Positions 1 through 64,000 of a stretch of DNA of 64,000 nt are shown in pieces (positions within the stretch are counted from its first letter, which is position 1; every line of letters starts with the position of its first letter). The translations under genes were made by a program, and so were the position numbers. The stretch is from assembly GCF_026571515.1 (NCBI RefSeq), contig NW_026864722.1, forward strand, positions 62,001 through 126,000, read 5' to 3'. The notes beneath the pieces are model-generated. The model did no database searches. It was not told where the DNA came from and worked only from the letters and a program-made list of their open reading frames with translations. The stretch comes from Ruditapes philippinarum. Taxonomy: Eukaryota.

Positions 1-243
1 ATGCAATGCCTTAAAACAAGAGCTGCATGTCGGACAGCACGCACAAATATGCAAAATCAACTACCTGCATAATAAAGGAATTCTCTTATTCATAAAGTAG
101 TATAATTCTTTGTAAAACATATTAGAGGGGAGAAGCCTACAATAATAATCTCAAAAGATGTGTTTACTCACAAGTGCATTACCTCAATGGTTGTGGAGAT
201 GAATTTTGTCCCGAGAAATTCTTTAAGTTAATAAAGGGATATA

Positions 244-1871
244 TGTCACAAAGTGAAAGTACGTTTGTAAAATATTGCATTATATTTTCACGCCGAACCT
301 CATTTTTACTCTATATTCATTGAAGTGAGATTGCATCATCTTTTGTTCAATTTAGAGTTTTCGGGTGAAATTATTATTTAGAGTATTTTTATGGTTTGCA
401 TAAATTTCCATGTCTCAATTTAAACATTTTGCCGTTTATTTCACAAAAATCCTTTCAGTAATAAGAAAGTTACATTTTTGTTTTATGAACCAGATATATG
501 TATTATGTCTGTATTTGAAGGACGGGCCTTTATTTTACATAACTATTTTTCCCGCCGTCCCAGCTTTATTTCGTGCAAATCGATTTTTCATGTTTTGCAC
601 GATCTGTTTTCCCGCTCAGTACTCAGTAGTTTGCTATATATTGACTAAATTTTAAGTGTTATATTGCAATGCACTGGACGTTATACAGGTCACTATGACG
701 GTGACAGACAAATTATATTTGTCATAAAATTACAGCTTGTACAAAGTAAATTTAATTTTCTAGTGATTTTGTTTCATAAATTTTTGCTATTTCGTAAAAT
801 ACTATTTTCTATTAGAATTATAGTTTATTTGATTCAGGTTTAGTTATTTGGCAGTAATTTATTGTTTTCTAAATTTTTGCAGATTAAATTTTAAAAGCTC
901 TTTTTATTCTAGTGTTTCGCTATTGCAAATTTATACCGAGACATGTTAATTGATGTATGTTAATTGAAGTTTTAATTATATTGTAATTGTATAGGAGCCA
1001 TGAATGTTTTATAGATATATATATATATCTATTCATAAATAATTTATTATGGTTCTACCGTATTTGTGTAACTTTATATAAAATGCTGCAGTATCGTAAT
1101 GATTTGTTATAATCAATTTAATTTACGTTATCATCTTACTTCATTTCATTTATCATCAGTATCAAAACTAACGTATCTCTAGAGAAGGATCTTCAGTGGC
1201 ATGATTTTGGAAGACGTTTATTTAATATTTATTGGTGTTTATTATGTGGCGTATATTTGAATATATTTGCAACGCAGTATTATGCAGATGTGATTGAATT
1301 TTTGTTCCACGGAATGTATGGTGTACTATAGTGGACATTTTTATTATTCAAAGAAGCACGTTATTTTATTAGAAACCGACAAAGGTCGAGTCTTTTCCAA
1401 GGGATTTTATTATACCCTTATGTTTGATTATCATGGAACTTACCATGTTTTATACTTTGTAGCTTCTTATTTGAGGACAACCCGAAGATGACACGGGCCC
1501 TCCACACGTATGTCCATGGCTAAAGGGTGACGCATGCCCTTGTTCAGGATCCTATCAACTGTGCCAACACTGTAGGAAGTACAGTTACGCTTGATAAGAT
1601 TTTATACAAGACGCCCGCCATTGTGACGAATTTTGTTCAACAACGCCACCACTTTATAGAAACATCATGACAGAAACTGTACGGGAGAAATCGACTGAGA
1701 TACGTTGATAGTGTTTGTTTACGCAGTGACTTTTCATCTATAATCATTTTTCATTTATAAATATTCATTTCTTGTAAATAAATTTGTATATATTTTCTGT
1801 TCTGAGTTGTTGGTTGTTTTAGATAGCAATTGTGGTCGGCCTGGTATCCCATCGTAGTCCCTATTGTGACA
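244..1871. mobile_element. Probable solo LTR (1628 bp) with 5-bp TSD
   Basis: Begins TGTCACAA (244) and ends TTGTGACA (1871), flanked by ATATA at 239-243 and 1872-1876. The paralogous segment at ~12945-12960 shows the empty site (GGG-ATTTA-ATTATTTCC). No coding capacity. Confidence 0.8.
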
Positions 1872-3186
1872 ATATAATTATTTCCAAATCAATGCTTAGG
1901 TCATGGGTCTTGAACAGTGAATTGAAGTCCAACAATGAATGTTTATGGCTAAGGAGAAACAAACTTGCAAACAAAGCCTTATCCAAGGGCAAGCATAAGG
2001 TCAACGCGAATACCAAATTGCAGGTCAGTAAATTAGTTCCTTATTCTGTGCATAAAAAATAACAGATATTTCAACATTTAACACACATGCAGGGCACTAT
2101 CTATGAAAGGCAAGATGTCCCATGTCTAACCAATTCAAAATATTGTTAATATTTTTAATATCACTTTTCATTATTATATAAAACAAAGAATAATTTTATT
2201 TACAGTTGACTTCCGTTTGTAATACCCCACCCACTTTGTATATGGGTTTAGATCAATAAAATAGATTTACGACATAGTTCACTGATTCTAAATTTTTAAA
2301 GCTGTTTTAAACAAAGTCATGACTGTTTTTCAGTCTAAACAAAAAGAAACTAATAAGTTACACATATTAAGAAAAGGTCACCCAGTTTGCAACATATTGC
2401 TCTCTTCAGTCGTTAAAATTAAGCGATGAAAACTAGAAAAAATGCAATAATGTCAAAATTTATAGCATTAGTGAGTTAAAAAATAAATAATTTCATATTA
2501 AATTTCAATTGATTTAAAAAACTTATAAATGAAATAAGCAACGTAAATATACTAGAATATTTAGTGATTTGGTGGCCATCTTTGACGCCATCTTGGATAT
2601 CTTAGCTTTGCATCGGGGTTGGGTCAAATGAATATCCATTCCAGAAACTACAGATCCAGACAAACAGTTTGGTATATGAAACTTGCTGTTGGCTGACATA
2701 GACCACTTATCCCTCTAAATCGGCTGATTTGCACACCTATAATAACTATATTATCCATTATGTTTATGCTGATCATAAAATAAATAGTAAACATTTCCTG
2801 TCTGTACATTCTTTGTCTGTAAGCAAATCATTATCAGCCAGATTAAACCCAACCCACTTTCCTTTCAAAAATAGTGTGTGACGTATTGCTGATTTGTAGA
2901 AGTCTTCAAAAAATACTGATCCTCTGTAGATTCTTGAGGATAGTTTATGCAATCTACGTGCAGAGAATTTGTTTGGACCTCTTGATTATTTTACAAGATG
3001 ATAATTAACAACACCAGCAACAGTGATAAGCAAGTACACGAATATGTTTCAGCTACAAAAGCATGCTCACTCGTGCACGCACTAACACAATACAAAACTC
3101 TCTATTTCTGTCAACTCTCGCGGTTGTTATTAACAGGGCCTCGAGTAAGAAGAAAGTATAAAGTTAAAAGTATAAAAGTATTACAG

Positions 3187-3246
3187 TATAAAAGTTCCTA
3201 AACTAAAGCAAGCATCAAACAATAAGACTAGAAATATAGACTCAAG
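3187..3246 (+). promoter_or_regulatory. Putative TATA box, initiator and 30-nt non-coding first exon of C1qDC unit 1
   Basis: TATAAAAG at 3187, TCA with its A at 3217 (30 nt downstream), then AAG|GTAATG donor at 3247. An acceptor TTCTTGCAG ends at 3821, just before ATG 3841. The same spacing is conserved at 14317 and 18594. Confidence 0.55.
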
Positions 3247-3840
3247 GTAATGTTTTGAATCACACTTATGTGTCACATTGGAGGTTCAATGGAAATCGCC
3301 CTATGAACGCATCTGCGGATTTCTTTTAAAATCTAAAATTTCACCATTTTTATGTTTAAATGTTGAATTATGCTTAAGCTGGTGTTAGCTGTGGGACGGG
3401 AGCGTTGGCGAGGACAGTAACTTGTGTTTTAAGTATCGTCCAGGCTAAATGAAACCGAGAGTGCAACATTCATTGCCAATTTTTGATCAAAATGACGATA
3501 AGATGATGATTGTGGTGAAGATGACGATTACAAACAGTAATGATGACGGGGATGATTATTTGAAGTTGATGATGTCAAAGATGTCGATATGTTTCTCCTA
3601 CTGTTGCTTTTGATGAATTAATATTTTAATGGCAAATCTAATTATAATAATAATCATTTTACTGATGATGACAGAAAAAACAAATTAAATAAGGAACACG
3701 TAGAATGCTTCTATTAAACTATAAGCAAGTACCTTTACAAGAGTTCATATCTTACTATCACGTTCTTCATATATATTGAATTAATAATTTACTAATAAGT
3801 TAAATCTGGACTTTCTTGCAGACAGAAAACTCGTCTGACA

Positions 3841-5269
3841 ATGGCTTTCACTTCACCGGTGATTATAATATTGTTTTATCTTGTGACGTCATCGCTTGCT
3901 GACAATTCAGACAAGCCAGTAACAGATAATCGTGACATAGCTAAAGACTTTGACGACTTTAAAAAAGCTATGACCGAAACCCATGCACGAGACATTCAAA
4001 GACTTGAGGATATTATAAACGCTCAAGGAATGCAAATTCAAAAGCTTGAATCTGACAATGCTATGATGGCTTCTGCAATACAAGATCTGCAAAGAAAAAT
4101 AGAAAAAATGACTGTCAAGAAAGACGATGTTTTGAAAAGTGCTGGGAAATCACAAAGCGACGAAACGTTTAGAAAAGCGTTTTCAAAATCAAACGTCTCC
4201 CTGCAGAAGAGAGGTAAAAATAATTCTGTTTCAATGAAGCTATCTTTTAGAAAAATTACTTTTATTCATATTCAAAAAGTTAATTTCATAATTTTAAATA
4301 AAGCAACGCTTAGAGTGAATAAGTCTATAATGAAAGGGATATAATACAGTTTAACCTTTGTTAAAACCACTTTCAAATAAAGGCCATAATGCAAATAAAA
4401 GCAACTCTTCAGCAACTCTTCATTGATTAAATAGAACATGATAACGGCCAAATAAAGACCACTTGTCTATAAAAGTCACGTTTGATCTCTGCTTTGGGTG
4501 GAAGGTGTTTGATACAAGATCCCATGTTACATATTCTATAAACAGATAATATGTTGTTCTTGAACAAAATATTATAGTAATTATTCACCATACATAAATG
4601 TTAACACTATATGTCATTATTTAGAAATCTATCAACATTTGTAAGCAATATTTTATAAGAATAATAATTTTATATATTTCTATTGTTTTTATCAATATTT
4701 GAATTACTGATTGAAAATGTCCTATTAGAGACTTACAGATTTTCATTTTATAAAATCTGAAGGAAAACTTAAGAGATTTCAAATGTTTTACATTTCTTAT
4801 TTCATACAAATGCTTAGTGCTAGAAAAAAAATTGCTTTATCCTTAAGGTCAATACACTATGGTGGGAAGAGCAATCGCCGAAAGCAAAGTTGCATTTTTT
4901 GCCTCAGTTACAACCAACCTTGGACATTTGGGTCAAGACCAAGATATCATATTTGACCACGCTGTTACAAATATTGGTAATGGTTATCTACCACACCACG
5001 GAACGTTTGTGGCACCAGTCTCTGGAACGTATGTGTTATTTGTCACTTTACATAACCAAGATCCGGCGGATACCTGGGGCCATTTTGTTGTTAATGGGTC
5101 AATTGTTGCAAAATTATTTTTGCATTACGGACAATCCTCTCAGACGGTAATTGTATATTTGAGACAAGGAGAAGACGTTTCAATACAAAACACAAAGACA
5201 GACCGGAGCATATTCGGGGACCGCTACAGCACATTTAGTGGATTTCTGTTGTATTTGTTGGCTAAATAA
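3841..5269 (+). CDS. C1qDC protein, unit 1 (signal peptide + coiled coil + gC1q), ~264 aa; exons 3841-4213, 4848-5269
   Basis: Hydrophobic N-terminus and heptad stalk. Donor AGAG|GTAAAA and acceptor TTAAG|GTC join in frame (phase 1). gC1q motifs VAFFA, IIFD.AVTNIG.GY...GTFVAPVSGTY and YSTFSGFLL are present. A small deletion replaces the C-terminal tail with LLAK. Confidence 0.88.
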
Positions 5270-7107
5270 AATTGATTGGGAAGTCTTCAAAAAATTATGA
5301 TATAATAATACAATACATAATTTCTAAATATTGATCATTATATTATATTACCATTTTCCATGAATCATACTAAACTAAATTTGATTACGATTATTTTTAA
5401 AGGTATCTTTCTGGCATTGAAAAATAATCCTCAAGAGGTCAATTCGTTCCGCTGCTCAAATATCGGAGATGAAATTGAAATTGATGGCATTATTTTTGTT
5501 GGATTGACAAAGCAGGTTATATTTCTGTCTTAGACTATAAGACTTCTAGGAACAATTTATAAATTAATAAATAAATGTAGTTTTGATCTTGCTTTTTAAA
5601 GAAACACTTTTAGTAAATTAAGTTTGCGGTCACTCTTATATGTTTTCTTTCTACAAAACGTAAAAGTAAGTACCTTTAAAACAAAGTCTTAATCAGTTAC
5701 AAGACAATGCCATCTGACAAAGACATCTACATGTAAGTTGTCTGATAACTGTAGAGCCATTAACTAAATCAGTAAAATTACTTTTTATTAAAAGAACTAC
5801 AAAAACATGAAATTTATAATTCTTGAAAAAAAAATCAAGTGAACACTTAAAATGGAAAAGGTTTATTAAGTAATATGCTTATGTTTGTGCGATTCCTAGC
5901 ACGATTGATTGTTAAGCGTTATAATGCTTTTCTCTTTTTTTATTTTGCAAAGAAAAAAAAAACATAATAAAATAAATAATTGCGTCCTATATGCTCAGAA
6001 AAAAAAGGTTGCAGACACGCAAAACATTGTTCACAATAACAATGATTTTAAGTTATATGTATAGCTTAAAACCGGAAACAAAAACAAAGACTAATTGTTG
6101 GAAATATACCAGCGACAATAAGTCATATTAACCTGTGAGGGAAATAATCAACCAAATTGCTCTATTGTTGTATTACATTTCTCATATGCAAACAATTGTA
6201 TAAAAAATCTCTTAAAATGGAGACGCAAATTTTATGCATTTGTGAAAGAAATATGACTTGAATAAAAGGTCATGAAGTGTTGTTGAAAGGTGAGAATTGA
6301 AAATTTTCCTTTTTTCCCCTTTTAAGATTCATAATGAATACCAATCAGTAGAATGACGATATATCCATAAAGTACAGATTCAGTTTTATCTTGTTCGCGA
6401 AATTCAACACTTAATAATTACTGGACAATCCTTGAGAAATTTTTCGTTGAATATGAGCATTTAAAGCTTTCTCAATACATTGATTTTTACTGTATGAGCA
6501 CCATTATACATCTATAGAAGGCCAATGGTTATCATTAAAAAATATCACGTGGACAATGTCAACATCAAAAGGGCAACGTCAAATTTAAATGCCAAAATAT
6601 ACCAGTGTTACTTTATTTAATTAGTCTTTTAGCAAATGGAACTTATGATAGGTAGCAAAAGGCTGTAGATATTGTCTCTGCGCACTTTTTTCAGAATAAA
6701 AAATCTAATGAAAGTAGAAAAGTTTTGACAGTTAATGATGCAACCGACGAAGAAGATAACGACGATAAAAATGATCATGATGACGCAGGCAATGTTTTAG
6801 AAAATGACGATGATATTAATGACAAAGATATTGTGATGAAGATGACGACTTTAGCAATGATGATAACGATTATTAACATGGCCATTGCGCAGGCTTCGAG
6901 ACAAACTTGAATCGGAGACCGTTGATATTTACTATCATGTTCATGCTGACCATAAAGTAGAACGTAAACATTTCCTGTCTTAATAATCTTTGTCAATGAT
7001 ATACTATTTGTAAGCAAAAAGTATCATTGTCAGCCAGACCTAACCCCACCCACTTTCCTTTATAAAATAGTGTGAGATGTATTGCTGATTTTGTAGAAAT
7101 CGTCCAA

Positions 7108-9159
7108 AACTAGAACTGCCATTGTAATGGCGTGAATGTCCCGCATACCACTCTGTCAGAATCAACAGTGGTCATTTAGAGCTCAATGACAACCTCCCTG
7201 CCAATTCTGAAGGTAGTAAGCCAGTGCATTGCTAAGTTAAGTATTCTACATGTTTTTAGTGGCAAAGATCAAGGTGACCTTTACCTTTGACCTACTGACC
7301 TCGAAACAGAAATAGCCACAGCATGACTTGAAGTCATGCCACTGCTTAACTTGAGGTCATGCCACTACATGACTTCCATCCCCAATTCATGCAGATTTGC
7401 CTGGGGGTGTTTATGATGAATATATATGAACATAAATATACGCTTCAAATGTGAAAAGGTCAACATTAATACACTGTGGCCAGACATTCTTAAACATTTG
7501 AGCAGATAAGCTTATTGAAGTAAAAGCCCATGTGACCTCGGCCTATGACATAGTCACCTAAAAATCAATAGGGGTCAACTACTTGACAAACTCGATACCA
7601 AATATAAAGACTATTGACCAAAGCATTATTAATCGATTGAGATGACAAACTTTGAACTTAAGACCCTTGCGACCTTTGACCCAGTGACTTCAAAATCAAT
7701 AAGGGTCACCTTATGGTCATGATCAACCTTCATGACAAATATGAAGACGGTGTATTAAAGGCTTCTTAAGTAATTGGACGGTCAAAACATTTTGATGTCA
7801 ATGCCATTGTGACCTTACCCTTTACCAAATGACCTCAAAATCAATAGGGGTCATTAAATGGTCATGACAAAACTCCATGCCAAAAAGGAAGTCTGTCAAA
7901 GGATTTAAAAGTTATTGCGTGGGCAATCACTTTTAGTTCAGGCTCTTCTGACCTTGACCTTTAACCCAGGGATCTCAAAATCAATACGGGCCGCCAATGG
8001 TCATGACAAACCTTCATGCCAAAAATAAAAGACTGTGGGTCAAAGGATTCTAAGGTTATTGGGCGGACAAATTCTTTAATGCAAGGCTTCTGTGCCCTTC
8101 ACCCCGTGACCTAAAAATCAATAGAGTTCAACTTATGGTCATGACTAACCTCAATGCCAAATATGAAGACTGTCGGTCAAAGGAATCTTAATTTATTTGG
8201 CGGAAAACCTTTTTAATAAAGGCTCTTCTGACCTTGACCTTTGACCTAGTGACATCAGAATCAATAGAGGTCATCTTCTAGTCATAACCAACCTCAATAC
8301 CAAATATGAAGACTGTTAACTAAAGCATTCCAAAGCTGAGTGGACAAGCTTTTAAGTTCATGGCTCCTGTTACCTTGACCTTAAGCCCAATTTCGTCTAA
8401 ACAATAGGGGTCATCTAATGGTTATCACTAACGTATGAAAGAAAAAATATGAAAATTAAAGGTCAAAGGATTCTTGAGTTATTGAGAGAATAAGCTTTTT
8501 ATAGTCAAGTCCCCTGTGATCTTGATCTTTGACCCAGTGACTTCAAAATCAATAGGGGTCATCAAATGGTTATGGCTAACCTATAACAAATATGAAGGCT
8601 GCTGTGGGTCAAAGGATTTTTAAGTTATTGGGCGGACAAGCATTATTTTAGTTAAGGCTCCTGTGCTCTTCACCTTTGACCTTGTGACCTAAAAAATAAT
8701 AGGAATCATCTACTAATCATGACCAATCTCAATCTCAAATATGAAGACTGTGGGTCAAAGGAAACTTAAGTTATTGGGCGAAAAAGCTTATTTTTATTCA
8801 AGGCCCCTGTGACCTTGACCTTCGACCCAGTGTCCTCAAAATTTACTTACCTCCATCACAAATATGAAGACTGTGGGTCAAAAGATTTTTAAATTATAGG
8901 GCGGACAAGATTTTATAAGTCAAGGCCCCTGTGACCTTGACCTTTGACCTGGTGACCTCAAAATCTATAGGGATCATCTAGTAGTCATGACTAATCTGAA
9001 TACCAAATATGAAGACTGTGGGTTAAAGGAATCTTCAGTAATTGGCCGGACAAGGAAAAATCGACAGACGGCCGGTTGGCAGGACGGTGGGATGGACGAA
9101 CAAGCTGTTTCAAGTACTAGTATACCATCCTTACAACATTATTTGTGCATGGGTTTAAT
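7108..9159. mobile_element. HINE/pearl-like non-autonomous element carrying ~11 tandem ~140-bp repeats
   Basis: Units contain TGACCTTGACCTTTGACC...AAAATCAATAGGGGTCA (7530-9050), followed by a GACGG-type microsatellite near 9062-9100. It interrupts the A-run of GTCTTCAAAAAATACTGAT, which is intact in paralogs (2902-2920, 14036-14054). Confidence 0.75.
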
Positions 9160-9209
9160 TACTGATTCGCTGTAGATTCGTGAGGACATTATATGCAATC
9201 TACGTTCGG

Positions 9210-10444
9210 CAAAAGCTTGAATCTGACCATGTCGTGAAGAATTCTGCAATACAGGATCTGCAAGGAAAAATAGAAAACATGACTGCAAAGAAAAACAATG
9301 GTTTTAAAAGTGCTGGTAAATCACACAGCGACGAAACTTCTACCATATCACAAGTCTCCCAGAAGAAGAGAGGTAAGCCTAAAATTTCTGTAACAATGAA
9401 GCTGTTTTTATTCATGTTATATTTATGTTCTTTATTCATATTCAGAAAGTCAATTACACGATTTTAAATAAAGTGGAAAAGTCTATATCGAAAGGGATGT
9501 TATACAGTTAAACCTGTGTTAAAGACCACTTTCAAATAAAAGCCATAATGCAAAAAAGGCCAGTCTTCAGCAACCCTTCATTGATTAAATAGAACATTAT
9601 AACCTCCAAATAAAGGCAACTTATCTATAAAGGTCATGTTTGGTCTCTCCTTTGGATGGCAGGTGTGAGATACAAGATCCCATATTACATATTTTATATA
9701 GCAGATAATGTATTGATCTTGAACAGAATATTATTATTCATCCTACATAAATGTTCATACTGTTCCATTTAGACTTTTATCAACATTTTTTTAAGCAAAG
9801 TTTTATAATAATATCAGTTTGATATATTTCTATTGTTTTCATCAATATTTGAATTACGTATGGAAAATGTTGTAGACCTATCTACTTTCAGTCCATTTTT
9901 TTTATTTTATAAAATCTGAAAAAAAAAGAACTTAAGCGAGTTTAAGTGTATTACATTTCTTAGTTCATACCAATGGCTAGTGCTAGAAAAAGTGCTTTAT
10001 CTTTAAGGTCAACATAAGATGGTGGGAAGAGCAAGCGCCGAAAGCAAGGTTGCATTTTTTGCCTCAGTTACACCCAACCTTGAACATTTGGGTAAAGATC
10101 AAGATATCATATTTGACCACGCTGTTACAAATATTGGTAATGGTTTTCTACCACACAACGGAACATTTGTGGCTCCAGTCTCTGGAACATATGTATTATC
10201 TGTTACATTACTCCACATAGCCGCAACGAATACCTGGGGTCATTTGGTTGTTAATGGATCAGTTGTTGCAAAATTTTATTTCAATAACGGACAATCCTCT
10301 CAGACAGTTATTGTATATCTGAGACAAGGAGAAGACGTTTCAGTACAAAACACAGCGACAGACCGGAAGATAGATGGGGACCGCTACAGCACATTTAGTG
10401 GATTTCTGTTGTATGAAGATTTCTCTGTAAACATTGTTGGCTAA
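9210..10444 (+). pseudogene. C1qDC unit 2: 5'-truncated stalk (9210-9372) with intact open gC1q exon (10008-10444)
   Basis: Upstream-flank sequence is fused directly to mid-stalk CAAAAGCTTGAATCTGAC, so TATA, exon 1, ATG and signal peptide are absent. Donor 9373 and acceptor 10007 are intact, and the head ORF is uninterrupted. Confidence 0.75.
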
Positions 10445-10913
10445 ATAAAATTGATTGAACAGTCTTCAGAAATTTATGATATGATAAAACAATACATCAT
10501 TTCTAAATTTTGTTCATTATATAATATTTTTTCTTTCTTTGTTTTTCCCCATGAATTTCGAGTGACGAACAGCAGAATATTTTCTTAGATCGTTTTGGGC
10601 GTACTTAATAGGGGATTAAGATTTTCTCTGTTTGGTTAGTATATATTGTGATGCGCAGGTGCATAGAGAGGGAAAATAAAGTAGGACGTATAAATGGAAA
10701 ACATTAACCAATTAGAGTCAGAATTGCATACATAAAAAAAATAGAATCCCTAAGCTTAAACATGAACAACGTTTACAGTGACAGTGAGTTAAGAGATAAC
10801 AAGAATTATTTAATATTTTATCTAACTATAACGCTCTTCATATATATTGATTTAGTAATTTACTAAAATCAGTTGAATTTCGACCTTTTTGCAGACAGAA
10901 TTCTTGTCTGACA

Positions 10914-11068
10914 ATGGCATTTTCTTCAATGCAATTGATAGTACCATTGTTTTATCTCATGACGTCATCGGATGCTGACAATACTGACAAGCTAGTAACA
11001 GAAAATCGTGATATTGATAAAGAATTTCACGATTTAAAAAAATATGTTTCAACAAAACTTGAAGCTAT
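10914..11068 (+). pseudogene. Orphan 3'-truncated C1qDC stalk exon
   Basis: MAFSS...KKYVSTKLEA matches the unit-6 stalk, then homology stops abruptly at 11068. No donor site or own head exon. Confidence 0.75.
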
Positions 11069-12708
11069 TTTAGTGGATGCGAGAAAGTGTGACTATACTG
11101 ATTATATGGAATGTCAATTTTTACGTTAATGAATAAACATAAGTTGATTTTGAAAGAGTGATATCATAAGAGGTATCTTGTTAGATCTATCAAGAATGTG
11201 TTACTAATTTAATAAGCATGCTTTTGTTGTAAGTAAACCTATAGCTTTGAACAGTATGCGAAAAGAAATCTCTGTTCATTTATCTATATGTTACACAGGT
11301 TTTCTATGTCAAATGAAATGTCTTTAATTTTTTAAATCTCTTAAATTGACTAAATAGTCAAATGAAATGTTTGATATTTTTATCTACATGTACCATTACT
11401 CTGTTGGCCCCTGGATTCATAAAACCTGCATGGTAGGCGGATAATGTTTAAATGAAAATTGTTCAGCTTGGCATTACATTGTATTTGTGGTATTTTAATT
11501 TCCTTTTATTTGACCTTTTCGAGTTGTGGGGTTCTAGTATACCTATTTTAATAGTGTATAATAACCCTTTGGATATGTTGCCTGCTTTTAAAGATTGTCC
11601 TTTGACATTTCATCCCGTTTTATAAATCCATTTTATTTAGTTTCGCCCATTTTTTTTCTATTACTTGAAAACAATACTTTGTATGTTGTGACATATCACG
11701 AACATTTTACATTGAAGATACAATGATCACTTTCGTATGAATACATCTTTGGAAGTTTCTTTACTACCTTTAAAAATGAACCAGTTTATGTAAAATTGAG
11801 AATTCTGCTTAAGCCGGTGCTAGGGGGTGTTGATAGTAGCTTGCAATTACCACTACCGGTAAGTTCTTATATGACGAGACAGTGTAAATAAAATACTAGT
11901 AAATCGACGCCAAGTGAAATTCTAACTATTGTCATAGTAACATTAGACGAAATAATTAAAACACATAAATTATCATGTAAATATGTACTAAAAGGTACAG
12001 CCTAATGACCATTTCCAAAGTACTCGATGCTTGAAGCAATGTGACACGTTAGTACCATTCCATGAAAAGCGGCGTACGGTCCCCAAGTGAAAGAATGCGT
12101 GTGCCCTAAACAAGAAAACAATGCGCAAAACTAAATAAAATGGAATTTTGAAAGGGGATCAGAGGTTATGAGGCCTGCATATCGCAGATAAGCTGTCATC
12201 TCCACAGAAATCAGGCTTGCTTATACCTAGTAGTAAAAGAGTTTTTAAAGTACAATTAAATTTTAAAACCTATCTGAATTACGATGATAGAACTTGAAAA
12301 AGGGGCTTAATTCTGTCAAATGCTTGACAGAGTTGTCTCCTCCAGTGTCCATGTTGAGGGCACTATGTCAATGGTCGGACTTTGAAAATATGTGTGGTGG
12401 TACTCAAACTTTAACGTAAGTGGTTGCGCCGACGCTCGGAGGACTAGGATTGTTCTCCTTAATCGTCGAATAGTTTAGCTAAAATGAAACTCTCATAATA
12501 GATATTTTCAATTCACTCGCTATATGTATACTATTTTATTCATAATTCAGATCCAGCCTAGCAGGAGAGTCCTCTGCTGTAAAATGAATTACGTACCCAT
12601 TTCAAATGTTCTAGTAAATTACATTTTACTTTTTAATGTATATATGATATCCGTAATCAATAATGACAAAATTCCAAATATGATTCACTTGTAAATTATC
12701 ATACGTTA

Positions 12709-14610
12709 ATGCAATGCTTTGAAACAAGAGCTGCATGTCGGACAGCACGCACAAATATTCAAAATCAACTACCTGCATAATAAAGGAATTCTCTTATTCA
12801 TAAAGAAGTATTATTCTTTGTAAAAACATGTTAGAGGGAAGTAACCTACAATAATGATCTCAAAAGATGTATTTACTTTCAAGTGCATTACCTCAATGGT
12901 TGTGGAGATAAATTTTGTCCCGAGAAATTCTTTAAGTTAATAAAGGGATTTAATTATTTCCAAATCAATGCTTAGGTCATGGGCCTTGAACAGTGAATTG
13001 AAGTCCAACAATGAATGTTTATGGCTAAGGAGAAACAAACTTGCAAACAAATCCTTAACCAAGGGCAGGCATAAGGTCAACGCGAATACCAAATTGCAGG
13101 TCAGTAAATTAGTTCCTTTTTCTGTGCATAAAAAATAACAGAGATATTTTAACATTTAAAACACATGCAGGGCATTATCTATGAAAGGCAAGATGTCCCA
13201 TGTCTAACCAATTCAAAATATTGTTAATATTTTTAATATCACTTTTCATTATTATATAAAACAAAGAAGAATTTAATTTACAGTTGACTTCCGTTTGTAA
13301 TACCCCACCCACTTTGTATATGGGTTTAGATAAATAAAATAGGTTTACGACATAGTTCACTTTTTCTAAAAATGTGTAGTTACATTTTCAAAGCTGTTTT
13401 AAACAAAATCATGAATGTTATTCAGTCTAAACAAAAAGAAACTAATAAGTTACACATATTAAGAAAAGGTTACCCAGTTTGCAACAGATTTCTCTCTTCT
13501 GTCGTTAAAAACATAGGCGATGAAAACTAGAGAAAATGCAATAAAGTCATAAATAAATAAATTTATAGCATTAGTGAGTTAAAGAATAAATAATTTCATG
13601 TTAAATTTCAATTGATTTAAAAAAAAACTTATAAAAGAAATAAGCAACGTAAATATACTAGACTATTTAGTGATTTGGTGGCCATCTTTGACGCCATCTT
13701 GGATATCTTAGCTTTGCATTGGGGTTGGGTCAAATGAATATCCATTCCAGAAACTACAGATCCAGACGAACATTTTGGTATATGAAACTTGCTGTTAGCT
13801 GACATAGACCACTAATCCCTCTTAATAGGCTAGTTAAATAAGCTGATTTGCAGCACTATAATAACTATATTATCCATTATGTTTATGCTGATCATAAAAT
13901 AAATTGTAAACATTTCCTGTCTGTACATTCTTTGTCATTGTTATACTATTTGTAAGCAAATCATTATCAGCCAGATTAAACCCAACCCACATTCCTTTCA
14001 AAAATAGTGTGTGACGTATTGCTGATTTGTAGAAGTCTTCAAAAAAAACTGATCCTCTGTAGATTCTTGAGGACAGTTTATGCAATCTTCGTGCAGATAA
14101 TTTGTTTGGACCTCTTGATCATTTTGCGAGAGGATAATTAACAACACCAGCAACAGTGATAAGCAATTACACGAATATGTTTTAGCTACAAAAGCATGTA
14201 CACTCGTGCACGCTAGCAAACAATATAAACCCTCTATCTCTGTCAACTCTCGAGGGTGTTATTAACGGGGCTACGAACCAAATTGGTAGTAAGAAGAAAA
14301 TATAAAAGTATTAAAGTATAAAAGTTCCCAAACTAAAGTATGCATCAAACAATAAGACTAGAAATATAGACTCAAGGTAATGTTTTGAATGGCACTTATG
14401 TGTCACATTGGAGGTTCAATGAAAATCGCCATATGAACCCATCTGCAGATTTCTTTTTAAATCTAAAATTTCACCATTTTCATGTTTAAATATTGAATTA
14501 TGCTTAAGCTGGTGTTGGCGGTGGGACGGGGGCGTTACCGAGGACAGTAACTTGTGTTTTAAGTATCGTCCAGGCTAAATGAAACCGAAAGTGCAACATT
14601 CATTGTCAAT
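12709..14610 (+). repeat. Segmental duplicate of 1-3480 lacking the LTR insertion
   Basis: Near-identical by eye: 12709-12949 matches 1-240, and 12950-14610 matches ~1875-3480. Confidence 0.9.
14317..14376 (+). promoter_or_regulatory. Putative TATA, initiator and non-coding exon 1 of unit 3
   Basis: TATAAAAG at 14317, TCA with A at 14347, donor AAG|GTAATG at 14377. Confidence 0.55.
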
Positions 14611-15833
14611 TTTGTCGTGTTTAGCGTTTTAAGGAGACCGTTTTTCACGTTCTGGTTAGTATATGATTATGTTAGTATATATTATATTATGATGACGAGC
14701 AGGTGCAAAGAAAGTGAAAATAGAGTAGAAATTGTAAACGGGAAACATTATTCATGACGTGTCAGAATTGCATACATAAAGAGAATAAAAACCCTGAACT
14801 AAAACATGTACAACGTTTAAAGCAACAATGAGTTAAGGTGTTAATTAAATATTTAACCTTTCCAATATTGCAAACAACAAAATACGCGTTGAATTTATTT
14901 CTTTCATAACGCACACTTGCACATACGCATGCATGAACGTATGCAATATTTTGGCAAAAATTCACTCTCATTACATTACGATATGTTATTGTAATAGTCT
15001 TGTAAAATTGCCATTGAATTTGTTTCTTTATGACGCCCTTAGGCACGAACACGCGCAGTATTGTTGTAAATATGTCAATATAAATGGACGGTATGTTATT
15101 GTAATACTAGGTTTTGTTCGATTAGTCATTACATATGTTATAATAAAAAGGTAAAGACAACGTCTCTAATGATGTGAAATAATTATAAGGTAAGCTTACT
15201 GCACCAATGTAGTAAGTGAGTAAGGAACCAACCGTAAACGTTCTGAAATGAGCAATAAATTAAATGAATATGTCATAGACATACAATGAATTGATAACAT
15301 TTTAACCAGATATGATGTATATTTGAACATAACCTGGTGCTAATGCTTGAAGATCATTGTATACATTTTAAAAGGTGTGAAACAATTGATGTCAATTATA
15401 TGACTCTAGTTACCTTCCTTGACTTTTGTGTTAGATACAACAATGACGCCAATAACGATTACAATAATAATGATTATGATCAAAATGACGATAAGATGAT
15501 AATTGTGATGAAGATGACGATTACAAACAGTAATGATGACGGTGATGATTATTTGAAGCAGACGATGTCGAATGTCGACATGTCGACATGTTGGTTCTCC
15601 TACTGTTTCTTTTGATGAATTAATGGCATATCTAATTTTAATAATTATCATTTTACTGATGATGACAGAAAAACAAATTAAATGAGGAACACAAAGAATG
15701 CTTATATTAAACTATAAGCAAGTACCTTTACAAGAGTTCTTATCTTACTATCACGTTCTTCATATATATTGACATAATAATTTACTAATAAGTTAAATCT
15801 GGACTTTCTTGCAGACAGAAAACTCGTCTGACA

Positions 15834-17251
15834 ATGGCTTTCACTTCACCGGTGATATTTATGTTGTTTATTCTTGTGACGTCATCGGTTGCTGACAATT
15901 CAGACAAGCCAGTAACAGATAATCGTGACATAGCTAAAGAATTTGACGATTTTAAAAAAGCTTTGACCGAAACCCATGCACGAGACATTCAAAGACTTGA
16001 GGATATTATAAATGCTCAAGGAATGCAAATTCAAAAGCTTGAATCTGACAATGCTTTGAAGGATTCTGCAATACAGGATCTGCAAGGAAAAACAGAAAAA
16101 ATAACTGTCAAGAAGGACGTTGTTTTGAAAAGTGCTGGGAAATCACAAAGCGACGAAACGTTTAGAAAAACCTTTTCAAAATCACAAGTCTCCCTGCAGA
16201 AGAGAGGTAAAATAATTCTTTTTCCATGAAGCTATCTTTTAGAAAAAATACTTTTATTCATATTCAAAAAGTCAATTTCATAATTTTAAATGAAGCAATC
16301 CTTAGAGTGAATAAGTCTACTATGAAAGGGATATAATATAGTTTAACCTTAGTTAAAACCACTTTCAAATAAAGGCCATAATGTAAATTAAGGCCACTCT
16401 TCAGCAACCCTTCATTGATTACATAGAACATTATAACGTCCAAATAAAGGCAAATTGTCTATAAAGGTCACGTTTGATCTCTGCTTTGGGTGACAGGTGT
16501 TTGATACAAGATCCCATGTTACATATTCTATAAACAGATCAAATATTGTTCTTGAACAGAATATTATAATAATTATTCATCATACATAGATGTTCCTACT
16601 TCATTTAGAACTTTATCATCGTTTTAAGCAATATTTTATAAGAATAATAATTTTAGATATCTCTATTGTTTTTATCAATGGAAAATGTCCCATTTTAGAC
16701 TAACTTATTTTCATTTTATAAAATCTGAAGAAAAATTTTAAGAGATTTCAAATGATTTACATTTCTTAGTTCATACCAATGGCTAGTGCTAGAAAAAAGT
16801 GCTTTATCTTTAAGGTCAACATAATATGATGAAAAGAGCAAGCGCCGAAAGCAAGGTTGCATTTTTTGCCTCAGTTACAACCGACCTTGAACATTTGGGT
16901 CAAGACCAAGATATCATATTTGACCACGCTGTTACAAATATTGGTAATGGTTATCTACCACACCACGGAACATTTGTGGCTCCAGTCTCTGGAACCTATG
17001 TTTTCTCTGTAACATTAAATCACTGGGGAGCAGCGGATACCTGGGGTCATTTTGTTGTTAATGGGTCAATTGTTGCAAAATTACATTTGCATAACGGACA
17101 ATCCTCTCAGACGGTAATTGTATATTTGAAACAAGGAGAAGACGTTTCAGTACAAAACACAGCGACAGACCGGGTCATATATGGGGACCGCTACAGCACA
17201 TTTTGTGGATTTCTACTGTATGAAGATTTCTCTGTAAACTTTGTTGGCTAA
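15834..17251 (+). CDS. C1qDC protein, unit 3, ~269 aa; exons 15834-16206, 16815-17251
   Basis: Signal peptide, coiled coil, in-frame phase-1 GT-AG intron, complete gC1q domain. Confidence 0.9.
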
Positions 17252-17991
17252 ATAAAATTGATTGGACAGTCTTCAAAAATTTATCATATAATAGTACAAT
17301 ACATCATTTCTAAATTTTGATAATTATATTATATTATCATTTTTTAAATGACTTTCAAATGTCGAACAAAATATGTTCATATATCAAGAGTTTTCCACAT
17401 ACTTGTATCCTATATTTCCATATATGTCATACTATACTTAATTTGATTATGAATATTGTTAAAGGTATCTTACTTTCATTTTGGACTGTAGACTGCTAGG
17501 AACAATTTATAGAAATGTCTAAGTGTATTCAGCTTTGACCTTTCTTTTGAAACGAAACTCAGTAAATTAAATTTTGCGACCACTCTTTTACAATTTTTTC
17601 TTCTACCAAACCTTAAAGTAATTACTGCTATAAAATAGAGAAAAGCAGAATCCCTAAAGAAAGCCCAACACGGCAATAAAGCCATATGACATAGAAACCT
17701 ACATGTAACTTGTCATCCAACCTAAATCATTAAAATGTTGATATTAATAAGAAAAATACTGCTGATTTCATGCTATACATGTATAAAGTACGTTTGTGAT
17801 CTATTTGTTAAGCTATTGTCTCGTTTTTATAATTGTTCGGGGTGAAAAATGAGTACCAGAATAGTTGAAATTTATTTGGAATTATATTAGTTTACTTCAT
17901 TCCGCCCTAAATGCTAAGAACAAACAAGTAACAGATATTCAAAACATTGTTTTTAGGTGGAAGAAGGTATGGAAGCTTCATGCGAAGTTAG

Positions 17992-18128
17992 TCTCGAATA
18001 TTGCTAAAGAACTTGAGGAATTTAAGATAATTATACCTCTCATTAAGATTAGAAGCTCTGACTGAAAACCATGCACGAGAAAGACTTGATAATATTATAA
18101 ATGATCAAAGAAAGAAAATTCAAAAATA
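17992..18128 (+). pseudogene. Decayed internal fragment of a C1qDC stalk exon
   Basis: ATTGCTAAAGAACTTGAGGAATTTAAGATA...GAAAACCATGCACGAGA aligns with the unit-5 stalk (22879-23015) but carries indels. Confidence 0.6.
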
Positions 18129-18593
18129 GAATTGGAGACCGCTATATTATACATTATGTTCATGCTGATCATAAAGTAAATAGTAATCATTTCCTGTCAT
18201 TGATATACTATTTGTAAGCAAATCATTGTCAGCCAGACCTAACCCAACCCACTTTCCTTTCAAAAATAGTGTGTGATGTATTTATGATTTGAAGAAGTCT
18301 TCAAAAAATACTTATCCTCTGTAGATTCTTGAGGATAGTTTATGCAATCTATGTGCAGAGAATTTGTTTGGACCTCTTGATCATTTTGCGAGAGGATAAT
18401 TAACAACACCAGCAACAGTGATAAGCAAGTACACGAATATGTTTCAGCTACAAAAGCATGCACGCTCGTGCATGCTTTAGCAAACAATATAAACTCTCTA
18501 TCTCTGTCAACTCTCGCGGGTGTTATTTACAGGGCTACGAACCAAATTGTAGTTAGAAGAAAGTATAAAGCTAAAAGTATAAATGTATTAAAG

Positions 18594-18653
18594 TATAAAA
18601 GTTCCCAAACTAAAGTAAGCATCAAACAATAAGACTAGAAATATAGACACAAG
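18594..18653 (+). promoter_or_regulatory. Putative TATA, initiator and non-coding exon 1 of unit 4
   Basis: TATAAAAG at 18594, TCA with A at 18624, donor AAG|GTAATG at 18654. Confidence 0.55.
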
Positions 18654-19249
18654 GTAATGTTTTGAATGGCACTTATGTGGCACATTGGAGGTTCAATGAA
18701 AATCGCCATATGAACACATCTGCGGATTTCTTTTTAAATCTAAAATTTCACCATTTTCATGTTTAAATGTTGAATTATGCTTAAGCTGGTGTTGGCGGTG
18801 GGACGGGGTCATTGGCGAGGACAGTGACTTGTGTTTTAAGTATCGTCAAGGCTAAATGAAACCGAGAGTGCAACATTCATTGCCAATTTTTGATCAAAAT
18901 GACAATAAGATAATGATTGTGGTGAAGATGACGATTACAAACAGTAATGATGACGGGGATGATTATTTGAAGCTGATGATGTCAAAGATGTCGACATGTT
19001 TCTCCTACTGTTGCTTTTGATGAATTAATATTTTTAATGGCATATCTAATTATAATAATAATAATTTTACTGATGATGACAGACAAAACAAATTAAATAA
19101 GGAACACATAAAATGCCTCTATTAAACTATAAGCAAGTACCTTTATAAGAATTCTTATCTTACTATCACGTTCTTCATATTATATTGAATTAATAATTTA
19201 CTAATAAGTTAAATCTGGACTTTCTGGCAGTCAGAAAACTTGTCTGACA

Positions 19250-20692
19250 ATGGCATTCACTTCACCGGTGAAAATTATGTTGTTTTATCATGTGACGTCA
19301 TCGGTTGCTGACAATTCAGACAAGCCAGTAACAGATAATCGTGACATAGCTAAAGAATTTGACGATTTTAAAAAAGCTATGACCGAAACCCATGCACGAG
19401 ACATTCAAAGACTTGAGGATATTATAAATGCTCAAGGAATGCAAACTCAAAAGCTTGAATCTGAAAATGCTATGAAGGATTCTGCAATACAGGATCTGCA
19501 AGGAAAAATAGAAAAAATGACTGCAAAGGAAAACAATGATTTTATAGGTACTGGTAAATCACACAGCGACGAAACTTCTACCAAATCACAAGTCTCCCAG
19601 AAGAAGAGGGGTAAGCCTAAAATTTCTGTTTCAATGAAGCTATCTATTAGAAAATTTACTCTTTATTCATATTCAGAAAGTTAATTACATGATTGTAAAC
19701 AAAGCAACTCTTAAAGTGGAACAAGTCTATAATTGAAGGGTTGTCATACAGATAAATCTGTATTAAAGACCAATTTCAAATAAAGGCTATAATGTAAATA
19801 AAGGCCAGTCTTCAGCAACCCCTCATTGATTAAATAAAACATGATAGTCTCCAAATAAAGGCCACCTGTCTATAAAGGTCATATTTGATCTTTTTTGTGT
19901 TGCTGGTGTGAGATATAAGATCCCATATTACATATATTATATATAGCAGATAATATATTGTTCTTGAATAGAATATTAGTATTCATATAAATGTTCATAC
20001 TGATTCATTTAGAACTTTATCAACATTCTTAAGCAATATTTTATTAGAATATCAATTTTATACATTTCTATTATTTTATCAATATTTCAAATACTTATTG
20101 AAAATGTGCCCATTGTTGACCTACATATTTTTATTTATAAAATGACTAAAATCTGAAGAAAAAAAATCATAAGAGATTTCAAATGTTTTACATTTCTTAG
20201 TTCATACAATTTCCTAGTGATAGAAAAAATGCTTATTTTTAAGGTCAAAGTAAGATGGTGAGAAGAGGAAGCGCCGAAAGTAAAGTTGCATTTTTTGCCT
20301 CAGTTACACCCACCCTTGAACATTTGGGTCAAGACCAAGATATCATATTTGACCACGCTGTTACAAATATTGGCAGTGGGTACATTCCACATCATGGAAC
20401 GTTTGTGGCTCCAGTCTCTGGAACGTATGTTTTCTTTATCACAGTAGAAAAACTAGATAAACTAGACACAGCGTATACCTGGGGTCATTTTGTTGTTAAT
20501 GGGTCAATTGTTGCGAAACTAGATTTGAATTACGGACAATCCTCTCAGACGGTAATTGTAAATCTGAGACAAGGAGAAGACGTTTCAGTGCAAAACACAG
20601 AGACCGACAGGACCATAAGAGGGGACCGCTACAGCACTTTTAGTGGATTTCTGTTGTATGAAGATTTCTCTGTTAACAGCTTTGTTGGCTAA
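19250..20692 (+). CDS. C1qDC protein, unit 4, ~269 aa; exons 19250-19610, 20244-20692
   Basis: In-frame phase-1 intron (AGGG|GTAAG ... TTAAG|GTC) and complete gC1q with a 3-aa KLD loop insertion. The signal peptide core carries K and H substitutions. Confidence 0.87.
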
Positions 20693-22794
20693 AAACAATT
20701 TGACTGGACATCCTAAATCAACTGATAATTTTTAAAACAGTTTCAAATTTTTGTAGTTTGTAATATACTTTTTTTTGTAGTTGAAATTAATATTTCTAAA
20801 GGCATAGAGTAATGAATGCCAAAAAGTTTGGTTAGATAAACTAAATTTTGTTGCATGTCAACTTATTTTCATTTATTAGATTTAATTCGTTTATTGGTTT
20901 AAAAACCGGGGATAAAATAGGAATTGAAGGAAATTTCGGATTGGATACAATTTAGTAAAAAAGACTCTTTTTTGTTTTAGACCAAGCTACGAACAACTTA
21001 TAGAAACTGCTAAATAAATTCAGTTTAAAATTTAATCATCCTTTTGAAACAAAATCCTTCAGAAAATTTGGTTTGCAGCCACTCTTTTAACATGTTATCT
21101 TTCCATTTAAATAACATTTCAAGTACCTTTAAAAAAAGTCCTTATCAATAACAAGACAATGGAATATGACATAAATAGATACATGAAAATGTATCACCTA
21201 ACTGATAAATGTAGAGCCATTAATTCAATTATTTAAATTTCATTTTTTAAATGCATTCCACCAATGCCAAAACTCCTAAAAACATTAAATTCAAATTTCT
21301 TAAATATATCAAGTGAAAGCATTTAAAATGATAAATATGCAAAGGATTATTGAGAAATATGGTCAGAAGTAAACTGAAAATAAATATTCTTTGCGATTCG
21401 TAGCCCCTTTGAGCGCAAAGCGTTGCAAAGTCTTGTCATTTTTTAAAGATATTTTGCACAATAAAAATTATGAATCTGGAAAAAACAGGGAGAGGGATTA
21501 ATTTCATGGTCTACAGATACATCAAATTGTACACACATTTTGGAAAAATATTTTCAGTCCGTCATACCAAAGAACCTCGAGCTCAGTGAAGTCACTTTAA
21601 GATAAATGCTGCCGATTTCGTGCTAATGTATGTTAAGAGTATGTCTGTTGTCAATTTCTTCTGCTATTCAACGATTTTTCGATTGTACTGTTTGACAAAA
21701 TAAGTTTAAGAAGAACATTAGATTTACTTGCATTTTTTTTCAAACGATACGTGCGATAGAATACATACTCTGTTTTGTTTTGTACGAAATTTAACTTTAA
21801 TTATTAAAGGACAATCCTTTCGATGCATTGATATTGAATTTTACATTTTACTGTATTGAAACCATTCTTCGTCACTCTAAAGAGGATAACGGTTATCAGT
21901 AAAATGAACAAGGTCAAAATCAAAGGAAATGGTCTAATATAAATGCAAACTATAACGTTTCCTTTGATGTATTAAGTCTATGGCTTATAGAATAAAGACG
22001 TTAAATGACCACAAAAGACCACGTCATATTAAAAAATAAATGTCCACAGAGAGACAAACAGACAAATACATAGTGCTAATATTCTATTTCTTAAAACATT
22101 TTTTATTGTTGGGGTCCTGTTATAGTTAAACAAATACTCATTGACCATGTGCTTCTTCTGTTACTTTTGACTATTAGTATAGTTAAAGTAATTAAGTATT
22201 TTGTATGGAATCAAAATACTACTTTGTTTACATTTTACTACTTTTATGACAAATATTGTCAAATACAGCACTCTTTTTTTGAGATGGAAAGCAACTAACA
22301 TGCTTTGAAACCATTTAAAGCTCATGTTTCCCCTTTTCTGAGGACATATTCGTTTTATATATATTTGCTTTTAAGCGGGCGGTATTTAGTAATTCAATCT
22401 TACGCATGAAAAATTACCAAACTTGTATGGAAGAGAGATTAATGAATTTGACTATGTTTGAATAATGGTTTAAATAAATGTCAGATCCTGAAGAAAGTAG
22501 TGGTAAATGTGAAATAATTTATCATAAAAGTAGCAAAATGGTAACAAAGTAGTATTTTAACTAATACACAAAATACATATTCGCTATTACTGTACTAATT
22601 GCCAAAAGTAACAGATAAAAAAGATGGTTCAGGTTATTGGCCATTTAATAAATGTTTGGATAATATAAAAGACATCAACATTAAAAAGCTTTTGAAAATA
22701 TAAAAATAAGTTTTTGTAATGGCTTAGGGCCTTTAATTGTTTTCTAAACTAAACTTAAAGAGAAATCTTTCAAAATTGATACACGTACCTGAAA

Positions 22795-24837
22795 ATGGCA
22801 TTTACTGTACTTCCAACAATATTGTTTTATCTTGTGACTTCCTCGGTTGCTTACAATGCTGACAAGTCCCTTACAGTTTCTCGCGACATTGCTAAAGAAT
22901 TTGAGGATTTTAAGATATACATTTCATCTATAATGGAAGCTATGGCCGAAAACCATGCACGAGAAATAGGAAGGCTTGAGCATATCATACATTCTGAAGG
23001 GAAGCAAATTCAAAAACTTGAATCTGACGATGCATTGAAGACTTCCGAGATTAAGGTTCTACTTGGAAAATTAGAAGGAGCAGCGATGGCATTAAAAGTA
23101 CCGAGAAATCAGAAAGCAAAATTACACTACGAAAACTTAAGGGAAAGTTGACAAAGCCACATACTTTTTTGAAGAAAAAGGTAGATATGACCAGTTATAA
23201 TTCAGTAAACCTTTTGCTTTTAGAATGCCTAATGAATATTGTTGTATACTTATTAAGAAGCATTTATTTGTAATACCGTGATAAAGAATGGAATACAAAA
23301 TATAGTTATACAATTTATATTTTACAGATATGCTGTTTTAGTTGTACAGACAAAAATGATTTTGTTTCCATGAAGCTATCTTTTAGAAAATTACTTTTAT
23401 TCACATTCAAAAAGTGAATAAGTCTATTATGAAAGGGATATAATACAGTTTAACCTTTGTTAAAAACCACTTTCAAATAAAGGCCGTAATGCAAATAAAA
23501 GCAACTCTTTAGCAACCCTTCATTGATTAAATAGAACATGATAACGGCCGAATAAAGGCCAATTGTCTTTAAAGGTCACGTTTGATCTCTGATTTGGGTG
23601 GCAGGTATTTGATACTAGATCCCATGTTACATATGCTATAAACAGATAAAATATTGTTCTTGAACAGAATATTATAATAATTATACATCATGCATAAAAG
23701 TTCCTACTGATTCATTTATAACTTTATCATCATTTTAAGCAATATTTTATAAGAATTATAATTTTATATAATTCTATTGTTTTATCAATATTTGAAATAC
23801 TGATGTAAAATGTCCCATTTTAGACTTACAGATTTTCATTTTATAAAATCTGAAGAAAAATCTTAAGAGAGTTCAAGTGTTTTACATTTCTTAGTTCATA
23901 CCAATGGCTAGTGCTAGAAAAATTGCTTTATCTTTAAGGTCAACATAATATGGTGGAAAGAGCAAGCGCCGAAACCAAAGTTGCAATTTTTGCCTCAGGG
24001 TCAGGGTATCGCATTGTAACATGGCCAGCGATTGGCTGAAAAAAAAGTGCAGGGAAAACCGTATGAGTCAATTTATATATGAGGTGATTGGATGGAAGTG
24101 GGGTATTTTTAAGTAAAAAACTAATTTAAAAAGTAACACTACACTGTTTTCTGAAGAAAATGAAATATTTCATGAGTCTCTGTGATAATTTTAACTTGGA
24201 TATTTACATTTATAAAAAGTGTATGTCAGTCCTGTGATCAGCAGAAAATTTCAATGAAAAGGGGTTAATCCTCTCTGAAGTCATTTTGCAAAAAATTTGG
24301 TTGGCTACCCCTATATAACAAGATCATTTTCATGTGTCAGGCATTTCATTCTGCTAGAAAAATTAGCTCTTTAGCATGAAAACTCAATTTTAGGTAGGAT
24401 TAGGGACCATTTCTTATAATGTGAGTCTATGGAAATATCAATGTGAGTGTCTGACCGTTACAACCGACCTTGAACATTTGGGTCAATACCAAGATATTAT
24501 ATTTGACCACGCTGTTACAAATATTGGTAATGGTTATCTACCACACCACGGAACATTTGTGGCTCCAGTCTCTGGAACGTATGTATTATTTGTAACTTTA
24601 CATAACCAAGATCCGGCGGATACCTGGGGCCATTTTGTCGTTAATGGGTTAATTGTTGCAAAATTATTTTTGCATTACGGACAATCCTCTCAGACGGTAA
24701 TTGTATATTTGAGACAAGGAGAAGACGTTTCAATACAAAACACAAAGACAGACCGGAGCATATTCGGGGACCGCTACAGCACATTTAGTGGATTTCTGTT
24801 GTATGAAGATTTCTCTGTAAACAGTATTGTTGGCTAA
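22795..24837 (+). pseudogene. C1qDC unit 5: frameshifted stalk (22795-23180, stop at 23151) and gC1q exon (23939-24837) interrupted by a 458-bp insertion
   Basis: Stalk homology continues in another frame (DGIKSTEKSES) after ~23080. The head is split at GCCTCAG|...|GTTACAACC. Confidence 0.85.
23999..24456. mobile_element. Unclassified 458-bp non-autonomous DNA element inserted in a gC1q exon
   Basis: Termini GGTCAG...CTGACC form a 6-bp inverted repeat. The empty site GCCTCAGTTAC is present in paralogs, and only a single G is duplicated. Confidence 0.75.
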
Positions 24838-26100
24838 ATAAAATTGATTAAAAAGTCTTCAGAAATTTATGATATGATTTAAATTTTGTTTATTATATAA
24901 GATGTTTTCTTTGTTTTTCTCCATGAATTACGAGTGACGAACAGCAGAATATTTTCTTAGATCGTTTTGGGCGTACTTAGAGGATTACGATTTTCTCTGT
25001 TTGGTTAGTTTATATTGTAATGCGCAGGTGCATAGAGAGGGAAAATAAAGTAAGACGTATAAATGGAAAACATTGACCAATAAGAGTCAGAATAGCATAC
25101 AGAAAGAAAATAGAATACCTAAGCTTAAACATGAACAACGTTTAAAGTGACAGTGAGTTAAGAGATAACAAGAGTGTGTATATTTAATACGGAAACTTTT
25201 CAATATTGCAAACAACAGACTTTACATCTTAAATTTACTTCTTTCATAACACACACTTTCACAAACGTACGCACTCTCATGCATGAACATATGCGTTATT
25301 TTGGCAAACATTCAACTACGTTGCATAACGATATGTTTGCAAACAGTTCAATAAAAAATTACGATACGTTATTGTAATAATTCCTTCTGTTCGATAAGTC
25401 ATCATACATGTGTTATATTAAAAATGTAAACTGATGTGAAATGAAAATATGTGAAATATAAGCTCACCGCACAAATGTCGTAGAGAGTAAGGAACCAGAT
25501 TCAAAGCACTGAAATAAACGCTCTATTTTATCTATATGACATTGACATAAATAGAAAACTAGGCTAAATTGATCGGATTGGGTCCAATAATGATTTATAT
25601 TTGGACATGACGTGGTGCAATTGCTGAAAGTGCATTGGTTACATTTTAGAAGGTATGAAATAATTGTTGCCAGTGAAGTCACTCTAGTTTTTTCCCCAGA
25701 CTAATGAGTAAGATGACAATGACGACGCCAGCCGCGATGTATTAATAATCAATATTATAAAATTGACGGTAATTATGATGGTGATGAAAATGACGATGAC
25801 AAACAGTAATGATGACGGTGATGATTATTTGAAGCTGACGATGACAACGATGTTGATATGTCTCTTCTATTGCTGTTTTTGATGATTTAATACTTTAATG
25901 GCTTATCTTATTCTAATTATTATTATTTTACTGATGATGACAGAAAAACAAAACAAATAAGGAAACGATAGAATGCTTCTATTAAACTCTAAGTGAGTAC
26001 CTTTACAAGATTTCTTATCTAACTACAACGTTCTTCATATATATTGATTAAGTAATGTACTAAAATCAGTTGAATTGCAGACAGAATTCTTTGTCTGACA

Positions 26101-27548
26101 ATGGCATTTTCTTCACTGGTGATAATACCATTGTTTTATCTTGTGACGTCATCGGTTGCTGACAATTCAGACAAGCCAGTAACAGAAAATCGTGACATTG
26201 CTAAAGAGTTTGACGATTTTAAAAAATATATTTCAACAAAACTTGAAGCTATGGCCGAAACCCATGCACGAGACATGCACAGACTCGATGCTATTATAAA
26301 TGCGCAAGGAATGCAAATTCAACAGCTTGAATCTGACAATGCTATAAAGGATTCTGAAATACACAATCTGCAAGGAAAAATAGAAAAAATGACTGCAAAG
26401 AAAAAAGATGGCTTTAAAAGTGCTGGGAATTCACAAAGCGACGAAACTGTTAAAAAACGTTTTCCAAATCACAAGGATTCCTGCAGAAGAGAGGTAGACC
26501 TAAAATTTATGTTTCAATGAAATTATCTATTAGAAAATTTACTTTTTATTCATTTAAAAAGTAAATTACATGATTTTAAATAAAGCAACCATTAGAGTAC
26601 AAAAGTCTATAAAAAGTGCATAATTGAATCGATGTAACACAGTTAAACCTGTGTTAAAGACCACTTTTAAATAAAGGCCACCAACCTTCAATTAAATAGA
26701 ACATTATAACCCAAAATAAAGGCCACTTTACAGGTCATGTTTGGTTTTTCCTTTGGGTGGCAGGTGTGAGACACAAGTTCCCATATTGCATATTTTATAT
26801 AGCAGATAATATATGGTTCTTGAACAGAATAATAGTATACGTACATGTTCATACTGTTTCATTTAGAACTTTATCAACATTCTTTTAAGCAATATTTTAT
26901 AAGAAAATTAATTTGATACATTTCTATTGTTTATCAATATTTCAAAAACTTATGGAAAAAGTACCCATTGTAGACCTACATATTTTTATTTATAAAATGA
27001 CTAAAATCTGGAGAAAAAAATCATAAGAGAATTCAAAAGTTCTACATTTCTTAGTTCATACAAATTCCTAGTGATAGAAAAAAATGCTTTATCTTTAAGG
27101 TCTAAATAAGATGGTCAGAACAAGAAGCGCCGAAAGCAAGGTTGCATTTTTTGCCTCAGTTACACCCACCCTTGAACATTTGGGTCAAGACCAAGATATC
27201 ATATTTGACCACGCTGTTACAAATATTGGCAAAGGGTACATTCCACATCATGGAACATTTGTGGCTCCAGTCTCTGGAACGTATGTTTTCTTTATCACAG
27301 TAGATAAACTAGATAAACTAGACACAGCGTATACCTGGGGTCATTTTGTTGTTAATGGGTCAATTGTTGCGAAACTAGATTTGAATTACGGACAATCCTC
27401 TCAGACGGTAATTGTAAATCTGAGACGAGGAGAAGACGTTTCAGTGCAAAACACAGAGACAGACAGGACCATAAGAGGGGACCGCTACAGCACGTTTAGT
27501 GGATTTTTGTTGTATGAAGATTTCTCTGTTAACAGCTTTGTTGGCTAA
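26101..27548 (+). CDS. C1qDC unit 6; exons 26101-26493, 27100-27548; one base short in an A-run (frameshift allele, assembly error, or rescued by an alternative acceptor)
   Basis: Intact signal peptide and stalk until TAAAAAACG at 26451. Adding one A restores KKTFSKSQGFLQKRG and phase 1. The head is open and nearly identical to unit 4. Confidence 0.6.
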
Positions 27549-30500
27549 ATACAATTTGACTGGACATCCTAAATCAACTGATAATTTTTAAAACAGTTTC
27601 AAATTTTTGTAGTTTGTAATATACTTCTAACTTTTTTTGTTGTTGAAAGTAATATTTCTAAAGGCATAGAGTAATGAATGCCAAAAAGTTTGGTTAGATA
27701 AACTAAATTTTGTTGCATGTCAACTTATTTTCATTGCCAAAAATTCCCTATTAAACGTAATCCGTTTATTTGTTTAAATACCGGGGATAAAATAGGAATT
27801 GAAGGAAATTTCGGATTGGATACAATTCTATTTTTTGTTTTAGACCAAGATAGGACCAACTTATAGAAACTGCTAAATAAATTCAGTTTAAAATTTAATC
27901 TTCCTTTTGAAACAAAATCCTTCAGAAAATTTGGTTTGTAGCCACTCTTTTAACATGTTTTCTTTCCATTTAAACAACATTTCAAGTACCTTTAAAAAAA
28001 GTCCTTATCAATAACAAGACAATGGAATATGACATAAATAGATACATGAATATGTATCTCCTAACTGATAAATGTAGAGCCATTAATTCAATTATTTAAA
28101 TTTTATTTTTTTTAAATGCATTCCACCAATGCCAAAACTCCTAAAAACATTAAATTCAAATTTCTTAAATATATCAAGTGAAAGCATTTAAAATGATAAA
28201 TATGCAAAGGATTATTGAGAAATATTGTCAGAAGTAAACTGAAAATAAATATTCTTTGCGATTCGTAGCCCCTTTGAGCGCAAAGCGTTGCAAAGTCTTG
28301 TCATTTTTTAAAGATATTTTGCACAAAGTTCATGGTCTACAGATACATCAAATTGTACACACATTTTGAACAATATTTTCAGTCCGTCATAGAATCTCGA
28401 GCTCAATGGAGTCACTTTAAGATAAATGCTGCCGATTTCGTGCTAATGTATGTTAAGAGTATGTCTGTTGTCAATTTCTTCTGCTATTCAACGATTTTTC
28501 GATTGTACTGTTTGACAAAATTAGTATAAGAATAACATGAGATTTACTTGCATTTTTTTTTCAAACGATACGTGCGATAGAATACATACTCTGTTTTGTT
28601 TTGTACGAAATTTAACTTTAATTATTAAAGGACAATCCTTTCAATGCATTGATATTGAATTTTACATTTTAATGCATTGAAACCATTCATTGTAACTCTT
28701 AAAAGGATAGTGGTTATCAGTAAAATTCACAAGGACAAGGTCAAAATCAAAGGAAATGGTCTAATTCAAATTGCAAAATATAACCTTTTCTTTGATGTAT
28801 GAAGTCTATGGCTTATAGAATAAAGACGTTATATGACCAAAATTAAAAATAAATGTCCACAGAGAGACAAACAGACACATTATTAATGCTTATATTTTAT
28901 TTCTTAAAACATTTTTATTGTTGGGGTCCTGTTATAGTTAAACAAATACTCATTGACCATGTGCTTCTTCTGTTACTTTTGACTATTAGTATAGTTAAAG
29001 TAATTTAGTATTTTGTATGGAAATCGAAATACTACTTTGTTTACATTTTACTACTTTTATGACAAATATTGTCAAATACAGCACTCTTTTTTTAAGATGA
29101 AAAGTAACTAACATGCTTTGAAACCATTTAAAGCTCATGTTTCCCCTTTTCTGAGGACATATATGTTTTATATATATTTGCTTTTAAGCGGGGCGGTATT
29201 TAGTAATTCAATCTTAGCATGAAAAATTACCAAACTTGTATGGAAGGGAGATTAATGAATTTGATTATGTTTGAAAAATGGTTTAAATAAATGTCAGATC
29301 CTGAAGAAAGTAGTGGTAAATGTGAAATAATTTATCAGAAAAGTAGCAAAATGGTAACAAAGTAGTATTTTAACTAATACACAGAATACATATTCGCTAT
29401 TACTGTACTAATTGCAAAAAGTAACAGATAAAAAAAAGATGGTTCAGATTATTGGCCATTTAATAAATGTTTGGATAATATAAAAGACATCAACATTAAA
29501 AAGCTTTTGAACATATAAAAATAAGTTTTTGTAATGGCTTAGGGCCTTTAATTGTTTTCTAAACTAAACTTAAAGAGAAATCTTTCAAATTGATACACGT
29601 ACCTGAAAATGGCATTTACTGTACTTCCAACAATATTGTTTTATCTTGTGACTTCCTCGGTTGCTTACAATGCTGACAAGTCCCTTCCTTACAGTTTCTT
29701 GCGACATTGCTAAAGAATTTGAGGATTTTAAGATATACATTTCATCTATAATGGAAGCTATGGCCGAAAACTATGCGCGAGAAATAGGAAGGCTTGCGAA
29801 TATCATACATTCTCAAGGGAAGCAAATTCAAAAACTTGAATCTGACGATGCATTGAAGACTTCCGAGATTAAGGTTCTACTTGGAAAATTAGAAGGAGCA
29901 GCGATGGCATTAAAAGTACCGAGAAATCAGAAAGCAAAATTACACTACGAAAACTTAAGGGAAAGTTGACAAAGCCACATACTTTTTTGAAGAAAAGGGT
30001 AGATATGACCAGTTATAATTCAGTAAACCTTTTGCTTTTAGAATGCCTAACGCATATTGTTGTATACTTATTAAGAAGCATTAATTTGTAATACCGTGAT
30101 AAAGAATGGAATACAAAATAGTTATAAAATTTATATTTTACAGATATGCTGTTTTAGTTGTACAGACAAAAATGATTTTGTTTCCATGAAGCTATCTTTT
30201 AGAAAATTACTTTTATTCACATTCAAAAAGTGAATAAGTCTATTATGAAAGGGATATAATACAGTTTAACCTTTGTTAAAAACCACTTTCAAATAAAGGC
30301 CGTAATGCAAAAAAAGCAACTCTTCAGCAACCCTTCATTGATTAAATAGAACATGATAACGGCCGAATAAAGGCCAATTGTCTATAAAGGTCACGTTTGA
30401 TCACTGATTTTGGTGGCAGGTATTTGATACTAGATCCCATGTTACATATGCTATAAACAGATAAAATATTGTTCTTGAACAGAATATTATAATAATTATA

Positions 30501-30830
30501 CATCATGCATAAAAGTTCCTACTGATTCATTTATAACTTTATCATCATTTTAAGCAATATTTTATAAGAATTATAATTTTATATAATTCTATTGTTTTAT
30601 CAATATTTGAAATACTGATGTAAAATGTCCCATTTTAGACTTACAGATTTTCATTTTATAAAATCTGAAGAAAAATCTTAAGAGAGTTCAAGTGTTTTAC
30701 ATTTCTTAATTAATACCAATGGCTAGTGCTAGAAAAATTGCTTTATGTTTAAGGTCAACATAATATGGTGAAAAGAACAAGCGCCGAAACCAAAGTTGCA
30801 TTTTTTGCCTCAGTTACAACCGACCTTGAA
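27100..30830 (+). repeat. Segmental duplicate of ~20244-23998 (unit-4 head through unit-5 stalk and intron)
   Basis: Colinear, near-identical intergenic and intronic sequence at a ~6.8-kb offset. Confidence 0.9.
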
Positions 30831-31193
30831 CATTTGGGTCAAGACCAAGATATCATATTTGACCACGCTGTTACAAATATTGGTAATGGTTATCTACCAC
30901 ACCACGGAACATTTGTGGCTCCAGTCCCTGGAACGTATGTTTTCTCTGTAACATTACATCACTGGGAAGCAGTGGATACCTGGGGTCATTTTGTTGTTAA
31001 TGGGTCAATTGTTGCAAAATTATATTTGCATAACGGACAATCGTCTCAGACGGTAATTGTCTATCTGAGACGAGGAGAAAACGTTTCAGTACAAAACATA
31101 CATACAGACATGACCATGGGAGGGGACCGCTACAGCACATTTAGTGGATTTCTTTTGTATGAAGATTTCTCTGTAAACAATTTTGTTGGCTAA
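29609..31193 (+). pseudogene. C1qDC unit 7: frameshifted stalk (29609-29998) with intact open gC1q exon (30754-31193)
   Basis: A 4-nt duplication (TCCCTTCCTT, ~29681-29690) gives an early TAA, and it shares the second frameshift with unit 5. The acceptor and head ORF are intact. Confidence 0.8.
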
Positions 31194-33441
31194 ATAAAAA
31201 AGATTGGACAGTCTTTTCTAAATTTTGAACATGATACCGTAATTATTATATTATCATATTTTCCTTGACTTTCAAATGTCGAATAAAATTTGTTCGTAGT
31301 TCTATAGTTTTCCACATATTTATATTTCCATATATATCATACTATATTTAATTTGATTATGAATATTGTTAAAGGTATCTTACTTTCATTTTAGACTGCA
31401 GACTGCTAAGAATAACTTATAGAAATGTCTTAGTATATCCAGCTTTGACCTTTTTTTGAAAGAAAACTACTTCAGTAAATTAAATTTTGCGACCACTCTT
31501 TTACATATTTTTTTCTACCAAACCTTAAAGTAAGAACTTCAAATAATGTTTTTATAAGTAACAAGATAATGTCATATGACATAGAAACCTACATGTAACT
31601 TTTCATCCAACCTAAATCATTGAAATATGCTATCTTTTAAGATAAATACAGCTGATGTCATGGTACATATATAAAGGTTTGTGGTCTATTTCTTAAGCTA
31701 TTGTCTCGTTTTTACAATTGTATGGGGTGAAAAATGAGTTTACTTCATTCCGCCCTTAATGCTAAGAACAAACAAGTAGCAAATACTTAAATCATTGTAT
31801 TGAGGTGGAAGACGGAATGGGAGTTTCATGCGAAGTTAAAACCCGAATACAAAAACTGAGACAATTTTTCGAAATAATCAAGCGACAATAAGTCATATAA
31901 GCCTGTAGGGAAAAATGATCAATTCACTTTTTTCTTATAAAATTTCTCCAATGCGAATTGAATGAAATATGATTTGAATAAAAGGTCGTGGAGTGTTGTC
32001 GAAAGGTGAAAACAAAACTTGTACAATTGAAATGCTCCTTTTTCCTGTTGTTATTGTTCATTATGAATGCATACTTTTCAAAATTTGACGATATGTGCGA
32101 TAAAATACAGATTCTGATTTGTTTTGTGCTTGGAAGTTAACACTGAATCACTTGAAATCAACTGCATTTAAAGCCTGATTAATGCATTGATTTTTACTGT
32201 ATTGAAACCAACCTTCGTGTATAAAAAGCCAATAGTAATCGGTAAAAATCACATTGACAATGTCAAAAACAAGTTTAACAAAACAAGGTCAAATTTTAGC
32301 TCAAAATATAAACGTTTCCTTGATGTATAAAATCTATAGCTTATAGAATTAAAACGTTATATGTTAACAGAAAGACAAGCTGGCAAATACTTCAATAATT
32401 TATCCCATACCCAATTGTTTAATCTTTTAAAGGAAGGGAGTCCAGTAATTTAATTCTTAGGAAAAAATATCACTATACTTGTGAGTCATATAGTCCAGTA
32501 ATGACCATTTATTTTTAAATATAAAATAAATATTGGGTAGGTAGAGAATAGCACTTTATTCCTAAACACAATACAGTCATGACATTTAAATATTAAGGTT
32601 GACATAACATATATTTCTAACTATGAGTGACGTTTACTTTTTGTTTACTTTGGGTTTAAATTAATTTAAATTAAAAGATTTATTCATTTATTCATTTTCT
32701 CCGTTTGTTTTAAATAAAATTAATCAAATAAACGTCAAAAGGACAAGAGCAGCAGTCCTATTTATCATCCACGTCATCCTTTAAACATGTTAAATATTTA
32801 TATGCAATCAGCGGAGTAAGTCAAATCTACAAGATATTTTTATGATTATACAATATCTTTATACTTGAAAGTCTGTGGCCAAGTTTGTCTTAACTATTGT
32901 AAAGACAGTGTCTATGTATTGTTGTATATATTATCTGAAGTGGGTGTTTAAGTCTTTGTGAGTCTACTAGCAGATGAAAATTATGATGATTTGTCTTGCA
33001 AAGATGCTATGGCGAACTATATACAGCATAAAAAATCTAAAGAGAGAAAACGAAATTTTGACAAACGTAAGTGATGATGCATATGACGACGATTAAACGA
33101 TGATGATGACGCTGAAAATAGTATCGAAATGATATTTATGACAAAGATATTGAAATGAAGAGTCAACAATGTCAACGATGTTACGAAAATTATTATGGTC
33201 ACGGCGGAGACGTCGAGCATGATCATAATAATGATCATGACGATAACGATGATGATGTGTATGCCTTATAAGAATAGTATTCTTATTTTTTAACATATTT
33301 CTATACGCAAGTAGTACCTTAGTAATGACCGTAGTGAAGTCCTTATCTAAAAAACCGCCAGGTTAATAAATACATGCTATGTTGTCAACATAAACCACTT
33401 ACAACTGGACATTCTTTTAAAATTGGTAAACGTGTCGGAAA

Positions 33442-34110
33442 ATGGCATTTACTTTACTGACAACACTTGTTTTACCTTGTGAGTTCATCGGTTGCTGACA
33501 ATACTTACAAGTCGGTAACAGACACTTGCGATATAGCTAAAGAATTTGAGGATTTTGAGATATACGTCTCAACAAGAATGGAAGACACGAGAATATCATC
33601 AATTATCAAAGAAATGTTAAAGAATATTAAAGATATTAAAATATGTGTACCATATTTATTAGATAGAGGAATTAAGTTTTTATAGGTAACTTGGAATTAT
33701 GTTGAAAAGAAAAAGAATTAATTTAAAATCATCGTAACTAGATTTATATTTTACTTTAATCGAAATTTATTTACATTAACTGTAATTGTGTTAATATTTA
33801 AATTAATATTTAAAATAAAGTCGAAGACAAACTAATATGATTTCATATGTCCTATATTGCTAAATTTATAAATATTCGTAGAAAATTGATTCATATTCAA
33901 GGTCAACAGAGTCAAGTTGAAAGAGCAAGCGCCGAAAACGAGGTTGACTTTTATTGCCTCAGCTACAACCAACCTTGTGCATTTGGGAAAAGACAAAGAT
34001 ATCATATTTGACAACGCTATAACAAATATTGTTCTCTGCTACTCTACATCATTAGTGAACATCATATTCATATGGACACTTGTTGTAAATGGGTCAATCG
34101 TTGCGGAATT
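33442..34110 (+). pseudogene. C1qDC unit 8: heavily decayed stalk (33442-~33590) and head (33902-~34110)
   Basis: MAFTLL start with a frameshift. Head relic IASATTNLVHLGKDKDIIFDNAITNI...LVVNGSIVAEL has internal deletions. Confidence 0.8.
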
Positions 34111-35162
34111 GAATATCTCAAATATTGCACGGTCTCTTGTTTTCCCGATTACCGAACAGGCATTTTTATTTTGGGACCATGTAACGCTTTTCCTGGAATG
34201 ACACTAATGTGTTTCAAAATTTTAACCAGTTTTGTTTAATGTTGAATTCTGCTTAAGCCGTTGCTAGGGGGCGTGGACGGTAACTTGCACTTTCTATTAC
34301 CATCCATAAACAGGCTCAATCAAGCTAAGCCTGCAACATTTTCTATTTTGCCGTGTCGGGCTTTCTTTAGGTATTCTGTTTTTTCTCTATTTAAGGTTTT
34401 GAGATATAGAAGCTGTATTTGGAAACCTATGTAACACAGTTTAAATTCATGTAAAAAAACCTGAATCAAATACTTGGCTGATTTATAATTTTTCAAATAT
34501 TTCTTAAGGGCATTAACCTTGATTGGAGTAACTAAAAAGTACCCACTTTGACGATTTGGGGTTGAAAGAATCACCTGATTGGGAGCGTGCATCACCCTAC
34601 TTGCTTTGTGTCCGAGCTTTCATCTACCATTTCAATCGGGAGATTATTGTCCCTGGTATTCAACATTTTTTTTGTGTTTGACATAGCTACCTTAGTTCGT
34701 TTTTGTAAAATTATTCAGACCCGTTTGAGCAACAGGAACAGGTAAAATTTGTTTCTATCTCTTTCCTGATTGGTTTCACCTGGAAGAGATGTATTCTCTG
34801 TAAATATGTGTTACTTAATCCAGAAAACATGACCGAAATGTGTTTTAATACGAAATGTGTTATAAAAAAAGAGATTTTCTCAGAATGAAATAGAATTATA
34901 AATGTAATCCAGTAGACTTGACTTTAAACTAAAACGTGTATTCCGACTAAGCATTAAGTGAAAATAAATCATGTAAATATATACTGTTAGCTTATAAATG
35001 TTTTCAGCCAGAGGGACATGCGTTATCTAAATCACACTGACATGAACTGAAAACTAAGACATGAAGCTGTCAAAGTATGATATTTAAACTATAACATGCA
35101 ATCATGTACTGTAAAACAGTCAAAGTATGATGTGTAAAATAAATTTCAAAAACATACATCCA

Positions 35163-36327
35163 CGAGGTATGATCAAAAAGTGCTCGGCCCGATATACCTC
35201 TAGCCACTACACTGACATTTACTCACGATACCGATATCTTATTCAGGATTACTGTACGAGTTATACGCGGTTTTACACAGATTAAGTAACATAAAACACA
35301 CTTTGATCAGTGGGGGGGGGGTCATTTAGACAAAATGGAGAAAGTTGAAATCAGAGCCGTCAACAAGTAAGGGATGTCCCCCAAGGACATCTATGATGAC
35401 TTCATGGATACACTTAAGAAGAAGTCCCCTTCCTATAGCACTGTGAAAAAACGGACTGCTGAATTTAAAAGGGGCAGGGGAAGCAGTGGAGATGATGAGC
35501 AGTCTGGGCGGTCAAAAGAGGCAACCAACGATGAAACTGCCGAAGCTGTGCACGATCTGGTCATGTGCGACAGAAGGCGACACATTCGAAGCATTGCTAG
35601 GGAAGTGGGTATAAGCTTTGGTTCAGTTCAGGCAATCCTGGCTGAAGCCTATGACATTACAAAGGTTTCCGCTAGATGGGTCCCCAGACAGTTGACTGAC
35701 GACCAGAAACGGACCAGGCTTGTCATTTCAAGATATATTTTGTCTCGCTGAGGATGAACCTGATTTTATCTACCGAATCGTAACTCAGGATGAAACATGG
35801 GTCCATCACTTCGATTCAGAATTCAACAAACAGAGCATGCAGTGGAAGCACCCTGGCTCACCCCCTCCGAAGAAATTCAAGAGGGTGTCATCAGCAGGGA
35901 AGATGATGGCTTCAATTTTTTGGGATAGTCAGGGGATAATCATGAATCACTAACTTGAGCAAGGTCGTACCATAAACGGTTCGTACTATGAAGACGAATT
36001 AAGAAATCTGCGTCAAGTTGCGATGGCTGCTGCAACTGACTGCGGCTTTGAAATTCTTCCACATCCCCTTTTTCTCCGGACTTGGCCCTCTCTGACTTCT
36101 ACCTGTTTCCGAAACTGAAAACCAAGCTTCATGGTAGACGTTTTGGAAACAATGAAGGTGTCATGGAGGCGATCAATGAGTTCTATTTTGAAGGGTTAAA
36201 CAAGTTGGAGCACAGGTGGGCCAAGTGCATTGATGTAAAGGGCGATTATATTGAAAAGTAAGACCATTAGTTGGGTTCTCTGACTACCGGATTACATCGG
36301 GCCAAGAACTTTTTTGATCAATCCTCG
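35163..36327 (+). mobile_element. Defective mariner (Tc1/mariner) DNA transposon
   Basis: ~30-bp imperfect TIRs CGAGGTATGATCAAAAAG.../...CTTTTTTGATCAATCCTCG, with TA on the right and CA on the left. The transposase relic at 35335-36261 has MEKVEIRAV, WVPRQL, TQDETW, SPDLALSDFYLFPKLK and GDYIEK*, with stops, frameshifts and an internal deletion. Confidence 0.93.
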
Positions 36328-38153
36328 TACTGCAAACTAAGGCATGTTTTCAGACTGAGCATGGCGTGTTAACTAAATCACGCAAACGTGTACTTTATAT
36401 ATAAGACACATCATCAGACTGAACGTTACATGTTACTAAATCGCGTACACATGTATGTAAGTGCCATGATTTCAGCCTGTATGTGACATGCAAACTAAGT
36501 CATAAATTAACCAAGTAATCAGCATGAAAGTCAATATATTTTAGAGTGGGTCAATATTGTTCGCTTCCAATACTGATTTGATATATAATAATGGTCCAAT
36601 CATAGCTGTGTAAAGATACAATTGCAATTGAATTTACCAAACTATTTGTTGATACATATTTGAGCAAATATCTAAACTATTGTCAATTGTAGATGGCTTT
36701 CCTTTCTGTTTTGTAAGATTTTGCGTACTCAAAATAGAGAAAAACAGAATCCCTTAAGAAAGTCCAACACGACAACAGGCTCGGTTTGATTGAGTCTGTT
36801 CATGGATGGTACTGGAAAGTGCAAGTTACCGTCCTCGCCCCTAGCACCGTCTGAAGCAGAATTCAACATTTAACTCACACATTTGGTCATACATTACTTA
36901 TAATATAATTAAAATGACGCTGGACACATACAGGCACAAAACTTGTGCATTCTTGCACGCACGCACGTGAATTTACAACCTCTCCAGCTCAAGTGTTATA
37001 GCCAGGGCTACGCACCAGATTATTAGTGAGAAGAAAGTTTAAAATGTCCTCACCAAATAATAATCGCTTACATATAGAGAAGTGAATCCATAGGTTAAAC
37101 ATGAACAGCGATAAAGCGACAGTGAGTTAAGAGATAAAAGGAGGGTGCAAAATTTAGTACTTAACCTTCTCAATTAAATTACGAACTACAAATTACAACT
37201 GAATTTATTTATTTCATTACACACAATTGCACGCGCACGCTTGCGTGCATGAAAACTGTGCTAGTTTTGGCAAACAATAAACAATATGTAAGTCAAATCA
37301 CCTTTATATTACCTCCTTTTACAACGTACTTTAGCACGCACATGCGCATTATTTCGCAAAGTGTTTAATAAAACCTGACGAAACATTATTTTAAAAATCA
37401 CATTTGTTCGATAAGTCATTATACATGTGTTATATCTAAAAGGTAAACGTTTGTGAACTCCTCGCACCAATGCTGTAAGAGAGTAAGAAACTAGCTGCAA
37501 AAGTTCTGAAATGAACGCTCAATTTAATAAATATGTCTTTCACATTAATTGAAAACGAGACTGCATTGATCAAACTGGATCCTATAATGATTAATATTTG
37601 AACACTACATAGTGCAAATGATGGAAGACCATTGTTCACATTTAAAAAGGTGTGAACTAATTGAATATAAGGGTAAAATCCTTGACTATTAAGTTAGAGA
37701 TTTTGGGGAGCTAACAGGATGATGAAATTGATTATGATTAAAATGAGTTAATGAGATAACAAACTTATGAAAAATTGCCCGAAATTATGATGATGACGAC
37801 AAAACAAAAAATGATACGGTGATATTTTTGAAGCTGATATGAAAAGATTCGATATTTTTAAAAAGTACTATTTTTTTTTCGAAAAATTCAAAATTTTAAT
37901 GGCATGTTTTTGACTTTCTTTAGGGATTCTTATTTTTCCTATATATCCTATTTTTAATAATTAATATTTTATTGATAATGACAGAAAAACAAACTAAATA
38001 AGTGGGACATAGAATGCTTCTTCTAATCTCTTAGTAAGTACCTTTACAATACTCCTTATCTTATATTCACGTTCTTCATATATATATTAAATTACTTATT
38101 TACCAAAATCAGTTTAATTTGGACCTTCTTGCTGACAGAAGACTTGTCTGAAA

Positions 38154-40105
38154 ATGGCATTTACACCACCGGTGATAATAATATTGTTTTATCTTGTGAC
38201 GTCATCAGTGGCTGACAATACTGACAAGCCAGTAACAGAAACTCGTGACATAGCTAAAGAATTTGACGATTTCAAAAAATATGTTTCAACAAAACTTGAA
38301 GCTATGGCCGAAACCCATGCACGAGACATGCACAAGCTCGAGGAAATTATAAATGCTCAAGGAATGCAAATTCAAAAGCTTGAATCTGACAATGCTATGA
38401 AGGATTCTGCAATACAGGATCTGCAAGGAAAAATAGAAAAATTGACTGCGAAGAAAAACAATGGTTTTCAAAGTGCTGGGAAATCACAAAGCGATGAATC
38501 TTTTAAAGAAACGTCTACCAAATCACAAGTCTCCCCCAAAAAGAGAGGTAGGCCTTAAATTTCTGTTTCAATGAAGCTATCTTTTACAATATTTACTCTT
38601 TATTCATATTCAGAATGTCACTTACATGATTTTAAATAAAGTAATCCTTAAAGTGGATAAATCTATAATGGAAGGGATATAATACATTTAAACCTGTGTT
38701 AAAGACCACCTTCAAATAAAGGCTTTAATGTAAAAAAGGCCAGTCTTCAGCAACCCTTCATTGATTAAATAGAACATTATAACCTCCAAATAAAGGCAAC
38801 TTATCTATAAAGGTCAACTTTGGTCTCTCCTTTTGGTGGCCGGTGTGAAATATAAGATCCAATATTACATATTTTATATTATACAATTATTGACTAGTGA
38901 GCCATTGAATATGATGTGATATTCACCGGCAGATGACATATTGACCGAGGCGATAGTTTTATTATATGAATAGGCTAAGAAATTTAAAAAATCACAAAAG
39001 TGCAACCTTATAATTATACATGTACAAATTTTGCCTCGTTGAAGCGCGGGAAGAAAGATGCACGTGTTAGGTGTGCAACGACTACGCGAACGCTGCGCAT
39101 ACAAAAATAATTCAAGTTTAGACTCATTATTGTGGTGTAACCCTTAAGTATGATAGTAAAGTATTGATATTTAATCGAGAAATATGCCATAAAGAAAAAA
39201 AGCAACAATTATTTTTTGAATAACACTCGTAATTAACAGTCTACGGTGTATGATCATTGAATATGAGTCTCAATCTATTTTTAGACTGGGAAAATCCAAT
39301 TCAGCCAGTGAATATGATACTAAACCCAGTAAATATGATTTTATAAAAAGTTCTGTTGACTACTGATTGGACCAATGAGATTGCAGCTATATTTAGATCA
39401 TATAATAAAGCTGAATATATCTTGTTCTTGAACAGAATATTATTATTCGTTCATAATGATTACATTATCAAATTTTTTGACAAGCAGTATTTTTAAGAAT
39501 ATTCATATGATACATCATCAATATTTGCCATACTTATGGAAAATTTACCCATTGTATACATATCCACTTTAAGTCCAGATTTTTATTTTATAAAATATAG
39601 GGAAAAACAGAGATTTTAAATGCGTTACATTTCTTTGTTAGAAAAAGTGCTTTATCTTTAAGGTCAACAACATAAGATGGTGGGAAGAGCAAGCGTGGAA
39701 AGCAAGGTTGCATTTTTTGCCACAGTTACAACACAACTTGAACATTTGGGAAAAGACCAAGATATCATATTTGACCACGCTGTTACAAATGTTGGTAATG
39801 GTTACCTACCACATCATGGAACGTTTGTGGCTCCAGTCTCTGGTACGTATGTGTTCTCTGTCACACTTCTGCATGGGGAGGAAGAAACCACATATGGTCA
39901 TTTTGTTGTAAATGGATCAATTGTTGCGAAATTATATTTGTATAGCCAACAAACCTCTCAGCTTATCATTGTTAATCTAAGAAAAGGAGATGATGTTTCT
40001 GTTCAAAACGCAGATCTTGATCGGACCTTTATCTGTAGTCAATACTGCACATTCAGTGGATTTTTGTTATATGAAGTTTCCTCTGTAGATCAAATTGTTG
40101 GCTAA
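38154..40105 (+). CDS. C1qDC protein, unit 9, ~278 aa; exons 38154-38547, 39663-40105
   Basis: Signal peptide, coiled coil, in-frame phase-1 intron, complete gC1q. It is the most diverged intact subfamily-A head. Confidence 0.9.
38880..39405. mobile_element. ~0.5-kb insertion in the unit-9 intron (unclassified non-autonomous element)
   Basis: Absent from paralogous introns at ATTTTATATAGCAGATA. Ends are approximate. Confidence 0.5.
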
Positions 40106-41126
40106 ATAAAATTTGTCTTTACTTATAGTTATTTATGTATTTGACCGTTTCTATTTTTGTAACATATTCTTGTTGTTTTATAGGGTGTCGGCCTAGTGAA
40201 TTTTCGTACTCTTTGTTCTATAGTATATCAGTCACATTTGAGGCTTAACTCTCGACGAATTATATACTGTCTTCAACATTAAACATCAACACTATCTAAG
40301 TCAAATGAGGCCCAAAATATAATATGTTAGCCATATACTTTTTCAGAAATCTTCATTTTGTTGTAACATTGTTTAAATTCACCACTTTAAAAACTCCTGA
40401 ATGCAGATTTTAATGGAGTGATATTTTTAACGAAATATCGGTAAGGTTCTTGTTTATAAATTTCGTTTTCTTAAAGTGTTTTTTTATTATTTCATACGAA
40501 CAATGGATTAATCAAAATATTCTTTAAAAATCTGGAAACAAAGTGATCCCTTGGAAGCATTAATCACAATTAACTCGGTTTGTAGAGACGTACATGAACA
40601 CTTTATTGTGCTGGCATCAATGATCCTGAAGGACCAGAAAAATTGAACAACACTGAAGTGAAGTACGAGGCAACTTTTTACAGCTGCCACACGGCACTTG
40701 AAACCTGCTGGTGTGAAGGATAAAAATCTGGAAACAAAGTGATCCCTCTAATATATTAAATAAATGATATTATTTTGGCATAATCATACGATATATCATT
40801 CTTAATCAAATTTGATTATAAAAAATATTTGATGTAGTCTTCCTTTAATATAATAAATCTTACAGTTTTTTTTGTGTTCATTTCAAGACACTTTTTAAAA
40901 AACTATGGCAAAGTTTGGTAAACTTAGTTAAGTATTTCTGTTTTAGATGATAAGACTAAAATCACTAGATCTAAAGGCAATTCCTTATAATCATTTTTGA
41001 CCGTCCATTTGAAACTAAACTTTTAATAACCTTACTTAACCTTTTACAACGTCTGAGAATAATTCATTTACTTGCTAGCAATATTAACATCAAACCAAGT
41101 ACTTTTAAAGCAATGCCCTTATCATT

Positions 41127-42087
41127 TCTAATTATTACCCCTCACTTTTTTCGTAATGCTAATTTCCCATAGGCCTCTGGGAGTTATTCTTACTGTTAAT
41201 GCAAGTGTACCACGTGACTACGAATTTTGTACTGTTACATAGGTAACAGTATTTTTTAACAGTATAAAATCTGGTCACGTGGTCTATTTTCTAAATAAAA
41301 TGAAATAAAATGGCCGCCATTTTTTCTCGATTCATTCTTATTTTCGACGATAGGGCATCGCCGAAGTAACTATTACTCTGATAAAATTTAGTTCTTTGCA
41401 ACCTAGAGTCCCTTTCGCGTATTAAATATCTTTTTGTTGAATAGTCAACAGGAAACATCCGTTTTCAACGGAAATAATTGTTATGTAAATAATTTTGTGT
41501 GAAACTGGAACATGCAGACAATTAAAGCATGCAACAAAGGATAATTTAACATTTTAACCAGTGAAACGTTACAGATACAGTAGAGTTGGTGGACAGACAT
41601 CTGTAGGATATCATCGTTATTTTCTAAATGCACTTTGTCAAAAACTATGCGAAGAATATTCTGGATGCAGAAGGATCAGATTTCACAGATCATGACCTTA
41701 TAAATGGGTTAGTGTTTTGTTTTCTGAACAAAACACAGCTTATTTTATGTTTATGACTGGTAGATATCATCACTTGCCTAAGGAATAAAAGAAAAAAATC
41801 TTCTCAAGTAGGCCTACAGTGCACTTAAACTTGCAAGGTAAGGACAGTTTAGTTATTGCTTCTCTTGGCTTATTTTTGTTACAGTTAGATTTAGTTGAGA
41901 AATTCAGATTATCACAGTATTTGTTCGGGGTAATAAAATAAATAACACATGGGTTTGTGGGTAACAGTAAAAATATCATCCCTCGTATAAATACTGTTAC
42001 CCTCGGCTACGCCTCGGGTAACAGTATTTTCCTCGGGATGATATTTTTACTGTTACCCACAAACCCATGTGTTATTTATATAATAGT
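41127..42087. mobile_element. ~1-kb unclassified insertion ending in a 142-nt palindrome (41938-42079)
   Basis: Interrupts sequence homologous to the 3' flanks of other units. A long near-perfect hairpin is centred on CTCGGCTACGCCTCGG. Confidence 0.55.
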
Positions 42088-43213
42088 ATGCTACATGACA
42101 TAGAAACCTGTCAACAACTATCACCTTTTTATACCTGTAGGCAAAGTAAGTCAAAAAATTGTGAAGACAGTGGTATTTTTCTGCTAAAAGTCCTGAATGC
42201 TAGATTATTAAATTGAAAATGTTGCAAGCTCGGTTTGATCTCGTATGTTCATTGACGGTACAGTCAAGTGCAAACTACTGTCAATGCGCCTCCCTCTCAC
42301 CGGCTTAAGTAGAATTCAACATTTAAACATGAAAATGGTGAAACATTGAATTTAGAAGTGTTCATACGGCGGTCATCATGGAACCTTCAATGTGAAATAT
42401 TCGTGCCATTTTATGAAAAGCGATGTATGACCCATGGCCCCCAAGTTAATGAAAGTGTGTGCCTTGATTGATGCCAACACTATAAAGCGTTGCGAATTGA
42501 GAACCGCTCAAGCCGGTGCTAGGAGGCGTGAGGGATGTTGCACTTATACATTATCCCTCATGTACAGTCTCAATCAAACCGAGTCTGCAATTCTTATGTT
42601 ATTTTGTTGTGATTAATGCTTCCGAGGGATCACTTTGTTTCCAGAATTTTAAAAAAAACGTAGCCCCCGACACACCCCAGCTACCATAGCAGGGTACCTA
42701 GAAGGCACCATACCGGACCGGGAGAGGACAAAACTTTGTGACAAAGGGACGGACGCGCGGATGAAGATTAACAATGGTGTTCTTACATTTGTTTTAGGTG
42801 TTTTCCCCATTGTGCCTTTTATCCACATGCAACTGTTTGTTTCTTATGGCTGAGTGGTTGCCTTTACTGGTTGAAGCACCAGAATTGCAACCTCGGTTTA
42901 ACACTGATTGACCGTACAAGGCGACTAAATGAGTTCAAATAAATTAAGTCTCTGCGTCTCTTAGCTCCAGCAGCTGTGGTGGTTTTGACCCTTGGTGTTT
43001 CTTTAGGTATGTAACATTTGACGACAGCAAAAGACATCATTTCTATTTCGGCGCCTCAGTAACTAAATGATGTTGGTGTGCCGTTAAACCAAAACAAACT
43101 AATAAATCCATATGAAACCCTTACATAATGAAAAACATCAATTAATTCAACTGTTATCTTATTTTGCCATAAACAAATAAGCTCTGATTTACGTAAACCA
43201 GGAGACATTCATC

Positions 43214-44274
43214 TATGGAACGTCGTGACTGTCTTATGTGATCAATTTTTTTGCTATCTTGTTTAAGCATGTGCAATTTACATAATGTCTTGTCAAACGA
43301 TCATGATGACTTGTTCAAACAGCATTTTAATTTCTCAAATTATTCTGATGACATGTGCCGACAACTTGTTAACTTGTCAAAGTATCGTGATGACTTGTGC
43401 TAGTTATCAAGATACTTTGACAAGTTAACATGTTGTTTGAACAAGTCATCATAATACTTCTACAAGTAAACATGTTGTTTGCACATGTTATCACGATAAT
43501 TCGAAAAGATAACATGCTACTTGCACATGTCATTACGATAATTTGACAAGTAAGCATGTCCTTTGCACATATCATCACGATAATTTGACAAGTTAGCATG
43601 TCCTTTGCACATATCATCACGATATTTTGACAAGTTAACATGTTATATGCACATGTCATCAAGATAATTTGACATATTAACATGTTATCTGCACATGTCA
43701 CCATGATAATTTTACAAGGTAACATGCTATTTGAACAAATCAGCATAGTCCTTTGACAATACATGGTGAAAATTGCACGTGTTAACATGCTGCTTGAACT
43801 CCAAAATAATATCATGTCACAAGATGGCAAAAACATTGATCACATAAGACTACGGAAGCTTGTATGTACCCCGCTATGAAGACATGAAGTCATCTCCCTC
43901 GACTTATAGAACACAACAAGTCGTCATAATTACGACGACAAGTTTATATATACCATGTCATTTTGACAAAATATATGTCATCATGTCGCGATACGGTATC
44001 CCGACTTTCATACGTTAATATATTTGTCGACTAGAAATAGCATGGATGTCGACATACATGTTACTTCAAGTCGACAAATTTATTTATGCAAGAAAGTCGG
44101 GATGCCGTATCTCGACATGATGACATATATTTTGTCAAAATGACATGGTATATATAAATTTGTCGTCGTAATGTTGACGACTTGTTGTGTTCTATAAGTC
44201 GAGGGAGACGACTTCATGTCTTCATAGCGGGGGTACATACAAGCTTCCGTATGAGACAGTAATGGTGTTCCATA
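43214..44274. mobile_element. MITE with TATGG...CCATA termini, 6-bp TSD and internal ~21/42-bp minisatellite (IS3EU-like)
   Basis: TTCATC is duplicated at 43208-43213 and 44275-44280. The ~50-bp TIRs are imperfect and the right one is split by a nested element. Confidence 0.8.
43851..44251. mobile_element. Nested foldback MITE, TACGG...CCGTA, ~160-bp TIRs, 6-bp TSD (IS3EU-like)
   Basis: Arms 43851-44009 and ~44092-44251 are near-perfect reverse complements, flanked by TAAGAC/TGAGAC. Confidence 0.85.
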
Positions 44275-45665
44275 TTCATCCTTTCCATGCGGCGTTTTCG
44301 CCGGGGTTGATAAGATAAAGCATGCAAAAATCTTGGTCGTTAGAGATTATACTATCTCCCTTAGGGGCAGATCAAACGAAATAACGACGAAGATGCATAC
44401 TTATGTTTCTAGGACATATCTGTGTATAACCATTGAAATATCAACTCTATGTTGCACACTACTGTATACAGACACCAAATTGTATAATAGAAAAATTAAA
44501 ACAATGAGAAACAAAACCTGAAAAAAAAACCATCTCGACGACACATATGAGTATATAATGTAAATGCGCAAAAAAGTATACCTGATACCAAAACGATAAA
44601 GATTTGATTGTGGTATCCCTAAAATGTACATTAGATTCTGCATTACACATACAGCCTGACTTGAACCTCGACTATGTTATAGTTTTCTATCCTTGCAATT
44701 TTAAACAGAGAAAAACGGAATCCCTAAAGAACGTCCAAAACGACAAAATTGTAACAATTTGCAGTCTCGGTCTGATTGAGCCTGTTCATGGAGTTCATGG
44801 GGTATTAGAAAGTACAAGTTAACTTCCACGCCTCCTCACACCGACTAAAGAGGAATTCAACATTTAAACACGAACTCTTACCTTTTTATTCCTTCAGCTT
44901 AATGATCTGATCATGCTTTTGAGTGAATTAAATTGAAAGGCATCTTCCAGCCTTAAACGATTCAGATATATTTGAGATAATGTCCACCATAGTTTAATAT
45001 GTATAACACATCTTTAATTTCACAAATAAAGATGGAAGGTTTCTTAAGTAAATGTTTTATAGCTTGTTGTTTCGTGCTACTGGGCGTTAAATGCGATAAA
45101 ACTTTGGCCCAAAATGTGAATGAAAAGAAAACAATTTCAACAAGCGAGGTCAAGGAATATGTCAAGAGTATTGTTTCTGATTTAATCCAAAAGCAGAATC
45201 GAGATATTGATCAACTTAAGAAGATGGTTGTCTCGCAGGAAATGAAAATAGCAAAACTAGAAAAGGAAACGCTTGCATATCAAACTGTTGTTTCAGAGTT
45301 AGAAACGACTTGCATTTCTAGAGTCGAACAGTGACGCAACGCGTTCCGAAAATGGAAATGTAACTAACAAAGATGGATCTGAAAAGGATGTTAAAACAAG
45401 TCAAATAAGAGATATAGCGACAGGTCAAAATGTAAAACCCGGTAGGCTATTAAAGCTTCTTCAACCATCGGCATTATTTCTATATTTTATCTGATCTGAT
45501 CATATAAATAAAACAGCCTATAAAAATCGATGATGCCCGACTTATACTAATCAATGATTAAATAATTTCAATTAATGTAGTTCAATTCAATTTTAAAGTT
45601 GAAACGGCAATGGAATGTTCCATTAATTTGTTTAAATACAAATTAAAGATATGTACATGTAATAT

Positions 45666-47084
45666 TTTATACCCCCGACAAACGAAATTTGTGGGTGTAT
45701 ACTGGAGTCAGCTATTGGTCGATCTGTCGGTTCGTTGCAGATTTCTTGTCCTGGACATAACTTAGAATCAACTTCAAATTTTGTAGGTATAAAGATCTCA
45801 TTGAGAAGAAGGAAAATGCAAAAGAACCATAACTCTGCTTTCTAATTTTAAGGGTATTGTACTTTGTTTCTATTACACTTTGAACTTTGTCCGGAACATA
45901 AGCGGTATTGACAAGAAACTTTGTAGGTAGATAGATCTTATTGAGTTAAAGTGCAGTGCAAAAGAATTGTGACTCTATCTTGCTTAATTTTGGAGTAATT
46001 GCCCTTTGTTTATTTTTACACTTTGAACATTGTTCGGAACAAAACTTTAAAACCACATAGGATATAAAGAGGAAACTTTTTAGGTAGTTGAGTAGAAGTG
46101 CAGAGCAAACGAATCGTAACTATTATTTCCATAATTTGGATTTGTTGCCCTTTGTTCATTTTTTACACATAACATAACTCTGAAACCACAAGGTTATTAA
46201 CAAGAAACTATGTAGGTAAGTAGATATCATAGAGTAGAAGTAAACTGAAAAGGAACCGTAACTCTGCCTTGCCTAATTCAAGAGTTATTTCACTTTGTTC
46301 ATTTTGAACCTTGAACATTTTCCGAGGCATAACTCTGAAATCACAAGAGATATCAACTTCAAATGTATAGGTTGATTGATCTCATTAGATTACAGTGCAA
46401 TGTAAAATAACCATCAATCTGCCTTCACTTATTTTGGAGTTCTTGCCCATTGTACATTTTTACACTTTTAACTTTGTCCGGGACATAAATTTGGAACTAT
46501 TAAAGGTATCAACTTGAAACTTTATAGGTAGATACGTCTTAATGAGTAGAAGGGAAGAGCAGAAGAACCATAACCCCTTTCCCATTTGGAAAGTTTTGCC
46601 CCTTGTTCATTTTTTTCAATTTGTATTTGTCCTGGACATAACTTTAGAACTATACAAAAGGTATCAAATTGAAAGATTATAGATAGATAGATCTCACTGA
46701 TTAAAAGTGCAGTGTAGAATAACAGTAATCTTACCAACCCTAATTTAAGAGTAATTGCCCTTTGTTGATTGTTACATATTGCACTTTGTCCAGAACATAA
46801 CTCTGAAACTATAAGAGATATCAACAAGAAACTTTATAAGTAGATAGATCTCATTGGGTAGAGGTGCAGAAATCTCTGGCAGAAAGTATGTTTTTCCCTT
46901 GAAAGAAGTAATGAAAACTTCAATTCCAAACTTTAATTTCTCTTATTGATGTAGGACAAATAATTCAAAAACATTTTTTTTAAAAACTATAAACTACTGC
47001 ATTCCCCCTATTTGCAAACTCATTTAATTTACTAAAACAATCGCGTGTCGGGGATATTTGGCATTTGTGACCATTTCTGCTTGT
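45666..47084. mobile_element. HINE/pearl-like element with ~8 tandem 140-155-bp repeats, in the unit-10 intron
   Basis: Subterminal inverted repeat TATACCCCCGACA / TGTCGGGGATA, a 5' hairpin, a GTC-rich tract and GGACATAACT units. Absent from the paralogous unit-11 intron. Confidence 0.78.
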
Positions 47085-47486
47085 ACATGCATCAGGCTAC
47101 AATATGTAATCATAATTATGTTTACAACAATTGATTTTCTGATTCTGGAATTAAACCGCATCGGCAAACTTTATTTTAGAATTCCTATATCGAATAAGGA
47201 GGGCAACCGTTGAACCTGGAGTAGCGTTTTCCGCATCTATGAACGTAAGTTCGCTTGTTGTTGGTACAAAGCAAGATATAGTGGTCGACCATGTGATAAC
47301 CAACGTCGGAAATGGATACAACAATCACCATGGTACTTTTTTAGCACCAGTGACTGGAACCTACGTATTTTATTTCTCCTTGCATAGCCCAGGTGCAAGA
47401 GCCGACCTAGTATGGAACGGATCTGTTGTAGCTAATATGTTTATCAAAGATGATCAGGCATCCCAATTGGTGATTCTGAATATTAA

Positions 47487-47795
47487 AAAATAGATAAATA
47501 CAGAATTCCTAAAGAAAGCCCAACACGGCAAAATTGAAAATTTTGCAGGCTCGGTTTGATTGAGCCTGTTCATGGACGGTACTGGAAAGTGCAAGTTACC
47601 GTCCACGCCCCCTAGCACCGGCTTGAGCAGAATTCAACATTTAAACATGAAATAGTAAAATTTTGAATTTAGAAACATCCGCAGATGTGTTCATACGGTG
47701 GTTATCATGGAACCTTCAATGTGACACTTCCGTGCCATTCCACGAAAAGCGGCGTATGGTCCCCAAGTAATAAAAAGCGTGTGCCCTAAACGAAA
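47487..47795. mobile_element. Apparently full-length copy of a ~300-bp interspersed repeat, inserted in a gC1q exon
   Basis: Absent from unit 11. Partial copies occur in both orientations near 3262, 11795, 12035, 14392, 17632, 18670, 34235, 36731, 42225, 44703 and 57710. Confidence 0.8.
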
Positions 47796-49292
47796 AAGCC
47801 GGCGACGAAGTTTCAGTTCAAAATATGGTATCAGGTTACCAATACTGGGGAAGTGGTTACAGTAGATTTAGTGGCTTCCTTTTGTACGAAGGAACGGCTT
47901 CGACCCAGATAGTTGGTTAAGTTATATCAAAACCTGAACGTACTTCTTGTCGATTTATGTGCTGACCAGAACATGAATGTTTACATCAAAATTAAAGCAA
48001 TACACAAAAATAGATGTCATTTCAAATATTTCCCCCACGAACGAGTGGATGTTCAATACTGAAATTATTCAACGTGTTTAATAAGTTAAGTAATGAAGCT
48101 ATACGGATAAAATATTGTATTCATTACATAGTGTAACCAAAATAGTAACAGTAAAAAAGAATCATGCTTAACTGATGCGCTTATACTGTTACGGGAAAAT
48201 TTTGTATGATTACTTTATGTCAGCATAACGTATCTGACGTCTCGTCTAAATATCATTCGTATCGGTTTTATGGAGCCGATATGCGGCATAAGTATGTGAT
48301 AAACGCTTTGTGATGACATGTAATAAAAAAATGTGCATGTATGTCAACTATTCAAACGGACTATGTTAATAATAAATATATTTATATTTGTTATCTGCAA
48401 TCATGTTTGTCACTTTTATAATCATACAAGGATCTTGCTTCAATAGTTGAACTTTTCAAATTACATGTTTATCACATACCAGTGCGCTTTTGCGACTCCG
48501 TAAAACTGGTATTGCATCGCCATGCATATTTTTTTTTACGTGACGTCCTTTGCGTTATGCAAACATAGTGTAAAACATGCTGAATGTTAGCGTTTCACTT
48601 TAATAGCGTCGATGATTCCTTTTACACTTTAAACGGTCTTTATTTTGGGTATGCGATAAACAGAAAATCATATCCTTGTAAGCTCATTCCTGAATTTTAT
48701 TGAACATGTTGAATAAAATAAAATAATATCAAATTCGTTCAGTAATTCAGTATTGAACATACACTCATTTAATTTCCTATATATTACATATTTCGTTGAA
48801 AAAAATGCCTGTTAAGCGTATGTCATATTAGTAGTGTAGACATACCATAGATTTTTTAAATGAGTAAACATGTGAATTCATTTTATTTTAGTAATATAAA
48901 CATACTTCAGATTCAATGATAAACCGTATGCATTCATACAATTTTTAACAAGGTTTACATACGATAAATAAAAGGACTTGTGACTTAGTGATGTAACATG
49001 CTTGCCGTTTGTACCAGTACCAATTTGATGATTTTATTCTTAATGAAAATGTAAAGAAATGCAATATTTCTAGTTATAATACAATTTTATTATTGTACCT
49101 TTATTAAAAAAAGAGTTGACCATGGGATGAGAAATTACGCATGTAAAACATCGGAACCTAACATGGTCAGTCCTTACTAACAGTCAACTCAATACAATTT
49201 GATATAAGGGACATCACTACATCATAATTGCTTCTTAGGTTATCTCAGCGTTTTGTTTTTTATAAAGTTGAATATATAGAAATGAAAATGAT

Positions 49293-49512
49293 TAATAAAT
49301 AAATAAATAAATAAATAATAAACAGGGAAAAGCCGGATCACTCGCTATGAATTAAACAATATGATGTTATTCAGTTACGACCGTCACTGATTTTTCCTTT
49401 ACATGAGATTATTAGTTACAGCAAGAACATGTTCATAGTTTTATATAAACGTCAAAGTTCAACAACGTTTTTTGTGTTTTGTGTGTTGTTGTTGTTGTCG
49501 TTGTTGTTGTTG
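49293..49512. repeat. Short microsatellites (AATA)n at ~49293-49320 and (GTT)n at ~49485-49512
   Basis: Directly visible in the sequence. Confidence 0.8.
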
Positions 49513-50243
49513 TTTTTTTAATTTGATAATGTGGTTTCATTGACAACAGAACAGCAGAAGACCTGCTTGGAAGATTTGTAATGATCGCGCCTTTAGTTTA
49601 TGTGAGGGAACTGCATAAAATGCTTACTTGAGCTCGGCGTTTCGATTAAGCCTTAAAATGCTAGGATCAGTGCATCAAGGCTTATCCCACCATTATATAT
49701 GGAAAGCCATTGTGCAAAATTAGCAGTCTAGTGTTGAACATAATGATACAATAAAGGGAACAGGTATTACTTCAATGAAATAAAACAAAATAATACGCAA
49801 ACAATTTAGACCCGATCCTAAATTGAACTGTTTTAGTGAAAACATTGCTGATAATGTCTAATTATATCCCGTATAAAACATTTATTTGACTCTGTAACAA
49901 GCAATACTGTTATGACTTAATAATATTCCTGAAAGAAGCTTGCATTGGGCAGCACGTTATTGCCTAAAATACTTATAAAATAATAGAGGCAACGTTTTTA
50001 AAAGTCACTCCTAAAACTTATGTTTTTACAAAAATATTCACAGGAACCTTTAAAAGATAGTACGGAAAATTAAAACTATACAGATGCATGATAAGACAAA
50101 ATAAGAACGTAATATTTCCAGTTTCAGAAATGAATGTAGATGATGAAAAAAAAAGAAACATAATCGGATTCAATAAATATTATAGCAAAAAGTGTTATAT
50201 TCAATACTTGTAGAACTATACTTTCAGTCACACCTTTGACAAA

Positions 50244-50407
50244 TTATTCGGCAATCTGATAACCAGCTGCCCAGATTTTCATTGCGTTTCCTTTTTTCCA
50301 TTTATTCACAATTGGAATAATAAATGCAAGTACATCTGCAAGATATGCCAGTCCTTCTAATAGATGAAGAGAAGCTATGTAAGAGCCAGTTACATCACGA
50401 AGACCAC
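50244..50407 (-). other. Duplicated terminal exon of the SLC16 transporter gene (orphan exon or alternative last exon)
   Basis: Reads GLRDVTGSYIASLHLLEGLAYLADVLAFIIPIVNKWKKGNAMKIWAAGYQIAE* with an intact CCAG acceptor. About 400 bp of upstream intron matches 55358-55765. Confidence 0.7.
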
Positions 50408-52381
50408 CTGGAAATATATATATTTGAAAGTAATTGAGATGTTAAAGCAGCACATGACTTCAGATTCATGATTATCCTTTATGAAAATTATAATTTATTG
50501 AAAAATATAGTAAATTTTGTTTTGTTTTTCTGAAAAATAAGATATATCTTGTCAAAGGTACCAATTTCCCACAAAGACACCGATGAATAATTTGTCAGGC
50601 AATGTAGAAATGATTCTTACTCTGTTTGCAAAAGGGTAAAAATAGTGTTATTTATATACTTTAAAAACTAGTTTTCCATAATTTTGTTTTAAATTTGTAT
50701 TAGCATCTTTAAAAAGGCAGCATTTACACCGACACAAATACGGACGTTTCACATGTATTTTACAGGTGATTACTTATAAAAAATGATTATGAAAACTTTT
50801 AAATGATTCACATAAATCTGTATCAGTAAAATCATAATAAAAAACTTCAGTTTTACTTGCTTTTTGTTTTGTACTAGAACTATAGTTAGCTGTCTCTTTG
50901 ACGGCGCCATCTATATTTCCAGTTTTCTATATCATGTTGTGAGCATTGTTCATGACCTCATTTCTTTTCTCTCATATTTGCAACCCACTTTTACAAAATT
51001 CCAAATGTTGAGGTTAAAAACAACTTCAATGTTAAGTTTCTCCTCTTAGTGATCAGTAACAACCACCAAACACACCTAACAAACATATCAAAACTTTTTT
51101 CTAAGCACAAAAAATCCCCCCTTATCTGATTTCAGACAAAAGGTCATCTCAATATAGTAGATGCAAAACATGTTAGGTACGCGGAAGGTACGCATGTTCA
51201 TATAGTCACATATATTATTAAATATCATCAAGTTAGTAACTAAATGGTATCAACTTTGAAATAAGAAAACACTTTCTCATATTATTTGTCTCAGAAACTC
51301 TGCACTTATTAGATAGTGTATTAGAAACAAGACCTTACAAACCGTGTCACCCCTTATGTTTCGTAGTGTTGTATGCCAATTAAACACAGAAATGTGTTAT
51401 TTTGTTTTATTTCTGCTAATAGCAGAATAGCAATTCACCTTCTAAGTAAACTATTCCTGAGGTATAAAATTATATATCAGAAATCATACTTATGGAAATT
51501 TTACATGTACTGAATAATGGATGAAGAGTCAAAACAGGAAATATAACAATAATAGATATATCTGACCTTTTAGCGTCAATGTGAAAAGTTGAAACTTAAG
51601 TCCAACAGAAAAAAAAACCTATAACTGATGGTCAGAAATTTGGCTAACTTCTGTTGTCTCTCTGAGAGAAATCAGTTCATTACAAGGAATTTTTTTGAAA
51701 AATTGGATTGAAAAGCTGTACAATGCATAACATGGTGAGTACATGTTATCGTGTGCTATGGTGTTTGTTAAATAAGCTTAATTTAACACAGGTACAGCGT
51801 CCTTAATGAGTAATGGTAAGTTTATCTGATAAACATGCCTACAAAATATTCACTTACAGGGCAGGGTTATTTGCGGCTTCAAGATTAAGGAAATTACTAG
51901 GTAGATAGCATACCTTTGTTTCTAGGTAGGATATATCTATGTTTAACCAATTAATAGTCAAATTTATGTTACAAAATTTTGTATATAGACACCAACTTGT
52001 TAAATTTTGAAATAAAAATCAAAAGAATTAGAGCAGTTAGAAACGTAAACTGAAAGAAAAATATAAGTATATTATGTAAATGCGCATTTAATTTAGAAAA
52101 TCCTTGATAATAATACTAAAAAACATATTGTGTCATCCCAAAAATGTACATTAGATATTACACTACACACACATATTGACAAGACACTTTACTGTGATAG
52201 TTTTCTACCATTGCAATTCAAAACTTTTACCTTTTTATTGCTTTGGCTTAATGATCTGATCACGGCTTTTGAGTAAATTATAATGAACGGCATCTTACAA
52301 CCTTAAATGATTCAGATATATTTGAGATAATGTCCAATATAGCTTTAATATATATATATAACTAACTGTTATAACACAAAG

Positions 52382-53542
52382 ATGGAAAGTTTCTTAAGTA
52401 TATGTTTTACAGCTTGTTGCCTCGTGATACATGGCGTTAAATGTGGAGAAACTTTGGCACAAAATGTGAATGGAAAGGAAACAATTTTAACAAGCGAGGT
52501 CAAGGTATATATCAACAGTATTGTTTCTGATTACGTTCACAAGCAGAATGAAGACATTGACCAACTGAAAGCGATTGTTTTCTCACAAGGAATAAAAATA
52601 GCTGAACTAGAAAAGGAAACGCTTGCATATCAAAATGTTGTTTCAAAGTTAGAAACCAGGCTTGCATTTCTAGAAGCGAACAGTGACAATACGCAATCCG
52701 AAAACGAAAATGAGTTTTACGAAGACGGATCTGAAAAGGATGTTAAAATAAGAGATAAAGGGACAGATCGAAACGGAAAACCCAGTAGGTTATAATTACA
52801 CTTATTCACGTATCGTCATGACTCTTAGATTTTACAGTAACTGTTCAGTTTCTTTAAATACAACGGCATATATTGGTCAATGACATTGCCATTTTTGTGC
52901 CCTTTGCTGCAATGATTTTTATAGATATTTCAATTTTAAAGCTTTAATGGAAATGATATCTTTCTATTACTTGTTTAAATACAAACAGGAAAATATTCAG
53001 GGTTTTTGTACATGCATCAGAATATAGTGTATAATCATACAAATTATTATGTTTCCAACATATAGTTAAGATATTCAATTATCAATACGTATATGCTAAA
53101 CTTTATTTTAGAATTCCTTCGTCGAATAAGAAGAGCAACCGTTGAATCTGGGGTAGCGTTTTCCGCATCTATGACCGTAGATGAAAACAATGTTGGTGAA
53201 AAACAAGATATAGTATTCAATCATGTGATAACCAACGTCGGGAATGCATACAACAATCACCATGGTACTTTTATAGCACCAGTGACCGGAACCTACGTAT
53301 TTTATTTCTCCTTGCATAGCCCAGGTGCAAGAGCAGATCTAGTATTGAACGGGTCTGCTGTAGCTAATCTTTATATAGGAAATGATCAGGCATCCCAGCT
53401 GGCAATTCTGAACGTTAACGCCGGCGACGATGTTTCAGTTCAAAATCTGGTAGCAGGTAAACAATATTGGGGAAGTGGCTACAGTACATTTAGCGGCTTC
53501 CTCTTGTACGAAGGAACGACTTCGACCCAGATAGTTGGTTAA
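52382..53542 (+). CDS. C1qDC protein, subfamily B unit 11, ~277 aa; exons 52382-52784, 53112-53542
   Basis: Signal peptide, coiled coil, acidic linker, in-frame phase-1 intron (CCCA|GTAGGT ... TTTTAG|AA), and complete gC1q (VAFSA...IVFNHVITNVGNAY...GTFIAPVTGTYVF...YSTFSGFLL). Confidence 0.9.
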
Positions 53543-55208
53543 TCTGTATAAATACCTGATCGTACTTTCTGTAGAGTTGTGTGTTGACAAGAACATGTAT
53601 GTTTACATCAAAATTAAAGAAATACAAACAAATGGATGTCTCGTTTCAAATATTTCCCCCACCGTATTGAACGAGTGCAGGTTCAATACTGAAATTTTTA
53701 AACTCGTTCAATAAGTTTAGTAATGAAGCTATACTGAAAAATATTGTATTAATTACATACCTATAGAGTTTAGAAATCCTGTTTTGCTGACGCGCTTATA
53801 CTGCCATGTATGTTCACTTTATGTTTGCATAAAATATATAACGTCACGTCAAAATATTATTCCTATCGGTTTAACGGAGTCGATATGCGGCACTTGTATG
53901 TGATAAATAATGTGTGATGACATTTTATAAACAATTTGTTATTCAAATAATTTAATAGATAAACTTTTTAACAAAATGTACATGTATATCAGTTTTTTAA
54001 GTCAACTTTGTTCGATAAAAGAAAAACATTCTTGTTTGACACTTTTATAATCATACAAGGATCTTGCTTCATTAGTGGAACTCTTTGAACTACAGGTTAA
54101 TCAAACACCCGTGCCGCTTTTGCGACTCCGTAAAAATGGTATTGCACCGCCGTGACCGCCGTGACCGCCGTGCATATATTTTGACGTGACGTCATTTGCA
54201 TTATACAAACATAGTTTAAAAACATGCTAAATGTTAGCGATTCACTATAATCGCGTCAATGATTCCTTTTTTATTTTAAACCGTCTTTATTTTGGGTTTG
54301 TGATAAATAGAATATAATATATGTGTGAGCTCATTTAATGAATGATCGGTCAACTGAATATGATTTTTCTATCGCTTTCCCTTTTTCTGTCGTCACAATA
54401 AAAAATCCTCACAAAAAATTAGCCAATCAGTGGGCATGCCCAGGAGTGCGGGTAACGCATACCTTTCTCCAGGTAATGCACTCACTGTGCATGTATATTT
54501 TTTATCTTTAAAAAGTAAGATTTAGGTGTTAAATTAAACTTTAATGATTAAGATTGCCTTACATTTTGTATTATGTGTCAACAACTAATTCATAGGTCAT
54601 TTTTCATCGCCTCTTGCTTAAAATCTGGTAGTTTTGAGTAAATTTTTGGAATAAAATGGAATAAAAAACAAGATGATGGTGAGGTTAGGTTGACGGACTT
54701 TTTCCGGCGAACATTTTTATCATGTGCATTATTATGAAATACGATTTCATTTCAAAACAGCTTATATTTAGTTTTTTTGACATATATGATAAGCATATGT
54801 GCTGTGATTGACAAATATACACTTAAGTTAGTTTTTAAGGCGTTCGGAGCTCCACAACTCAAGTGTCTGTGTTTTTACTAAAAACAATGCTAATAATGTC
54901 CCATTACATGTATTCCAATATAAAATATTTATTTTATTCTGTAACAAACAATAGTGTCATGAGTTAATGATTACAGAGGTATAATATTACAGAAAGAAGC
55001 TTTCATTGGGCAGCATGTTATTGGCTTAAATACTTATAAAAATAATAGAGGAAACGTTGTTAATAGCCACTCGATTTTCACACAAAAATAAGTATGTATT
55101 TTACAAAAAAAAATAAAAAAAATAATAATAACAGAAACCATTAAAAGATAAAAACCATACAAATATACATGTATGATAAGACAAATCTGATAAATGGCTG
55201 CTCATGTT

Positions 55209-58200
55209 TCAGGTTTTCTTTTCGACATCCGTCTCTTTACTCTTTTTCCATTTATTCACAATTGGAATAATAAACGCAAGCCCACCAGCAAAGTAGGCCA
55301 GTCCTCCTAATAGATGAAAAGAAGCCACATAAGACCCCGTTACATCACGGAGACCACCTGGAAATATACGAGTATATGTATTTGAAAGTTTCAAAGATGT
55401 TAAAGCAGCATATAATTTCAGAGTCATGATTGTCCTTTATGAAAATTATAATTTATTAAAAAAGAATGTAAATTTTGTTTGGCAGAAAAAACGTGAACCG
55501 CTTTCCATAAAGTCGACAAAGAATAATTTGTCACGCAATGTAGAAATGATACTGACTCTGTTTACAAAAAGGGTAAAAATAATGTGATAGTACGGTATAT
55601 TCTGTCGAGTATTGTGAAAATGTATACCTTTAAAAACAAGTTTTCTATATTAGTTTAAATTTTATAAGCATTAAAAATACAAAATTTACAACAAAACAAA
55701 TACGGACGTTTCACGTGTATTTTACATGTGATTTCTTATAAGAAATGACTATGAAAATTTTGAAATTATTTGACTATTTGAAATAGTTTTAAATTAAAGT
55801 AATGCCAAATGCTAAACTAAACCCCATGCAACACACTGCAGTCCGAAAAATCTTACTCTAATTCTAATTATCTGAAGCATAATAATAATTCAATGTATTG
55901 TAATTTTCGGCTACCTGCGACTGGGAAAAACACTGCTATAGATGTCCCATGTACCAGTGTTCCGAACCCTAGAGAACTTTTGAACTTCTCTGGACCTATC
56001 ACTTCCATTAGAAGAACTGCATACATTGATAAATACTGTCCGCAACAAATACCTGTGTAATAATTTATAGACTGTAAATCTGGTTTATGAATTGAAAATC
56101 AAAATGTATATTGACTCAGAATTATGCTCTAAATATAGTTGATGAGAAATGAAATTTAAATATCGTCTTAAGAAGGATAAAGTAATACTTAGATGATTAT
56201 CAGTATTTCCAAAATACATAAATAGGTTCATAGAACGAAGCCTCCGATATCGAACAAATGGACTATAAGAAAATCAAAACAAAACAGGTTTCGTCCCAGT
56301 TTCCCATTATAGATTTATTTAGAAACCTTTAGTTACCTACCGGCTATAACAACGAATACAACCATTGTGGTAAATGAATTCACAAAACGCATCAGATGTG
56401 ACATCGTTCCTAGCGTGAACGCCACAATTACGAGAATTGTCGACCTTTTTATCCACTTTCTGTCTGCGATTACTCCCATTGTCAATTTTGACACTAGATC
56501 AATGGCGGCCATTATAGAAATTAAAAAACCTATCTTCTCATTACTAACACCAATATCTTTAGCATGGGTCGGCATATAAATTGGGACAAGTGCTACACCT
56601 GACATCATGGAAAATGCCATGAAGAGAAATGCTATAAATGCAGGATTTCGTAATAATCCTAAATCCAACACTGAGCTTACTATTGTAATAATACATGATT
56701 TCATATTTAAGCAACACGTAGCTTTGCCATCGCTGACATCTTTTTCCTTAATTTCTATTTCGTCTATTTCTGCATTATGTTTGAAATTTTCTTTTGATGA
56801 TGGAATATTGACATCAACAAAGGAACCGCAAACTCCTTCAACGCTTGTGTATAGAGACATTTGAGAATGTGATATTGCATCAATTACTCCTTTTAACAGG
56901 TGTCTGTTATGGTGAATATTGTTTTCACTTCTATACTCTTTGTATCCTTCAGACAAAGTTCTCTGTCTAAGACCAAAAGACGGAGTCCTAACTCTCTGAA
57001 GCAAAGGTGAACCCAGCGATTGGTGATCAGCAATACTAGGGTCATGTGATTGCATTCGAGTAAAATTATCTGCATTTATGCGTGATCTATAAGACCGTGC
57101 TATCTCTGCTTCCCCCGGATTCACAACATTTGTATTTATACCGTTTTTCTCACTTTGTTTATGTTCCGTGTCGACATAATCGTCATTTCTGCCTAGCATC
57201 TTATCATTCAGAGAATGTTCAGCAATATTTACAATTTCTATTTTGCGCGGAGAGTAACTTTCTATTGGCCGCATTAATAAAGCACCGACCCAAATATTCA
57301 TTAACAGTCCTGCCACTATCAGCAACGCTCCAGTATACCCGTACTCTTCAAATAATTTCACTACTACTGGTGCAAAGATAAGGCCACCAACGGAGCCCCC
57401 ACCTGTGAAAATACTGTTTGCAAGGCCTCGGTGTTTGTTGAAGTATACACCGATAATTGCAAGCATTGGTGGAACAATCATGGCCATTCCTATACCTACA
57501 AAGTAAAGGTTATCAATAATTTGTGTAGCATAATAAAATCAGGAACAGTTACGATGTTCGAATAGCGTGCATGTTTGATGTGATCAACTTTAAAATTCAC
57601 TTATTCATTATCGTTATGCAAAGGCTGTTCTTTTCGCAAATTACCGGACCATGTTCTTTATAATTCAGCAATTCAAGGAATCCTAAAAAGTTTTGATTAT
57701 GTTCAATCAAACTGAGCCTGCAACCTCTTTTTCAATTTTGTTGTGTTGGGCTTTCTTTGGGGATTCTGTTTATTTTTCTTTTTTTCATTTGAATGATGAG
57801 TTTGACTCAATTAAACAAGAACGGAAAAAATCCATGTGAATTAAACGTATTCAAGTGAATTACAAGGATAACGGAACTTACCGCCAAGCACACCTTGTGC
57901 AAAGTAAAACACCCGTATATCCGTGCTATAAGCAGTGATAATGTATGAAATAACTGTTAATGTACCACCTGTTAGAACAGATGTACGACTGCTAAACCTC
58001 TTCAATCCAATAGTCATTACAAACAGAGCTGAAAAAAAACCCGCACAAATCAGAAAAGTTACTGCATCACAATTACTTTCAATATTTGAGCCGCGCCATG
58101 ACAAAACCAAAGTAGTGCGTTTGCGACCAGCATGGATCCAGACCAGCCTGCGCATCCGCGCAGTCTGATCAGGATCCATGCTGTTCGCTTACAAACCCTA

Positions 58201-60299
58201 TAACATATAAAGAAACTGATATCGAACAGCATTGATCCTGATCAGACTGCGCGGATGCGCAGGCTGGTCTGGATCCATGCTGGTCGCAAACGCATTTTGT
58301 TGGTTTTGTCATGACGCGGCTCATTTACTTTGCTTTACTTACAAAACAATTGAACGCTAACATGCATACATAGAATGTTACGTTATATATCGAATTAAAC
58401 GCAAAAGTAATTTAGAAATAAGAAATACTTTGCACTCAGCAATATATTTCACATCAAATCAATCTATACAGCGTTAACGTGTAACGGCAAAATCTCGCTA
58501 AAATATGAGAGTACTCTACATTCGGCAATATGACTTATTTAAAGGCATGTTTGAAATTCGATCATATTGGATGTTTTCAAAGCAACTTTAAAGTGGAATA
58601 ATCATTGTACTTCTTTCAAATACTCTTTTATTTCTTAAAAGTTGATATTTTACTTGAACAATCATTTGTTTTTCTCACACCGCTGTAAGTTCGAGTCGCG
58701 CCAGTTTCTCCGGATTCTTCATGTGAAAAGCTATCCAGCTAGCTAACGGAACGTCGGTGATTCTACCCATGTTCCCGTTTGTGCCTAAAATAATGTACGG
58801 AGGGACACCACCAGTAAAGTTGTAAAGTCGTCAAATGATCTTTACAGTGTTGGTGCGACGTCAAACCCAATAAAAAAATCAATCATCTTTAAAGCTTACC
58901 CGTTATGCTGAGGACAATATTCTGGATGAAACTCATAAACGCAGTATCTGCTGCATTGGACTTAAATCGCATTTGATACTGCAGGAAGAACACACCAAAC
59001 GACTTCATAAGACCGCCATGAATAATGAACTCGAAGACACAACCTGTTAAAATAGATAGTATCCGAAACTCGACAAATAGAGGTTTTCCCCAGCTAATCC
59101 GAAGGTTCAAACACACTTTTACCGTTATAGCTTAACGATGCACTACCAGTCACAATAGATAAGTGAACATGTTGCGCTTAGTTTCGAAAATTTAACATTA
59201 AAAGTGTATTTGTCCTACGGATTAGCTGGAAAACACAAATATTCTTAATTCCAGAGTTAGTTTTCCTTTATAAACTTTACTCTGAAAGCACTATGCGCTT
59301 CTGATTAAGACATAATCACACTTACTTGAACTTGCAATTGCAATATATGAATTTCATTATTACTTTTATATAGCTCATGAATGACTTTAAAAATTCTGTT
59401 TGTTACCAGGTTTTCATTTTTGTCTTCGGGTTGATGTATGTACATTTCTCCTTAAAATAATTTCTCATAAATAGACATTTCAAATTTTTACGAAACAATT
59501 TGTGCATAACATAAACTTTTTACCATAACGAATTAATAGAATGGGATTTCCATTTATATAAAACCAATCATGTATATACTTCACCTCTTTACCTGTATCA
59601 GTAACAAGTCAAGTATTAGGACTATTATCGTCACTGAAGTGCAATTTAACTCCTATTAAATTTAATAGGAGATCACCAGTTACTGCACCAAGATGGTGGT
59701 ATCAATCTAACGAAAGAGGAATTTAACGGTAACAATGTCTTAAGCGGTTATAGCAAATTATTCATCACAGTACATCTTCAAATGAATCATGCATATGTGT
59801 TTTTTTATTGCAACCGTATGAGTTGATTCAGGCAATTTCCTTTGAAACTATGATATTCATATCTTAATTTAATTGCTACTTGATATAAATTGTGTAAAGC
59901 TAACACTCATACCATTTATAAATCTTTGGATATTACACATTTATTATTTTTTTGCCCACAGATATATTGCAATTTACTAAATAATTCATACACATGTAGA
60001 GCGATTTGAAAACAACTTTTCGTTTTCGACAAAAGTCTAATCGGATTTAAATCTAAGTAAATTAACAAAATTATTATTGCGAAATAAATCGCAGAAAAAA
60101 AAACACCTGCTAAGACTACCCATGCCCATCCTCTGTCTATTGGTGGTCCTTCTGGGTCATCTATATAATCCTGTATTGCACCGTCGGTTTCGATTACTTC
60201 TAAATCAGTCTCGTCATCAACTGATTCTTGTTCGACTTCTCTCTCCATTTCAAATGTTTCCCCATCCACACCAAGATTAACCGACTCTAGCTTTGCCAT
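55209..60299 (-). CDS. Monocarboxylate transporter (SLC16, MFS) family protein, ~641 aa; exons 60299-60107, 59043-58900, 58028-57882, 57495-56341, 56052-55915, 55357-55209
   Basis: SLC16 motifs PPIDRGWAWVV, YFNKHRGLANSI, EEYGYTGALLI and GLRDVTGSY are present, with a large central loop. All five introns are GT-AG phase 1 and splice in frame (1926 nt). Confidence 0.92.
58088..58322. mobile_element. Foldback MITE, GAG...CTC termini, 4-bp TSD ATTT (Sola-like)
   Basis: ~100-bp TIRs GAGCCGCGCCATGACAAAACCAA..., with ATTT at 58084-58087 and 58323-58326. Lies in a transporter intron. Confidence 0.85.
58672..58880 (+). mobile_element. Degenerate tRNA-derived SINE (MetaSINE-like)
   Basis: B-box-like GTTCGAGTC, core AAGCTATCCAGCTAGCTAACGGAACGTCGGTGATTCTACCC and tail GTGTTGGTGCGACGTCAAACCCAATAAAA. 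Family assignment is from memory of bivalve SINE consensus sequences. Confidence 0.65.
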
Positions 60300-62963
60300 T
60301 TAACTAGTGTCGGTATCATTTGAATTTTTGTAAACCTATTTCAAAACAATATGGTCTGCAATTTACGCGGTAAAGACGTTCCATACTTTATAATAATGAA
60401 AACAATAGTACACTGACACATTTCTCGTTCTTTACAAGTCATTTAACATTTAATTTTAACATTTCTCTGCCATTTTTTTCAATAATTATGACATTATGAG
60501 ATCGTACACTATCCGGGTATTGTACCATAATTTAACATTATATATTATCTAGTTTTATCTTTAAGGGTATATGTGTAAGACAAATATGTACATATAAAGA
60601 TAAACGCTCACGGACTGAGTTTAATATATAGCATATCCTATTAATAATTTCTGATTCTTTTTTTTTTTATAGAAACCCGGTTGTTTTATAACGATACATA
60701 AGGCACATAATGTCTCAGGAATCTTTTTTTTTTAATTCTGTAGAAAGGTGAGATATGTGTTAAATAATTTTTTAATAATTAAATTTACAGCATCTTAGAT
60801 GTTAAACAACTACAAGAAGTGAAAATGGTGTTGAATGTGCTATAATTTGTTATAAGGTAGCAAAAGGTAAACAAAGAAGTATTTTGACTTCCATACAAAA
60901 TACTTATCACTATAATTATACCAATTTCCAAAGAGCAAAGTAATCGAAAAATAGTTCATTCATAGAGCCAATGAGGTTTTATGTTTTTAGAATTTGTAAT
61001 AAGATACAAAGAGTAAAAAGGTTTTAAAAAATAAAAATGATAGAAAATCGGAGGCTTATTGGGCTTAATTGGCCTTTAAACGGACATCAACTGTTAATTG
61101 TCTTCAGTATCAAATGTTTTACTAAGATGGAATCTGTTTTTATCTGCTGTTTATTGCCGAAATTCATATACAATGTTTTCATATTATACTTTATAATATT
61201 GCATGATGGCGGATTATTGCAGTGAAGATGTATCGAGTATTTGACCTTTGACCTTATATTTGCCCGGAAAAGAGGTAATAAAACAACAACATGCAACTTA
61301 TCTTTAAAACAGCATGCCTACAGATTCATGCTAGTTTTTATGAAAATATATACATTTATATAAAATAAAACATAGGAAAGTTTTAAACTCATTGCATATG
61401 ACACTTACAATGGCGTAAAATACCATAAAGATGTCAATACCCTGAAAAAAGAAGCCTTTCCTGCGTTAGTCACGCAGTATAAAAATGGTGACAGATACTG
61501 CAAAATCAATCATTTATCGCCCATAGCATATACATTTTAACTTGAATCTTTTCTTAAAATCTTAAGTCATTTTTTACAAGTTTGATTATTTTTTAATATA
61601 TTTTGGCTCATCTAGAATCATGCAGCTTTAACACTTTAAAACAAAACAAAGGTCATTATATACATTGTTGCGCCACGAGACACTTGAATATCTCGAGTAT
61701 GACATATTTTAAAATAGAAAAGAAATCTTCAAAGCTGTTATTAGGTTGCTTTAAGTTATAGGAAAATAGATAACCCAAATAAACATTAGATAATAAACTT
61801 CCTTATTTTGAAGTTATAAAAGAAAAGTGGGTTAACTAGTTTTAAAAGTCCTCATAATTTTGTTTTAAAAGCGATGTGACCAATATGATGTATATTAGTG
61901 TTATATACAGTATGTCAATTTGCATCGTGAATTTTTAGCACAGTTGGTTACACTGGAATTTTTTATCTGTCTTATACAAATGTACGAGTATTTGATTTAA
62001 TGTTTTGAGAGGGTTATATGTAAGTTTTAGCTTTACTTCTTTCTCCAGCAATAGTTTGCCCTACACTCAGCACTAAGAACTAAATAGGTTTTACTCATTC
62101 ATAGAAGATATTATTTTTTTGTGGGGATGGTGTGTGTGACAAAGTTCGACGTTAAAATGGCTAATGTCATTAAACGTAAAATCAAGTGTTTCACATACAG
62201 ATTTCTGTGAGAAAAATTAGACGTTGTTTAATGTAAAGATAAAGCTTCAAAATTAGCATATCACTCATGGAGCTCTGACATCCATAGTTTAAACTTCAAC
62301 GGCAACTGTTTTATATTGCAATAAAAAGGGAGCCTCGCTGACAACTGAATTTGGTTTACTCCTGTAATTACAGTAATGTGGATCTTTCAACCTTTAAGAT
62401 AGCCCACCCCGAACAGGCTGGGTGGCAACGGCACGAAAATGCGTACATCAAAGTTCTTAAAGTACTTTTGGAAGGCACAATTCATTTTGCAAGATTGTCT
62501 TTTCACTACACAAATGCATATGTTTCAGTTCTCATTCGTAAAAAAGATCATTTAGATGGAAACGGGTTGTTTTTATCTTCTTGAATGACACCATACTATA
62601 AATTTGCGAGCAGGTAACTAGACTTTTGTCCTGCAGCTCATACAAGAGGGATGGGGGACGTCATTAAATTCGCCTTGTGAGATTGGGTCTATACTGTACG
62701 AGGCAGAAATTCATTTACTACCAGTATAAAACCAGACAAGGGTGCCCCTCAATATAGATTGATTTGTCTCTTTCAGTTGACTGAAGAACTCTGAATATTC
62801 ACTATGGATAATATTCATAAAGTTATTGATCTACCAATTCTACATAGACGTTTGACAATTCAATTTAGAAAGTTTGGGTAAGGGCTCAAGAATGTCCGAA
62901 TGACAACAATAAATCTTCTACAATATTTTTTCTATGTATAAATAATTAACAATATTTTACAAT

Positions 62964-63885
62964 CTATGTTTTATTAGCTGGATCCTCTGTTAAAACTTTT
63001 TCTTTTTTACCATTCATCCATTTATTTACTATTGGAATAAGAAAAGCAAGGACGCCGCCAACATATGCAAGTCCACCAAGCAGATGGAATGAAGCGACGT
63101 AACTTCCGGTGACGTCACGAAGGAGACCTGGGGAAATAATAATAGAAATAGTTATAACCACTTTTAAATAATGCTGAAAGAAGAATTCCATTGATATAAT
63201 AATGTCAATGAAGTATCAATGAAAGAAAATGATTGACCAATACATTTAATCATTCTAACACTGCCATACTGGAAATATTTTCCTATAAATAATTTAACTC
63301 TTTAAGTGATGATATATGTTATTAATAACAATCATCTTTGACTTAGGCACACAGAAATGATAGTACCTGTTGAACAATCAGAATTCATCAATGATTCATT
63401 GCATTAAACAAGTTATCAAAATGTTGTTAAGTTAAATAATCACGTACTAGTATGATCGTTAACATTTATAAAAAAAGAAGTTCTTCGGAAACGTAGAGAA
63501 ACCAAATAAAATAATCCAGCCTAACCAATTGCGATATCGACAGACTAAGTTTACTTCCTGTCCGGCTATCTTACGTATTACTTTTGGAAGAAATTACATT
63601 GTATACTGTTGTTCTAATAAGGTTATTGCTCAGTAGAGGACCGCACTACAGAGGTTGCAATTTAATAACCATTCTTTTATCTAATTTAGTTTATGAGCTA
63701 ATCAAAACCATTCGAAATTATTGGGATTTTATTGATCAGGCACATACCTGCAATTGGAAAGAACACTGCAATAGACGTGCCGTGTACAACAGTTACAAAT
63801 CCTAAACAACTCTTGAACTTTTCTGGTCCAATAACTTCAATAAGTATCACAGAAAATACTGACATGTACTGGCCACAACAAATAC
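62964..63885 (-). CDS. Second SLC16-family paralog, last two exons (63885-63748, 63127-62964); the rest lies beyond the window
   Basis: ICCGQYMSVFSVILIEVIGPEKFKSCLG... (138 nt, same size as the paralogous exon) and GLLRDVTGSYVASFHLLGG..., with canonical splice sites. Confidence 0.88.
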
Positions 63886-64000
63886 CTGCAATTAAATTGA
63901 TGATAAAAATAAATATTTATAAGAAACAATACAGAATATGTGAATAGATCTAATGAAGGATGATGTAGTTTCGCAAATAAATACAAGGTACATGAAGTAT

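Follow-up and report, generated by a model that had tools for sequence, protein, structure and literature searches.

How does a cluster of closely related C1q-domain genes come to combine a conserved protein scaffold with short segments that differ radically from one copy to the next, and is this pattern the signature of adaptive diversification? In the Manila clam (Ruditapes philippinarum), the question is raised by a tandem array of genes for secreted, lectin-like C1q-domain proteins, more than half of which are broken, located in a stretch of 64,000 nucleotides (hereafter the window).

Organization of the array

Eight gC1q heads of subfamily A are found inside the window (Table 1) and a ninth (L004) lies 3 kb upstream of it. 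All of them match the Pfam C1q family with E values of 1e-19 to 1e-21 and, in four heads, the score against the C1q profile (PF00386) reaches 70-76 bits compared with a gathering cutoff of 23.7. Genome-wide, identity above 70% is shared by nine heads only, the next paralogs being near 50%, and dS in the core varies among copies from 0.11 to 0.77. A metagenome scan for related loci returned none.

The phase-1 splice junction agrees with the NCBI gene models, and the full-length analysis was based on three of these (P0027, P0028 and P0034). As read from the letters, the hydrophobic N-terminus (MAFTSPV..LVTSSVA) is a putative signal peptide. The stalk is predicted to form a single long helix spanning residues 31-99 (pLDDT 57-85 there), according to a full-length AF2 model which, because of its low overall confidence (pLDDT 52), was used for this helix only. 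Matches to coiled-coil families of Pfam were weak, and no Gly-X-Y repeats are present in the sequences.

Table 1. Features of the C1q array, with positions numbered from the first letter of the window.
Feature	Position	Strand	Description
g1	3841..5269	+	exon 1 3841-4213 (putative signal peptide and predicted helical stalk), phase-1 intron, exon 2 with head h1 4848-5269
g2	9210..10444	+	homology from near 9210, donor 9372; head h2 10008-10444 intact; NCBI partial model XP_060567982.1
Orphan fragment	10818..11042	+	promoter and 5′ part of an exon 1; headless
g3	15834..17251	+	intact, two exons: 15834-16206, 16815-17251; NCBI XP_060567976.1
g3 loops	HV0 16880-16891, HV1 17018-17038, HV2 17081-17095, HV3 17159-17182	+	
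g4	19250..20692	+	intact; exon 1 19250-19610, exon 2 20244-20692; NCBI XP_060567980.1
g5	22795..24837	+	broken three-way mosaic; exon 2 in two parts, 23939-23998 and 24457-24837, interrupted by a 458-nt high-copy element, 23999-24456
g6	26101..27548	+	exon 1 26101-26493; head exon 2 27100-27548, near-identical to h4
g7	29610..31193	+	exon 1 98% identical to g5 exon 1; head h7 30754-31193 intact
Decayed tenth unit	33467..34150	+	exon 1 piece; head fragment disrupted internally by deletions and stops
Transposase-like ORF	35374..35751		downstream of the decayed tenth unit
g8	38154..40105	+	intact, most divergent member; exon 1 38154-38547, exon 2 39663-40105; NCBI XP_060567975.1

Only g3, g4 and g8 are clearly intact, and five of the nine copies (g0, g2, g5, g6 and g7) are broken. 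Since the 5′ half of its exon 1 is missing, g2 is left without a signal peptide. In g7, a 4-nt insertion past the signal peptide shifts the frame, and in g6 an A run of exon 1 has lost 1 nt, which puts the donor in phase 0 and makes this copy an apparent pseudogene, or else an assembly error. Head h5 was also considered as a 5′ truncation, a reading which was rejected as exon 2 of g5 is split by the inserted element instead. In g1, the last ~10 residues, past strand H, are replaced owing to a 22-nt deletion close to the 3′ end, and the gene is possibly still functional. The C-D loop of g4 has gained three residues by a 9-nt tandem duplication (KLD-KLD), and the intron of g8 is larger by about 750 nt.

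Variable loops on a conserved fold

The initial annotation listed a series of peptide strings in these heads, every one of which is present, and described variability as concentrated in short segments. This description is accurate: four loops, corresponding to A-A′, C-D, E-F and G-H of the jelly roll, hold 17 of the 21 domain sites with at least three residues (Fisher p = 1.3e-6). Codon changes involving several nucleotides were likewise said to be frequent, and they make up 78 of 217 differing codon pairs (36%) in the variable segments versus 17 of 290 (6%) elsewhere. The nine heads carry only seven distinct loop sets because h1 equals h5 and h4 equals h6 in this respect; a haplotig artefact was ruled out for both pairs since the two members of each differ in exon 1 and in the flanks. 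In this haplotype, the HV1-HV3 sets are inherited as linked blocks.

In contrast, the framework is not almost identical at the nucleotide level, as had been stated. The three stretches named in support have pS values of 0.135 (DQDIIFDHAVTNIG), 0.289 and 0.287 versus 0.245 for the whole head, and the framework is thus conserved as protein, not as DNA. While dS is the same in both compartments (0.25), dN/dS is 0.13 outside the loops versus 1.65 in the 24 loop codons. Similarly, pS is 0.21-0.25 (about 0.25) in the framework versus 0.21 in the loop codons, from which it follows that the framework is held by purifying selection. Loop dN (0.42) exceeds framework dS as well as intron divergence (0.17). 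In HV1, the local dN/dS is 1.0.

The AF2 model of the head (pLDDT 91) has a ten-strand jelly-roll layout. Its nearest solved folds are C1QL, Caprin-2, Cbln1 and C1q-B (TM 0.75-0.84, given by Foldseek for C1QL, Caprin-2 and C1q-B), and profile searches of the PDB matched Cbln1, C1q and C1QL. The predicted homotrimer scored 0.94 versus 0.00 for the best control, with contact agreement between runs of at least 97% and a partner pLDDT of at least 88. Of the proteins solved as one-chain pairs, 21 of 30 reached the mark used, compared with none of 23 solved as single chains; as the pass may reflect memory of solved C1q trimers, it shows likeness and not binding. At the predicted interface, 22 of 41 residues are invariant and the other changes are mostly conservative or apical. 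Strand parity places all four loops at the end away from both termini of the chain, and the E-F hairpin aligns with the human C1q-B segment containing TyrB175, a residue stated to be apical. The earlier proposal that the variable segments cluster on one surface is supported by this topology, the predicted homotrimer and the C1q-B alignment. On the basis of strand parity, one homology anchor and the interface list, the four loops would sit at the trimer apex.

Recombination, selection and competing explanations

Recombination among copies is supported by the PHI test (p ≤ 5e-4) and is shown directly inside exon 2 by the g5 mosaic. Identity is 97-98% to g7 in the 5′ part of this gene (up to approximately codon 55 of exon 2), 96-100% to g1 in its HV1-HV3 block and 91-95% to g2 in its 3′ flank. 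Similarly, h0 carries an h4-like tract, and P0001 and P0004, which come from other samples and are known as protein only, combine loop sets of different copies.

Selection was assessed by a codon analysis of nine sequences representing the seven loop sets, using site-model code which reproduces the IQ-TREE M0 likelihood. Taken at face value, the diversifying selection proposed in the initial annotation is supported by the comparisons of M2a with M1a (LRT 15.3, p = 5e-4) and of M8 with M7 (LRT 18.2, p = 1e-4), with an omega of 5-6 at about 4% of sites under M2a and M8. Recombination weakens this part of the claim: once each partition is given its own tree, a signal persists only in the G-H loop segment (p = 4.5e-4), whereas for the segment containing the C-D and E-F loops (HV1 and HV2), M2a equals M1a on its own tree, with 44% of sites at omega = 1. 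In addition, models allowing multiple hits fit much better (lnL -1730.6 versus -1744.1). Once double and triple hits are included, omega above 1 is not significant for the full alignment (p = 0.14) or for the G-H segment (p = 0.087), with point estimates which nonetheless stay above 1 (2.8 and 7.0, respectively). Support for omega above 1 is thus fragile, and positive selection is likely, though not established, for three codons of the G-H loop and one of the C-D loop. More generally, these results caution that "diversifying selection" obtained from site models in tandem immune clusters can largely vanish once recombination between paralogs and multi-nucleotide changes are modelled.

Collectively, these data are best explained, with a probability that we put at about 0.75, by birth-and-death evolution of a tandem array of "sC1q-like type II" genes with a constrained sandwich, fast apical loops, exchange between copies and ongoing copy loss. 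According to this model, the two-exon genes would encode secreted proteins made of a signal peptide, a helical stalk and a gC1q head. Strong purifying selection would act on the beta-sandwich and on the greater part of the trimer interface, and the four apical loops of the predicted homotrimer would change at a rate that is neutral or higher, with indels being tolerated. Segments would pass from copy to copy by unequal crossover or gene conversion whose breakpoints fall in the conserved framework, and frameshifts, truncations and transposon insertion would continually remove copies. The apical loops likely ensure lectin-like recognition of microbial surfaces, in which case different copies would have different specificities.

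A possible, if less probable, explanation is that the loops are under no constraint (omega about 1). Their diversity would then have arisen without adaptive diversification, through fast neutral drift, indels caused by slippage, mutations of several nucleotides at once and recombination between copies in decay. The absence of signal in the HV1/HV2 segment, the neutral ratio of HV1, the better fit of the multi-hit models and the proportion of broken copies are all in line with such a scenario. However, neutral loops do not readily account for a loop dN above both framework dS and intron divergence, nor for the multi-hit point estimates. Framework dN is also still low in the broken copies, which implies that their decay is recent, and the share of multi-nucleotide codons (22%) equals the Poisson expectation from independent single hits at the rate observed (22%), so that no special mutation process is required. 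It is improbable that concerted evolution produced the pattern, with conversion homogenizing the framework and old, divergent loop cassettes escaping it. Recombination between copies is real and one framework stretch, DQDIIFDHAVTNIG, does have a lower pS, but equal synonymous divergence means that the framework is no younger than the loops and is not identical at the nucleotide level, and its homogenization by conversion was rejected.

In a more speculative and rather doubtful reading, the framework would serve as the recombination substrate that moves whole loop blocks among members and alleles and, together with mixed trimers, this would yield a population-level combinatorial repertoire of apices far larger than the gene count. 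This reading is drawn from the g5 mosaic, the tract in h0 and the loop combinations of P0001 and P0004; co-expressed copies could mix in trimers as the predicted interface is nearly invariant. An antibody-like receptor system, with somatic or combinatorial diversification, is very improbable. Variable loops on a fixed scaffold provide an analogy only and, given the conservation of the interface, heterotrimer mixing is conceivable. Against this stand the germline count of nine or ten copies, three of them intact, the linkage of HV1-HV3 as blocks and the fact that neither rearrangement signals nor cassette banks were seen. The "antibody-like repertoire" first suggested for this locus is not supported, with nine heads above 70% identity in the genome, seven loop sets and three clearly intact genes.

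Relation to known C1q and lectin families

The array is reminiscent of the sC1q-like type II tandem clusters of Crassostrea virginica, for which the same pattern has been published (Gerdol, Greco, Pallavicini 2019; PMC6835236). Both consist of tandemly duplicated two-exon genes coding for a gC1q head, and the signal peptide and coiled-coil stalk of the oyster proteins have their counterparts in the putative signal peptide and predicted helical stalk of the clam. In the oyster, purifying selection acts on most domain sites, each cluster having 4-11 "hypervariable" sites under positive selection, and unequal crossover was invoked (PMC6835236). The clam array belongs to another lineage (venerid clam) and is a small cluster of nine with more than half of the copies broken. 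It further differs in that recombination within exon 2 is demonstrated directly and that omega above 1 proved sensitive to the modelling of recombination and multiple hits; a word search of the oyster paper (PMC6835236) found no mention of recombination or pseudogenes.

Like the trimeric heads of human C1q (1PK6, 2WNV), C1QL, Cbln and Caprin-2, to which they are 25-31% identical in sequence, the clam heads have a ten-strand jelly roll with conserved strands and variable loops, and in these known heads recognition residues such as TyrB175 are located at the apex. Unlike human C1q, which forms an A/B/C heterotrimer, the clam proteins lack a collagen stalk and are predicted to be homotrimeric. 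Their E-F hairpin is also shorter than that of C1q-B.

Germline-encoded variable immune lectins, such as the FREPs of snails, resemble the array in that they are secreted recognition proteins which belong to multigene families and vary at their binding surfaces. The clam array differs from them in its scaffold, which is C1q and neither fibrinogen nor immunoglobulin. Loop-variable C1q clusters are already known from oyster, and the clam array does not point to a new kind of immune system. The locus rather offers a compact and well-delimited case for testing apical-loop recognition in bivalve C1q proteins, its three intact genes carrying very different loops on one scaffold.

Nine subfamily-A genes on one contig

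In a whole-genome search of Ruditapes philippinarum, only nine subfamily-A heads were found (72–100% identity), all on the same 240-kb contig: the window holds eight, and the ninth (L004; gene g0, head h0) is located 3 kb upstream of it. The next paralogs share ~50% identity, and no related locus turned up in a metagenome scan. Each unit (genes g0–g8, heads h0–h8) comprises two exons separated by a phase-1 intron of ~600 nt. Exon 1 codes for a hydrophobic N-terminus followed by a long helix, predicted at residues 31–99 by a low-confidence full-length model, and exon 2 a short linker followed by the gC1q head, an architecture corresponding to the 'sC1q-like type II' of Gerdol et al. The splice junction (KKRG/QHKM) is confirmed by the NCBI models, on which the full-length analysis was based and whose proteins exactly match g2 (XP_060567982.1, partial), g3 (XP_060567976.1), g4 (XP_060567980.1) and g8 (XP_060567975.1). 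The heads match Pfam C1q and are predicted to adopt a ten-strand jelly roll (pLDDT 91), with C1QL, Caprin-2, Cbln1 and C1q-B as nearest folds (TM 0.75–0.84).

Only g3, g4 and g8 are clearly intact. A 13-nt deletion shifts the frame of exon 2 in g0, the 5' half of exon 1 is missing from g2, and exon 2 of g5 is interrupted by a 458-nt high-copy element; exon 1 carries a 1-nt deletion in g6, possibly an assembly error, and a 4-nt insertion in g7. In g1, a 22-nt deletion affects the tail alone. The array also holds two orphan fragments. The g5 insert, bounded by short terminal inverted repeats (GGTCAG...CTGACC), has >1000 first-look candidates in the genome and 40 scored copies 95–97% identical, and has the appearance of a non-autonomous transposon that is young and was recently active. 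A 143-bp satellite directly upstream of the truncated exon 1 of g2 may mark the rearrangement that deleted its signal-peptide half. A variant exon 1 is common to g5 and g7, in which the 3' third is swapped for unrelated sequence ending ...HYENLRES-stop, without the AAGAGAG/GTA donor canonical in other units.

Variable loops on a conserved scaffold

All peptide strings quoted in the initial annotation were found in the sequence, and variability is concentrated as described: 17 of the 21 domain sites with at least three residues fall in four loops (HV0–HV3; Fisher p = 1.3e-6), and three of the remaining four are final residues in strands C and E and adjoin those loops. Multi-nucleotide codon changes are likewise common there (36% of differing codon pairs vs 6% elsewhere). 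The near nucleotide identity attributed to the framework was wrong, as the named stretches have pS of 0.135, 0.289 and 0.287 vs 0.245 overall. Framework dS is 0.11–0.77 among copies and intron divergence ~0.17; hence purifying selection (dN/dS 0.13), and not recent copying, maintains the scaffold. By counting, the 24 loop codons give dN 0.42 and dS 0.25 (ratio 1.65), and the loops change at or above the neutral rate. Loop length also varies: in h4, and at the same place in h6, a 9-nt tandem duplication (KLD-KLD) adds three residues to the C-D loop, and slippage therefore alters loop length.

Segments were assigned to loops by DSSP on the predicted head model. The N- and C-termini share one end of the jelly roll, which by strand parity places the four loops at the opposite end. 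The C1q-B segment DYAYNTFQ, taken to contain TyrB175, aligned opposite HV2 in a profile alignment. TyrB175 is described as lying at the gC1q apex (PMC6426777). A homotrimer was predicted with a score of 0.94 (best control 0.00). Among proteins solved as pairs of one chain, 21 of 30 attain this mark, and among those solved as single chains, 0 of 23; the runs had at least 97% contact agreement and partner pLDDT of at least 88. This pass may be due to memory of solved C1q trimers. The predicted interface contains residues 82–100, 65 and 119, so that HV2 and two loop sites would touch neighbouring subunits near the axis, leaving HV1 and HV3 mostly free. The proposed clustering of the loops on one trimer surface is inferred from strand parity, the TyrB175 anchor and the predicted interface.

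Recombination and probable positive selection among copies

The copies have exchanged sequence. g5 is a three-way mosaic, 97–98% identical to g7 up to ~codon 55 of exon 2, 96–100% to g1 over the HV1–HV3 block and 91–95% to g2 in the 3' flank. h0 has an h4-like tract (codons 45–52), and P0001 and P0004, two proteins from other samples, mix loop sets from different copies. The PHI test gave p <= 5e-4, and a single breakpoint near codon 62 improved lnL by 43 units.

Diversifying selection was evaluated with GY94/F3x4 site models in our own code, whose M0 likelihood equals that of IQ-TREE (-1788.38 in both). On one tree, M2a was favored over M1a (LRT 15.3, p = 5e-4; omega 5.8 for 3.6% of sites), as was M8 over M7 (LRT 18.2) and M8a (LRT 13.0), with posterior >0.9 at h3 residues 67 (C-D loop), 113 and 119 (G-H loop). 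With separate trees, no selection signal was found in the first segment (codons 22–61) or in that holding HV1 and HV2, whereas the G-H segment kept it (LRT 15.4, p = 4.5e-4; omega 9, three codons). When M1a allowed for double and triple hits, lnL rose from -1744.1 to -1730.6, and with these terms M2a vs M1a gave p = 0.14 for the full alignment (omega estimate 2.8) and p = 0.087 for the G-H segment (omega estimate 7.0). Diversifying selection, initially proposed for all segments, is likely for a few G-H codons but is not established by nine sequences.

Clusters of tandem sC1q-like type II genes have been described in an oyster, most of their sites being negatively selected, with 4–11 'hypervariable' positively selected sites each (Gerdol et al. 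2019; PMC6835236), and massive C1qDC expansion in this clam has already been published (PMC5499747). A further set of clustered paralogs in this genome shows its variation in these loops too. The array therefore belongs to a known kind, and likening its loops to antibody CDRs is descriptive only.

Surrounding sequence

Coordinates of loops (residues, g3 head numbering) and of other features (window positions)
Feature	Position	Strand	Remark
HV0	residues 19-22		A-A' loop
HV1	residues 65-71		C-D loop
HV2	residues 86-90		E-F hairpin
HV3	residues 112-119		G-H loop
143-bp satellite	7671-8964		~8 copies
h4 duplication	20430-20465		C-D loop
g5 variant exon 1	22795-23150
g5 insert	23999-24456		458 nt
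g7 variant exon 1	29610-29969
HTH_58 ORF	35374-35751		between decayed unit and g8
Spurious ORF	43369-43836	minus	155 aa
42-bp minisatellite	43406-43782		~8 copies
Second C1q subfamily	44999-47493 and 52382-53542		intact-unit head 53093-53542
MFS transporter exons	56333-60299	minus	Pfam MFS_1

The ORF with a weak HTH_58 (helix-turn-helix) match can be read as a putative transposase N-terminus. After the array lies a second C1q subfamily (~50% identical to subfamily A), one unit having a head fragment with a stop and the other seemingly intact. The minisatellite yields a spurious ORF repeating the motif MLTCQIIVMTCA, and the transporter exons (major facilitator superfamily) flank the C1q array.
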